From: Nemertoderma westbladi
Taxonomy: Eukaryota > Animalia > Xenacoelomorpha
Assembly: GCA_032718475.1 (NCBI GenBank)
Contig: JAUCBJ010009103.1
Location: forward strand, 248,001-312,000
Reading direction: 5' to 3'
DNA length: 64,000 bases
Part shown: positions 1 through 64,000 of the stretch, in pieces
How positions within the stretch are numbered: position 1 is the first letter of the stretch
Layout of the letters: each line of letters starts with the position of its first letter
Made by a program: the position numbers and the translations under genes
Notes under the pieces: model-generated
The model's database searches: none
What the model saw: the letters and a program-made list of their open reading frames with translations, nothing else
Told to the model about the DNA's origin: nothing

Positions 1-347
1 GATACGATTTAATATTACAGGGCATTTTGTAAGGCCCCCCAAAGGTCAATATTGTTCAACATCAATATTATTCAATGGGGCTATATAGAAATTTCAGTAA
101 TTCCAGAGTGAGTTTAGAGGGTGGCAAGAGTATGCCGTATATATAAATAAAAAAGTAAACTTTTTAAAACAGCTGATCCTAGAGTATACCGGTACATATA
201 TATATTATATATATATATATATTCCATAGCCCGTAAAATTTTAATTATACATGCTGAGCTGACCTATATACTGTAATAAGAATGAATGCTTTAAGCATAA
301 ATATATAATAATGTAAAATTAATATTAATATATCGAAACTTACTTAC

Positions 348-609
348 CCAATATTACTGAGGCGACAATGTGTATGATGACAGGCAAGAGTAGCACAACT
401 TAGCCAAGGTAAAACAAATATTGCATCAAAGTTATTAAATATATAATTTATATATAAAACTAAATAATATTTAGATAAATGCGTAATTGGAGGTAAGTAT
501 TTTAAGCATGAGTAGATTGGCACCATTGATATGAATGCAACGAAGGAAGAACAAGGTGGAACTATTTGCAATGCTTCTAGTGTAACTGGAAATGACATCA
601 ACAACAAGC
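348..609 (-). CDS. Possible internal exon of an unidentified host gene (hydrophobic peptide)
   Basis: The 262-nt stretch is open in one frame (ORF 344..607). On the minus strand it is bounded by a strong acceptor (cttttatttttcag|G) and a strong donor (GG|gtaagt). No recognisable homology. Confidence 0.25.
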
Positions 610-1624
610 CTGAAAAATAAAAGTGCTGATATATAATTGAGGTTGATATTTCATATAATAATATATAATGTTACAGCATCGCTTATTTGTTAAAATGTTA
701 AGCTACTGAATATAGAATAGGACTAAAGTGTAAAGGGTACATAAATAGTTCGTTCGTTATGTACCTATAATATAAACGGATACGTTCGTTCAATTGGGAT
801 AACTATGGAAAATTATGAGTACAGTATATGCAGACGTTTTAGTACTAAAAAAAAGCAGGTTTTTCAATTGTCCAAAAAAGTTGATTGTATTCTGGGGGAT
901 GTATTTTGACATCTACTGGGTGTATTTCAACAAGTTATAGCTCATTTTAAAGCTAAATAATAGAGGAATGCAATGGAATAACTTCCAAATTGTTTTATTG
1001 ATATCATATTGAAATACAACATAGATAATATACCCCTATTTTTGAAAATTTTTGAAAAATGTTTTTTGAAAAATTTTTGAAAAATATTTTTGAAAATTTT
1101 TGTCCCAAACGGTAACACCTATAGGTTTTTATTGGGATTCTATAAACTAAATTCTTATTTGAAAGGAAAATCTTCGGGAAGTTGAACGTTCAAGATTTTA
1201 CGAAAAAATAAAAAATACAACCGGAGATATGGCTGGTGTTATGTGGGAGTCGATTATGTCAATTAGGATTGTCCCATGTGTAACACCAAGTGCACTGCTT
1301 TACCATGCTCTAGAATCAGTTCTAACAAACGTGATTTAAAGATTCTAATATCAGCACATAGCCCAGATATTGGTCTTTTGCGTGAGTAATCATTTGTAGC
1401 AACAATTGACTGTGGAATAGACTTTAGTTGCTTTTACATTTATCGGCATGAGCTTTGTCCCCCCTGTAACAAAAGCCTGTAACACAAAAAATCGTTACAG
1501 GGCGGGACGTCCCACATGTAACATGTAAATTGAATAAATTTGGGCAACAGAGTAGGACATGTCTCACCTGTAACACTATCAGTAGAAACGCAAATGGACT
1601 ATTAATTGTATTTCTATTTAATTT

Positions 1625-1810
1625 AGTTGCTAAGGCTAAGAATAAGAAAATCCGTTGGATATATTTGAAGGCTGGTCACGGGAAGGGCACAGCGGATGGA
1701 GTTGGTGGAACGATTAAGAGGACATTGTCAAATATTATTGGCATGCACATTGATGGCGATACCCCTAGCTTCAAAGACATAATTGCCATGCTGAAACCAA
1801 GATATTTCTA
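1625..1810 (+). pseudogene. Transposase fragment with HGKGxxDGVGG motif (Sola2-like)
   Basis: ORF 1530..1838 contains WIYLKAGHGKGTADGVGGTIKR, matching the HGKG-x2-DG-x-GG-x2-KR motif I associate with Sola2-type DDD transposases. The family assignment is from memory. Confidence 0.5.
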
Positions 1811-2269
1811 TACTCGGCTAATGATGTGGAACTGGTAAAGGATACCATACCAAGTAACATAGGCCCCCTCCAGGGAATTGGAAAGGCCCACAAGATAGAA
1901 CCAGGGTGGCGATATCTATAGGATAAATATTTCTTGTAAGAAAGTGAGTCCACTATTCTGCATCCAGTATGGCGTGGCAGTCCTTGTGTCTCAGGCGGAA
2001 GGTGTCCTTGAAACTATTGAAGACGATGAATCAGATGGAATACTGGATGCTGATGATGTAAGGAAGGGAGAAGTGAGAGATATCGGTGGAGGTGGAGAGT
2101 CAGGGGATAGAGGTATAAGTGCAAGAGGAGGTGTTAGAGGTGGGCGGGCAGAATGTTAGAGGAGTTAGAGGAGCAGTTAGAGGTGGGAGGGAAAAAGATA
2201 GAGGTGCAAGGGGAGCAGTCAGAGGAGCGAGAGGAGTAGTTCGGCGTGCGGGTGGAGAAGCGAGTGGAG

Positions 2270-2480
2270 ACAGAGTGGGAAGCTCAGGAGGATCTGTGGA
2301 GGGTGGGGAAGATGGAGTGGGAAGTGTGGGAGGATCTGTGGAGGGTGTGGGAGACGGAGTGGGAGGTACAAGATGAATCTGTGGAGGGTGTGGGAGACGG
2401 AGTGGGAGGTATGGGGGGATCTGTGTAGGGTGTGGGAGACGGAGTGGGAGGTATGGGGGGATCTGTGGATGGTGTGGAGA
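2270..2480 (+). repeat. GA-rich ~42-bp tandem repeat
   Basis: About five diverged copies of GAGGGTGTGGGAGACGGAGTGGGAGGTATGGGGGGATCTGTG. Explains the overlapping low-complexity ORFs. Confidence 0.8.
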
Positions 2481-2587
2481 TGAAACAAATGAACAATTTG
2501 CAGGTTTTGACTAACTGCTCTGCTATAGTGATATATTAACTTTAAGGTAAAGGTATCACATAGTGATATATAACAGTTATAACTTAA

Positions 2588-3334
2588 GGGGGGGGGGGGG
2601 GGGGGGGGGGGGGTACACCATTTTCGGACAACTCTTCGATTTATCACTCTCAGCGTTTCAAAATTGTTTGGTTTTGGCTATAATTTGGAATATAGGTGCC
2701 TAAGATGCTATTCTACATGACAGGTTAGAAAATTTTTATTTTTCGCTATTTAATATTAGTTAATACTAGTTAACAACAAAAAAACTTGGTTGCGCTTAAA
2801 ACCCTAAGGCTTTTACAGTTTTGAATCTAATCACATGAAAGTTTTTTTATATGATAGATCAAAGATGGGGCAACATAACTATCAGGCGAAATTTTGTGAA
2901 AATAATTCTGCACCGCTAGGTGGCGCTGCAAATTTATGCCTAATTTTTAGGTTTGTTATAAATAGTATTAAATTTTATTAACAAATAATTTCGAAAAGTT
3001 GTCTGATACTTTTATGCAGGGTGGCTATGTAGACACCCACAGAAAGTTTCAGACTAATTGCTCAAAAATTGTAGAAGTAGTAGGGTTTTGAAGTTGACAA
3101 TTTCATAAAAAAATATTTGGAGATAATCGACCTTTCATTATACATAGTAATAGTAATTTCAATAGGAATCCCTAAATGGAAATTGTTATAACTTAAAAAC
3201 TAAAAGAGCTATTAAATAGCGGTTTTCAGATTTGGAAACACCATTCAATGGTGCATTATACTGGATCATTAAAAAAAATTTCGACATATTTTTGACCAAA
3301 ATGGTGTACCCCCCCCACCCCCCCCCCCCCCCCC
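2588..3334. mobile_element. Non-autonomous Kolobok-like DNA transposon (MITE)
   Basis: TTAA on both flanks (2584-2587 and 3335-3338). TIRs are poly-G+TACACCATTTT and AAAATGGTGTA+poly-C. TTAA TSD with RR...YY termini fits Kolobok rather than piggyBac (CCY). Confidence 0.7.
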
Positions 3335-3431
3335 TTAATAGTAAACAGAAAGTCATAGTAATAAACAGTAATAGAATAATAAGTAATAAACAGAAATTAA
3401 GGACCATAAAGATTTATTATGATTGATTATA

Positions 3432-5331
3432 CAGGGTGTCCCATAAAATTTGTTACTACTTTGAATTTATATAACTCCCACGTATGTTGGATAAAATATA
3501 AGTTTTTTATATCAAATTAAAGCCAATATTCTAACTTAGATTTTGGTCCGTGTTTGGAGTCACAACGTTGTTATGGAAACAAAATACAGCCAATTGAATT
3601 CAAAAGCCAGATTTTATACATTCGTAAGTGAAGCTTCGAGGCCGTTTAAATAGGTAATGCGCTATTTGGACGATACATGGTCATGAACATTGCTTGTTTG
3701 TTATGAAAGGTTAAAATTCGAGGAACGTTGGTCATAAAGTGTATTTATTTTTGGTTATTTATTTTATTACAATTTATTTTGTGCCAATATTCAACATACT
3801 AACTAATCTGACAAACAAATAAAGTATACAATCAATGCAATACTGTATGTATGCATACACACACTAGCATTAAATAATAAATAATGCCTGTGACGATATA
3901 ATAAACCTGGAATAATTGTAATGTACTTGTAATGTAATTGAATCTAAGAGTTGATTGATTAGACACTAGAAGTTTAATGCTATTATTGTACCGGTATCTA
4001 TTTGTAAATCTCTACGTGGCCACCTCCTATTTCCTGCACTTTTTCTAGTCTACTCATCATTTCTGCAAAGGATCTCTGAAGATGGGCTTTCGGTATTCCG
4101 TTGAAGGCTTCAGTAATAGCAGGACGAAGTTGGGCCAAGGATTCAATCGGTTGGCTATAAACTAAGTTCTTAATGTGGCCCCATAAATAGAAATCGCAAG
4201 GTGTCAGGTCCGGGGAGCGTGGTGGCCACAGCACTGGTCCATCTCTGCCAATCCAATGTCCGTTAAAATGACAGTCCAAATAATTCCTAACGATAAGCCC
4301 CCAGTGTGGCGGTGCACCATCTTGCTGGAACACAATATCGCTATGATGGATTCCTAACCGAGGAACAAAAAATGAAGATATCAAATCTAAATAACTGGCA
4401 CTTGTGACAGTTGGTGTATCAAAAAAGTATGGACCAATTAATCGTGTGCGAGACATAGCTGCCCATACAGTGACCTTTGGTGAGTCGCGAGATTTTTCAG
4501 CGATTGAGTGTGGGTTTTCCTTTCCCCAAATCCGAGAATTCCATCTATTTACTTGTCCATTGACATGAAAGGTAGACTCATCACTAAAGAATACCTTGGA
4601 TAAGTCCTTAGATTCTAGAAAGTTCAATATCTGGGCCGCATTATTGACACGTCTGGTGTAGTCGTTTTGTTGAATTGCATGTAGGAGCTGAATTTTGTAA
4701 GATTTAAATTTGAGTTTCTTAATAACTCTTTGAATACTGCTACGACTGTAGCTTAATGATAGTGATGCCCGCCTCAGTGATGTCTTGGGATTCTGGATAA
4801 AATGGGCCTCAATGATTTCTCTTGAAACACGAATGCGTCTTCCTGACCCCTTTTTTCTGGTGAAACCGAATTCGGATGAAAGTTTTTTCACGAATCTTAA
4901 AATTTCAGCGTTTTTAGGAAGACGCTGATTTGGAAATTTGTGTCCAAATGCACTAGCTGTCAGTTTGGGCGACTTAGTTTCAAAATACGTTTTTACAATA
5001 AAAACTTTCTCTTCACCAGAGAACATGGTTCCAACTTAAAACACAAGAGTGAACCAAAATGGTAGCTAGTCTTATTTCCATAGCAACACTAACTTTCTCA
5101 TAAAATAAATACCCGCAAAAGACTAGAACATGCACCTACGAATGTATAAAATCTGGCTTTTGAATTCAATTGGCTGTATTTTGTTTCCATGACAACGTTG
5201 TGATTCCAAACACAGACCAAAATCTAAGTTAGAATATTGGCTTTTGATTGATATAAAAAACTTATATTTTATCCAACATACGTGGGAGTTATATAAATTC
5301 AAAGTAGTAACAAATTTTATGGGACACCCTG
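3432..5331 (-). mobile_element. Full-length Tc1/mariner transposon, DD41D (rosa/Visitor), with long TIRs
   Basis: 195-bp near-perfect TIRs (3432-3626 and 5137-5331, starting CAGGGTGTCCCATAAAA), TA TSD on both sides, intact transposase ORF inside. Confidence 0.95.
3998..5026 (-). CDS. Tc1/mariner transposase, DD41D
   Basis: 342 aa. N-terminal HTH region, FFSDESTF, WGKENPH, QQDGAPPH and WPPRSPDLTPCDF. 41 residues lie between the second and third catalytic Asp. Confidence 0.95.
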   Translation of the reverse strand: MFSGEEKVFIVKTYFETKSPKLTASAFGHKFPNQRLPKNAEILRFVKKLSSEFGFTRKKGSGRRIRVSREIIEAHFIQNPKTSLRRASLSLSYSRSSIQRVIKKLKFKSYKIQLLHAIQQNDYTRRVNNAAQILNFLESKDLSKVFFSDESTFHVNGQVNRWNSRIWGKENPHSIAEKSRDSPKVTVWAAMSRTRLIGPYFFDTPTVTSASYLDLISSFFVPRLGIHHSDIVFQQDGAPPHWGLIVRNYLDCHFNGHWIGRDGPVLWPPRSPDLTPCDFYLWGHIKNLVYSQPIESLAQLRPAITEAFNGIPKAHLQRSFAEMMSRLEKVQEIGGGHVEIYK

Positions 5332-7699
5332 TATATTTTCAAATAAGCTTTACTGGGAGGTGTTACTGGGATCAGGTATGGCTGGATAGCTCCCACTCGG
5401 GCACGAAATCTAGGTTAAATTAACATTAACAGTGTAATTACAACTGGTGTTACATGGTGGGACAAATTGTTACCGGCATCGGAAATCACCATTCAAGGGC
5501 TCTGATTGGCTGATATCGGGCGTTACATTGTGGGACAAGTGTTACAGGAATGGACATATGTTTTGCTCAATTATTTGTTACCAGGAGGTCGGGGCTATTG
5601 GGAAATTACCACCATTGAATTCAGCGCATCGAGAGCTTTCTGGTGATATATAATATTACATACTTTGTGAAACTTTTTTTGACAAAAAAAAATGATTTTT
5701 TTTGGCCACTTTTTGTGAGTTTGAGAATACCGTATATTTACCTAAAGAATAATAACAAAGCAAAGTACCGGTCTCTGTGAATGCAGATAAGATTGATATT
5801 TATGCTTTAGTTCTAAGCTTTGCTTCTGTTCCAGTAGGCCTACAGTCCTTAACACCTTTATTGTAGTTGTACTACAATAAAGTTAGTTGTACTTCAACTC
5901 ACGGTAATATTTTCTCTTTCGTTCCATTAACATTCTATGCAAACTCATTGGTTGTTTGTAGATTACACCGTTACCATGGCTACTGTTAGGCTTGCACGTA
6001 AAGCAACTTTTCTGCCGCCGTTCCGGAAGAGTTCTAATAAGAAAAACATTAAAACATTGTAGCAAAATTATTCATAATTCTCTATAATTAACTAAACATT
6101 TATACTAATTATTGAATTTCACTCAATTCAGCTTATACTGTAAAGCAAATTAATTACCGGTAGTTTAAATAATATACATTATCAACCAACGTCATGTTAT
6201 TCAGACATCAGAAACCGCAATACCAACCTTTGTAGTTCAGTCGTTTGAACACCATTGTTACCGGTAGCGACGGCGATTTCACGGCTTTCACGGCTTTCCA
6301 TGGGTGGCTTATCAATGTGTTGACCACTCATTGACAGATATCGGATTAGATCGGATTTGTATCTAAACCATCAATCTTATTATACATAATATTATTATAT
6401 GGTATGGTTTATCTATTCCTGTATTATTCCAAATAATTAGCAGGCATGGTAACATTGTAACAATTTCCCACTTCAAAGGACCACTATTCTAGTGATCACA
6501 GAACAACTACATTATACCAATTCAGCAGCTCAGTTGCTCTTACTGCCGTGTTTAGTTTCAATAGGCCTACAAATAATTGCTGTTAATACCGTGGTATTCA
6601 GCAAACTAATGTAGAATGTTTTTATTGTTGCTATGCAACCGTTAAAACCTGCCTAGCTACAAACGTAAACAAACTGGTGTATCTCCATCACTGTCATTAT
6701 CAGGCTGAATTAATTTACTACTGTACGCTATTTACCATAATATTATTCACACAAGGAGTTTATGCTTTTCAATTTACCTTAATCGAATAGTAAGAACTGA
6801 ATTTTGGACAATTTTGAAAATCGCTGGTTCAGACATAATATTACTAACCAAAAAATCCACTGAGTCAGTACAACTGTACAAAAATCGCTACGCTACAACT
6901 GTATAAATTGGTGTTGGTAGATATTATTTATTGCCCTCACTTTAGTGCAGGCTGTTACTAAAGTCACTTTCACACTGCTTATAGAGGACTTTTAAGTACT
7001 CTAGTAGGACTCTCAGGACGTTAGTAGAGGATTTGGATTGTACTGTAAGTCAAAGGCTTTCTTTCATCTACTGATCTAAATTGATTTTATTACCCCCACC
7101 CCACACCATCCCAAAGAAAACAAATTCGGCATCAACTGGGAAATATATGTATTTTTGCAATAATAATTTCAAAAATAGGCATACACTTTGTACAAATTTT
7201 CATTAATTTGTTAATTAAAGTTAATGATATTACATAATGAAACGTTAATGAAATACATAAATTAATGTTTAAATTTCGCAGGTTGTTTAGGATACAATAT
7301 AATAATTATACAAATATCATACAGCACAGTAGCTCCTAATTTTAAATATTTAGAACGCCTGTATTCACATTTTTCATCATAAATATAACTCTACCCAGTC
7401 AGTCTTGATTCAAATTGGCTACTAAATATTCAAGTTAGAAAGACTGTACTTTCTCTGACATTATGACACCATTCTCTTCTCTTTAGACATTAAACAGACT
7501 TTAAGTTCTATACAAAACGGACAATTACTGTATTAGCATTTTAACAACATTTCCACAGCTACTGTACACACGCGTGCAGGTTTCCTACTACTAAAAGTCT
7601 AGTGGTTAGGAGGGACAGTGCAGGTTGCAGAATTATGACAATGTCATTGGGAGAGGGAAACATACAGTAGAAATATGGAAACGCTACAAAACTATACAA

Positions 7700-8605
7700 T
7701 ATAATTCTATTAAATCGCATCAGGGATCCCATTGAGAGACACTGCTACATAGAAATCAGAATGGGTTCCGTAAAGGTCGTGGGACCATGGAGCCCATTTT
7801 GGCACTTAGAAGGATAATGGAAGAGTTATACAAAAATATAGACATATATCTGGCTATTGTCTTTGTTAACTTCTTCATGGCCTTTGATTCAGTCTCTCTC
7901 TTACGTATGTTCACATACTTTCATTATATGGGATTCCTGATGAAATTATTGCAGCAATCAGATCAGTGTACGATGGTTTGACTTCGACGACATTTGTTTC
8001 TATACTGTTGACGGTGACACAGATCCATTCAAAGTGTTATGGGAGACACACTTGCGCCATTCTTATTCATAATTGTGGTTGACTATGTTCTACTCATGTC
8101 CTTACCATAATTCTCATTCCTAATCAGTCCTTATTAGTCCTATCATAATGATGATGGGGTGATGGTAACTCCACCTACTAGCTCCAGAAGTCGAGGAAAT
8201 CCTACCAAATACCTAACTGATCTAGACTTTGCTGATGAATTAGGAGTACTCTCAGAATCACTAGAGGGAGCCCAACGGCTCCTCAGCTCTTTAGAACAGG
8301 CTGCTTCTAGTGTTAGTCTTTTTGTAAACACCAAAAAGACCACAATTTTGACAGTTATCTTTGAAAGTCCACAGCAAACTCTGATCGGATGAGCATAAGC
8401 TCAAAGGATGGTATGCTTGAGCATGTAGACGAATTCTGTTACCTGGGATCATGGATCTGGAAGTCTGGTGAGGAGCTTCGAATATGTAATGCTGCCCTTT
8501 GGCAGCATTGAATGAGCTTTCCAGAATTTGGGAAAAAAAAGAATTCATCGGAAACTTAAGGTCCGATTATGTAGAGCAGCAGTAGTTCCAATACTCCTCT
8601 ATGGG
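7700..8605 (+). pseudogene. RTE-like LINE reverse transcriptase fragment
   Basis: Frameshifted peptides ILLNRI, QNGFRKGRGT, FVNFFMAFDSV, GDTLAPFLF, LDFADEL, VNTKKT and VVPILLYG. Confidence 0.85.
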
Positions 8606-9480
8606 CAGGCCGGATTATAGATTGTCGGGCCCCCGCCTGTCACAACTTACGGGCCCCTATAACCATAACCCCCCCCCCCCCCTCCCCACCCACGAAAACC
8701 AATTTAAAATTTGTTCAAATTTTTGGTGCATGTTTGGTCAGCTGCAATCAAGAGGAAATAATACTGTCATTTTTCTCACGTTGCCCTTTTTGGAACACTT
8801 TCACTATCTACTTTTTTTAACTACTCAACGGATTTTCGTTCTGTTTCAGAATTATAGAGAGCAGAATATTCCGCAAAAATTATGTTGACATAATTTTGAA
8901 ACTTTGTTTAAAAAAAAGTTATAGAAAATTATAAAAAGTAATTTTGAAACGATAAATGCCATGCCGGTAACTTTTCTTTTAAACAAAATTTCAAAATTTC
9001 TGTCAACACAATTTTTTCGCGGAATATTCTTATACATGATTCTGCAAACAAAATGATATTCGGTTTTGAGTACTTAAAAAGTAGATAGAGAAATTGTCCC
9101 AAAAAAGCGAACGCGAGAAAAGTTACATTCAAATTTCCTTTTGATTACAACTGAACAAAAATTGCCATAACTCGAGAACTAAACAACTTGTCGAAAAACT
9201 GGTTTCAGATTCGGAATGACCATAATTTTTACATCAGAAAACATTAACATTAAAAACATTAAAAATTTTATTACATTAAAAAAAATATGATGTAAAAAGA
9301 GTGGGGGTGAACCACCCCCCCCCCCCCCCATTCTATTTTGTTTCAATGGCTTTCTCTAATCAGGCATATTCTATCTGTCTATGAATGGTGCTTGCTATGC
9401 GAGATATAAATATTAATTGAACAGCCAGAAATTAAGATAAATGAGATTGTTTTATCAGTGAGATAATGTTTGGTAAACAT
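8606..9480. mobile_element. Probable non-autonomous element(s) interrupting the RTE fragment
   Basis: The LINE peptide stops at ILLYG and resumes ~9483. The insert begins CAGGCCGGATTATAGATTGTCGGGCCCC, a hAT-MITE-like end. No matching right end was found. Confidence 0.35.
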
Positions 9481-9482
9481 TG

Positions 9483-9735
9483 GGAGTCCATGCTGGGCTC
9501 TAACTGATGAGGACACCAAATCTCTGGATGGCACATTCGCAAGAATGCTACGTCGGGTTCATTGTGTCAAGTACAATGCACACATCTCCAACCAGTCACT
9601 ATACAGTATAACATTGGAGGTGTCTCATTGGTTCCCGCAAGCTTGACACTAGAACAAAAACCGCCTCCGCTTTGCAGGACATTGTTTTCGCCGTGAGAAC
9701 CAGCCTGTGCACAATTGTACTTTGGCAGCCGCAGA
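9483..9735 (+). pseudogene. RTE-like LINE C-terminal fragment
   Basis: WALTDEDTKSLDGTFARMLRRVH...RLRFAGHCFRRENQPVH. Same family as the copy at 31512-32010 (-). Confidence 0.8.
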
Positions 9736-9739
9736 ACGC

Positions 9740-10660
9740 CTAGAGGCACCCTTCGGTGGCCCATTCCTGAACGAGCCTGGGTCATCCAGTGACATCGTGT
9801 GGGAGGCACGCCATTCCCGACTCAATCGTCTGCACATTCGCCGTTATATCGTACCGGGTGGTAATGCAGGACGTAAAGTAGTTTATGTACTCACTCGTGA
9901 GATTGAGAACCTGACAGGTGGTAACTTCCATTCTGAGAGACCCCTCTGTTTTTTAGCAATGGTCTTTCATAGAGACCCAGAAACAACAACCATACTTCGG
10001 CGCATCGAAATGTGGGAAAATTTGGAATTCGAGCAACTCCTAGCCAAGGCTGAAAGAGGCAGCACTCGGTTTCCATCACGGTCTGCCATTGCTTCAAAGG
10101 AAACAGCTAATCTGTACAATCGTAAAGTTCTAGCTGGGATGAATCGTTCAGCAGTTCGCATGGTCACTGACCGTGATAGTGGGGGTGTTCTCCATCCTGA
10201 GTCTCAGGCTGAGGGACAGCCTCCAGGAGTCTCCGTTAGGGATGTCCTCTCAAGCAAACACCCCCCTCAGATGCCAGAATCCATGGCCGCGATCGAACCC
10301 TTTGTGACGCCACCCCAGTTCGAGGGGGTTGACATTACGGGTACCACAGTACTCAAGGTCACACGGTCCGTCTCGGGGAGTTCTGGTCCAGTAGGAGGAG
10401 ATGCTGAGTCTTGGCACGCATTGCTCACACGGTATGATGCCCACAGTTAGTTCCCGTCGTCATGAAGCAATTGATGGACTAGCCCGCCGCCTTGTCAACA
10501 CCATTGTGCCATGGGAAGAAATCCGGGCTCTGCGTGCTTGTTGACTAATTTCTCTGGACAAGCAGCCGGGAGTTTTCCCAATCGGTGTAGGGGAGGTACT
10601 CTATCGTTTACTAGCCAACTGCATCGCATCAACCACAAAGTCAGACATCATCCAGGAAAG
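9740..10660 (+). pseudogene. CRE-clade-like non-LTR retrotransposon RT fragment
   Basis: ORF 9707..10450 (VRDVLSSKHP, SGSSGPVGGDAESW) continues after stops/frameshifts as ALRAC*LISLDKQPGVFPIGVGEVLYRL, which is typical of CRE-like RT. Confidence 0.75.
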
Positions 10661-11003
10661 TAGGATCTAGAATTGTACTGTACGTCTGCTACTACTTTTA
10701 GTCATTAGCAGGCATCTCTAGGCCACTACTGTATATAAAAAATTACAAATTCTCCCCTTAGACAAACTATATAAATTCGAAGTAGCAAAATTAATCGAAT
10801 TACAATATACTGTAGTAGTGTAGTCTCATGGTACACGTTCCGCTACAGATGATAATTATTTTCCCACGCGTTCGACTGCTTGTCGGACACAATTCCCTTC
10901 AACATCAAAGTCCTGTCATTTGGAATTCTGTTAACGATACAACTTAAAAATTTACCAAATAAGCCATCACTCATATGCGGGAAAGTAGTATAGGCTTGCT
11001 CCT

Positions 11004-11279
11004 CTTTGTGACAGTTAGACCCCACTCATGACTTATCGCTTAGGAATGTGACACCTATGGGTGTCATTGGGTGTCATTGGCGCCAGACTGTCTGGGTGAC
11101 ACCTCCTAATTAGGCTAATAAGACCCAAATTGACAGGTGTCATCAATTAATTAATACATTTTATCCCTAATAGGTGTCTTACGACTCCTAATTAGGGTTT
11201 AATTGATTATCCTAATTAATTAGACTGATTAGCGCCCTAACACCCAATGGGTCATGAGTGTTGTCTAACTGTCACAAAG
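11004..11279. mobile_element. Small foldback MITE
   Basis: Inverted ends CTTTGTGACAGTTAGAC-CCACTCATGAC and GTCATGAGTG-TGTCTAACTGTCACAAAG. Confidence 0.6.
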
Positions 11280-12238
11280 CCGGCGCAAGAGGGTTTCATA
11301 AGTGACACCGCAACTCTTTTATTTATTAATACTTATTTATTTGTATTAATTTTTATTATTTATTTGTATTTAATTTTATTTATTTATTTGTATTTAATTT
11401 TAATTTATTTATTTGTATTTAATTTTAAATTAATTATTTAATTGTACTTAATTTTAGATTTACCAATAATTAGTTTTATATATTGGTTTCTAAGTGACCT
11501 CATTGACTTTCATCTTGTTATACTTAGCCATAGGGTATACAGCTCCAATACTGCTAAGTAATTACTCTTATCTATATCCAGACATCTTTATCGTTGACCT
11601 TTGACCCCCAATTAGCTTTAACAAAGCAACAGCTTATTAATAATAGTTGTATCCAAGCGCCCCGCCCCCCTCTCGTGACACCTCTGATTACTAATTACTT
11701 TTACCTAAATCCAGCCATCTGCAGTTCCATAGTCTGCCGCTAGAGGGCGTATTATCTGAAAATTAACATCTTCTCTAACTTTGTTACAGTATTTTCATTC
11801 CGAATAGGTTTAAACTCGGTAGGCATCTACTACGGCATAGGGCATATCTTTTGCGGAGTCATATAGTAGTCTGAAGTTCCCCTGTCTGCCGCTAGAGGGC
11901 GTATTATTTGAAAATTAACATCTTCTCTAGCTTTGTTGTTTACAATCCGCAAAACTATGAAGTTATATTGCTAGAGTTCTAAGGGGCGAGCCATGAGGCA
12001 AGATGTTTGAGGCTTATTTAGATATATTATTACTTAATTTTGACCCCCCAATCGGTATCTATTACAATATGGGCTATATTTTTGGCAGAGTCACAGAGTA
12101 GTCTGAAGTTCCCCAGTATGCCGCTAGGGGGCGAAATGTCTCAAAGTGAAAACCATATGGTAGCCATGAATGGGTTACTAGGCAATAATACTGCATTTTG
12201 CAACGTTAGGCCTATTGCTGACCGAACGAAAACTGCCC

Positions 12239-12312
12239 TGGTTCATGCAGGGATTGAACCCATGGCATACGGGCGATGTGAATTCAATGCAACCACTACA
12301 CCAAGGTGGAAC
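12239..12312 (-). pseudogene. tRNA-derived sequence (SINE head or pseudo-tRNA), left arm
   Basis: A-box TGGTGTAGTGG and B-box GGTTCAATCC on the minus strand. Cloverleaf is degenerate. Confidence 0.6.
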
Positions 12313-12375
12313 AGTAACCGTCGAATTCGTTCGTTGACATTCGAATTTGTATGTAAGACTCTCATTTAAGACCTG

Positions 12376-12729
12376 ACACAGACTATGCCTCACTGAGGCA
12401 CTGAGGCATAGACTATACCTCACTGAGGCATAGACTATACCTCACTGAGGCATAGACTATGCCTCACTGAGGCATAGACTATGCCTCACTGAGGCATAGA
12501 CTATGACTCACTGAGGCATAGACTATGCCTCACTGAGGTACTGAGGCATAGACTATGCCTCACTGAGGCACTGAGGCATAGACTATGCCTCACTGAGGCA
12601 CTGAGGCATAGACTATGACTCACTGAGACATAGACTATGCCTCACTGAGGCACTGAGGCATAGACTATGCCTCACTGAGGCACTGAGGCATAGTCTATGC
12701 CTCAGTGCCTCAGTGAGGCATAGTCTGTG
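12376..12729. repeat. Minisatellite of alternating palindromes (GACTATGCCTCACTGAGGCA[CTGAGGCA]TA)n
   Basis: About 12 units of 24 or 32 bp. Each contains TGCCTCA-C-TGAGGCA and GGCATAG-A-CTATGCC. Confidence 0.9.
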
Positions 12730-12789
12730 TCAGGTCTTAAATGAGAGTCTTACAAATTCGAACGTCAACGAACAAATTCGACGGTTACT

Positions 12790-12863
12790 GTTCCACCTTG
12801 GTGTAGTGGTTGCATTGAATTCACATCGCCCGTATGTCATGGGTTCGATCCCTGCATGAACCA
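12790..12863 (+). pseudogene. tRNA-derived sequence (SINE head or pseudo-tRNA), right arm
   Basis: GTTCCACCTTGGTGTAGTGGTT...GGGTTCGATCCCTGCATGAACCA with Pol III A and B boxes at tRNA-like spacing. Confidence 0.6.
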
Positions 12864-13289
12864 GGGCAGTTTTCGTTCGGTCAGCAATAGGCCTAACGCA
12901 AAATGCAGTATTATTGCCTAGCAACCAATTCATGGCTACCATATGGTTTTCACTTTGAGACATTTCGCCCTCTAGCGGCAGACTGGGGAACTTCAGACTA
13001 CTCTGTGACTCTGCAAAAAAGATAGCCCATATTGTAATAGATACCGATTGGGGGGTCAAAATTAAGTAATAATTTATCTAAATAAGCCTCAAACATCTTG
13101 CCTCATGGCTCGCCCCTTAGAACTCTTAAGCAATATAACTTCATAGTTTTGCGGATTGTAAACAACAAAGCTAGAGAAGATGTTAATAATATTTTTCAGA
13201 CATGCTCCCATGGGCATGACAGGTTGTCTGTCATGCTTATAATGGCCATTGGTGAGACATCCGCTACTGGGTGTGGGTTCGCAGGGGAT

Positions 13290-14962
13290 CGGCCTCCGCT
13301 TTGCAGGACATTGCTTTCGCCGTGAGGACCAGCCAGTGGCTCATTCCAAAGTAAAGTACGGGACATTCGTACACAATTTTGAACTTTGATTGCCTGTACA
13401 ATGTTATCCACAGCACATATGTGCACAAAATTGTGCTTGGATTAAACTTTCGAATATCAGCTTTGATTTCGCGAAGCTTATGGCGGGACTTAGTCACTTT
13501 TGAGAAAACACCAGCTTGTCCAATTAAGGTAAAGTACGGATTCGTACGAAATGGTTTTTTTTATTTTATGATTTCAATTCTAAAATTTAGCGAATTGTGC
13601 GCAGGTACGGTGTTGAGTTGATGTTTAGGATAAAGCTGTATTATTAAGCTTAAATAAAAATATAAATATCAGACGAATTGCTGCATTGCTAATTTTTTAC
13701 AGTGTGGTTTGTGTGGTAAAGTATGGGACATTGTTAAGTAAAGTACGGGACCTGTACGAATTTCATGGTCAAAATGGTCTCTTACACTTAACCTAACAGT
13801 AATTTCTGGATAATTAGTGATAATAAAGTGCAACTAAGTATTTCCAACCAAGATATGGATACAAAATGTGGGGCGGCCCACAAATTGACCCGAAGTCTTA
13901 GCATACAGTATGGGTGCTCTTGAGGAGTTGTATGTCATCTGTCTAATTTTTGATCGCTAATACTGTATAACTCGGTCATTTTTAGATGAAATTAAACCAA
14001 ACCTGGTACGTATGAAGTCTGTCAATAGTTTGGAAAGAATCTGAAGTTTAAGGAATCAAAGGTCACATATCAGACAGTCTGTCTGTTGGTACCGATAGTT
14101 TCAAAATTTTGATAAAAACCGAAATAAGTCCGCCAATTAGTGATGAAATATAACCAAACTTGGTACACGTAGTCTGAAAAAAGTTTAGAAATTATTTCAA
14201 TTTCTCTGAAAATGTATCAATTACTGTACTTACCGATCTTCTTATCTGCTAAAAAACTAAATTTTTTGTAATTTGTTGTAAAGTACGGGACTTTACATGC
14301 ATAAACTCAAATATTAGTTAACTGAGGAATGATTCTTAGTTCAAATACATAGTACGTCTATGCTTCCCACTACTATCACCCTAAAGCATTATAACACTCC
14401 TGCCCTCCAGGTTTCATATACTGTATTACATTAATACAGTGCACTAATGTAATCGCCATTATAATGGTAAAGTATGGGACAATTTTCAATTGGCCGTCAT
14501 GATGTTTCTGAGGGAGTAGATTATGAAACTACAGGTAATTGTTTCTTAAGATGACGCAACACAAACGTGCTTTGCATTCCACTGGGTGATTGGGCTTAGT
14601 TAGACTACTTCTCTGTGTATAAATTAAAAATTTCACTATTTTTTGGTAAAGTATGGGACTTTACATGCATAAACCCAAAGATTTCTTGACTGAGGAATGA
14701 TTCTTAGTTCAAATATAGACTCCTATTCTTACGGCCGACTATGACCTTAGAGTATTATGCATTAAAGATTATGCACTGGTGCATAATCTTTTGCTTTTTT
14801 CAGCCTCATGGAGCGAATAAGCATGGTGGACAGCCCATGACTTTCTTGAGGCGCATCATAAAGGACACTGGCCTAGAAGATGCGGATGATCTAGCAAATG
14901 TCATGGGTGATAGAGAGTTGTGGCGGCCCAATTTTGTCGACAAGCCGGCACAGCATTCTTAA
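13290..14962 (+). pseudogene. 3' end of an RTE-like LINE split by a ~1.4-kb insert
   Basis: 13290-13338 (CCGCTTTGCAGGACATTG...CCAGCCAGTG) and 14779-14962 (GTGCATAATCTT...CATTCTTAA) are contiguous in the copy at 31512-31740 (-). Confidence 0.75.
13339..14765. mobile_element. Probable non-autonomous DNA element with a repeated GTAAAGTAYGGGAC motif
   Basis: The motif recurs at ~13351, 13530, 13716, 13738, 14278, 14467 and 14646. Internal duplication 14278-14350 / 14646-14718. Interrupts the LINE fragment. Confidence 0.5.
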
Positions 14963-15279
14963 AAATGCAGCATGGCGATCATAGTAGAAGTCACAGGGGA
15001 TTGATAATCAAAACGGGTTTTGGAACTACCGCTACCATGAAGGGATGTAAGATTTTTAGTAAAACTTTGGATGCAAAGTAAAGATGACATTCTTTACAAA
15101 CACGCTCTCTAATTTTACCAAATGGAAGGGCATTAGAGGTCGTAAGGTAAGATTTTAATGGTTATCATTGGAAGGGGTAATAGTTTAATAGTAAACACGT
15201 TAATAGTATATACGTTTAATAGTATGCAAGTATACACACTATGTATTTAATATACAGTAATTTTATCGGAAACTTATAA

Positions 15280-15401
15280 TGTGACGTCACGATATTGCGG
15301 ACACCCGCCCTCCCCCTCGTCACAAATCGTCACGAAATACCAACCCACCCCCCCCCCCCCCCCCCCTATGTCCAGAGTGCCGTCATTTATGGATGGCCCC
15401 T
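15280..15401. mobile_element. Single terminus of a MITE
   Basis: CGTCACAAATCGTCAC...poly-C...CGTCATTTATGGATGGCCCCT-TA, a terminus type common in invertebrate MITEs. The other end was not found. Confidence 0.45.
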
Positions 15402-16812
15402 TATAATTATTTCAAACTTTAAAGTTCATATACAGTATATATCATATTTGATCACTCTATTATATACATTTATTTTCTTAATATTGCGTTGCTAATTTAG
15501 ACTTAGAATCTGTTGTATTGCCGATCAATTAATTGTGTAATTTACTGCGTACATTAATTTCTACTGTAATTCTAAAATAATTACCGGTAATTGAATTACG
15601 TGTATTAATTAATATTCCGTTATTACCATTACAATACCTAAACGGTGGCAGTGATCACTAGCACCTCGGTGCTACTCGCTGTCTCCATCCATCTTAATTC
15701 TTCTTCATACAGTATTTTTATGTTGAATCAATTAAGTTGATGTATTAATGGAAAATAAATTTAATTGATTGATTGCAGGGGCAGCCGGCAGGCCTACTAA
15801 ACTCAAACTGTAATACAACACTTAGTTAGACCTACTGCTGCTGTACTGAAGAAACTTAACTGCAGTTAAAGACCAGACACACTGACACAAGATAACATAA
15901 CAGTCAGACAGTATCATATGGCAGTATGGTTCAGTTCAGCCAGACTGCAGACAGCCTGACAGCGGTGTACTTTAGTCAGTACATCTGTAGATCAGTAGAT
16001 GCTGTAATGCAAACTACTGCACTAAGCACTAGGCCTACTGCCAGACTGCAACTGAAACTATATTGCTGCATATATGGCATTGGAGCATGCCAATTGCTGA
16101 ATTGTGGAGTGCATGGTATGACTGTATTATGGTGGTGGCAAAAATACCGGTACTTCTGTACTTTTTGCTTTTATTTAAGCCAGCAAGCATCTCAATGTGC
16201 TGCAGGCTGATAGGCAGATTACAGGGATAGGCCTATCAGCCTATACTCAGATACTAGTCAGCTAGTACTGTCAGACTGTAGTAGTACTAGTACAGTAGTA
16301 CTGCTGTACTGTAGTTGTACCGGTAGTACTGTACCCTACCACCTACTACCGGTACCTGGGTACTCTGAAATAATTGTTAAAGCAGTTCACCTTCGTGGGC
16401 AGGTGGGGCCTTCTTGCAACACGGCAACACCAAACACCTGAACACGCACTGACAGACTGACGTTTGAAGGTTTCCTGGTTTCTTGTACCGGTAGGGGCTA
16501 CGGCTAGGGCCTACAATAATACCCAAATACTGCTGCACTCTCAGACCTGCAGACTGTAGGCCTATCTCTGTATCTGCCTATGTATTAGAAGACAATTTGC
16601 GGAAATCTGTATTACATATAGGCAGGCAGGTAGGCCTATTACTGTATTACGATACCGGTTGCCGGTAGCCACTGACAGACTGGATAGTAGGCCTAGTGTC
16701 TGACTGTAATACAGTAATAGCCTAATACAGTAGCCTAGGCCTAATACTGTCTGACTGTAATAATATACAGATATAACCTTCATACCGGTGCCGCTATAAT
16801 ATAGTAATAATA

Positions 16813-17193
16813 ATGTCGTCCTCGTCAAGATTGAAGACTCGAGAACTTCGAGGAAAGAAGAAAGAGGAGCTAATGAAACAATTGGATGAGCAGAAGCAAG
16901 AGTTGTCGCAGTTACGGGTAGCCAAGGTAACGGGTGGGGCCGCCAGCAAACTCTCCAAGATCCGAGTAGTGCGTAAAAACATCGCGAGGATTTTCACAAT
17001 AGCTCACCAAACGCAGAAGGAGAATCTCCGACTCTACTACAAGAATAAGAAGTTTACCCCCAAAGATCTCCGTCCGAAGAAGACTCGAGCAATGCGGCGA
17101 GCGCTTACGAAACACGAGCTGAGTCTCCGAACTTGCAAACAACAGAGACACAGCGCCCAGACCAAGATGAGGAAGTTCGCGTTGAAGGAATAA
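16813..17193 (+). CDS. RPL35: 60S ribosomal protein L35 (uL29)
   Basis: 126 aa containing [57 protein letters not shown] and RKFALK. Intact and intronless; AATAAA at ~17300. Confidence 0.97.
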
Positions 17194-18389
17194 CCTACTC
17201 GAACCGCTTGTTTTATTTAACAAACAAATAGATAGGCAGAGCAGATGAGTAAGGGGTTGTTTAATAATAATTCGCGAATAATATACGGATTCTTGTTCCA
17301 AATAAAACCTAATTATTAAAAAAAAAATACATTTCATTGGCCATAGGGCTGTGGGGTTTTCGCTGGGACGTTTGGCAACGGCTTCTGAAACATCTGTTGT
17401 GACATCAATTCCACATATTACACCATTCACATACACAATGATGTTAAAGACAAATAGAAAATAACGTTTTCCGTATAATCTTCCTATATACTTCTTTAAT
17501 CAATTTTTAAGCGAAAAATGTCGTTATCTTTTTTTTCCATTTTTTTATACCGCTGTACCGGGAATATGATCCTTCGAAATATATGTAATATATATATATA
17601 TTACTTCTCATTCCCTCCTGTGAGTTATACATTGAAACCTTAAACCAAATCATCTTTCAAGTTTAGTCAATTACAGTTAGTTCTATAAGTAAATAGCTCA
17701 ATACTTATATAAATTGATATGATGTTGCTTAGTTCAAAAGGATGGGGGGGGGGGGGTGTGGTGAAAATTATAGATAAAACCGTTAGTACTGGTAATTAAT
17801 TGTTAGTAGGTTAGGAAACAAACATACCGGTTTTTTGCCGGAATATATTTCAGACTATATATTTTTCTACAATAGGTTTGCACAAAAATGCTGTACCTTT
17901 ACACGGCAGCTCATAGTAAGGGATGGATTTTCGGGCCCGTGGCGCCACGCCATTACATCATTACCATTACACCATTTCAAACAAAGCCATGTATGTAAAA
18001 AAAGAAATGTAAATGTGGTCACAGCACACAGAATGAATTTCTGGTTATTGGGTTTAAAAATTAAAAGTATTTAAGTATATATTTTTATTAATAAATAATA
18101 TTAACTTCAAAATAGGGAAAACAAGGAAATATATTATTTGAAGTACGGTAATAATAATTATTTATACCATGGAAATGAGATGGTGCTTTACTTTAACTCC
18201 ACCTCGAATGTTTAATTTTAAACATGAGCGAGCGTGTTAGGTTATACAGTACATAATATACAGGAACACGATGCCCCGGAATATGGTGTCGTGAATGTGG
18301 TGCATTTATTATATAGAATGAGTTGTAGAAAAATTTGGGGGAGGCGGCATGTCAATGAATAGGGTTGGTGCGCGAAAAATGTGTTGGGC

Positions 18390-18541
18390 TAGAAACAAAT
18401 GAATAAATGGTAAGAAGGTGCCCTGAATTGAGTGGCGGGTGTTTTTTGTAAAAACACGAGAGAAACAAATGGATAAGGGGTAAGAAGGTGCCCTGAATTG
18501 AGTGGCGGGGGCCGGGATGTGTTTTTTGTAAAAACACGAGG
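18390..18541. repeat. ~70-80-bp tandem duplication, probably inside a non-autonomous element
   Basis: Two copies of AGAAACAAATG...GTAAGAAGGTGCCCTGAATTGAGTGGCGGG...TGTTTTTTGTAAAAACACGAG. Confidence 0.7.
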
Positions 18542-19261
18542 AAACGGTCGAAATGGCGGGTTTAAGTAAGCGTGGGAAGCTAATTTTGAAAATCGGCTAT
18601 GATTGGCTGCTACATATTTGACGTCATTAAGCAGTGCTCTGATAATTTTTATCTTGGTTTCTATATGGAGAGAGATTTTCGATCGATTCAAATTTCAAAT
18701 ACACGTTAAATCTCAATCATTTCACACGCGTCTTTTGACACTAAAATTAATTAAATTCATAAAGGGGAAGATTTATAAAATGTTGTAATGCGGAATGCCC
18801 AGGGTGGCATATTCGCCTAGCGTAATTGTAATTTCATTACACATTACATTAGGCCTATTTATTACATCTCATAAGTATACCAGAATACCAATGATACTAT
18901 AACAATGTACAGTGGGTGGTTTTAATGTAAATGTATACTTAAATAGGTGCTCATTAACTTCTGCTACGAACTCACGTCCCTGATCTGGCATCACGATCTC
19001 CGGTTCCGCCACCCCGTAGCGAGTCATCAATTCGTACAGAAATTCCGCAACGCGAGTCTATTCCAGGAACAGCCTTGGCTTCGGGCCATTTAGTAAAGTA
19101 GTCAGTACATGTCATTATATACGCATTTCCCTTCAGCGTCAATGGTAGCGGCCCTATTAAAACTATTCCAATTCGAGACCAAGTCTGGCTCTTAACTTGA
19201 ATTGAATTAAGAGTTCGATTTCCGTTTAGTCATACAATTATAGCCCACGAATGCCCATATA

Positions 19262-19296
<35 letters not shown>

Positions 19297-19440
19297 GGGA
19301 CGACTGGACGCAATAAAAATTCATCCCTCTCCAGGGAAAATTCGACGCAAATAACAGCTGATTATTCTCAAAAATAAAACTGTAACCTGTTCTATTGTAG
19401 ATAAGCTTTAAGCATTGTAAATAAGCTTTCTCTTAGTGCA

Positions 19441-20449
19441 GTGGGTGTTCAAAAGCACCGAATGCAGACTGGACAGACTGATGAGGTTCTGATTAAGGAC
19501 ATGGGGGGCGGTTGGCGACTCGCCCTCGCTTCAGCAGATGATAGTGGCAATGGTGGAATTGGTCTATTTATGAATCCAACTGCACATGCAGCATTGGACA
19601 AAATAGAAATCTCTAACCGCATCATCTGTTGCCACTTCTCATGTTCTGGAAGACTGGCTAAGAAGTTTCCTAAGGTGGTTCTGATTGTGTGCTACTCTCC
19701 AACTAGTGTTGCCCCTGTAGAGGAGGTGGAAAATTTCTACCACAATCTACAAGCAGCTACTGATGGAGTGGATTAGCATACATTATTAACATTCCTGGGA
19801 GACTTTAATGCAAGTCTGCATCAATCACCTACATCACCCTGGGTCTATAGCAATAGTGTTAACCGAAATTCCATCCATCTTCAGGATTTGATCTCTGGAA
19901 ATGGATTGTTTTCGGATGGAACCCAGATCAAGAAGCGAACTGGAAAGCTATGGACTCATAGTGAACCCAGTGGTCATAAGTCCCAGATAGACCATATTCT
20001 GTTTCGTAGGAAATACAGGAGCTCTATACAAGACTGTAATGCATTTACACTACGACCCTTCTCCAGTGATCACCGCCTTATTGTGGCCAAGGTAAGACTT
20101 AGTCTGCGTGCTAGCAGAACAACGAAATCTGCCTTGCCGCGGCATGACTGGTCCTCTCAGTTGCAACAGCCAAGTGTGAGATCCAGCTTCACACTACAGC
20201 TGAGCAACAGGTATGAGGTTCTTGCCTCTAAGGCGGCAGATCAATGTGAGGGCTATACTGCCTTCACAGAGGCAGTTAAGTTAGCAGCTGCAGAAACAGT
20301 TCCTGTATACCCTCGAAACAGGAAACGGGCCCCCTGGACTAACAACAAAATTCAGAAGTGCCGAAATGACCTCTACAAGGCGCCGAAAGAGTCCCGACTC
20401 ACACAGACTACAGCGGTCAAGAATGCAGTTAAGGCTGCATCTAGGTCCC
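19441..20449 (+). pseudogene. LINE (RTE-like) apurinic endonuclease domain fragment
   Basis: GVQKHR, GGIGLF, VCYSPT, LGDFNA, QIDHIL and SDHRLI motifs with an internal stop. Cut at 20450 by the LTR insertion. Confidence 0.88.
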
Positions 20450-21678
20450 TGTTCGAGCTTTTAGACCTTTAGCAGTTTAACCTGCCAATTTTAGGTGTCT
20501 TTTTGTATATCAATTATTTAATGTACTGAAGGTACATCAGCCGAAGCCAGCCTGTGCGCGACCATTCACCCACAGTTAAGGGAGACTGGATTCGGATGCT
20601 TTGATAGTGATTGCAGTGTAGACCTACTGTATTATTCGATTGATCGTTAATATATAATCTCTGACAATATATTTACTTTCGGGGAAATATTAACAGTTCC
20701 TTTAGGACGTGGCGCTTTAAGTATAAAACAGAGTTATGACTTATACTAATCACAACTGGATGGCTACTGAGTTTCGTAAAAGGCGCATTCTTTAGGAGAT
20801 GCTTTATTAACCTTCACACTACTTCACACGACTATTCACACTACTGCGCACTGATCTGCCGACCGTCACTGAATTTGATCATATATAAGGAGGATCGCAA
20901 CTGACACATGTAGGGATTATGAAATAGCATTCAATTCACACAAAAACCACTATAATGTAAGTCGCAGTTGCTACCGGTAAACCTGTTCCTCTAACCTTTA
21001 GTAATCAAAGAGATTGAGGGTTTTATGATTATTCATCGGTATTCTCCAAATATATCAGCAATATATACCAACATAACACAGTAACACCAATTAATAACAG
21101 AATCAAATAATGCGGTGAACAGTCAGTATGTGTAGTTGAATCGCGTTGCGTAGTGCCGCGGTGTGGCGATTCAGATATGAAGTATGATTCAGCAATGATT
21201 CAGTAGTTGAATTGCGTTGCGTAGTGCCGCGGTGTGGCGGTGTGCTGCGTTAATAGTTTTACGTTCCTTTAATCAAAGCCATCTGATGTTTCTGAGGTTT
21301 AGGTCAAAGTCTGAAACTTCCACAGAAGTACAGAAGAATCCTAAGCCGGTGTTCTGGGCTTAGAAAAGATACACACTGACTGAATTGCGTGGGTTTCTGT
21401 AGAGCACTGTCCAACACAAAGTGAAAATCGCTCTGATTGGCTGAGCCGAACAAAGAACAAAGAGAGATTCAGGTTCCGCGTTGGCAGTAAATCAGCTGAC
21501 AGATTGCGTCATCTGAGTCATCTTCTAGAGTATTAAGCGAATTGCGGCAGAATGGCTAGTTATGTCCACTAAAGCATGCATACAGACATAACGGGTAAAA
21601 ATGGCTTATGTCCGCTAAAAGCACCTACACAGTACATTGCGGAGAAAATGACTGGTTATATCCGCAAAAGCTTTTACA
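20450..21678 (-). repeat. 3' LTR (1229 bp)
   Basis: TGTTCGAGCTTTTAGACC...AAAAGCTTTTACA. Aligns to 26165-26767 plus 30203-30742. Confidence 0.9.
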
Positions 21679-21756
21679 CCGCTCCCAGAAAATGGGATTT
21701 AATTCTATAAAATATAAAAAATCACAGTTTCTAAAATATAAAAATACTCTAAACAG

Positions 21757-23200
21757 TTAGTCCTTCTTACGCGAACGGCGTTTACGCAGTTTTTTGAGGC
21801 TAGCAAGAGTCCTTTTCTCTTTGGGGCGAGCCACTTTACTAGGAGGGCTATAACTCCTGGGTGAAGGGTGCAATACAATTGCATCGGAAGGTTTAGAATG
21901 ACGGTCAGTGTATCTGCCGGTCGAGGTATTCGGTTGATCGGTATCAACCTCAGTGGAACGAGGTCGAACAACCTTCAGAGCGCATTTTAAGACAGCAGCT
22001 CTTACTGGTTCCTGACGGGCCGTTTGCACGAGAGCGGTAGGTGGACCGTGTGCAGTGAGAAATTTCCCCGGTTTGATGGTTCTTTCCAACTCGCGTTCTC
22101 GGGCTCTATCGGAATCGATATGCTTCTCCTCAAGCTGATTTTCCTCCGCTTGTCGTTGAAAGCATTCGTCCAAAACTCTTGCAGAAAGTAGAGTCGTCCA
22201 AGTTCGATATCTTCCTAGAGATTCTGGATTTCCCGATCGAACTGAGATAAAGCTAATTCGTTTACCGCTTGGACTTGCTGCTGCAATTTACGTTTCTCTG
22301 AACAATCGTAGGTTCCTTTTCCGATCTTTTGACGAATAGTGTCCAACGCGTTTCGTACAACTCTCTCCTCCACCTCGGTGACAGGTTGTATCGGGTTAAA
22401 CAGGGACGATTATACGGTTGAATGGCGATATTAGGTGTCCGCGTCCCAATCCGGCTAGGTAAGATGGGCGAATATCTAGGGAGCCCACAACCGGAGTGCC
22501 ACCGACTAATTGTTCGGGTAACACTAGATCTTTGAACAGTGAGTAAGCTCAGGAGGATCCGTGATACTATTAGGATCAAGAGTCTGAGGTCTCACCAGGG
22601 AATGAGGAGGCCTGACCGAGTATTCCGGAACTCTGATCATAGGTTTATTTAAGGATCGTTTGAGTCGGGCGAGCGTAGGTGATACGTCGAACAAGTTTCG
22701 CTCGAAACTCCCGTAAATATATCGAGTAAAACTGTGTTTAGCGCAACGTCTCCGCAGGTGTTTGTCTTTCCGTTTGTTGTTGGTTGGGTCTAGGGCATTC
22801 ATCGTAATAATACCAAAGACGCACCATCTTGTAGGGGAAACGCGGGTGATCTTTCTTCAGTTTTACAATGTTTCTCTCAAGAATTCCAAATATACGTTGG
22901 AGTCACTGCGTTTATCCGGTTCTTTTAACGTCTTCTCTTTCGAGTCGATTTCGAATAGAATTTTCGCATTCGATTCTCAGTTTATCGTTCCGACTCCACT
23001 GGGTATGATATTTAAATAGGACCATTTCCCTTTCGGTGTCGACATCGTCCGTATCGTGTAAATCGATAGGATGACCAGTAGTTAAGAAGTCCATATGCGT
23101 ACCATTACGATGCGTATAGCGAGATTTTCTATAGTCCAATTCACGCGTGAGCTGTTCCTTTGACATTGGCGGTTCGATCTAACGGCCATCGTCCTCCATA
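21757..23200 (-). pseudogene. Fragmented ORF of unknown function inside the LTR element
   Basis: Chain of minus-strand ORF pieces (22912..23166, 22524..22802, 21757..22173) with coding-like composition, broken by stops and frameshifts. Ends in a basic tail (LKKLRKRRSRKKD). Confidence 0.45.
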
Positions 23201-23773
23201 GTGGGTGGACTAGCGTCGCCGCGTATTAAACTATTAAACTATCAACAAACGCTTGCAATGGTAGGGTATATCGCTCCCTGATACTAAGATCATCTTCTAT
23301 CAACTCAGACATAGCTGTTATATGAGTTTATCAATATTATAATTAATTATAATTAGGCTAGCGGGCGTCGCTGCCTACCCCTCACGGCCTCCGGACAGCG
23401 CAAGATCCTCAGCGCTGATGTACTGTCGCCGCTGTGTCTATCGCCAACATAGTAGCTACACAACGACAACAACAACCAGCGCGAGTCACTCCACTGTCCG
23501 TCCCAAGGGCTTAGATTTACTTCAGGTTCTTACTGCAGGGTTAGGGCTACTTTCACAACTGCGACTCGCTACTGTAAACACACTTTAGTAGTAACATTCA
23601 CCTATAAACGCACAAATTCCACACAACTGTCACAAATTGTACACATTCGGGCCATGTGTCCGTTAGTCAAGTGCCTTCCAGAATGCCACGTTATTATTAT
23701 GTATCCCTGGATACTAGCAGTGCGCTATTTATGCCGTATTCTATTCAATGGGGCAAGCCTTTTTATTTTTCTT

Positions 23774-24532
23774 CTAACTCACTTCTAATTCTACAGGGGC
23801 TGTTTTACTGGGCATAGTTAGTTTAGTACCGTGCAAAGGGGATTTAGAGTTAGGATCTGGAAGTACAGGTGTCTCTATCACAGAGGGGGTGACTTCGAAA
23901 GCAGGCTTAATTATTTCAGGATCATCCACTATAGTAGGGAGTCTGTCTACTCCAATAATATGGTCTGTGGATTCAGGATTACCTAAGTCTACACTAGCCA
24001 GTTGCCCTCTCAACGCAGGAGGTAACGTCCGCTTGAACGTCCGTCTACGTCCGCTTGGACGAGATTTATTACCTCTACCTTCGGGATCTCTTATATCACC
24101 TTCATCGGGGGAGGCAAATCCCTGTCTTCTGGTTTGTTTCTTCAAGTAATCTTGTTTCGCCTGAAGGTTTTCCAGCTCTAGTTGGGTAGTCGCTTCAGAC
24201 GCCTTCCGTTCTGCTTCAGCCACTGCCGCTTTCCTTTCAGATTCTGCCGCGGCCGCTGACCTTCGGTCTTCTATTTGCCGTTTCTTTAATTGTTCCTCTT
24301 GTTCCATTGCCATGGGGACCTTAATAGGCCTACGGTGCTGTACTAGCCTAGGGTCTGACACTACTACTGTAGGGATGACCTTTCTTACAGTAGGAGGGGA
24401 CTTGGACTTTGGTCTGGGATGTTCTATACTTTGATCTTGGTCACAGATCCTTTCAAGATACTGTCCAAGTCTAAGACTCATTCTAACACCTTCAAAAAGA
24501 CTATCTGACAGTGCCCATTTTGTGTCAGACAT
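23774..24532 (-). CDS. 252-aa coiled-coil/disordered ORF, possibly a truncated gag N-terminus
   Basis: ATG-initiated, first ORF after the 5' LTR, with E/K/R/A-rich helical segment. No recognisable domain. Confidence 0.5.
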   Translation of the reverse strand: MSDTKWALSDSLFEGVRMSLRLGQYLERICDQDQSIEHPRPKSKSPPTVRKVIPTVVVSDPRLVQHRRPIKVPMAMEQEEQLKKRQIEDRRSAAAAESERKAAVAEAERKASEATTQLELENLQAKQDYLKKQTRRQGFASPDEGDIRDPEGRGNKSRPSGRRRTFKRTLPPALRGQLASVDLGNPESTDHIIGVDRLPTIVDDPEIIKPAFEVTPSVIETPVLPDPNSKSPLHGTKLTMPSKTAPVELEVS

Positions 24533-26767
24533 GTTTGATTGTACAGTTGAATGCCTACTACTATAACGACAGTTAAAGCAAGTCTAGTAATTCAGTATCC
24601 ACTGAAAGCCTAGTAATTAATTACCGATACTGTTACTCAGTGTAACGTGATATATATATAATATATTAGAATACCGGTATACACTTATAGTATATATATA
24701 AGTATTATTACAGACTAGGGTTTGTCACAGAATACCGGTATATAATTTCAGCATAAATATATATAAATATATAATAAGCCTACCGTGAATACCGGTATAC
24801 AGCTATAATGGGTTAATGTATAACGGTATAATGGGTTTTGACAATATTTGAAATAAATGTTATTATTTCTGGAAAGGAAGCTGAACGCTCTCAGTGAAGT
24901 GCTACTTGTTGGACACTAAAACAAATAATTCTACTTGACTAAGTTACTTATTACTACAAACTACGTACAATTACGGGGTGAGATTACAATCTCTAAATAA
25001 ACACAAAAATTACATGTACAAATTTTAGGGTAATTTTACAGGAAATCTACAAACCAGCCTAACAAGGGGTTAGAATTTCTGGTTATTACAAACAGACAGG
25101 AAACTACGGTATTTGAATTTAATAAAGCAGTAGTAAATATATTGCGTTGTCTAGATAAGAAAATACCACCATCTGACGACTTATAGTCTCTTGCTTTACA
25201 GCTCTATAAGTACTACGTTATGTACCCGGAGTGTTCCTACCTAGAAGTTAATTACCGCAGCCAACCAGAGCTAACGTGCCTATTAACCACTTTACAACAC
25301 AAATATACTGCCTACATACTAATTACCTTCGGAAAGCACTGTACACTAAACCCTAAATTAGGTACAAGTACTTATACAATAAATAACCAGCAGTTAAATA
25401 TACTTGTACAGCTAAAAGAACCACGGTATCTGCTGGAGTGACTAGAGCATAAAATCACCAGTCTTTACCTATGCCAAACAGCCCTGATATAGTACCGGGG
25501 TTAATTTAACTATAACGGTATGTATAACAAGCACAATTACTGTAGGAATTAACTTGGGGATTTATGTAGGTTGCGAATAATCGCATAAACTCTGAATAAT
25601 AAATATTATGCTACCCATGCAGACTACACAAACAAAATACAAACCAAATGCTGGCAGACTACTGCCAAGCCTAAATAAACTACAGTATATGCAGACTCCG
25701 AAATGGTTAGTTAGTATGCGTTCTAACCGAGTAGTACGACTTATTCCTTCGGAGGGGATTTACCTTACAACACTGGATGCCCCCACCTTCCTAACTAGCA
25801 CTTTATCGGACAGACACTCTACACACACTGCAATCTCTTCAGACCTAACAACAGCCAGACAACAATCCAGCCTACAAATTATTTATACAATCTGAGCAGG
25901 CTTACACGCCTTCTGCAGTTCTGCTCAATATTACACTTACAGATAAATAAAACTGACAGAGATAAGTAAACCATACAAAGGAATAAGGGATGATCATCCC
26001 TAATCCCCTAACAGCCTACAATATACAATATATCACAATCGAACTAATACTGGTACCCGCAAGTACCGGTTCCGGTGGTTAGGTAGTTAGGCCTACAGGT
26101 TACCGTCCGACAGGTACATTCGAATTTATTTGCCTACGTGCAATCAAGAGTTTAAAACTATTAATGTTCGCGCTTTTAGACCTTTAGCAGTTTAACCTGC
26201 CAATTTTAGGTGTCTTTTTGTATATCAATCATTTAATGTATTGAAGGTACATCAGCCGAAGCCAGCCTGTGCGCGACCATTCACCCACAGTTAAGGGAGA
26301 CTGGATTCGGATGCTTTGATAGTGATTGCAGTGTAGACCTACTGTATTATTCGATTGATTGTTAATATATAATCTCTGACAATATATTTACTTTCGGGGA
26401 AATATTAACAGTTCCTTTAGGACGTGGCACTTTAAGTATAAAACAGAGTTATGACTTATACTAATCACAACTGGATGGCTACTGAGTTTCGTAAAAAGCG
26501 CATTCTTTAGGAGATGCTTTATTAACCTTCACACTAGTTCACACTACTGCGCACTGATCTGCCGACTGTCACTGAATTTGATCATATATAAGGAGGATCG
26601 CAACTGACACATGTAGGGATTATGAAATAGCATTCAATTCACACAAAAACCACTATAATGTAAGTCGCAGTTGCTACCGGTAAACCTATTCCTCTAACCT
26701 TTAGTAATCAAAGAGATTGAGGGTTTTATGATTATTCATCGGTATTCTCCAAATATATCAGCAATAT

Positions 26768-29700
26768 CCCAGTCAAAAATCCACATGCGATACGCATGCG
26801 GGTGACGCACCAAAACCGCCTGCGGAGCGCATGCGTGTATGTCCGGTCGAAAAAGTGCGATATGCATGCGGACCGTAAGCGTGTCCGCATGCGGACCACA
26901 TGTGTGTCCGAATGCAGTCTGCATGCGGACCGCAAGCGTGTCCACATGCGGACAACAAGCGTGTCCATATGCAGAACTACAAATATCCACACGCAAAACC
27001 CTTACCACACAGGTCCATGCCCATTACGCACTCCTACTGCCAATTTGCGTCGAGTTACATCTTAAAAAGGTCGCATATATTATATATAGTCTAATATATG
27101 TCTGGTCATTTCTCAGTCGGTCTGTTTGGTAAAACACCACTGTATGAATGTCATACATACAGTGTATCAACATGCACTTGTTACGTTTTATAGGATGAAG
27201 GGCCTTATGCAATTGTAAATATTGTGCAGCTCGAAGGCTGACTAAGTCTAACGTTTTGACTAATAACTCGAGTTTAAAAAAAGATGAGAAAGCTGCTTGC
27301 AGATTTGAAATCTCTATTAAATTCGGCGCATGCACACGATAGGATTGGAAATTTGTTTGACAATTTCCAAACTAGGGGGGTGCTGTGCTACATTCCCACC
27401 CCCACCCCCAGTGTTGAGTGTTCCTTGGCGCTGAACTTGATTGGTTGGGAAGGCCGCAAATTGCCGCTAAAGATGTCCAAATGAAATTTTGAATAATAAT
27501 TCAAGCACAGAGTGATACATTAACACTTCGCACCATATTGTATTGGGTCTAAACTCTACACCGACAACCATTATTAAAGCGAATTAATAATGTTATTTAT
27601 TAATTGAGGGAAAGGTTACAGTAGAAGGTTATTCTAAAAAAACAATAAACGAGAGTCACAAACTCCGGTTACATTTTCATATTTGCTGTTGTCGGCTGTC
27701 GGATATCGGCGTAGTGCTTAAACCCTACCATATTGTAGTTTGTTAGAGAGCGTTATATACCTGTTAATGAATCAAAGCCAACACCTCAAATGTGCAGTAA
27801 TAATCTGAACTCAAAATGAGCTATCGAGCTATCGACACAAATTCCACCTGGACGAAGAAATAATGAAGTTAATGGGAATCGAATATCGAGTACAATGGCA
27901 ATATCTTATAACCAAAACAGTAACAGGTCTTTCAATTATTGCTCGTTATAAAAACAAGTTACAAACAAAAATGTTACAAAATAGTTTTATTAGAATTAGG
28001 AACTTGAAAAAAATACTCAAAACAAAACATTTTTATTTTAACCTTATTTAATCAGAACTGTACACTCGAATTCGCTTTCGTCGCTTGATCATGTATTTTT
28101 TAGATATTAGTGTAATCTTTCTTTTCCTTCCCTTAATAATTTCCTCGACGCCTCCGTCATCACGTCCTCCCTCTCCAGCCTCCGTCTGAGCGCCACCACT
28201 ACGTCCTCCCTCTCCAGCCTCCTTCTGGGCGCCTCCACTTCGTCCTCCCTCTCCAGTCGGATTCCTGGAACCACACTCAGTGCTACGCGACACGAAGCTG
28301 TGTGCAGGTCTGTGTCACCAACGTACGCCAGTATGTATTCGTGCACTAGTTTGTACATAAAGTCGTCGTTTTTGAATATTGTTTTCAGTAGGGTTGCGAG
28401 GTGACAGTCTGGAAGTATCCGGGCCGGATGCCGTTCGTCCATGGGGTCCGGATCGAGTTTGTAGAATTCCTCTCTGCCTCTGTCAGTCTGTAGCGGTTTC
28501 GAGGTGTTTAGCTATGTTTTATAGGAGCGTAGCGTGGCGATTTCGAACGGCATTCTGGCCTTCAGACCAGTTGTGCAATATATCCAGAACTTCCCTAACA
28601 GGGTCGTACGTACGTGGATGAGTTTCTAGTGGTGGGCATATTGCTGTATATTGATTTATCATGTTTATAGAATAGTTATCATGAATACCAGAATACTGTA
28701 GTAGCTAACAACAAGGCCTACGTCAGTACGTTACCGTTACAATGCATTACAAAAATTCCATCTCCATTCAATCTCAAATCAAGTTCCAGGAATTCCAGTC
28801 TGGCCTACCGGTAGGTAGCGGTACCGCACCGCGCTACCGGCAGACCGGGTACAGGGTAGGCCTATTTTATTTTTTGCATGTTAGTTTTACCTTTTTAGGC
28901 CCTACTGGTTTACACAGTTACAGGTTTACCCTACGTCTGTACGTCCTGACGTCAGACTGTGGCAGACCAGCCCAGCAGCATGGCGCCTGGCAGCACAGAC
29001 TGGCAGTGGCAGAGCAGCCAGCCACCCAGCCATGGGCAGATTGGCGCAAGTTGTACTGTTGTAGCTGTAGGCCTAAATGCTGCGCCGAAAGTGTACAGCG
29101 TACCGATAGCCAGAAAGCAGATGGGCGTGCCTACATGAAAACTTTTCGAAAGGGAACTGCATACTGCTGTACTGCAGTACTGGTAAATTTGACCTAGCTC
29201 AGAAGCTAGAGATAAAATAGCTGACAGCCTGATTTTCCCGCCAAAACCATGATTTGTGTAGAAGACAACCAAATCCTTAATTTAAATATCCTGAATTTCC
29301 ATTGGCAGATAGGCTAATTACGATTTTTCTTAGAAGTGAAGGAGGCTGCTCCTGTGTTGATTTATTATGGTGCAGGTTAACTGGTTAACAGGTAGTTCGT
29401 TAAGATATCTCTATCTAGTCACTAATAATATATGCAGCTACAGTACTGTATCTCCAGTAACTACAGTAAGCAAATGTGAGGCAACAGGATGCAGGTTTGT
29501 TGAGTGCTATGTTCTTAATCACGGTATAGGCGCCGATCTTCTTTTAGAATATAAGTATTCGGTTCAGAATAACGTCATACAAGAGGCTGACTGAATTATA
29601 AAATTTAATTACGCATCCAATCCTTGCGTGTCGCAGGAACTATTCCGTAATTCAATTTCGAACAAAAATTAATAAAACGAAATAAATGATATTTAATAAT

Positions 29701-30202
29701 AATTATGGTAGATTTATGATATTAAGGTGAATTATATCACTTTTTAAAATTTATAAAAATTTGAATCACGCATCCAATTTTCCATAGCATCTACCGTTAT
29801 TTCTATTTTAAATTATAGAAATGGCACCATACAATTAATTTAAATTATAACCAACAAAAGGTCTAAGCTATTTAATAGATTAAATCACCTGTACAAAACA
29901 TCATATCATAAACACTTAATTCTTAATTAGCACAATTATGAACACCAACGGATTGGATCACGCATCCAATCCGCGCGTATCGCATGCACAAGTCCGCACT
30001 TCAATATTTCACCTAAATTAATAAAATGCAATAAATGACCTTATATTTGAATAATTATGGTAGATTCATGATTTTAACATGAATTATATCATTTTTTAAA
30101 ATTTCTAAAAAATGTTTAAAATTTATAAATAATTGAATTCCGCATCCAATCCACATCCCGCATGCCCTACTCATGTGGATCGCATGCGTCTTTTTGACTG
30201 GG
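26768..30202. mobile_element. Non-autonomous CACTA/EnSpm-like (CMC) DNA transposon carrying a host gene fragment
   Basis: 12-bp TIR CCCAGTCAAAAA / TTTTTGACTGGG. 2-bp TSD (AT) deduced from the empty site GCAATATATACCA in the other LTR. Subterminal repeats GCATGCGGAC (26780-26975) and CGCATCCAAT (29610-30190). No transposase. Confidence 0.85.
28261..28639 (-). pseudogene. DCAF1: Captured 5' coding fragment of DCAF1/VprBP
   Basis: EVLDILHNWSE...LL*NIAKHLETAT / EFYKLDPDPMDERHPARILPDCHLATLLKTIFKNDDFMYKLVHEY...LHTASCRVALSVVPG matches the DCAF1 N-terminus (DPDPFDDRHP...LFKNDDFM...AACRLLLDIMPG). Has a stop and frameshifts. Confidence 0.88.
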
Positions 30203-31511
30203 ATATACCAACATAACACCAAGTAATAACAGAATCAAATAATGCGGTGAACAGTCAGTATGTGTTACATGAAGTATGATTCAGCAATGATTCAGTAGTT
30301 GAATTGTTAATACAGTAGTTTTACGTTCTTTTAATCAAAGCCATCTGATGTTTCTGATGTTTAGGTCAAAGTCTGAAACTTCCACAGAAGTACAGAAGAA
30401 TCCTAAGCCGGTGTTCTGGGCTTAGAAAAGATACACACTGACTGAATTGCGTGGGTTTCTGTAGGCACTGTCCAACACAAAGTGAAAATCGCTCTGATTG
30501 GCTGAGCTGAACAAAGAACAAAGAGAGATTCAGGTTCCGCGTTGGCAGTAAATCAGCTGACAGATTGCGTCATCTGAGTCATCTTTTAGAGTATTAAGCG
30601 AATTGCGGCAGAATGGCTAGTTATGTCCGCTAAAGCACGCATACAGACATAACGGGTAAAAATGGCTTGTCATGTCCGCTAAAAGCACCTACACGGTACA
30701 TTGCGGAGAAAATGACTGGTTATTTCCGCAAAAGCTTTTACAGTCCCTGAACATTTGTAATAGCCCCCCGCCCCGACAAAAAATATTTTATTGTAATAAT
30801 ACACAATGTTTGTTATGCCAATGTGACATACTTTATGAACGCCCCCCAAGGGAAAATATTATTTATTACAGTACCAGAAGGAAAAATAATACTAATTACA
30901 GTACCAGAAGGGAAAATAATACTAATTAAAGAACCAGCTTAAACTAAAAAGTAGACTATCGCTAACCTATTCTCATAAGAAACATTTAATAACCATATAC
31001 AACTGATTAAATTCAAACTAGTCAGGAGTTTTTTTTATAAGATCTGTTGTTCAATAAGACTGAGAGGTACTTAAATTTCACTTAAAACCATTATCATCTC
31101 TCAATAAAATAACAGAAAACTCGAGCAAAGTGAGCAGAATCCCCCCCCCCCCCCCCCCCCCAAACAGCCAACCATGTATAGGTATGGAGAATAATATGTG
31201 AGTAAATATGTAAGGTTGGAGAATAACCGCGCTGTAACTGGTGTAATATTAATTGACGGAGACACCTTTTTTAAACGCTTGTAGCTAAAGAATGAAAGTA
31301 AAAATAAAAATTATGTATCTCTATTTCAAATTTCATGCAATCTCATTCAGATTTGTAAAAAAAAATTGGTGGTCCGGTACCTGAATAAATAAGACACTGC
31401 ACGCTCAGGGTACGGTACGAGATCTTACAGTCTAACGTCAGTATAGTACTACTGCACTACTAATACAACGATCGGCATGCTGCATTATATACTGTATATG
31501 TTACATATATA

Positions 31512-32010
31512 TTAAGAATGATGTGCCGACGTGTCGACAAAATTGCGCCGCCACAACTCCCCATCACTTCTTTGCTAGATCATCCGCATCTTCAAGGCCG
31601 GTGTCCTTTAAGATGTCTCTCAAGAAAGTCAATGGCTATCCATCATGCTTATTCACTCCATGAGGCCGCCAAAGCACAAGATTATGCACTGGCTGGTCCC
31701 CAAGGCGAAATCAATGTCCTGCAAAGCGGAGGCGGCTTTGTTCTAGTGTCAAGCTTGGGGAAACCAATGAGACACATCCAATATTATACGGTATAGTGTC
31801 TGGTTGGAGATATGTTCATTGTACTTGACACAGTGAACCCGGCGTAGAATTCTTGTGAAAGAGTGCATCCAGAGATTTTGTGTCCTCAGCAGCTCATCAG
31901 CCCATGCCATGTCCTCCCATGCCTTTCCCTTTACGTATTCGTAGGTCCTCACCTGACTTCCGGATCCATGATCCCAGGTTACAGAAGTCGTCCACATGCT
32001 CAAGCATAAC
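31512..32010 (-). pseudogene. 5'-truncated RTE-like LINE 3' end
   Basis: Homologous to 9483-9735, 13290-13338 and 14779-14962 (FTRILRRVHCVKYNEHISNQTLY...RLRFAGH). Confidence 0.8.
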
Positions 32011-32068
32011 ATTCTATGAGCTTATGCTCATCGGGTCAGAGACTTGCTGAGGGTGACTACAAAACAAA

Positions 32069-32468
32069 GACCCAAGACACAAATAATAAAGACCTGCATA
32101 TTGTAACATGTGTTATCTTTCGTTTATTGTTTTGGTTCCCCCAACACGCCTCTGGTAAGCAGCTCCTTTACTTACTAAACCCGATCATTTAATTGGAAAT
32201 GGCACCAAACGCTCTATGGCAATAGGACCTAACGCTCTTTGGGACCTATGCTATACAAAACAAAGAGGTAAAGTAGTCCCAAAGAGCGTTAGGTCCCAAA
32301 GAGCATTAGGTCCCATGCCATAGAACGCTTAGGACCCTTTGCATTTAAAGGAGCAGAGGTTAGTAAAGGAGCAGGTTACAGAGGCGTGTTGGGGAACAAA
32401 AACAATAAACGAAAGTTAACATGTGTTTTGTACAGGTCTTTATTACAGTATTATTTTGGTCTTTGGTC
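32069..32468. mobile_element. Foldback MITE about 180 bp upstream of the NDUFA10 start codon
   Basis: Nearly whole-length imperfect inverted repeat (AATAAAGACCTG...TTTCGTTTATTGTTTTTG...AACACGCCTCTG versus CAGAGGCGTGTT...CAAAAACAATAAACGAAA...CAGGTCTTTATT). Related pieces at 34840-34955. Confidence 0.75.
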
Positions 32469-32650
32469 ATCAGTACACCAGTACATCAGTACACTCAACA
32501 GCCCAAAGTTCAGAAGTACAGTACTCTGGCAGTCTGGTACTGTCAGACTGTAGTCCAGTAGTCAGTCTGCAGTCTACAGGTCTAGTCAGTAGGCCTACTG
32601 CAGTACTGGTACCTACTGCAGTACTGACTGTAGATTTTGATATATTCTGA

Positions 32651-33030
32651 ATGGCTGCGTTAGTGAGCCTTCCGCGACAATCTATCTTCTTGGGATGCGG
32701 CCGTCGGCGACGGATTCCCGCACTTCCTCCGGCTCATAAACTCTCCACCGCTGCGGTAAGAGCCGCTGCTATACAGGAGGGCGATCTACGTAAAGGTCGC
32801 GAGATTATACATCATGAGTTCGATCCCCAAGAAGAGGCAGAGTTGGCGAAGTATTTCCCGAACGAGGCGGACTTGAAGAGACCGACTCTGCGGCAGTGGA
32901 TCCAGCATCCCATCGAGAGTTTTACCTCCATCTGCATGGACGTCGGTCCCCACATGGATAATCGATTCTCACATGTGTGGTACAATCTAACTTTGGATAA
33001 AATGCAAAACAGATGGGATTTCTGGACGAG
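32651..33030 (+). CDS. NDUFA10: NDUFA10 exon 1 (mitochondrial presequence plus N-terminal extension)
   Basis: Arg/Ala-rich, acid-free presequence. Donor AG|GTTGGA at 33031 is phase 2 and joins exon 2 in frame (WTR-MIVFDGNI). Confidence 0.75.
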
Positions 33031-35553
33031 GTTGGATAATTTACATTTTCTACCTAACTGCCTAGGCCTTATACAGGTTATACAGTTAGAGGCTATCTAT
33101 TGTTTGTTCGTTCTGTCGTTTCGTTTGTAGACAAAATTTGAAATTCGCAATTTTATGTGCCGGTACCGTTGTACTGGCTGACTGGTGTAGTTCTAACAGA
33201 TAATTTTCACCATCCGTGCAAAATCACTCCCAGGTTAAAATTCCCTAGTCAGCTAGCAGGCTAGTGTATTCTCACTCCCGGGCAGCCGGGGTCTGGGGGT
33301 GAATTTTCCTTAGTACAGTTAGTAGTAGTGTAGTTTGTCTGTAGTGTATTTTTTTACCCCCTCGGCCCTCCAGTGAAAACTCACCCCTGCTTTTATCAAT
33401 TTTCACTCTCTGTCTGTGTAAAAACCATCCCCGGTTTAATTTCCCTAGCTGCCTAGTCAGCTAGTGCAGTAGTCTATTCTCACTGCCGGTGCCCGGTGTA
33501 TCAGCATTCAGCACGTAAATTACCTACCTTACTTAATAAATAGATAGATACACATTAGCACCTTTCGAGCAGCCGTGACTTAAATGTAGTAACTTTAGAT
33601 ACTGTACCGGTACGGCCTTTCGCGCAGCACATGAGTTCAATGAAATAAATATACAGTAATGTATATAAAAGACTGATTCAATTTATTTATTCTCGAATCT
33701 CCTGTGGCCTTGTACCGGTACAGTATTAGATGGCACAGGCACACTAGAAGTAACTAGAAGGCTTATATCGTATTTAAATTAATAATGAAATTTAAAATAT
33801 CGTGGGGGTTAAGAATACACTGAGGGGGGTTAAATTTCACTAAAAAATCACCCAGAGTACGGGCTGTTACACCGGCTGTCCGATTTATTAATATTTTATT
33901 TATTATTTTGGTTAGAGTTAGTTGGTGGTTGGTGAAGTTTGCACTCTAGTTAGAGCAGAGCAACCTAGACTAGAACATATTATATTAAAATGATACCAGT
34001 AGTAGGCCTAGAGGATATGGTCCGATCCTTTTTACCTTTTTATCGTCTAAGTAGCCTACACTGCTGATAATGCCATACAATGTATAGTATATGCCAGATC
34101 ATGCATCTAATCTACCACATTTTCATTGTGTCCCTTCACCAATTCACACTTCACGAGTCATAACTGTGTATAAATACCAGATAAATTGCTATTGTCGTGT
34201 TTAAAAGATAGCTGAAGCTGTTGCTTATTTATTTTGTCACATTTTGTATTTTACTACATAATATTAGGTACCGTAATCACAACGGCTATTTTACCATATA
34301 ACGCACCTTCTATGCATTGATGATTCTGCTGGGTATAGTCAATCTCATAACTATACTAAAATCAATTTGAATAAAAAAAAAGTGATCACAAATGAATATA
34401 ACATTTTGGCTCAATAGCCAGAGGCCAGATACTCATGAAATGGCTGAATAGATTAATTAAAATTACAGAATTGTTTAAATTGGTTTAATTTATGCTAAGA
34501 AAAAAGTTATTAGGCCTACTTAACTTATTAATATTATTCGTTTCAATCTCGAAGTCGTAATTAGACTACCTACGAGGAGATATATACCGAGATAAGTCCC
34601 ACTTAAGGAGAAAATTGCGATTTATAACAATTTTGACATGGGTAATTTTGTAATAACGACCTAGTTGCTAAGGCCTTTCAGGAGCGCATAATTCGAAGAT
34701 AAGGCCTAGCGACTGCAGGCCTAGCGACTGCATGAAACAACATGTCATAAAAATAAACTTCCTTAGAAACTGATGTAGTTCATAGAAACGGGTAGTTACA
34801 GTTCATATTCTAACCTCTGGTAAAATTAAGGGGAAAGGGGCAGGTTACAGTGGTGGAGTTTTCGAACCAAAACAATAAACGAAACTAGATTTATTAATCA
34901 ACGGAAATAAGCAGGTTACGATGGCGGTGTTTTCGAACCAAAACAATAAACGATTTCTCAATAACATAGGTCACAGTCTTATTTTTGAAACACGAAAATA
35001 CCAGAGGTGCGGAGATAAGAACTGTAACTTAAGCGGGTCATTACTTCAAAGTTGCCCAAGGTGTGAAAGTGCATAAAACACATTCTTATGTTAAGAGGGA
35101 CCCATAGACACCGAAGCATCCAAGAAATCTAATCCGTTCAAAAATTTCGGTTGGGTAAAAGCTGCCGTATTATAAAACATGTTTTGCCAACTAAGATAAC
35201 TTCTGAAACAATTTGCAGATTATACATTCATACGGCATTTATTTATTTATTTAGTTTTTATTTATTTATTTAGTACTTTTTTAGTACTTTGTTATTTTTT
35301 ATACTAGATGTATAGTTATAAAGATACAAACCATGGGGAAGGAAATATTTCTGGATGGGCATAGTGAATTGAATAGAATCGGATTACTTTTGTACTTATC
35401 AACAATAATAAATGTAATTAGATTCGCCATTGTCCATAATTAGCAGTATTATTTATTATCCTTTAAAAGTAACAGATCATTGGAATATTATTTGAGTTTA
35501 AATAATAATAGACTCATTAAATATTACAGTTATTATCTATGTTTACCGTTTAG

Positions 35554-35674
35554 GATGATTGTTTTTGATGGAAATATTGGCTGCGGTAAATCGACAATAG
35601 CGAAGGAAGTTGCCCAAAAGTACGGGTTGAAATACTACCCAGAGCCTGATCTCTACTACTGGGAAAGGAGGCAG
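35554..35674 (+). CDS. NDUFA10: NDUFA10 exon 2 (complex I 42-kDa subunit, dNK-fold P-loop)
   Basis: tttag|G acceptor. MIVFDGNIGCGKSTIAKEVAQKYGLKYYPEPDLYY resembles NDUFA10 VITVDGNI-x2-GK-x2-AKEIAEKLG-x-K-x-FPE. Donor CAG|GTTAGT at 35675. Remaining exons lie beyond the window. Confidence 0.85.
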
Positions 35675-38600
35675 GTTAGTTGGGCAAAAGTAGGGGTTGA
35701 AATACTACCCAGATCCAAATCTGTACTACTGGGAAAGGAGGCAGGTTAGTTGGGCAAAAGTAGGGGTTGAAATACTACCCAGATCCAAATCTGTACTACT
35801 GGGAAAGGAGGCAGGTTAGTTGGGCAAAAGTAGGGGTTGAAATACTACCCAGATCCAAATCTGTACTACTGGGAAAGGAGGCAGGTTAGTTGGGCAAAAG
35901 TAGGGGTTGAAATACTACCCAGATCCAGATCTGGGAAAGTTGGCAGGTTAGTTGGGCAAAAGTACGGGTTGAAATACTACCCAGATCCAAATCTGTACTA
36001 CTGGGAAAGGAGGCAGGTTAGTTGGGCAAAAGTAGGGGTTGAAATACTACCCAGATCCAAATCTGTGCTACTGGGAAAGGAGGCAGTTTAGTTGGGCAAA
36101 AGTAGGGGTTGAAATACTACTCAGATCCAAATCTGTACTACTGGGAAAGGAGGTAGGTTTGGCAAAAGTAAGGGTTGAAATACTACCCAGATCCAAATCT
36201 GTACTACTGGGAAAGGAGGCAGGTTAGTTGGGCAAAAGTAGGGGTTGAAATACTACCCAGATCCAAATCTGTACTACTGGGAAAGGAGGCAGGTTAGTTG
36301 GGCAAAAGTAGGGGTTGAAATACTACCCAGATCCAAATCTGTACTACTGGGAAAGGAGGCAGTTTAGTTGGGCAAAAGTAGGGGTTGAAATACTACCCAG
36401 ATCCAAATCTATACTACTGGGAAAGGAGGTAGGTTAGTTGGGCAAAAGTAGGGGTTGAAATACTACCCAGATCCTAATCTGTACTACTGGGAAAGGAGGC
36501 AGGTTAGTTGGGCAAAAGTAGGGGTTGAAATACTACCCAGATTCAAATCTGTACTACTGGGAAAGGAGGCAGGTTAGTTGGGCAAAAGTAGGGGTTGAAA
36601 TACTACCCAGATCCAGATCTGGGAAAGTTGGCAGGTTAGTTGGGCAAAAGTACGGGTTGAAATACTACCCAGATCCAAATCTGTACTACTGGGAAAGGAG
36701 GCAGCTTAGTTGGGCAAAAGTAGGGGTTGAAATACTACCCAGATCCAAATCTGTACTACTGGGAAAGGAGGCAGGTTAGTTGGGCAAAAGTAGGGGTTGA
36801 AATACTACCCAGATCCAGATCTGGGAAAGTTGGCAGGTTAGTTGGGCAAAAGTACGGGTTGAAATACTACCCAGATCCAAATCTGTACTACTGGGAAAGG
36901 AGGCACGTTAGTTGGGCAAAAGTAGGGGTTGAAATACTACCCAGATCCATATCTGTACTACTGGGAAAGGAGGTAGGTTAGTTGGGCAAAAGTAGGGGTT
37001 GAAATACTACCCAGATCCAAATCTGTACTACTGGGAAAGGAGGCAGGTTAGTTGGGCAAAAGTAGGGGTTGAAATACTACCCAGATCCAGATCTGGGAAA
37101 GTTGGCAGGTTAGTTGGGCAAAAGTACGGGTTGAAATACTACCCAGATCCAAATCTATACTACTGGGAAAGGAGGCAGGTTAGTTGGGCAAAAGTAGGGG
37201 TTGAAATACTACCCAGATCCAGATCTGGGAAAGTTGGCAGGTTAGTTGGGCAAAAGTACGGGTTGAAATACTACCCAGATCCAAATCTATACTACTGGGA
37301 AAGGAGGCACGTTAGTTGGGCAAAAGTAGGGGTTGAAATACTACCCAGATCCATATCTGTACTACTGGGAAAGGAGGTAGGTTAGTTGGGCAAAAGTACG
37401 GGTTGAAATACTACCCAGATCCAAATCTGTACTACTGGGAAAGGAGGCAGCTTAGTTGGGCAAAAGTAGGGGTTGAAATACTACCCAGATCCAAATCTGT
37501 ACTACTGGGAAAGGAGGCAGGTTAGTTGGGCAAAAGTAGGGGTTGAAATACTACCCAGATCCAGATCTGGGAAAGTTGGCAGGTTAGTTGGGCAAAAGTA
37601 CGGGTTGAAATACTACCCAGATCCAAATCTGTACTACTGGGAAAGGAGGCACGTTAGTTGGGCAAAAGTAGGGGTTGAAATACTACCCAGATCCATATCT
37701 GTACTACTGGGAAAGGAGGTAGGTTAGTTGGGCAAAAGTAGGGGTTGAAATACTACCCAGATCCAAATCTGTACTACTGAGAAAGGAGGCACGTTAGTTG
37801 GGCAAAAGTAGGGGTTGAAATACTACCCAGATCCATATCTGTACTACTGGGAAAGGAGCTAGGTTAGTTGGGCAAAAGTAGGGGTTGAAATACTACCCAG
37901 ACCCAGATCTGTACTACTGAGAAAGGAGGCACGTTAGTTGGGCAAAAGTAGGGGTTGAAATACTACCCAGATCCAAATCTGTACTACTGGGAAAGGAGGT
38001 AGGTTAGTTGGGCAAAAGTAGGGGTTGAAATACTACCCAGATCCAAATCTGTACTACTGAGAAAGGAGGCAGGTTAGTTGGGCAAAAGTACGGGTTGAAA
38101 TACTACCCAGATCCAAATCTATACTACTGGGAAAGGAAACAGGTTAGTTGGGCAAAAGTAGGGGTTGAAATACTACTCAGATCCAAATCTGTACTACTGG
38201 GAAAGGAGGCACGTTAGTTGGGCAAAAGTAGGGGTTGAAATACTACCCAGATCCAAATCTGTACTACTGGGAAAGGAGGTAGGTTAGTTGGGCAAAAGTA
38301 GGGGTTGAAATACTACCCAGATCCAAATCTGTACTACTGAGAAAGGAGGCAGGTTAGTTGGGCAAAAGTAGGGGTTGAAATACTACCCAGATCCAGATCT
38401 CTACTACTGGGAAAGGAGGCAGGTTAGTTGAGCAAAAGTAGGGGTTGAAATACTACCCAGATCCAAATCTGTGCTACCGGTACTGGGGAAGGAGGCAGGT
38501 TAGTTGGGCAAAAGTAGGGGTTGAAATACTACCCAGATCCAAATCTGTACTACTGAGAAAGGAGGCACGTTAGTTGGGCAAAAGTAGGGGTTGAAATACT

Positions 38601-41600
38601 ACCCAGATCCAAATCTGTACTACTGGGAAAGGAGGTAGGTTAGTTGGGCAAAAGTAGGGGTTGAAATACTACCCAGATCCAAATCTGTACTACTGAGAAA
38701 GGAGGCAGGTTAGTTGGGCAAAAGTACGGGTTGAAATACTACCCAGATCCAAATCTATACTACTGGGAAAGGAAACAGGTTAGTTGGGCAAAAGTAGGGG
38801 TTGAAATACTACTCAGATCCAAATCTGTACTACTGGGAAAGGAGGCACGTTAGTTGGGCAAAAGTAGGGGTTGAAATACTACCCAGATCCAAATCTGTAC
38901 TACTGGGAAAGGAGGTAGGTTAGTTGGGCAAAAGTAGGGGTTGAAATACTACCCAGATCCAAATCTGTACTACTGGGAAAGGAGGCACGTTAGTTGGGCA
39001 AAAGTAGGGGTTGAAATACTACCCAGATCCAAATCTGTACTACTGGGAAAGGAGGCACGTTAGTTGGGCAAAAGTAGGGGTTGAAATACTACCCAGATCC
39101 AAATCTGTACTACTGGGAAAGGAGGTAGGTTAGTTGGGCAAAAGTAGGGGTTGAAATACTACCCAGATCCAAATCTGTACTACTGAGAAAGGAGGCAGGT
39201 TAGTTGGGCAAAAGTAGGGGTTGAAATACTACCCAGATCCAGATCTCTACTACTGGGAAAGGAGGCAGGTTAGTTGAGCAAAAGTAGGGGTTGAAATACT
39301 ACCCAGATCCAAATCTGTGCTACCGGTACTGGGGAAGGAGGCAGGTTAGTTGGGCAAAAGTAGGGGTTGAAATACTACCCAGATCCAAATCTGTACTACT
39401 GAGAAAGGAGGCACGTTAGTTGGGCAAAAGTAGGGGTTGAAATACTACCCAGATCCAAATCTGTACTACTGGGAAAGGAGGTAGGTTAGTTGGGCAAAAG
39501 TAGGGGTTGAAATACTACCCAGATCCAAATCTGTACTACTGAGAAAGGAGGCAGGTTAGTTGGGCAAAAGTACGGGTTGAAATACTACCCAGATCCAAAT
39601 CTATACTACTGGGAAAGGAAACAGGTTAGTTGGGCAAAAGTAGGGGTTGAAATACTACTCAGATCCAAATCTGTACTACTGGGAAAGGAGGCACGTTAGT
39701 TGGGCAAAAGTAGGGGTTGAAATACTACCCAGATCCAAATCTGTACTACTGGGAAAGGAGGTAGGTTAGTTGGGCAAAAGTAGGGGTTGAAATACTACCC
39801 AGATCCAAATCTGTACTACTGGGAAAGGAGGCACGTTAGTTGGGCAAAAGTAGGGGTTGAAATACTACCCAGATCCAAATCTGTACTACTGGGAAAGGAG
39901 GTAGGTTAGTTGGGCAAAAGTAGGGGTTGAAATACTACCCAGATCCAAATCTGTACTACTGAGAAAGGAGGCAGGTTAGTTGGGCAAAAGTACGGGTTGA
40001 AATACTACCCAGATCCAAATCTATACTACTGGGAAAGGAAACAGGTTAGTTGGGCAAAAGTAGGGGTTGAAATACTACTCAGATCCAAATCTGTACTACT
40101 GGGAAAGGAGGCACGTTAGTTGGGCAAAAGTAGGGGTTGAAATACTACCCAGATCCAAATCTGTACTACTGGGAAAGGAGGTAGGTTAGTTGGGCAAAAG
40201 TAGGGGTTGAAATACTACCCAGATCCAAATCTGTACTACTGAGAAAGGAGGCAGGTTAGTTGGGCAAAAGTAGGGGTTGAAATACTACCCAGATCCAGAT
40301 CTCTACTACTGGGAAAGGAGGCAGGTTAGTTGGGCAAAAGTAGGGGTTGAAATACTACCCAGATCCAAATCTGTGCTACCGGTACTGGGAAAGGAGGCAG
40401 GTTAGTTGGGCAAAAGTAGGGGTTGAAATACTACCCAGATCCAGATCTGTACTAACTACTGGGAATGGAGGCAGGTTAGTTGGGCAAAAGTAGGGGTTGA
40501 AATACTACCCAGATCCTAATCTGTACTACTGGGAAAGGAGGCAGGTTAGTTGGGCAAAAGTTGGGGTTGAAATACTACCCAGATCCAAATCTGTGCTACT
40601 GGGAAAGGAGGCAGGTTAGTTGGGCAAAAGTAGGGGTTGAAATACTACCCAGATCCAGATCTGGGAAAGTTGGCAGGTTAGTTGGGCAAAAGTACGGGTT
40701 GAAATACTACCCAGATCCAAATCTGTACTACTGGGAAAGGAGGCACGTTAGTTGGGCAAAAGTAGGGGTTGAAATACTACCCAGATCCATATCTGTACTA
40801 CTGGGAAAGGAGGTAGGTTAGTTGGGCAAAAGTACGGGTTGAAATACTACCCAGATCCAAATCTGTACTACTGGGAAAGGAGGCAGCTTAGTTGGGCAAA
40901 AGTAGGGGTTGAAATACTACCCAGATCCAAATCTGTACTACTGGGAAAGGAGGCAGGTTAGTTGGGCAAAAGTAGGGGTTGAAATACTACCCAGATCCAG
41001 ATCTGGGAAAGTTGGCAGGTTAGTTGGGCAAAAGTACGGGTTGAAATACTACCCAGATCCAAATCTGTACTACTGGGAAAGGAGGCACGTTAGTTGGGCA
41101 AAAGTAGGGGTTGAAATACTACCCAGATCCATATCTGTACTACTGGGAAAGGAGGTAGGTTAGTTGGGCAAAAGTAGGGGTTGAAATACTACCCAGATCC
41201 AAATCTGTACTACTGAGAAAGGAGGCACGTTAGTTGGGCAAAAGTAGGGGTTGAAATACTACCCAGATCCATATCTGTACTACTGGGAAAGGAGCTAGGT
41301 TAGTTGGGCAAAAGTAGGGGTTGAAATACTACCCAGACCCAGATCTGTACTACTGAGAAAGGAGGCACGTTAGTTGGGCAAAAGTAGGGGTTGAAATACT
41401 ACCCAGATCCAAATCTGTACTACTGGGAAAGGAGGTAGGTTAGTTGGGCAAAAGTAGGGGTTGAAATACTACCCAGATCCAAATCTGTACTACTGAGAAA
41501 GGAGGCAGGTTAGTTGGGCAAAAGTACGGGTTGAAATACTACCCAGATCCAAATCTATACTACTGGGAAAGGAAACAGGTTAGTTGGGCAAAAGTAGGGG

Positions 41601-44600
41601 TTGAAATACTACTCAGATCCAAATCTGTACTACTGGGAAAGGAGGCACGTTAGTTGGGCAAAAGTAGGGGTTGAAATACTACCCAGATCCAAATCTGTAC
41701 TACTGGGAAAGGAGGTAGGTTAGTTGGGCAAAAGTAGGGGTTGAAATACTACCCAGATCCAAATCTGTACTACTGAGAAAGGAGGCAGGTTAGTTGGGCA
41801 AAAGTAGGGGTTGAAATACTACCCAGATCCAGATCTCTACTACTGGGAAAGGAGGCAGGTTAGTTGAGCAAAAGTAGGGGTTGAAATACTACCCAGATCC
41901 AAATCTGTGCTACCGGTACTGGGGAAGGAGGCAGGTTAGTTGGGCAAAAGTAGGGGTTGAAATACTACCCAGATCCAAATCTGTACTACTGAGAAAGGAG
42001 GCACGTTAGTTGGGCAAAAGTAGGGGTTGAAATACTACCCAGATCCAAATCTGTACTACTGGGAAAGGAGGTAGGTTAGTTGGGCAAAAGTAGGGGTTGA
42101 AATACTACCCAGATCCAAATCTGTACTACTGAGAAAGGAGGCAGGTTAGTTGGGCAAAAGTACGGGTTGAAATACTACCCAGATCCAAATCTATACTACT
42201 GGGAAAGGAAACAGGTTAGTTGGGCAAAAGTAGGGGTTGAAATACTACTCAGATCCAAATCTGTACTACTGGGAAAGGAGGCACGTTAGTTGGGCAAAAG
42301 TAGGGGTTGAAATACTACCCAGATCCAAATCTGTACTACTGGGAAAGGAGGTAGGTTAGTTGGGCAAAAGTAGGGGTTGAAATACTACCCAGATCCAAAT
42401 CTGTACTACTGGGAAAGGAGGCACGTTAGTTGGGCAAAAGTAGGGGTTGAAATACTACCCAGATCCAAATCTGTACTACTGGGAAAGGAGGCACGTTAGT
42501 TGGGCAAAAGTAGGGGTTGAAATACTACCCAGATCCAAATCTGTACTACTGGGAAAGGAGGTAGGTTAGTTGGGCAAAAGTAGGGGTTGAAATACTACCC
42601 AGATCCAAATCTGTACTACTGAGAAAGGAGGCAGGTTAGTTGGGCAAAAGTAGGGGTTGAAATACTACCCAGATCCAGATCTCTACTACTGGGAAAGGAG
42701 GCAGGTTAGTTGAGCAAAAGTAGGGGTTGAAATACTACCCAGATCCAAATCTGTGCTACCGGTACTGGGGAAGGAGGCAGGTTAGTTGGGCAAAAGTAGG
42801 GGTTGAAATACTACCCAGATCCAAATCTGTACTACTGAGAAAGGAGGCACGTTAGTTGGGCAAAAGTAGGGGTTGAAATACTACCCAGATCCAAATCTGT
42901 ACTACTGGGAAAGGAGGTAGGTTAGTTGGGCAAAAGTAGGGGTTGAAATACTACCCAGATCCAAATCTGTACTACTGAGAAAGGAGGCAGGTTAGTTGGG
43001 CAAAAGTACGGGTTGAAATACTACCCAGATCCAAATCTATACTACTGGGAAAGGAAACAGGTTAGTTGGGCAAAAGTAGGGGTTGAAATACTACTCAGAT
43101 CCAAATCTGTACAACTGGGAAAGGAGGCACGTTAGTTGGGCAAAAGTAGGGGTTGAAATACTACCCAGATCCAAATCTGTACTACTGGGAAAGGAGGTAG
43201 GTTAGTTGGGCAAAAGTAGGGGTTGAAATACTACCCAGATCCAAATCTGTACTACTGGGAAAGGAGGCACGTTAGTTGGGCAAAAGTAGGGGTTGAAATA
43301 CTACCCAGATCCAAATCTGTACTACTGGGAAAGGAGGTAGGTTAGTTGGGCAAAAGTAGGGGTTGAAATACTACCCAGATCCAAATCTGTACTACTGAGA
43401 AAGGAGGCAGGTTAGTTGGGCAAAAGTACGGGTTGAAATACTACCCAGATCCAAATCTATACTACTGGGAAAGGAAACAGGTTAGTTGGGCAAAAGTAGG
43501 GGTTGAAATACTACTCAGATCCAAATCTGTACTACTGGGAAAGGAGGCACGTTAGTTGGGCAAAAGTAGGGGTTGAAATACTACCCAGATCCAAATCTGT
43601 ACTACTGGGAAAGGAGGTAGGTTAGTTGGGCAAAAGTAGGGGTTGAAATACTACCCAGATCCAAATCTGTACTACTGGGAAAGGAGGCAGGTTAGTTGGG
43701 CAAAAGTAGGGGTTGAAATACTACCCAGATCCAAATCTGTACTACTGGGAAAGGAGGCACGTTAGTTGGGCAAAAGTAGGGGTTGAAATACTACCCAGAT
43801 CCAAATCTGTACTACTGGGAAAGGAGGTAGGTTAGTTGGGCAAAAGTAGGGGTTGAAATACTACCCAGATCCAAATCTGTACTACTGGGAAAGGAGGCAG
43901 GTTAGTTGGGCAAAAGTAGGGGTTGAAATACTACCCAGATCCAGATCTGTACTACTGGGAAAGGAGGCAGGTTAGTTGGGCAAAAGTAGGGGTTGAAATA
44001 CTACCCAGATCCAAATCTGTGCTACCGGTACTGGGGAAGGAGGCAGGTTAGTTGGGCAAAAGTAGGGGTTGAAATACTACCCAGATCCAAATCTGTACTA
44101 CTGAGAAAGGAGGCACGTTAGTTGGGCAAAAGTAGGGGTTGAAATACTACCCAGATCCAAATCTGTACTACTGGGAAAGGAGGTAGGTTAGTTGGGCAAA
44201 AGTAGGGGTTGAAATACTACCCAGATCCAAATCTGTACTACTGAGAAAGGAGGCAGGTTAGTTGGGCAAAAGTACGGGTTGAAATACTACCCAGATCCAA
44301 ATCTATACTACTGGGAAAGGAAACAGGTTAGTTGGGCAAAAGTAGGGGTTGAAATACTACTCAGATCCAAATCTGTACTACTGGGAAAGGAGGCACGTTA
44401 GTTGGGCAAAAGTAGGGGTTGAAATACTACCCAGATCCAAATCTGTACTACTGGGAAAGGAGGTAGGTTAGTTGGGCAAAAGTAGGGGTTGAAATACTAC
44501 CCAGATCCAAATCTGTACTACTGAGAAAGGAGGCAGGTTAGTTGGGCAAAAGTAGGGGTTGAAATACTACCCAGATCCAGATCTCTACTACTGGGAAAGG

Positions 44601-45250
44601 AGGCAGGTTAGTTGGGCAAAAGTAGGGGTTGAAATACTACCCAGATCCAAATCTGTGCTACTGGGAAAGGAGGTAGGTTAGTTGGGCAAAAGTAGGGGTT
44701 GAAATACTACCCAGATCCAAATCTGTACTACTGAGAAAGGAGGCAGGTTAGTTGGGCAAAAGTAGGGGTTGAAATACTACCCAGATCCAGATCTCTACTA
44801 CTGGGAAAGGAAACAGGTTAGTTGGGCAAAAGTAGGGGTTGAAATACTACTCAGATCCAAATCTGTACTACTGGGAAAGGAGGCACGTTAGTTGGGCAAA
44901 AGTAGGGGTTGAAATACTACCCAGATCCAAATCTGTACTACTGGGAAAGGAGGTAGGTTAGTTGGGCAAAAGTAGGGGTTGAAATACTACCCAGATCCAA
45001 ATCTGTACTACTGAGAAAGGAGGCAGGTTAGTTGGGCAAAAGTAGGGGTTGAAATACTACCCAGATCCAGATCTCTACTACTGGGAAAGGAGGCAGGTTA
45101 GTTGGGCAAAAGTAGGGGTTGAAATACTACCCAGATCCAAATCTGTGCTACCGGTACTGGGAAAGGAGGCAGGTTAGTTGGGCAAAAGTAGGGGTTGAAA
45201 TACTACCCAGATCCAGATCTGGGAAAGTTGGCAGGTTAGTTGGGCAAAAG
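35608..45250 (+). repeat. 70-bp exon-derived satellite, left block (~138 units)
   Basis: Unit AGTTGGGCAAAAGTAGGGGTTGAAATACTACCCAGATCCAAATCTGTACTACTGGGAAAGGAGGCAGGTT, with 62- and 76-bp variants. The first unit is the exon itself. Confidence 0.98.
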
Positions 45251-45797
45251 TGTTAGCTTATTCAATCCCGCTAACACCCCATAAAAGTTAAGCCGATAAG
45301 CAATATTGGGGGCCACGAGATTGGGTAATCACCAACTCGTGTCACCCCAATAAAATGGAAAGGAGAAACACAATGAGGGTCAGGGGCCAAACCCCTAACC
45401 CAGAGAGAACAGGTGGAGTGAACGGGAACACTCCAAAGGGCGCCAACAAGGGTATCAACCAATCAGAGGGGGGAAAGGCATCGATTAGGTAGAGTAACAA
45501 GGCCAACCCGTGCAATATAGCCAGTTGGCAGTAATCATTTCATTCAGTTATCTCAGTATCATATTGGTGCTAGTTAGGTTAGTTAGTTTAGCTAGGGAAG
45601 GACCGAGACTTTAATTACCGTATCCCGCCTTCCGTATACGACAACATTATCCATATCTATGCTTATATCTATATACCCGTACAACCGATTATTATATACG
45701 ACGAACGACACGAACTCTTTTTACCTTTCATACACACGGCGGGGACGCGTGAACTAAACAACCGGATAAACCGGGATCCTTCCTGGATCCCGTCACA
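45251..45797 (+). repeat. 5' LTR (547 bp)
   Basis: TGTTAGC...CGTCACA. Two substitutions noticed relative to the 3' LTR. Confidence 0.98.
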
Positions 45798-45895
45798 GTA
45801 ATTAAATCCGTCGGTGGCACAGTAATTAAAACTCAGAGCTGCCGCCCTAGCTAGCTAAACCCAGCGACTACCAGCCACCAATCGAACCAACCGAG

Positions 45896-48800
45896 ATGAG
45901 TCAGTCGGGAGAGACGACGCCGACGCGGACCCCGGACGAAGAATTAACGATCCGCGAGGCCGCAACCAGGCGGTACAGGCCCACAACGCCGGACCCATCG
46001 GTAACGGGTCATCCGGCAGCTCAGGATGAGGGGGGCCGCCTGGAACCCGAGGTCGAGCCGAGAGAAGGAGAGAGCGAGACGGAGGGAGACAGAGACGAGT
46101 CGACACGAGACGCGGGTCGACGTACTGATGTCGCCGGCCAGCCACAGGCCGAAGGCGACGAGCGGCCCACCGAAACGGCGACGGTGGGGCTGACGGTACG
46201 ACGCCGGACCCGAAGAGACGGAGGAGATGTCGGTACCGATGTCGCCGGCCAGCCACAGGCCGAGGGCGACGAGCAGCCCACCGAAACGGCGACGGTGGGG
46301 CCGACGGTACGACGCCGGACCCGGAGAGATGGAAGAGAGGTCGGCGACGAGGATGTCGGGGTTTCTGATCGACTTCGACGGGCCTACAACGCGACCCGGA
46401 GACTATTAGAGGAGGCCAGAGGAGGGGCGACGATAGACAAGGTAAAACTAAAGAAAGGACTAGGTGAGTCGAATAGACACTTTTATTATCTAATGCGCTT
46501 CGGGCAAAGAGAACTGGCCAAGGAGAGAGCGAGAGGGGTTGCCGAGGAACTGTATGACTTATGGCGGTATAGGGGTATGGAACCTAGCGTAGTGTACGTA
46601 GGGCCGTACTTAGTCGATGCCCGGGGAGTAAAATTAGTGGGTTGGGAGAGACCTGAGGAGGACGAATCCGAGGTTAACCCCGAGGATTCGGCCTCGTCGG
46701 TCGGAGGAAGTTCCGGGAGGCGGGGGAAAGTCAGTAGGTCGGGAAGGCGGAGGGAGTCCGTTACAACCGATAAGTCTGCTACATCCTCCGTAAAAGAAAG
46801 ACGGGTGAGAGAGATAAATGCCACGTACCGTCTCGATTTAATAGAGCGAGGTCAAAGGGAAGTAGGTAGACGGTTAGAGGAGGGGAGAGTGCTGTTAGAG
46901 AGGGAAATGGCGTTGATTAAGGAAACCGGAGAGAGGGCCGAAAGGGCCGCGAGAAGCCTTAGGGAGTGTGAGGAAGTAGGGAGGAAGGAACAAGAAGAGC
47001 GCGAGGCGAGAGAGAAAAATGAGCGCAAAGAGCGTGAGGCGGAACGTAGGGAACGTGAGGCGAAAGAGGAAAACGAGTGCAAAGAGCGCGAGGAGAGAGA
47101 GGAAAACGAGCGCAGAGAGCGTGAGGCGAGACAAAGGGAGGGGGCTAGAAGAGAGTTGGAATTGGCCGAACGGGACGCACGGGAGTGTAAGGAGAGAATG
47201 GCAAGGAAGGAGTGTGAGCAAAAGGAACTAGAGAAACGTCAAGGTGAGCTTACAGGGTACAAAGCTATACACACGCGCGAACGGGAATTGGCACGAATAG
47301 GGGCGTCTGAGAGTGGGGCTAGCTCGAGTATTTTCGAGGAGCCAGGGGCCGTGGATACATTTATTAATACCCCACTTACAGGGACCGCACGACAGACCCA
47401 AGACTGGTGTGACCGTACGGGCGGGGGGGGGGGGGGGGGGGGTAATAATAATGCTATAGTAGACGTCATTAATATTAATAGTACCGTATTGGATAACCCT
47501 AATCCTTTTATTGCAGCAAATAATACTTTACCTAGTAGCAGTGATTTAAATTTAAATACAAATAATAATTTCAATTTAAATGTGCAAAATAATCCGAATA
47601 ATAATTTAAATTTAGAAAACAATAATAATTCAAATAATTTAAGTAATGATCCAAGCCCGAATTTACAAAATAATTCAAATGATTTTGGTTCAAACGAACA
47701 AATTAATTCCGTTTCCAATGTGGGTGCTATTAACGTGAACACGTCGGGCGTGTATGGCCAGGCAGATGGGGGCCTGGTAGGCCATATAATTGGTAGGCCG
47801 GAAGTGGCGGGATTGAGCCAACCCAGAGAGGGCCTGGTAGGCCACGTAGTTGGTAGGCAGGGAGCGGCTGGGTTGGGTAGACCCAGTGAGGGCCTGGTAG
47901 GCCACGTAGTTGATAGGCAGGGAGTGGCTGGGTTGGGTAGACCCAGCGAGGGCCTGGTAGGCCACGTAGTTGGTAGGCAGGGGGTAGAGGGCCTGGTAGG
48001 CCACGCAATAGCAGAGGGAGAGGCGGGGGTGAATAGACCCGACCGCGGTAGGGTTGACGTGTCGACGAGAGAGGGATGTGGTAGCGGGATGAGAGATAGC
48101 GAAGTTAGATGTGGCGAGTGGGGGGGGGCTACAAGAGCCCCACAACAGCGAGTTAGCGGCGAAAGGGGGGGGGGGGCAGAGAGTGCTCCGCAGCCGTCAG
48201 CGGATAATGCGCGGGCCGAAATAGGTAAACCGCAACACCCGGCGACGGAGAGTAATAGGGGGATTGCGAGTATCCCCAACGGCGTGCGACCGAGCAGAGA
48301 GAGACAGGTTGACGTCGTGAGAGGGCGGACGAAGCGTCGAGCCCGATCAGAAGAGGGAAGAAGAACAGTGGGGTTTAACCGGGAGGTCGACGAGAGATCT
48401 CACGAGCGGGAATACTACACTGAAAGGAGAAGAAGAGAAGACAGTAGTAAAAGTATCGCCGCGAATGATAGAAGAGCGAGGACGGATAGCGAGCCGTCGG
48501 TAGTCGAGATGAGAACGGAGAGTCAGTGGGGTCGGACTCCGGGAGATTGCCGTCGCACCGGAGAGATGCGACCTGGTGAGGTGCATTACGCGCCGATGGA
48601 GGGGTACGCGATATACCGGTACGAAGATGAGAACAGTAGAGAGGGGGGGTCGAAGAGAAACTTTCCGACGGAATATACCTACCAATCGAGAGTACGGTAG
48701 CCACGGGGAGGACTATTTGAGAAGAATAAACTTCGATCCCGAGCGACACATGCAGACTGTAGGACATACTGTAGGCCTTACTGCACATACCATAGGCCAT

Positions 48801-49055
48801 ACTGAGAGAGGCAATGTAGGCGATAGGATAGCGCGGACAACAGGATTAAACCCGGAAGTCGCGGAATACATACCGGCGAGTAGGCCAGAAGCTGATAGGC
48901 CTATACCGGTACCAGCACAGCAGTATGACTACAGCATGCAGGGACATAACATATACCCAGGGGAGGGGGGAATTATTGCGGATAGGTGTATGGGCCCCAA
49001 TATATTAACATCAACCCCAGTACCAAACATACCGGTGGGGGGGGGGACAGGGTGA
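45896..49055 (+). CDS. Long N-terminal part of gag (disordered, coiled-coil, Asn-rich, internal repeats), frameshifted
   Basis: ORFs 45896..48700 and 48576..49055 overlap across G-runs. Features include a 120-bp duplication at ~46125-46325, an E/R coiled coil and GLVGHVVGRQG repeats. Confidence 0.75.
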
Positions 49056-51126
49056 CATTCCCCCATCACAATATCAACAATATACCCCGATAGGAGCAAG
49101 AACAACGAGACCCTTGGATGAAAATAGGTCGTGTGACACAGAACTATGGAGGGGGCCACTACCCCCGATGACATACCCAAGTCAAAGAAAATCAAGAAAT
49201 AGGACGGACGAACCGCGCCAGACAGGAGAAACTATACAGCACCCATCGAATCCATTGGAAGCGCAGGCGATGGGGATGGCCACGTTGATCGATGCGTTGA
49301 AAACGAGGATCGAGTTACCACCCGTGGAACCATTCAAGTTCGATGGGAGTAGGCCGGAAGAATATCTACAGTTTCGGCGCATGTATAGTAACGAAATACT
49401 AACAAAAAACTTGACGCAGGCGGAGTGCCTAAAGTATCTGCAAGTATACACGGGAGGCCCAGCATACGATATCGTGAGGCAATATCAAGGAATAGAGGGC
49501 GGCTTCACGACAGCATGGCGGGCACTGGACAGGGAATACGGGCACCCGGCCAAGATCATCAGACAGACACTGAGAGGCATAACATCGGGTGGCCTACAGG
49601 ATAATCCCGTTAGCATTAAGACGTTCGCTAACAAAGTCGAAAAGGCGCTAATCGTGCTGAAGACGCTAGACGCGCCATACGAGCTCAACGCGTCCAATAA
49701 CATCACCACGATAGCGCAGGCACTACCGAACTGGCTGCGCAACAAGTGGAGGAAGATCGCTTTCTCCATTCGAGACAAGAAGGGTGCGGAACCGGGTTTA
49801 GAAGAAATGTCAAGCTTCTTAAACTACGAGGCTGAACTAATAACTGACCCAGTCTATAGCGAAGATAGCCTGGGAAAGGGACCGAAGACGGATTACCATA
49901 GACCGAAACCAGAGCACAATACATCAAACGCATTACCGAGGCTCAGGCAATCATTGCCATATGCAGCGACGCAGGGGACTGCAAGTCCACAGCTAGCCGA
50001 AGATAAGACAACACCATGGAACGGACAGGGAAACAATAACAACACGAATAAATATAACCCCAGTACGTCCAGTAGGCCGAATCCAAACAATAAGAATAGT
50101 AGGGACTTTGGTACAAACGCAGCTGCGATACGCAATGCGCTGTATAAGGAGGGCTACGACCCAAAGAGCAAATGCCAGCTACACGCAAATGCGCTTCATC
50201 AAACCATGAACTGCAGGTACTGGCAGGCGCTACCTAGGCAAGATCAGATAGATTATGCGTTGAGCAATAAAATCTGCTCGCGATGTGTGATGAGTGGACA
50301 TAGAGCAAGGGAATGCAAGGAGAAGCCGGTCAAGTTTGGTCAAAGGAGAGGCCAAACGATGGCGACGAGCACAGTAGGGGCGAAGAAGAGAGGAACGGTG
50401 TTACTTGGAGTAGTACCCGTGCGAGTGATTGGGGAAGGCAATCGATCAGTAACAACACTAATGCTGGTTGATAGTGGAGCTGCCTTCACATTAGTCGAGG
50501 AATGGGTGGCCGAAGAGATAGGATTGAGAACGAGGCCAAGCAGAATGGCGGTAACAACCATCTCTAGCAAAGATGAGATCCTGGAGATGAGAACAGGACG
50601 GTGCGCAATTGCAGCAGTGGCACCGGGATGCGACTATGGGGCAACCATCGACCCCATCCAAGTGATAGAGTCAATTAATATCAATGCCAGGCGGCCAACC
50701 AACATCGAGGTCGAGCAATATAAATTCCTGGACGACATTGACTTCTCAATCCCAGACGTGGACGTTAGGAAGGTATCCATCATAGTAGGAATGGATTGCC
50801 CAACGGCCCACGAAAGAATGCAAACGGTCTTCGGCGAAGACAAGCAGTGTGACCCGGTGGCGATATTAACACCATTCGGGTGGACGCTGAGTGGCCCAAT
50901 CAAGACCAAGATACCATTTAGGATGTCGGAGACATCAGGATGCATGTTCGCGGGAACAATGCAGGAAATGGGTGATGAGGGAGCAGAGGAGCAGCTTAAA
51001 AGACTGCTCAGACAAGATTTCGAGGGACTGAAAGAGACCGGGGTCAGGACCTCGGTAGAAGACAAGCAGGCTTTACAAAGCGTGGAGGAATCGATGACAG
51101 TGCGACTGAGGGGCGGTATACTATAG
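49009..51126 (+). CDS. BEL/Pao gag core (DUF1759-like), zinc knuckles and aspartic protease
   Basis: PFKFDGSRPEEYLQF, AWRALDREYG, LPNWLRNKW, CQLH...HQTMNC, CSRCVMSGHRAREC, LVDSGA and TPFGWTLSG. Frame is open from ~49009. Confidence 0.92.
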   Translation, partial: HQPQYQTYRWGGGQGDIPPSQYQQYTPIGARTTRPLDENRSCDTELWRGPLPPMTYPSQRKSRNRTDEPRQTGETIQHPSNPLEAQAMGMATLIDALKTRIELPPVEPFKFDGSRPEEYLQFRRMYSNEILTKNLTQAECLKYLQVYTGGPAYDIVRQYQGIEGGFTTAWRALDREYGHPAKIIRQTLRGITSGGLQDNPVSIKTFANKVEKALIVLKTLDAPYELNASNNITTIAQALPNWLRNKWRKIAFSIRDKKGAEPGLEEMSSFLNYEAELITDPVYSEDSLGKGPKTDYHRPKPEHNTSNALPRLRQSLPYAATQGTASPQLAEDKTTPWNGQGNNNNTNKYNPSTSSRPNPNNKNSRDFGTNAAAIRNALYKEGYDPKSKCQLHANALHQTMNCRYWQALPRQDQIDYALSNKICSRCVMSGHRARECKEKPVKFGQRRGQTMATSTVGAKKRGTVLLGVVPVRVIGEGNRSVTTLMLVDSGAAFTLVEEWVAEEIGLRTRPSRMAVTTISSKDEILEMRTGRCAIAAVAPGCDYGATIDPIQVIESININARRPTNIEVEQYKFLDDIDFSIPDVDVRKVSIIVGMDCPTAHERMQTVFGEDKQCDPVAILTPFGWTLSGPIKTKIPFRMSETSGCMFAGTMQEMGDEGAEEQLKRLLRQDFEGLKETGVRTSVEDKQALQSVEESMTVRLRGGIL

Positions 51127-54100
51127 GAATGGTATGGAAATTACCGAAGATACCACTGCCCGATAATAGAGGGATGGTACTCACGAGACTCCGCAAGCTG
51201 AAACAAACACTAAAACGGAGCCCCGAGAAGAATGAGTACATCCACAGAACGATTAAGAAGTACGTCGAGAAAGGATGGGCCGTGGAGTTACCGGTCGACG
51301 AACCGAACACGGACAGGACATATTACCTGCCACTCCACGTGGCTTTAGACCCAAAGAAAGGTAAACTGCGGATGGTAGTTGACGCATCGGCAAAGACCAA
51401 CGGAAAATGCTTAAACGACTACCTGTTAGAAGGCCCAAACATATACAACTCGGGCATAGAGGTGCTACTTAGATTTAGAAATGGGAAACACGCCTTCACG
51501 TGTGACATAGAAGGCATGTTCAACCAAGTCCGTGTAACGGAGGAAGATAGCGACAGTCAACGCTTCTTATGGTATAACGGCGAGGAAGAACCGTCGATAA
51601 TACCGGCATATAAGATGGTAGTACAAAACATGGGAGCCAAGTCGTCTTCATTTACGACGACTATGGCAGTGAGAGATACAGTGAAAGGGAAGGAAGATAG
51701 ATACAGCACTAGGGCCGTCGATATGATTCGACACGGCTTCTACGTAGACGACGGAATGGAGTCTGGAAATACGGTTAAGGAGATACTGGACACGGGGCGC
51801 GAGGTTCGCGACATCCTAAAAAGATCCGGCTTTAACCTGACCAAATTCCAATCCAGTTCGGAAGAATTTATCAAGGCGATAGAGGACAAGAGGCCAGAAT
51901 CGACCATGGATAATCCCACAACAGCCAAAGGGCAGGACATGGCGAATAAGAGAACAGAATCTCAACAGAAGGCATTGGGAATCGTGTGGAACAGAGAGAC
52001 AGACGAACTGAAGTATCAGCTGAGCCAGGAGGGCGCAGACATCCACACGAAGAGGGGCTATGTATCGTATATAGCAAGGATATACGATCCCCTAGGCCTA
52101 GCATCCCCATTATTAGTCACGGGGAAACAGATACTCAAGAGAGTATACAAATTGAAGGATGAGTGGGACGTAGAGGTACCAGAGGAAATCAAGAAACAGT
52201 GGAGTAAGTGGACAGGAGACTTGGAGAAGATGGGAACATACAACATGCCACGAGTGTATTTCCCGGATGGGAACATGACGAATCTGGACCTACACATGTT
52301 CTCCGATGCGTCGTTGGAGGCGTACGGAGCGGCACTCTACTTAGTACAACGAGAGGGGGCTCATAAGCCCAGACTAGCCTTTAGCAAAGCAAAGTCAACG
52401 CCGCCAGATTCAGCATCAGTCCCCAAGTTAGAATTGACAGCTGCGAGACTAGGAGTTAGAGCCACAGCCTACCTAGTGGATACTATTCCCAACATAGTGG
52501 AGACACACTACTGGACGGACTCCATGGTAGTGCTTGGTTGGCTACATAACGAAAGGACGAGATACCCAATATTCGTCGCAAATAGAGTGGACGAAATAAG
52601 GGCGACCACAGAACTGGAAAGGTGGCACTACTGCCCAACGGACGAGAACCCAGCGGACTTGTTGTCGAGGGGCGTGGTACGCCACACTTTCTTGATGAAG
52701 GAAGTATTGTGGCAACATGGGCCACAATTTCTGAGCGATAAGGAGGCCTGGCCGCCGATGAGAAAGGTGGACCCGGGCTCAGAAGTAGTGTCAGAGGGAG
52801 AAGAGGGAGATTCAGAGGGAGAAGAGATATACTCCCAGATGGTGAGGGAGATTAGGGACGTGCAACCAAGACGAGAACTGTGCGATAACCCGACGGATAA
52901 ACTCCTCAGCTACAGTTCTAGTTGGTATAAGACCAAGAAACTAGTGGCGTACTGGAGAGCCTTCGGGAATTTCCTCGCGGGAGTTGGCAAAGACAAGATC
53001 AGGACATCCATAGATCTGGAAGGAGCGGCCAAGGCAGTCATCCGCTATGAACAACGGAAGAACTATGGCGACGAGGTAGAACGCGTCGGAAACCAACAGC
53101 ACCTCCGACGGGACAGCGAGCTGATCACGCTGTCGCCACAACTTAATGACGACGGGATTCTAGTAATGAATTCTAGGGTGGGATACAACAACAGCATAAT
53201 CGTACCACCGAAACCCATCATCATTCCAACAGGATCGCCAATAGTTCACCAGATTATCTGGGACTCCCATAAGTCGATATTGCACGGGGGCACCAACCAA
53301 ACCCTCACCGAGATAAGGTGGACCTTTTGGGTCAAACAGTTGAGGAAGAAGGTAAAAGCGGTGGTGGGGCAGTGCCAGACCTGCCGACGAGCGAAGAAGG
53401 AGCGAGCCATACAAGAGATGGCGCCACTACCAGCGAGTAGAGTAAGACAGCACGACCCGCCATTTACGCATTGCGGTGTGGACATGTTCGGGCCAATAAA
53501 GATCAAGGTGATGCGGCACACGGAGAAGCGCTACGGTATAATCTTCGTATGTAACAACACGCGGGCGGTAGGGATAGAACTCGCCCAAGATGCAACCGCA
53601 TCAGCATTCATTAATGCCTTAGAAAGGTTTAGAGAACGCAAAGGTGGGACGATCGCAGTGATATACAGCGACAACGGCACCAACTTTGTGGGCGCACAGA
53701 ATGAGATGGCAGAAGCCTTGGACATCTTGGAAGGGGAGGAAGTCAGGGCGGCCATGAGACAACGACAAGTAAAGTGGGAAAGAAGGACGCCGTATGCACC
53801 ACATACACTAGGATGCGTCGAGAGACTGGTGGGCAGTTCAAAGCGTCTAATGACGAAGCTAATGAACACCCACATGGTCACTGAGGACGTCCTGAGAACA
53901 GTATTGGCGAAGTGTGAGGGTATCATTAATAGCAGACCGCTATATCCGGAGAATGATGACCCTGAGTCACTAGACGTGCTGACGCCTAGCCATTTTCTAA
54001 TGGAAAGGCCAGCTACCATCGATATGCGGGGTGTAGATCCAGACGACATACACTCCCGCCAGAGTTGGAAAGTCGCTAAAGCAATAAGCGCCGAGTATTG

Positions 54101-54377
54101 GAGGAGGTGGGTCGAAGAATACCTGCCCACGCTCCATAAAAGAAGCAAGTGGAGGAAGCCGAATAGGGAGTTAAGAGAGGGAGATCTCGTAATCGTTACG
54201 GATGATACTATCATCAACAACCAATGGCGGTTGGCGAGAGTTGTAGGCACTTACTCCGACAAGGACGGAAGAGTCCGATCGGTAGAAGTGCGGATAGGTG
54301 GTAAGATAGGTGCGAAGGACAGAAAAACCTACAGGAGAGCTGTAGGGAAATGCTGTCTGTTAGAAGGGGCACCTTAG
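51100..54377 (+). CDS. BEL/Pao pol: reverse transcriptase, RNase H (Peptidase_A17-like), integrase, DUF5641-like tail
   Basis: YYLPLH, LRMVVDAS, CDIEGMF, FYVDDG, HMFSDAS, WTDSMV, ENPADLLSRG, H..HGG..CQTC, GVDMFGP, SDNGTNF, ERLV, NSRPL, LTPSHFL. Frame begins GRYTIGMVW upstream of the listed ATG. Confidence 0.97.
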
Positions 54378-54534
54378 TGGAGTTAGAGAAGAGTTTAGTC
54401 GTCCAAGCTTTGGACTGAGGGGGGTGGGATTGAGGGCGAGACGCCCTTCCCACACATAAAAAGTAAAATAAAAAATAAAAATAAAATAATAGTACATAGT
54501 AGGTATGCAGTTAGTAGGCAGAAGTTAGTCAGTA

Positions 54535-55062
54535 AGAAGGTACGTAGTACCTAGAGTTAGTTAGTTAAGAGGTACGTAGTACCTAGAGTTAGTTAGTTAA
54601 GAGGTACGTAGTACCTAGAGTTAGTTAGTTAAGAGGTACGTAGTACCTAGAGTTAGTTAGTTAAGAGGTACGTAGTACCTAGAGTTAGTTAGTTAAGAGG
54701 TACGTAGTACCTAGAGTTAGTTAGTTAGTTAGGAGGTACGTAGTACCGCTAGTTAGGAGAGAGTTAGAAGGTACGTAGTACCGTTAGTTAGAGAAGAGTT
54801 AGAGGGTACGTAGTACCGTTAGTTAGAGAGTTAGAGGGTACGTAGTACCGTTAGTTAGAGAAGAGTTAGAGGGTACGTAGTACCGTTAGTTAGAGAGTTA
54901 GAGGGTACGTAGTACCGTTAGTTAGAGAAGAGTTAGAGGGTACATAGTACCGTTAGTTAGAGAGTTAGAGGGTACGTAGTACCGCTAGTTAGAGAGTTAG
55001 AGGGTACGTAGTACCGTTAGTTAGAGAAGAGTTAGAGGGTACGTAGTACCGTTAGTTAGAGA
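54535..55062 (+). repeat. 32-37-bp tandem repeat between pol and ORF3
   Basis: About 15 copies of GAGGTACGTAGTACCTAGAGTTAGTTAGTTAA or GAGGGTACGTAGTACCGTTAGTTAGA(GAA)GAGTTA. Confidence 0.95.
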
Positions 55063-55567
55063 GAGAGAGAGTAAGAGGTAGAAGGGTATATAAGATATAG
55101 ATATTAGTTAGCAGTTAGTAGCGAGAGGGGGGCATATGAGTACAGTTGGGTAAATCGTGTGGCCACGCGACGCACACTGCTGTACTGCACAGGCCCACAG
55201 AGTAGGCCAGAATGTGGATTAGAGAATAGAATAATCCATAGGCAATAGTAAGTAGTAGGACAGTAGAATTAAAATTATACTAAAAATAAATAGATATATA
55301 AAAATAAATAGAATAGGGCTGAAAGTTACAAATTATGGCAACACTAGGAAAGTTATTCTGGAACATAATAAAAGTAACGGACAGAAATCGAAATTAGGGT
55401 GTATTTACTAGCTTCAGAATTAATTAGTAATAATTTAGGCTAAAAGGGCGCAGTTAAGTAAGGAATAGGCCATTATCGGACCGTACAGAACATCTTAAGA
55501 TACATCACTCATCTGTATTGCGCCTTGGTAAGGCACCACCTTACAGGTGAGCGAGTGAGTGTTCGGA

Positions 55568-58105
55568 ATGGCGAGCAAATTGATCAGAAAGAGAAAGGCG
55601 GAGTTAGGAGGAAAGGAGATACTGGTGGATTTCACCGAGAGGCATCCGGAAGAGAAGACGAGAGGATACTACGAGAGGTTGGAAAGGGGTCACGCGGCAC
55701 GAGCGCTGCAGGATCACTTCCGGGAGATGCACGAACAGCGGCTGGTCGGGACGCCGTCGCTGGACAACGCGATCTTCCAACACTTCCACTACGTGGTGAA
55801 AGGGGACGAGGCGAAGTTCGGGATTCGGAAGTACCCGAGGGAATCACCGAGGAAGGACTGGAAGAGATTCATAGAGTCCGTCAACAGGGGAGGATATATG
55901 ATCCTAGACGACGAGGGAACCGTGGAAGACGAGGCGGGTTCGAGACGAGGATCGGCGGGGTCGGCCAGGACCATACTCCTACATTTGGCCGCGCCAAATG
56001 GGGACATCTTCTTATTCGATCTAGGAACGTATGGGAAGAAGGACGGGCCGAAATTAAACCGGTTGCCGAAAGCGGTACAAGTCTTGGTAAGAGAGAAGTC
56101 GACGACGAAAGTAGGATCGGCGATTCGCGAGGATGCGGAGAGAATCATCGGTCCGGACGCCACCAACCTCCTGGATATGCAGAAGGTCTTTATGGCTATG
56201 ACGGCACCGGATGGGTTGGGGGTAGTCGAAAACACAGGCCAATGCGGGGCGGTGGCAATGGGCCAACTATTGGGGCTCGTGTGCCACAAACCGATGGACT
56301 GGGGGAAGTTCAGGGAAGAATACGGAGCAGAACTAGCGAACTCGCTAAAGTGGGGAGCGAGACCGGGAAAGCAAGAGGTATATCAATTCCGCAGAGGAGC
56401 GATAAAGGTATATCAGAAGCGATATATCCTGCAGGAAGACTGGATGATGATAAGTTTGCTTAACTTATTTATGACCGTGGTTATCGAGAGGGAACCAGCG
56501 GCATTTCTGTTATCGGGATCACCCCTAAGCTACAGGAGAGCCTTTAAAATGGCCTTCGACGGTCTGGTAGACCACCCGGGGCTGAAGGGCGAGTCGGTGT
56601 ACTACAACAGCCGACATCTGGAAGACGGGGAGACAGATACGCCGTATCAGAGATGGGAGCAGCTAGAAACGGATAGACGAGAAGCAAAGCGACTGGAAGA
56701 AGTCGCTAGACGGGAGAGGATAGAAGCAGAGGAGAGGGAGGAGGAGGCCAGGACGCAGAGTTACGGCTTCGAGGAACAGGCAGGCTTAGACGAACTTCAT
56801 TGGACTTCGTCAGGGAGTTCGGGGGAGTCTCTAGGGCGAGAACTGGGATGGACGGTGGGATCACCGAAACAGTCGACGTCGGGGTTGCAAGAGATGCCCA
56901 TACCAGCGGGCGCCGAAGGCGACCAACCGCCAAGGAAGTTAAGGGAACTAGAGGGATGGAGAGCTACGGGCGAGAGCCAAGGCGGGAAGGGACATAGTGG
57001 ATCCATCGGGATACCGGGGTTGGAGCCACTGCCAGAGGAGGAGGAGGACGACGACGAGTTCGGAGGGGTGCCGCCCATCGAGAGGATTGGCCACTCGGAC
57101 ACGGACTGGGTTGGCGGGAGGGTGGTGACGGCCAGTGGGGCGAGGGCCTTCTGGAACAGATCCGGCAAGCAGACCTGGGTGCACGAGGAGCCGGCGATGG
57201 ATTTCGCGGGGAGCACTATCAGGTTGGGCGAGCAACCGGGGACGGCACCACGGATAGTATTCGGGGAGACGATGCCCGAGAGGGGCGGAGAGATCGACGT
57301 AGACAGGGACACCAACGTGGAGAAGTTCGCCTACCAGCGACTCCACAGACCGCGGAGATCGCTTGGGACGAAAGACGACGTGGGGCGGGAGACATTGGTA
57401 CTCGGTTGCGACTACTGTGGGAGACAGACCCACCAGGAAAGGAGCTGCTTGTACCGGTTCCAAAAGGGAACCTTTTGTCTCTACTGCCGAGAGCCGAGCC
57501 ACAGGATGGGGGCGTGTCCACGGTTGCATAACCGATGTCCAAAGTGCAACTTTCGGGGACACTACGGACGCCAGTGCGACTGGATGGACGACGAAGAGAA
57601 GTTCAGAAGATTCGAGGAGTGGGCCGACGTCGGGGCCATGACGCGCCAGCGCATGAAGGCCCAGGAGTTTAAGTGGGGTTTCTTCCTTATCAATCAGGAG
57701 GCTCACATGGAAATCATAAAGCGGAGGCTACCGTTTACCTATCAAGAGGTAGCAACGGCGGCGTCGTATGCCGGAGTGATGAACACACAAAGATATTTGG
57801 ACAGGTGGACGCCACAGAACCGAGGGGAGTTTAGGGATTTCTTGGCGGAGCACGTGCCGCGAGCAATGAAGATGATCCTATGGGACGCCACCAGATGGAG
57901 ACAACAGGGCCACTCTGAGGGGCCACTGGCGAAGCGATATCGGGCACTAATAACACCAGCGCCCAAGGAGCCAACAACCGGAATCAGCAGGGAGGTGGCG
58001 GCGAAAGTCCGAAAGCAGAAAGCGGATCCCAGAGGAGCGGTGGTAACCAAGAAACGACCCAGGGAAGAGGACGCCAGGGGGAACTATCCCCAGAGGAACA
58101 GATAG
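55568..58105 (+). CDS. Accessory ORF3: DEDDy 3'-5' exonuclease domain plus three CCHC zinc knuckles
   Basis: Intact ~845 aa from the ATG at 55568. ExoI ILDDEG, LLHLAAPNGDIFLFDL, LPKAVQVLVREKSTTKVGSAIRED (ExoII), LLDMQ and ExoIII-like QKRYILQED. Zinc knuckles CDYCGRQTHQERSC, CLYCREPSHRMGAC and CPKCNFRGHYGRQC. Confidence 0.85.
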   Translation: MASKLIRKRKAELGGKEILVDFTERHPEEKTRGYYERLERGHAARALQDHFREMHEQRLVGTPSLDNAIFQHFHYVVKGDEAKFGIRKYPRESPRKDWKRFIESVNRGGYMILDDEGTVEDEAGSRRGSAGSARTILLHLAAPNGDIFLFDLGTYGKKDGPKLNRLPKAVQVLVREKSTTKVGSAIREDAERIIGPDATNLLDMQKVFMAMTAPDGLGVVENTGQCGAVAMGQLLGLVCHKPMDWGKFREEYGAELANSLKWGARPGKQEVYQFRRGAIKVYQKRYILQEDWMMISLLNLFMTVVIEREPAAFLLSGSPLSYRRAFKMAFDGLVDHPGLKGESVYYNSRHLEDGETDTPYQRWEQLETDRREAKRLEEVARRERIEAEEREEEARTQSYGFEEQAGLDELHWTSSGSSGESLGRELGWTVGSPKQSTSGLQEMPIPAGAEGDQPPRKLRELEGWRATGESQGGKGHSGSIGIPGLEPLPEEEEDDDEFGGVPPIERIGHSDTDWVGGRVVTASGARAFWNRSGKQTWVHEEPAMDFAGSTIRLGEQPGTAPRIVFGETMPERGGEIDVDRDTNVEKFAYQRLHRPRRSLGTKDDVGRETLVLGCDYCGRQTHQERSCLYRFQKGTFCLYCREPSHRMGACPRLHNRCPKCNFRGHYGRQCDWMDDEEKFRRFEEWADVGAMTRQRMKAQEFKWGFFLINQEAHMEIIKRRLPFTYQEVATAASYAGVMNTQRYLDRWTPQNRGEFRDFLAEHVPRAMKMILWDATRWRQQGHSEGPLAKRYRALITPAPKEPTTGISREVAAKVRKQKADPRGAVVTKKRPREEDARGNYPQRNR

Positions 58106-58813
58106 GTTCCCAGGGCCGGGGGAGAGAAACTGAGACTTGGACGTGGTACGCCTGGAAGGCGCCGCGTGGGACGTACGAACTATTAAGTACAAATTAAGCT
58201 GATGCAAATAATTAAATAAGTGCAATTATATGTACGTACGTAGTGATCAGTAGTTTAGCAATAAAATATACGTTCGGAGTAAGTACTATAGTCATACAAC
58301 CTTTCTCAATTAGCTACTGGGACTGGGGGGATAACTGACTATGGCACTATGGACGAGACACCAGACGATTTCACACTTCTTGAGTGCGACGGCACAAGAG
58401 GGGGGGGGGGGAGATTCGTCAGAAGGGATGAGGTAGTCGAAGTGGGGTTGAGGGACGGAGTAATAGTGCGAAGTGCGGAGAGAGTGCGGACGCAATTCTA
58501 GTGTGGGGGGGGGGGGGAGAATAAGAGGCTGAGTGAGGGACGAGGAGGTCCGAGGGTATGAGAGAGTTAGGGTGAGAGTGGAGAAGAGATAGGGCGAAAG
58601 TGTTGGGGAAACAAAAGTCGCGTGAGAGGTGAGCGCGATCGGCCCGACATGGGACGCCAGGCATACAGGGTAGCGTTATCATACCCATAGGGAGCGGCCT
58701 GGAAAGCCGGCTCCGAGAGAAAATAATTCCACCCCACACCCGATACTAGATCGGGATCCAGCGGGATTGTAGCGCACTTAAGGTGGATGCTATCTTCTCA
58801 CCGGGAAGATAGC

Positions 58814-58824
58814 ATGGGGGGGAG
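58814..58824 (+). promoter_or_regulatory. Polypurine tract
   Basis: ATGGGGGGGAG directly abutting the 3' LTR. Confidence 0.85.
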
Positions 58825-59371
58825 TGTTAGCTTATTCAATCCCGCTAACACCCCATAAAAGTTAAGCCGATAAGCAATATTGGGGGCCACGAGATTGGGT
58901 AATCACCAACTCGTGTCACCCCAATAAAATGGAAAGGAGAAACACAATGAGGGTCAGGGGCCAAACCCCTAACCCAGAGAGAACAGGTGGAGTGAACGGG
59001 AACACTCCAAAGGGCGCCAACAAGGGTATCAACCAATCAGAGGGGGGAAAGGCATCGATTAGGTAGAGTCACAAGGCCAACCCGTGCAATATAGCCAGTT
59101 GGCAGTAATCATTTCATTCAGTTATCTCAGTATCATATTGGTGCTAGTTAGGTTAGTTAGTTTAGCTAGGGAAGGACCGGGACTTTAATTACCGTATCCC
59201 GCCTTCCGTATACGACAACATTATCCATATCTATGCTTATATCTATATACCCGTACAACCGATTATTATATACGACGAACGACACGAACTCTTTTTACCT
59301 TTCATACACACGGCGGGGACGCGTGAACTAAACAACCGGATAAACCGGGATCCTTCCTGGATCCCGTCACA
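58825..59371 (+). repeat. 3' LTR (547 bp)
   Basis: Near-identical to 45251-45797. Confidence 0.98.
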
Positions 59372-62300
59372 AAAAGTACGGGTTGAAATACTACCCAGAT
59401 CCAAATCTGTACTACTGAGAAAGGAGGCAGGTTAGTTGGGCAAAAGTAGGGGTTGAAATACTACCCAGATCCAGATCTGGGAAAGTTGGCAGGTTAGTTG
59501 GGCAAAAGTACGGGTTGAAATACTACCCAGATCCAAATCTGTACTACTGGGAAAGGAGGCAGGTTAGTTGGGCAAAAGTAGGGGTTGAAATACAACCCAG
59601 ATCCAAATCTGTGCTACTGGGAAAGGAGGCAGGTTAGTTGGGCAAAAGTAGGGGTTGAAATACTACCCAGATCCAAATCTGTACTACTGGGAAAGGAGGC
59701 AGGTTAGTTGGGCAAAAGTAGGGGTTGAAATACTACCCAGATCCAAATCTGTACTACTGGGAAAGGAGGCAGGTTAGTTGGGCAAAAGTAGGGGTTGAAA
59801 TACTACCCAGATTCAAATCTGTACTACTGGGAAAGGAGGCAGGTTAGTTGGGCAAAAGTAGGGGTTGAAATACTACCCAGATCCAGATCTGGGAAAGTTG
59901 GCAGGTTAGTTGGGCAAAAGTACGGGTTGAAATACTACCCAGATCCAAATCTGTACTACTGGGAAAGGAGGCAGCTTAGTTGGGCAAAAGTAGGGATTGA
60001 AATACTACTCAGATCCAAATCTGTACTACTGGGAAAGGAGTCACGTTAGTTGGGCAAAAGTAGGGGTTGAAATGCTACCCAGATCCATATCTGTACTACT
60101 GGGGAAGGAGGCAGGTTAGATGGGCAAAAGTAGGGGTTGAAATACTACCCAGATCCAAATCTGTACTACTGAGAAAGGAGGCACGTTAGTTGGGCAAAAG
60201 TAGGGGTTGAAATACTACCCAGATCCAAATCTGTACTACTGGGAAAGGAGGTAGGTTGTTGGGCAAAAGTAGGGGTTGAAATACTACCCAGATCCAAATC
60301 TGTACTACTGAGAAAGGAGGCAGGTTAGTTGGGCAAAAGTAGGGGTTGAAATACTACCCAGATCCAGATCTCTACTACTGGGAAAGGAGGCAGGTTAGTT
60401 GGGCAAAAGTAGGGGTTGAAATACTACCCAGATCCAAATCTGTACTACTGGGAAAGGAGGCAGGTTAGTTGGGCAAAAGTAGGGGTTGAAATACTACCCA
60501 GATCCAGATCTGGGAAAGTTGGCAGGTTAGTTGGGCAAAAGTACGGGTTGAAATACTACCCAGATCCAAATCTGTACTACTGGGAAAGGAGGCAGGTTGG
60601 TTGGGCAAAAGTAGGGGTTGAAATACAACCCAGATCCAAATCTGTGCTACTGGGAAAGGAGGCAGGTTAGTTGGGCAAAAGTAGGGGTTGAAATACTACC
60701 CAGATCCAAATCTGTACTACTGGGAAAGGAGGCAGGTTAGTTGGGCAAAAGTAGGGGTTGAAATACTACCCAGATCCAAATCTGTGCTACTGGGAAAGGA
60801 GGCAGGTTAGTTGGGCAAAAGTAGGGGTTGAAATACTATCCAGATCTGGGAAAGTTGGCAGGTTAGTTGGGCAAAAGTACGGGTTGAAATACTACCCAGA
60901 TCCAAATCTGTACTACTGGGAAAGGAGGCAGGTTAGTTGGGCAAAAGTTGGGGTTGAAATACTACCCAGATCCACATCTGTGCTACTGGGAAAGGAGGCA
61001 GGTTAGTTGGGCAAAAGTAGGGGTTGAAATACTACCCAGATCCAGATCTGGGAAAGTTGGCAGGTTAGTTGGGCAAAAGTACGGGTTGAAATACTACCCA
61101 GATCCAAATCTGTACTACTGGGAAAGGAGGCAGGTTAGTTGGGCAAAAGTAGGGGTTGAACTACTACCCAGATCCAGATCTGTACTAACTACTGGGAATG
61201 GAGGCAGGTTAGTTGGGCAAAAGTAGGGGTTGAAATACTACCCAGATCCTAATCTGTACTACTGGGAAAAGAGGCAGGTTAGTTGGGTAAAAGTAGGGGT
61301 TGAAATACTACCCAGACCCAAATCTGTACTACTGGGAAAGGAGGCAGGTTTGTTGGGCAAAAGTAGGGGTTGAAATACTACCCAGATCCAAATCTGTACT
61401 ACTGGGAAAGGAGGCAGGTTAGTTGGGTAAAAGTAGGGGTTGAAATACTACCCAGATCCAAATCTGTACTACTGGGAAAGGAGGCAGGTTAGTTGGGCAA
61501 AAGTAGGGGTTGAAATGCTACCCAGACCAAGATCTGTACTACTGGGAAAGGAGGCAGCTTTGGCAAAAGTAGGGGTTGAAATGCTACCCAGATCCAGATC
61601 TGTACTACTGGGAAATACAAATAAGGCAGGTTAGTTGGGCAAAAGTAGGGGTTGAAATACTACCCAGATCCAGATCTCTACTACTGGGAAAGGAGGCAGG
61701 TTAGTTGGGCAAAAGTAGGGGTTGAAATACTACCCAGATCCAAATCTGTACTACTGGGAAAGGAGGCAGGTTAGTTGGGCAAAAGTAGGGGTTGAAATAC
61801 TACCCAGATCCAGATCTGGGAAAGTTGGCAGGTTAGTTGGGCAAAAGTACGGGTTGAAATACTACCCAGATCCAAATCTGTACTACTGGGAAAGGAGGCA
61901 GGTTGGTTGGGCAAAAGTAGGGGTTGAAATACAACCCAGATCCAAATCTGTGCTACTGGGAAAGGAGGCAGGTTAGTTGGGCAAAAGTAGGGGTTGAAAT
62001 ACTACCCAGATCCAAATCTGTACTACTGGGAAAGGAGGCAGGTTAGTTGGGCAAAAGTAGGGGTTGAAATACTACCCAGATCCAAATCTGTGCTACTGGG
62101 AAAGGAGGCAGGTTAGTTGGGCAAAAGTAGGGGTTGAAATACTACCCAGATCCAGATCTGGGAAAGTTGGCAGGTTAGTTGGGCAAAAGTACGGGTTGAA
62201 ATACTACCCAGATCCAAATCTGTACTACTGGGAAAGGAGGCAGGTTAGTTGGGCAAAAGTTGGGGTTGAAATACTACCCAGATCCACATCTGTGCTACTG

Positions 62301-64000
62301 GGAAAGGAGGCAGGTTAGTTGGGCAAAAGTAGGGGTTGAAATACTACCCAGATCCAGATCTGGGAAAGTTGGCAGGTTAGTTGGGCAAAAGTACGGGTTG
62401 AAATACTACCCAGATCCAAATCTGTACTACTGGGAAAGGAGGCAGGTTAGTTGGGCAAAAGTAGGGGTTGAAATACTACCCAGATCCAGATCTGTACTAA
62501 CTACTGGGAATGGAGGCAGGTTAGTTGGGCAAAAGTAGGGGTTGAAATACTACCCAGATCCTAATCTGTACTACTGGGAAAAGAGGCAGGTTAGTTGGGT
62601 AAAAGTAGGGGTTGAAATACTACCCAGACCCAAATCTGTACTACTGGGAAAGGAGGCAGGTTTGTTGGGCAAAAGTAGGGGTTGAAATACTACCCAGATC
62701 CAAATCTGTACTACTGGGAAAGGAGGCAGGTTAGTTGGGTAAAAGTAGGGGTTGAAATACTACCCAGATCCAAATCTGTACTACTGGGAAAGGAGGCAGG
62801 TTAGTTGGGCAAAAGTAGGGGTTGAAATGCTACCCAGACCAAGATCTGTACTACTGGGAAAGGAGGCAGCTTTGGCAAAAGTAGGGGTTGAAATGCTACC
62901 CAGATCCAGATCTGTACTACTGGGAAAGGAGGCAGGTTAGTTGGGCAAAAGTAGGGGTTGAAATACTACCCAGATCCAGATCTGGGAAAGTTGGCAGGTT
63001 AGTTGGGCAAAAGTACGGGTTGAAATACTACCCAGATCCAAATCTGTACTACTGGGAAAGGAGGCAGGTTGGTTGGGCAAAAGTAGGGGTTGAAATACAA
63101 CCCAGATCCAAATCTGTGCTACTGGGAAAGGAGGCAGGTTAGTTGGGCAAAAGTAGGGGTTGAAATACTACCCAGATCCAAATCTGTACTACTGGGAAAG
63201 GAGGCAGGTTAGTTGGGCAAAAGTAGGGGTTGAAATACTACCCAGATCCAAATCTGTGCTACTGGGAAAGGAGGCAGGTTAGTTGGGCAAAAGTAGGGGT
63301 TGAAATACTACCCAGATCCAGATCTGGGAAAGTTGGCAGGTTAGTTGGGCAAAAGTACGGGTTGAAATACTACCCAGATCCAAATCTGTACTACTGGGAA
63401 AGGAGGCAGGTTAGTTGGGCAAAAGTTGGGGTTGAAATACTACCCAGATCCACATCTGTGCTACTGGGAAAGGAGGCAGGTTAGTTGGGCAAAAGTAGGG
63501 GTTGAAATACTACCCAGATCCAGATCTGGGAAAGTTGGCAGGTTAGTTGGGCAAAAGTACGGGTTGAAATACTACCCAGATCCAAATCTGTACTACTGGG
63601 AAAGGAGGCAGGTTAGTTGGGCAAAAGTAGGGGTTGAAATACTACCCAGATCCAGATCTGTACTAACTACTGGGAATGGAGGCAGGTTAGTTGGGCAAAA
63701 GTAGGGGTTGAAATACTACCCAGATCCTAATCTGTACTACTGGGAAAAGAGGCAGGTTAGTTGGGTAAAAGTAGGGGTTGAAATACTACCCAGACCCAAA
63801 TCTGTACTACTGGGAAAGGAGGCAGGTTTGTTGGGCAAAAGTAGGGGTTGAAATACTACCCAGATCCAAATCTGTACTACTGGGAAAGGAGGCAGGTTAG
63901 TTGGGTAAAAGTAGGGGTTGAAATACTACCCAGATCCAAATCTGTACTACTGGGAAAGGAGGCAGGTTAGTTGGGCAAAAGTAGGGGTTGAAATGCTACC
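59372..64000 (+). repeat. 70-bp exon-derived satellite, right block (~66 units, runs off the window)
   Basis: Same unit resumes exactly after the TSD (AAAAG-TACGGGTTG). Higher-order periods of 1166 and 1312 bp. Confidence 0.98.

What the first reader, a model, noticed from the sequence alone, without database searches (positions are those of the whole stretch)
35554..64000. NDUFA10 exon end and splice donor amplified into a >14-kb satellite
Seen: the 70-bp unit is the last ~67 nt of exon 2 (AQKYGLKYYPEPDLYYWERRQ) plus the start of the donor. The junction uses the microhomology AGTTG (exonic GAAGTTG versus intronic TTAGTTG). About 200 copies follow, many with an intact CAG|GTTAGT. The unit length is not a multiple of 3 and most copies change TAC to TAG, so using a later donor would frameshift or stop. 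Known: tandem duplication of an exonic AG|GT segment is a proposed route to intron gain, and AG|GT sites also define recursive splicing points. Inference: either an existing intron filled with decoy donors in a core respiratory gene, or an intron born by tandem duplication with the first GT as donor and the last AG as acceptor.
Basis: partly seen in the sequence, partly recalled or inferred. Interest (0 to 1): 0.82.

Follow-up and report, generated by a model that had tools for sequence, protein, structure and literature searches.

The report
Splice-donor satellite swelling an NDUFA10 intron
In a gene for a mitochondrial complex I subunit, the end of one exon and its splice signal are copied about 200 times into the next intron and split by a retrotransposon, yet the one spliced transcript seen leaves at the first signal, so this is likely a tolerated, very large example of a repeat type already known from lancelets and human genes.

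Summary
The unit is 62 nt of NDUFA10 exon 2 plus 8 nt of intron, joined at a 5-bp microhomology. A transcript-like contig from another sample splices exon 1 to exon 2 and leaves at the first donor; no array contig appears in that run. A DNA contig leaves the array exactly at the unit boundary into sequence that is not the next exon. So the intron predates the array and precise intron birth is refuted. The repeated AG|GT sites lack a pyrimidine tract, so recursive splicing is unlikely. This is an exon-junction minisatellite of the human F7 / amphioxus 'mirage' kind, only larger. The scan has noted this kind on other DNA several times. Splicing of this expanded allele itself is untested.

The parts
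32651..33030 (+). NDUFA10-like gene, first coding exon (ATG at 32651; 126 codons plus 2 nt; Arg-rich N-terminus that looks like a mitochondrial targeting peptide, by eye only)
   Evidence: contigs of run X4 cover 32558-33028 and join to exon 2
33031..35553 (+). Intron 1, 2,523 nt, GT..AG, phase 2, with a T-rich acceptor
   Evidence: joint 33028-35552 (cut +2) in run X4, depth 4163.6
35554..35674 (+). Exon 2, 121 nt, P-loop region of NDUFA10
35608..35612 (+). Exonic copy of the 5-bp microhomology AGTTG (left edge of the duplicated unit)
   Evidence: the entry contig aligns from this motif
35613..35682 (+). Template of the 70-bp unit: last 62 nt of exon 2 plus first 8 nt of intron 2
35675..35682 (+). 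Authentic donor of intron 2 (CAG|GTTAGT), ending in the intronic AGTTG
   Evidence: the spliced contig leaves the window here
35683..45250 (+). Left satellite block, about 137 copies, with nested higher-order repeats (exact 2,387-nt run at lag 3,436)
35747..35749 (+). First in-frame stop on read-through (TAG within the second donor)
45246..45250 (+). Left target-site duplication AAAAG (right copy at 59372-59376)
45251..59371 (+). Bel/Pao LTR retrotransposon, 14,121 bp, in the same orientation as the gene, inserted into one repeat unit
   Evidence: DUF1759, aspartyl protease, RVT_1, Peptidase_A17, Integrase_H2C2, rve and DUF5641; LTRs and target duplication
45251..45797 (+). 5' LTR, 547 bp, TG..CA
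55559..58105 (+). Extra 848-aa open frame of the element between pol and the 3' LTR; weak zinc-knuckle matches; function not established
   Evidence: no Pfam family for the whole frame
58825..59371 (+). 3' LTR, 547 bp, 2 differences from the 5' LTR
59372..64000 (+). Right satellite block, 68 anchors, higher-order period about 1.2-1.3 kb, runs off the window

Best explanation
This is an exon-junction minisatellite: 62 nt of NDUFA10 exon 2 plus the first 8 nt of an intron that likely already existed are repeated about 200 times head to tail inside that intron, and the spliced transcript seen leaves at the first donor. Inferred history: a slip or repair event between the two AGTTG motifs 70 bp apart made the first duplicate. 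That copy drifted (about 11% from the exon), then unequal exchange of multi-unit blocks amplified it (copies about 4% apart). A Bel/Pao element then inserted into one unit (LTRs 0.4% apart). Inferred mechanism of tolerance: the donor nearest the exon's acceptor is chosen first, as shown experimentally for human F7. The spare donors have no usable acceptor in front of them, so they cannot define new exons or ratchet points. Any slip to a later donor gives a frameshift or a stop at 35747 and would likely be removed by nonsense-mediated decay. The array is most likely neutral cargo, not a device.
For: Shown. (1) One contig of run X4 (638 nt, depth 4163.6) joins exon 1 to exon 2 and leaves at 35675 into non-array sequence. 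(2) The depth of that run in bin 35664-35760 (515.1) equals what the contig's 12 overlapping letters give alone (515.08), so no array contig was laid from it. (3) Run X1 shows one entry (exon 2) and one exit, directly after GTTAGTTG, into at least 255 nt that do not match the transcript's continuation. A 16-letter piece of the exit is absent from the window. (4) The array adjoins exon 2 in a second sample too (X2 contig 34948-35683, X3 contig 35649-35745; 28 array contigs in X3). (5) No copy of the unit lies in the window outside the two blocks. (6) Pyrimidine fraction before the repeated AG is 0.28, and only 3 of 153 AG sites in intron 1 are that low. (7) Two alleles seen in exon 2 in run X2 (35563, 35584) are at third codon positions and silent by my reading. 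Literature: F7, CBS, LMNB2, PDGF and 6-16 repeats of this build, with first-donor use in F7, LMNB2 and PDGF (PMC1557585, abstract and passages); amphioxus 'mirages' that do not disturb regular splicing (PMC3087553, passages).
Against: Run X4 is recorded as 'DNA?'. I read it as RNA because it bridges a GT..AG intron and has no cover over most unique intron bins. It is a different sample from X1 and X2/X3, so its own array length and LTR status are unknown; it shares three 5' indels with the X2/X3 haplotype, which carries the array. Contigs drop rare isoforms, and in CBS and 6-16 the next donors are used at some level. The exit contig could be the array's 3' end or an array-free allele; both mean an older intron, but I saw only 30 letters of it. 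The LTR junctions did not appear as loose ends, so the tool can miss exits and 'single locus' is not proven. Orthologue intron position could not be tested.
Confidence: 0.85

Rival explanations
1. Same origin, but the expanded allele is not neutral: array length and the sense-oriented LTR element change NDUFA10 output through leakage to later donors followed by decay, or through early polyadenylation in the element.
For: 124 of 205 junctions read CAG|GTTAGT, identical to the real donor, and 188 keep GTTAGT. The element carries 13 AATAAA hexamers and 10 AG sites as pyrimidine-rich as the real acceptor, on the gene's strand. Summed array depth relative to single-copy depth is about 8 times higher in X1 than in X3, a hint of length differences between samples. 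In CBS a second donor is used, and a cited title links repeat number to enzyme activity (PMC1557585, passage and reference title).
Against: No array contig in the transcript-like run. X1 shows a single unbranched contig over exon 1 at depth 28.3 and no second near-identical copy, which suggests its carrier lives with this haplotype. The depth ratio is not a copy number: my simulation changed about 17-fold with the unknown length cut-off.
Confidence: 0.08
2. Intron 2 was born by tandem duplication, either precisely (first GT as donor, last repeat AG as acceptor) or imprecisely with a latent acceptor further on.
For: Each unit holds AG|GT, the motif of the tandem-duplication model (PMC3443670, passages). 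Mirages were proposed as a route to intron gain (PMC3087553). The intron start and the next exon's start share a GTTG motif.
Against: The precise model needs the mRNA to read GTTAG after CAG; it reads G then GTTGG. It needs the array to end at an AG followed by coding sequence; the exit comes 8 nt after the AG, into AT-rich sequence unlike the next exon. The repeated AG has no pyrimidine tract.
Confidence: 0.04
3. The repeated AG|GT sites are recursive (ratchet) splice points that remove the 28-kb-plus intron in steps.
For: 157 downstream AG|GT junctions were scored in a long intron.
Against: Real recursive sites are enriched for T and C in the 20 nt upstream (PMC8797253, passage); here that stretch is purine-rich (mean 0.28, maximum 0.37). 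A ratchet every 70 nt has no evident use (inference).
Confidence: 0.02
4. The array is an assembly artefact, or the locus is a dead copy.
For: Array length cannot be read from contigs, and no long reads were available.
Against: 50 distinct unit sequences with nested higher-order order. Variant units are present as contigs in two samples. A 4-nt insertion variant occurs 4 times in the window and has contig depth 227.8 in X1 against 27-28 for single-copy DNA, about 8 copies. The exons are spliced in frame at high depth.
Confidence: 0.01

Closest known systems
Human F7 intron 7 37-bp VNTR, with the CBS intron 13, LMNB2, PDGF intron 4 and 6-16 repeats listed beside it (PMC1557585; abstract and passages)
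   Same: The first unit spans the exon-intron boundary, the donor is repeated down the intron, and the most upstream donor is used.
   Different: Those have 5-9 (F7) up to about 25 copies. Here there are about 205 in the window alone, the unit is 89% exonic, there are nested higher-order repeats, and a 14-kb retrotransposon sits inside. The scanning mechanism was shown in mammalian cells, not in this organism.
Amphioxus 'mirage' minisatellites (Adh3, globins BflGb6 and BflGb9; PMC3087553, passages)
   Same: Tandem copies of an exon-intron boundary with AG/GT signals, turnover by unequal exchange, regular splicing kept.
   Different: BflGb6 has 3-6 units of 150-160 bp; this array is far longer. 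Somatic instability, reported for Adh3, was not testable here.
[quoted passage not shown]
   Same: Tandem duplication of a segment that holds AGGT.
   Different: The unit includes intron bases that are absent from the mRNA, and the array ends in unique non-coding sequence, so no new intron is created.
Recursive splice sites (PMC8797253, passages)
   Same: AG|GT inside a long intron.
   Different: No pyrimidine tract, 70-nt spacing, no intermediates seen or testable.

Membership tests
Exon-junction minisatellite (F7 type / mirage) | First unit spans an exon-intron boundary | tested here: met
   Unit = 62 exon nt + 8 intron nt; boundary fixed by the spliced contig
Exon-junction minisatellite (F7 type / mirage) | Donor sequence repeated in the following intron | tested here: met
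   124 of 205 junctions read CAG|GTTAGT; 188 keep GTTAGT
Exon-junction minisatellite (F7 type / mirage) | Most upstream donor carries the main transcript | tested here: met
   One contig, one run, another sample; minor isoforms are not visible in contigs
Exon-junction minisatellite (F7 type / mirage) | Array lies within an older intron and ends in ordinary intron sequence | tested here: met
   Exit at the unit boundary into at least 255 nt of non-array sequence, 30 letters seen
Exon-junction minisatellite (F7 type / mirage) | Copy number varies between alleles | tested here: inconclusive
   About 8-fold depth difference between X1 and X3, but the measure could not be calibrated
[quoted passage not shown] | Duplicated segment is wholly exonic, so the mRNA continues as the repeat does after AG | tested here: not met
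   The transcript continues differently from GTTAG
[quoted passage not shown] | Last repeat AG is the acceptor, followed by coding sequence | tested here: not met
[quoted passage not shown] | Intron absent at this position in orthologues | not testable with these tools
   No genome for this window; no related locus found
Recursive splice sites | AG|GT motif in a long intron | tested here: met
Recursive splice sites | Pyrimidine tract upstream of the AG | tested here: not met
   0.28 against 0.68 at the real acceptor and 0.50 for intron-1 AG sites
Recursive splice sites | Junction or lariat intermediates in nascent RNA | not testable with these tools
   Only contigs were served
NDUFA10 | dNK-fold P-loop region closer to NDUFA10 than to deoxynucleoside kinases | tested here: met
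   rests on 40 residues. Exon 1 found no relative
Bel/Pao LTR retrotransposon | DUF1759 gag, protease-RT-Peptidase_A17-integrase-DUF5641, paired TG..CA LTRs, short target duplication (feature list recalled) | tested here: met

The most novel reading that the evidence does not exclude
The donor array shields the gene: about 190 U1-binding donor motifs on both sides of a sense-oriented retrotransposon with 13 AATAAA signals suppress early polyadenylation (U1 telescripting, recalled, not from a call). Array length would then set how much full-length complex I subunit mRNA is made and explain why a 14-kb insertion is tolerated in a core respiratory gene.
Probability: 0.05. Interest if true: 0.65.

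Novelty: new member of a known kind. Interest (0 to 1): 0.24.

Why it matters
As it stands it is a large, well-resolved example of a published oddity. It suggests that first-donor choice can hold against a long run of identical competitors in a highly expressed gene, and it records four steps in order: microhomology duplication, drift, block amplification, retrotransposon insertion. It is not a case of intron birth. If long and short alleles are confirmed, it would be a natural test of donor choice and of early polyadenylation in a non-mammalian animal.

Tried and rejected
No whole genome is held, so exon 3 and the array's far end could not be read directly. Word-index protein searches with exon 2 and exon 1 found nothing, and a PDB search with the end of exon 1 gave one irrelevant hit. 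The metagenome scan gave 1 locus from 388 candidate stretches; L001 is 65% GC with a stop inside the matched frame and was rejected as chance. The protein atlas gave no answer. No RNA holder was listed by record; X4 was recognised as transcript-like only after laying it. Copy number from summed contig depth: my simulation gave 0.2 to 3.5 million depth-letters depending on the unknown length cut-off, against 1.3 million observed, so no estimate is made. Extra ORF of the element as a DEDDy exonuclease (motifs recalled, by eye): no Pfam or PDB match for that region and a single-sequence model at pLDDT 34, so no fold search was run and the idea stays untested. Five of the seven main exon-versus-array differences fall at third codon positions; too few to interpret. 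Paper searches with no result. No earlier notes exist for this genome. I make no claim that this locus is absent from print; I did not search for it by organism. Supplements were not read.
Full report
Observation. Tandem Repeats Finder gives a 70-bp array at 35608-45221 and again from 59372 to the window end. A unit-by-unit count finds 206 anchors, 138 left (the exon's own included) and 68 right, none between. 169 of 204 intervals are 70 nt, and there are 50 distinct unit sequences. Satellite DNA totals 9,638 + 4,629 bp, and intron 2 is at least 28,326 nt. The unit has no other match in the window.

The gap is a retrotransposon. 45251-59371 has two 547-bp TG..CA LTRs that differ at 2 positions and is flanked by a 5-bp duplication AAAAG inside one unit. 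Its frames match DUF1759, aspartyl protease, RVT_1, Peptidase_A17, Integrase_H2C2, rve and DUF5641, the Bel/Pao set (recalled). The protease and RT parts lie in two overlapping frames (49009-51126 and 51000-54377); I did not resolve whether that is programmed. The element lies in the gene's orientation and carries 13 AATAAA hexamers; the satellite has none.

The gene. The 40 codons at 35555-35674 hit NDUFA10 first in PDB (11 best sequences, E 1.6e-7 to 8.5e-6). An HMMER search of 1.84 billion proteins gave 9 hits, of which P0005 (61% identity) and P0007 are named NDUFA10 by their sources; four others are repeat or AAA proteins with several matched stretches, one is an unnamed dNK-domain fragment and two were not examined. 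The first coding exon starts at 32651. Exon 1 itself found no relative, so the name rests on exon 2.

Splicing. Of 6 runs listed, none is on record as RNA; I laid 4. X4 behaves as a transcriptome: a 638-nt contig at depth 4163.6 joins 33028 to 35552 across a GT..AG intron of 2,523 nt, and most unique intron bins have little or no depth. The same contig leaves the window at 35675 into sequence that is not the array. Read in frame it continues G-W-K (my reading), matching G-D-K at that place in P0007. X4's depth in the bin that overlaps the first repeat (515.1) is exactly what this contig's 12 letters give (515.08). So the main transcript of that sample uses the first donor. X4 is another sample, and contigs hide rare forms.

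Where the array ends. Laying X1 and X3 on a 110-nt probe of the unit gave 46 and 28 contigs. X1, which matches the window without a difference over 1,391 and 1,848 nt, shows two loose ends: the entry from exon 2, aligned from the AGTTG motif, and one exit directly after GTTAGTTG into at least 255 nt of other sequence. The 30 letters shown are AT-rich and unlike the transcript's continuation, and a 16-letter piece of them is absent from the window. The exit falls at the very boundary that a duplication between the two AGTTG motifs predicts. X3 shows the entry but no exit, and the LTR junctions were not reported, so the tool misses some exits.

Intron birth and recursive splicing. The precise tandem-duplication model (PMC3443670, passages) needs an exonic unit and coding sequence after the last AG; both fail. 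Recursive sites are enriched for upstream pyrimidines (PMC8797253, passages). The 157 downstream AG|GT junctions scored average 0.28 (maximum 0.37), against 0.68 at the real acceptor and 0.50 for 153 AG sites in intron 1, of which 3 are as low. Orthologue intron position could not be tested.

Cost of a wrong donor. 124 of 205 junctions read CAG|GTTAGT, 33 CAC|, 31 TAG|, and 17 are otherwise changed. Donor 2 adds 70 nt and shifts the frame; donors 3 to 6 include the stop at 35747-35749, as any later one must. Decay of such forms is inferred.

History. The microhomology is 5 bp in register. Among 153 full-length copies that could be phased, the mean distance to the exon is 11% (minimum 5 of 70) and copies differ by about 4% within and between blocks; the LTRs differ by 0.37%. 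An exact 2,387-nt run at lag 3,436 on the left and a 1,091-nt run at lag 1,166 on the right show block duplication. The order duplication, drift, amplification, insertion is inferred from these distances. Amplification may have continued after the insertion, since the blocks share only 8 unit types (34 left, 24 right).

Reality and size. The array adjoins exon 2 in a second sample (X2 and X3). A 4-nt insertion variant occurs 4 times in the window and has depth 227.8 in X1 against 27-28 for single-copy DNA, which suggests more copies beyond the window. Summed depth is about 8 times higher in X1 than in X3 after scaling, but simulation showed that this measure cannot be calibrated, so it is a hint only.

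What is known. Minisatellites whose first unit spans an exon-intron boundary are described for human F7, CBS, LMNB2, PDGF and 6-16; F7 constructs showed that the most upstream working donor is chosen (PMC1557585, abstract and passages). Amphioxus 'mirages' have the same build and leave splicing intact (PMC3087553, passages). Related passages were seen in PMC2812944 and bioRxiv 10.1101/2021.07.19.452908. I found the F7 paper by my own search; the mirage lead came from earlier scan notes, several of which describe this kind in other genomes, one with about 377 copies (unchecked).

Verdict. A real, large member of a known kind, most likely neutral (0.85). Precise intron birth is refuted and recursive splicing is unlikely. 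What remains open is whether this expanded, retrotransposon-bearing allele is spliced as cleanly as the sample seen. Interest 0.24.

Noticed in passing
window 55559-58105 (+): The Bel/Pao element has an extra 848-aa ORF between pol and the 3' LTR, with weak CCHC-knuckle matches. By eye its N-terminal part resembles a DEDDy 3'-5' exonuclease (motifs recalled), but Pfam, PDB and a pLDDT-34 model gave no support. DEDDy ORF3s are known in rotifer LTR elements; that paper's text has no whole-word 'BEL' or 'Pao' (PMC5408684, passages).
   Followed up: partly
beyond the window; exit contig of run X1 at unit position 35752: The 30 letters shown after the array end in CAG. If the next exon began there, the intron before expansion would have been only 38 nt; more likely this is just the display limit. 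Not testable with the calls left.
   Followed up: no
window 45851-48700 (+): A 949-aa low-complexity ORF opens the element, upstream of the DUF1759 frame; no Pfam match.
   Followed up: partly
window 54531-55067: A 32/67-bp tandem array inside the element, between pol and the extra ORF.
   Followed up: no
window 16777-17193 (+): An uninterrupted ribosomal protein uL29 (RpL35) frame, E 6.3e-18; true gene or retrocopy not determined.
   Followed up: partly
window 3998-5035 (-): A 345-aa frame with DUF4817 helix-turn-helix and DDE_3 matches, likely a Tc1/mariner-type transposase.
   Followed up: no
window 19405-20472 (+): A LINE-like endonuclease remnant in two consecutive frames; weak Exo_endo_phos match.
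   Followed up: no
window about 20460-21710, 26190-26770 and 30200-30750: By eye, pieces of one element recur: 20460-21070 resembles 26190-26770 and 21080-21710 resembles 30200-30750, as if a copy were split by later insertions. Not aligned.
   Followed up: no
window 33031-33036: The intron 1 donor GAG|GTTGGA matches 5 of 9 consensus positions, against 8 of 9 for the amplified intron 2 donor, yet it is used in the spliced contig.
   Followed up: no
window 12380-12723: A 22/30/52-bp nested repeat between apparent long inverted arms, MITE-like or palindromic by eye.
   Followed up: no

Follow-up and report, generated by a model that had tools for sequence, protein, structure and literature searches.

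What is an enzyme-like gene doing between pol and the 3′ LTR of a BEL/Pao retrotransposon, in the position of env? The gene, ORF3, lies in a 64,000-nucleotide stretch of the Nemertoderma westbladi genome (GenBank assembly GCA_032718475.1, contig JAUCBJ010009103.1, positions 248,001 to 312,000 of the forward strand), here called the window, whose own coordinates are used throughout. The original prediction, made from the sequence alone, read ORF3 as a DEDDy exonuclease fused to three zinc knuckles and suggested that it counters small-RNA silencing, trims a primer or proofreads. As described below, ORF3 is a member of a gene family that is common to many diverged BEL/Pao elements, that sits after pol and that co-diverges with the reverse transcriptase (RT).

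The carrier is a young BEL/Pao insertion

The element is a young BEL/Pao insertion in a 70-bp satellite array (35608–45221, resuming at 59372–64000), and all of its features are on the forward strand. Its 547-bp LTRs (45251–45797, with TG...CA ends, and 58825–59371) show two differences, and the insertion is bounded by a 5-bp target-site duplication, with AAAAG at 45246–45250 and the identical five bases at 59372–59376. The gag-pol coding region falls into four frame segments: a low-complexity segment of 949 aa, stop to stop, without any Pfam hit (45851–48700); a 180-aa segment in another frame, which probably belongs here by its position (48513–49055); a segment with DUF1759 (PF03564, 4e-11), a gag zinc knuckle and an aspartic protease (PF13650, 2e-5) at 49009–51126; and pol itself (51000–54377), with RT, a Pao peptidase/RNase H region, integrase and DUF5641 (PF05380, 1.5e-40; PF18701, 7e-24; PF17921, 7e-11). 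The protease–RT–RNase H–integrase order and the Pao-type domains (PF05380, PF18701, PF03564), together with the LTRs and the duplication, bear out the proposed BEL/Pao identity.

The region in which a primer-binding site is expected (45798–45830) has no LTR-adjacent TGG, the first TGG being at +18 after the 5′ LTR. It does carry two copies of GTAATTAAA, complementary to LTR positions 45610–45618, and a match of this kind arose in 33 of 5000 LTR shuffles. A polypurine tract is present at 58816–58824. The interval between pol and ORF3 holds a tandem array with a 32-bp period and about 16 copies (54531–55067), and a candidate splice acceptor (...CTTACAG, 55535–55546) lies 21 nt 5′ of the ORF3 ATG.

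ORF3 encodes a predicted exonuclease, a linker, three knuckles and a helical module

ORF3 (55568–58105, 845 aa) runs uninterrupted between the pol stop at 54377 and the 3′ LTR at 58825, as had been predicted. Its parts are a predicted DEDDy/EXD2-like 3′–5′ exonuclease domain (aa 95–313, 55850–56506), an acidic, Gly/Pro-rich linker that is predicted to be disordered (aa 399–608, 56762–57391, pLDDT below 50), three CX2CX4HX4C zinc knuckles (aa 614–627, 637–650 and 657–670, 57407–57577) and, 3′ of these, a conserved helical module (FE..AD.G..T....WGFF, 57590–57805) that has no Pfam name and is modelled with pLDDT blocks of 76–97. The motifs follow one another in the order originally claimed, with LDDEG at aa 113–117, LHLA at 138–141, FLFDL at 148–152, KVG..I.ED at 181–189, LDMQ at 202–205 and YILQED at 286–291. 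The acidic linker (21% D+E over aa 350–600) and the knuckles are likewise as described; the knuckles match Gag nucleocapsid weakly, and 11 of their 12 ligand positions are invariant across 32 aligned rows.

One catalytic residue had to be reassigned. Over 31 aligned rows the columns of D114, E116 and D189 hold D in 21, E in 23 and D in 22, respectively, and the Exo III acid column (D in 17, E in 9) aligns with E290, not with D291 as would be needed for an aspartate as fourth acid. By this alignment the window copy is DEDEy, with the set D114 (55907–55909), E116 (55913–55915), D189 (56132–56134), Y286 (56423–56425) and E290 (56435–56437), and with glutamate in the Exo III position it may be less active.

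The exonuclease call rests on a family profile and on the fold, because Pfam and NCBIfam, run on ORF3 and its parts, did not recognise the domain; PF01612 matched 2 of 44 homologues, each slightly below the curated cut-off. A profile of nine homologues that excluded the query matches ORF3 aa 95–313 at E 1e-28. The A1 profile matches EXD2 (1.4e-11, over Exo I–II), Trypanosoma brucei RNase D (TbRND; 8.6e-6, with both domains aligned), Egalitarian (2.8e-4) and WRN (0.014), and an exonuclease-only profile from the window and 42 loci matches EXD2 at 5e-11. An AlphaFold model superimposes on the Nibbler EXO domain (Z 14.3, rmsd 3.9, 205 aa), WRN (Z 12.9, rmsd 3.2, 177 aa) and TbRND (Z 12.6, rmsd 3.9, 208 aa); the best Foldseek match is TbRND, and matches in BFVD are generic DEDDy exonucleases from giant viruses and phage polymerases. 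Single-sequence AlphaFold of ORF3 reached a pLDDT of only 32. Word-index protein searches with the whole of ORF3 and with its exonuclease part gave no matches, a protein search with alignment A2 recovered 16 family members and no cellular protein, and a cluster look-up of ten homologues gave no named protein. Atlas leads for homologue P0005 were all below 0.9, the first being a Euglenozoan PF01612+zf-CCHC cluster at 0.86. The profile and structural matches agree with the original DEDDy assignment, and the domain is predicted to have a DnaQ/RNase H-like fold. We are close to certain of the identity of ORF3 and of the existence of its family, and consider it probable that the window protein is active as a nuclease.

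DEDDy folds act on DNA as well, as in WRN and Pol I, and the fold itself says nothing about substrate. The best structural matches are mixed, comprising RNA transport (Egalitarian), DNA enzymes and small-RNA factors. We nonetheless consider RNA, rather than DNA, to be very probably the substrate.

The original statement that ORF3 is not env also holds. Its peak 19-residue hydropathy is 1.35 and falls within the Exo III helix, its N-terminus is basic, and hydropathy exceeds 1.9 in just 1 of 28 relatives. That ORF3 is a diverged envelope protein has its genomic position and nothing else in its favour, is refuted by the exonuclease fold, and has a negligible probability.

A family that diverges with its carriers

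Metagenome loci were found by their knuckle motif, so that persistence of the knuckles is in part by construction; counts refer to the matches listed, comprising 80 loci with flanks, and L081–L120, which have no flanks, are excluded from every locus count. Among these matches an exonuclease lies upstream of the knuckles in 62 of 80 loci, BEL-like gag-pol is present in 34 of the 40 loci with more than 1.5 kb upstream, and PF05380 was found in all 14 scanned pol ORFs. The six loci of the 40 that have no pol are three with long upstream reading frames and L008, L012 and L032. L071 was rejected as a chance knuckle match inside an H+-pyrophosphatase gene. Both modules occur in 33 of 41 homologues of at least 440 aa, nine being profile seeds that match by construction, and the stretch that separates Exo II from Exo III contains inserts peculiar to the family (GlG..., d.KP, lY.W). 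Viral contigs were searched by protein, by the knuckle pattern and by a BEL RNase H pattern, and none of the three recovered a relative.

Trees were built for the 22 elements with both RT and exonuclease. ORF3 and RT distances are correlated (Mantel r 0.86, n = 22 elements among the matches listed), a signal driven by clusters. The RT of the window element is 26–33% identical to the others and sits on a very long branch, and the deep branches of the tree are without resolution. Alignment A2 omits six of the 48 loci with a full exonuclease (L003, L022, L034, L039, L041 and L074).

Intact and dead forms, and selection

The original prediction overlooked this widespread family and the variety within it: judged by their residues, ORF3 proteins come in intact, DEED, DEDh-like, dead and exonuclease-less forms. 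Among the 49 full domains in the matches listed (loci plus the window), the four acids are kept in 28, with exact DEDyD in 20 and DEEyD in three; the window copy is the sole DEDyE, and Exo I acids are missing in 18. Ten elements without Exo I acids fall on one side of a branch supported at 98/95 in the RT tree and 100/100 in the exonuclease tree of the 22 elements. L047 and L059 keep the knuckles and have no detectable exonuclease. A TGG[C/T]GCC primer site near the 5′ end or the gag start is common to intact and dead lineages: a pattern search located it in 16 of 17 relatives, and in the 17th it is visible by eye.

Sister copies of ORF3 are under purifying selection. Of 65 variable sites in the exonuclease, 40 are listed and 34 of these are silent, giving a pN/pS of 0.05–0.08, or 0.27–0.40 if the 25 unlisted sites are all scored as missense. 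Among the listed sites, the four catalytic-acid codons have only silent third-position variants, and no indel reaches 5% among sister copies of the exonuclease. An overlapping ORF in the +1 frame (55462–56463) was rejected, since that frame would make 39 of the 40 variants non-silent. The catalytically dead pair L033/L039 has a dN of 0.079 and a dS of 0.78. The conservation foreseen for sister copies and relatives was thus found, with neither absence of the ORF nor neutral decay. ORF3 had also been set against gag-pol as unbroken against frameshifted; the four frame segments are real, but the contrast carries little weight when just 2 of the 547 LTR positions differ.

Possible functions

Since a dead RT lineage keeps its exonuclease domain under selection, RNA binding is likely to be the core function of ORF3. 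We suggest, with confidence just short of an even chance, that ORF3 is a selected accessory gene, combining a predicted exonuclease, a linker and knuckles, whose product would act as an RNA-binding counter-silencing factor. That counter-silencing is its main role we hold a little more tentatively. More speculative still is the fuller picture, in which an old BEL/Pao branch has its own silencing suppressor, an EXD2/Nibbler-like exoribonuclease with a knuckle clamp that would degrade piRNA/siRNA precursors; it is equally speculative that this suppressor has diversified alongside RT, giving active (DEDDy, DEED, DEDh-like, DEDEy), dead-decoy and knuckle-only forms. ORF3 would be expressed in the manner of env, via a spliced subgenomic RNA, and the knuckles and helical module would grip single-stranded RNA and feed its 3′ end into a two-metal active site, a step proposed by analogy with the zinc fingers of TbRND. 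The targets would be the small silencing RNAs of the host, or unmethylated precursors of these, which intact forms such as the window copy might trim and dead forms might only bind and sequester.

The persistence of dead and exonuclease-less forms would also suit a cis-acting RNP factor, a second nucleocapsid-like adaptor for the element's own RNA. Such a role agrees with the env position, with the nucleocapsid-type CCHC knuckles and their weak Gag matches, and with the Egalitarian matches by profile and fold, which include a structure whose title names bound I-factor RNA. Gag already has a knuckle of its own, however, no Egalitarian-type N-terminal or motor-binding part was recognised, and 28 of the 49 domains in the matches listed keep four acids at 26–50% RT identity, which an adaptor would not need. 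We regard this role as rather unlikely, as we do its elaborations, that the genomic RNA is bound, protected, packaged or, in the manner of Egalitarian, transported by ORF3, possibly to the germ line as a substitute for env, and that trimming of 3′ tails is secondary and dispensable.

A helper of reverse transcription, acting in cDNA proofreading, in RNA removal from RNA:DNA hybrids or in trimming of a tRNA primer, would fit a DEDDy class that includes proofreading domains, the Pol I and WRN matches, the large size of the elements (about 10–14 kb, against 4.2–10 kb in PMC8742986) and the atypical primer site of the window copy. These roles, two of which had been proposed originally, are weakened because the dead lineage (10 of 22 elements) is under selection and the TGG[C/T]GCC site is the same in intact and dead relatives; ORF3 is moreover a separate ORF outside Pol, and we consider a helper improbable. 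Nibbler and Exd1 are among the closest folds, and Rodriguez et al. (PMC5408684, in the portion available) raised a Mut-7-like role, so ORF3 might instead promote a self-limiting silencing through Mut-7/Nibbler/Exd1-like piRNA maturation, or be passive host-gene cargo. A passive passenger, or a gene that holds back the element carrying it, would not be expected to be retained for long by purifying selection across many diverged families or to co-diverge with RT, and this explanation seems more improbable still.

In ORF3, many BEL/Pao families hold an enzyme-derived accessory gene that is invisible to Pfam and is selected even after the loss of catalysis. It offers an expressible candidate for asking if the transposons of animals make their own suppressors of piRNA/siRNA silencing, with natural active, dead and exonuclease-less versions as built-in controls, and its knuckle array and helical module provide an annotation marker for an unrecognised group of elements. 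If the suppressor reading is true, which we put well below an even chance, ORF3 would be a transposon equivalent of viral silencing suppressors, made from a host piRNA-pathway fold.

Comparison with known systems

An exonuclease accessory gene has a precedent in rotifer LTR elements, and the literature searches found none for BEL/Pao. The carriers differ, being the gypsy-like Juno and Vesta families in rotifers and BEL/Pao here. Nematode Cer elements may also carry an exonuclease. Searches of the literature, in which the slash spelling ‘BEL/Pao’ is unsearchable, returned no report of a BEL/Pao exonuclease.

The rotifer precedent named in the original prediction was located in Juno, Vesta and Terminon/Athena of bdelloids, whose ORF3 is of DEDDy type (Rodriguez et al., 2017, PMC5408684); according to the available part of that paper, exonucleases were previously unreported in retrotransposons. 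The rotifer protein resembles that of the window in being enzymatic, in its env position and in having no transmembrane segment or coiled coil, and a change from DEDD to DEED is noted there, as DEEyD is seen here. A triple-CCHC fusion, a conserved C-terminal module and a dead lineage are not described in that part of the text, and the rotifer gene is given as recently acquired, whereas the BEL/Pao ORF3 co-diverges with RT over deep distances. The same source reports that DEDDy ORFs have no clear link to copy number and that the rotifer ORF3s are still covered by small RNAs.

Third genes of BEL/Pao elements are described only as env-like in the available text of PMC8742986 and PMC3118150. The phlebovirus-like env of Belpaoviridae, as in nematode Cer/Atlas (PMC9094657 and PMC8742986, as far as available), is likewise a third gene 3′ of pol; unlike it, ORF3 is not a glycoprotein, lacks a membrane segment and is predicted to have an enzyme fold.

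EXD2 (PDB 6k17), Nibbler/Mut-7, the WRN exonuclease, Exd1 and Egalitarian share the predicted fold of ORF3 and have no CCHC array, and EXD2, its best sequence-profile match, aligns over the Exo I–II half only. Exd1, described as catalytically inactive (PMC5408684, available part), resembles the dead lineage in this respect. A comparable architecture is that of TbRND (PDB 7c42/7c45), which also joins a 3′–5′ exonuclease to a C-terminal CCHC array; in the accessible text of PMC7797062, four knuckles follow a 28-residue linker, the enzyme trims U-tailed guide RNAs, and the CCHC domain strongly increases RNA binding and cleavage. ORF3 differs in having three knuckles, a linker of about 300 residues, a helical module of its own and 17–18% identity, and so lacks what marks a TbRND-type protein, namely four CCHC fingers directly after the exonuclease and the high identity seen among trypanosomatids. 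The architecture shared by ORF3 and TbRND is likely to be convergent.

The carrier element and its third gene

The window contains a 14.1-kb element bounded by a 5-bp duplication (AAAAG), with two 547-bp LTRs (45251–45797 and 58825–59371) that have TG...CA ends and show 2 differences in a self-comparison of the window; a purine tract lies before the 3′ LTR. Because its coding region holds DUF1759, protease, RT, PF05380 (1.5e-40), integrase and DUF5641 domains, the element is assigned to BEL/Pao, as originally predicted. Gag-pol lies in four frame segments, the breaks being either the copy's own or assembly errors; 11 related loci have a single gag-pol frame of 2000–2400 aa. ORF3 (55568–58105) is an unbroken frame of 845 aa, in which every DEDDy motif named in the original prediction was found together with the three CX2CX4HX4C knuckles (starting at aa 614, 637 and 657), and the claimed lack of a transmembrane segment agrees with a maximum 19-residue hydropathy of 1.35.

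A 70-bp satellite array encloses the element (35608–45221, about 138 copies, on the left side, and 59372–64000), and a 32-bp tandem array (54531–55067), differing in length among copies, lies between pol and ORF3. Elsewhere in the window are a 345-aa minus-strand ORF (3998–5035), which we take from its motifs to be transposase-like, between 213-bp inverted repeats in what is likely an intact Tc1/mariner element (3428–5335); nested inverted repeats (11700–13200; arms up to 229 nt, 97%, short-repeat core) that suggest a MITE-like or palindromic structure; an intronless ribosomal protein L35 ORF (16777–17193) whose best PDB matches are animal, which marks the host as an animal; and fragments (19405–20472 and 9653–10450) that by eye resemble ORFs of a non-LTR endonuclease and of another retroelement.

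Identity of the exonuclease

The Pfam search proposed with the original prediction named no exonuclease in the window ORF3, nor did NCBIfam. A phmmer search with ORF3 against 1.84 billion representatives gave 80 matches, the best stretch always being the knuckle region. A profile of the N-terminal parts of 9 of these, the query left out, matched ORF3 at aa 95–313 (E 1e-28), and the domain is present in 33 of the 41 matches of at least 440 aa (9 of them by construction). In the columns of a 31-row alignment, D114 reads D in 21 rows, E116 E in 23, D189 D in 22 and Y286 Y in 26; since the column of E290 reads D 17/E 9, the Exo III acid is E290 and not the Asp first proposed (D291). A 32-row profile matched EXD2 (1.4e-11), Trypanosoma brucei RNase D (TbRND; 8.6e-6), Egalitarian (2.8e-4) and WRN (0.014), and an exonuclease-only profile (window plus 42 loci) matched EXD2 at 5e-11. 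The AlphaFold model made with the family alignment (prediction without it failed) has confident parts at about aa 91–340 and 611–760, with aa 399–608 disordered between them; its exonuclease part is predicted to take the expected fold of Nibbler (EXO, Z 14.3, rmsd 3.9, 205 aa), WRN (Z 12.9) and RNase D (Z 12.6), and the top Foldseek match is TbRND. On family evidence, ORF3 is classed as a DEDDy-type exonuclease.

Spread through BEL/Pao

Searched as a DNA pattern, the knuckle array has one match in the window and none in 100 shuffles; in metagenomes it matched at least 120 loci, 80 of them with flanks. Relatives of ORF3 do exist: among the matches listed, 62 of the 80 flanked loci have an exonuclease ahead of the knuckles, 49 of them in one shared frame. 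Upstream sequence exceeds 1.5 kb in 40 of the listed loci, of which 32 match the window pol on the same strand and two others match gag-pol of relatives; PF05380 is present in all 14 pol frames scanned among the related loci listed, and in one locus (L023) both LTRs enclose pol and ORF3. ORF3 is a BEL/Pao-wide gene, lying after BEL/Pao pol. Across 22 elements with both domains (19 clusters at 80% RT identity), RT identity is 26–86% and exonuclease identity 10–89%, and the two sets of distances are correlated (Spearman 0.86, p 0.0005); the sample is biased to the knuckle motif and these metagenomes and cannot tell one capture from several. BEL/Pao control elements lacking ORF3 were searched for among viral contigs and none was found there.

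No pol was seen ahead of the gene in a divergent exonuclease-knuckle subgroup (L008, L016, L032, L072; E 3e-9 to 2e-14), which could represent another carrier or a host gene. In four loci (L005, L051, L043, L015) the ORF3 frame is extended far at its N-terminus, reaching 1300–1600 aa, and has no Pfam match; L005 also has a second long ORF that overlaps this one in a different frame. A direct-repeat-flanked stretch (L022:5187–10931) with gag and integrase-end remnants and an ORF3 split by a stop probably arose from an element by internal deletion.

Intact, dead and truncated forms

The 49 full exonuclease domains among the matches listed comprise 21 DEDy[D/E], 4 DEDhD, 3 DEEyD, 3 partial and 18 without Exo I acids (dead, as opposed to intact). 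In both trees, a single branch (98/95 for RT, 100/100 for the exonuclease) separates the ten dead elements included from the rest; the window element sits unplaced on a very long branch. For the exonuclease domain, a dead pair (L033/L039) has dN 0.079 against dS 0.78 and intact pairs among L026/L028/L046 have dN 0.07–0.13 against dS 0.67–1.19; the picture is less clear for two pairs that are further apart (pN/pS 0.66 for the intact one, 0.61 for the dead one). In two further BEL/Pao ORF3s with the knuckle/helical module (L047, 3341–6529; L059, 6880–9648), no exonuclease was detectable.

Six sequencing runs, none recorded as RNA, contain part of the stretch; for three DNA runs the contigs reach every one of the element's 30 bins and carry many variants. 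Over 603 exonuclease bases (1413 and 914 contigs), no indel reached 5% among the surveyed contigs. Of the best 40 of 65 variant sites, those listed, 32 are third-position and 34 silent, including all listed variants in the four catalytic-acid codons; the resulting pN/pS of 0.05–0.08, pooled over all the copies and individuals behind the contigs, is the purifying pattern for which a dN/dS check had been suggested, and it becomes 0.27–0.40 (p ≤ 2e-4) when all 25 unlisted sites are scored missense. Low-depth DNA-run contigs joined across 56889–57862 and 57573–58129 are deletion derivatives without the knuckles or C-terminus.

A TGG[C/T]GCC site is common to intact and dead lineages and was found by pattern in 16 of 17 relatives. 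In the window copy, the sequence adjoining the 5′ LTR (45798–45830) lacks the customary TGG primer site; GTAATTAAA is present there twice and is complementary to nine LTR bases (45610–45618; 33/5000 shuffles). Tf1 is a self-priming retroelement, and by analogy the window element may possibly prime itself; this LTR stretch may not be the transcript 5′ end, because TATA-like boxes lie downstream of it.

Proposed function

ORF3 would be made from spliced RNA (candidate acceptor at 55546), its knuckle module would grip RNA, and a two-metal active site would then shorten that RNA in the 3′ to 5′ direction. In the available text of PMC7797062, the CCHC domain of TbRND raises RNA binding and cleavage; the knuckle-assisted grip and trimming proposed for ORF3 is carried over from TbRND by analogy.

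RNA binding is likely the core function, judging from sequence, because one lineage dispenses with catalysis yet keeps the fold. Such a core fits a suppressor of silencing, which would degrade or sequester small RNAs, a role on the original list that we hold tentatively; it also fits an adaptor that would serve the RNA of the element itself, which we consider somewhat less likely. Proofreading or primer trimming, also originally listed, fits poorly with a dead lineage that is kept, and is improbable.

Relation to known elements

Third genes of BEL/Pao are only env-like in the ICTV profile (PMC8742986) and in the accessible part of a survey in which 'exonuclease' has 0 occurrences (PMC3118150), and the nematode env is phlebovirus-like in the text available (PMC9094657). 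In openly accessible article text, supplements and the Repbase and GyDB collections aside, we found no BEL/Pao exonuclease, which does not prove that none is in print. The precedent cited in the original prediction holds: DEDDy ORF3s are known in rotifer Juno/Vesta elements and Terminons, as described in the portions available of PMC5408684 and PMC5718144, the former noting no earlier report of one in a retrotransposon. The exonuclease-knuckle ORF3 in BEL/Pao is real, and the rotifer elements, known already, have a DEDDy-type third ORF in common with it, the carrier here being BEL/Pao.
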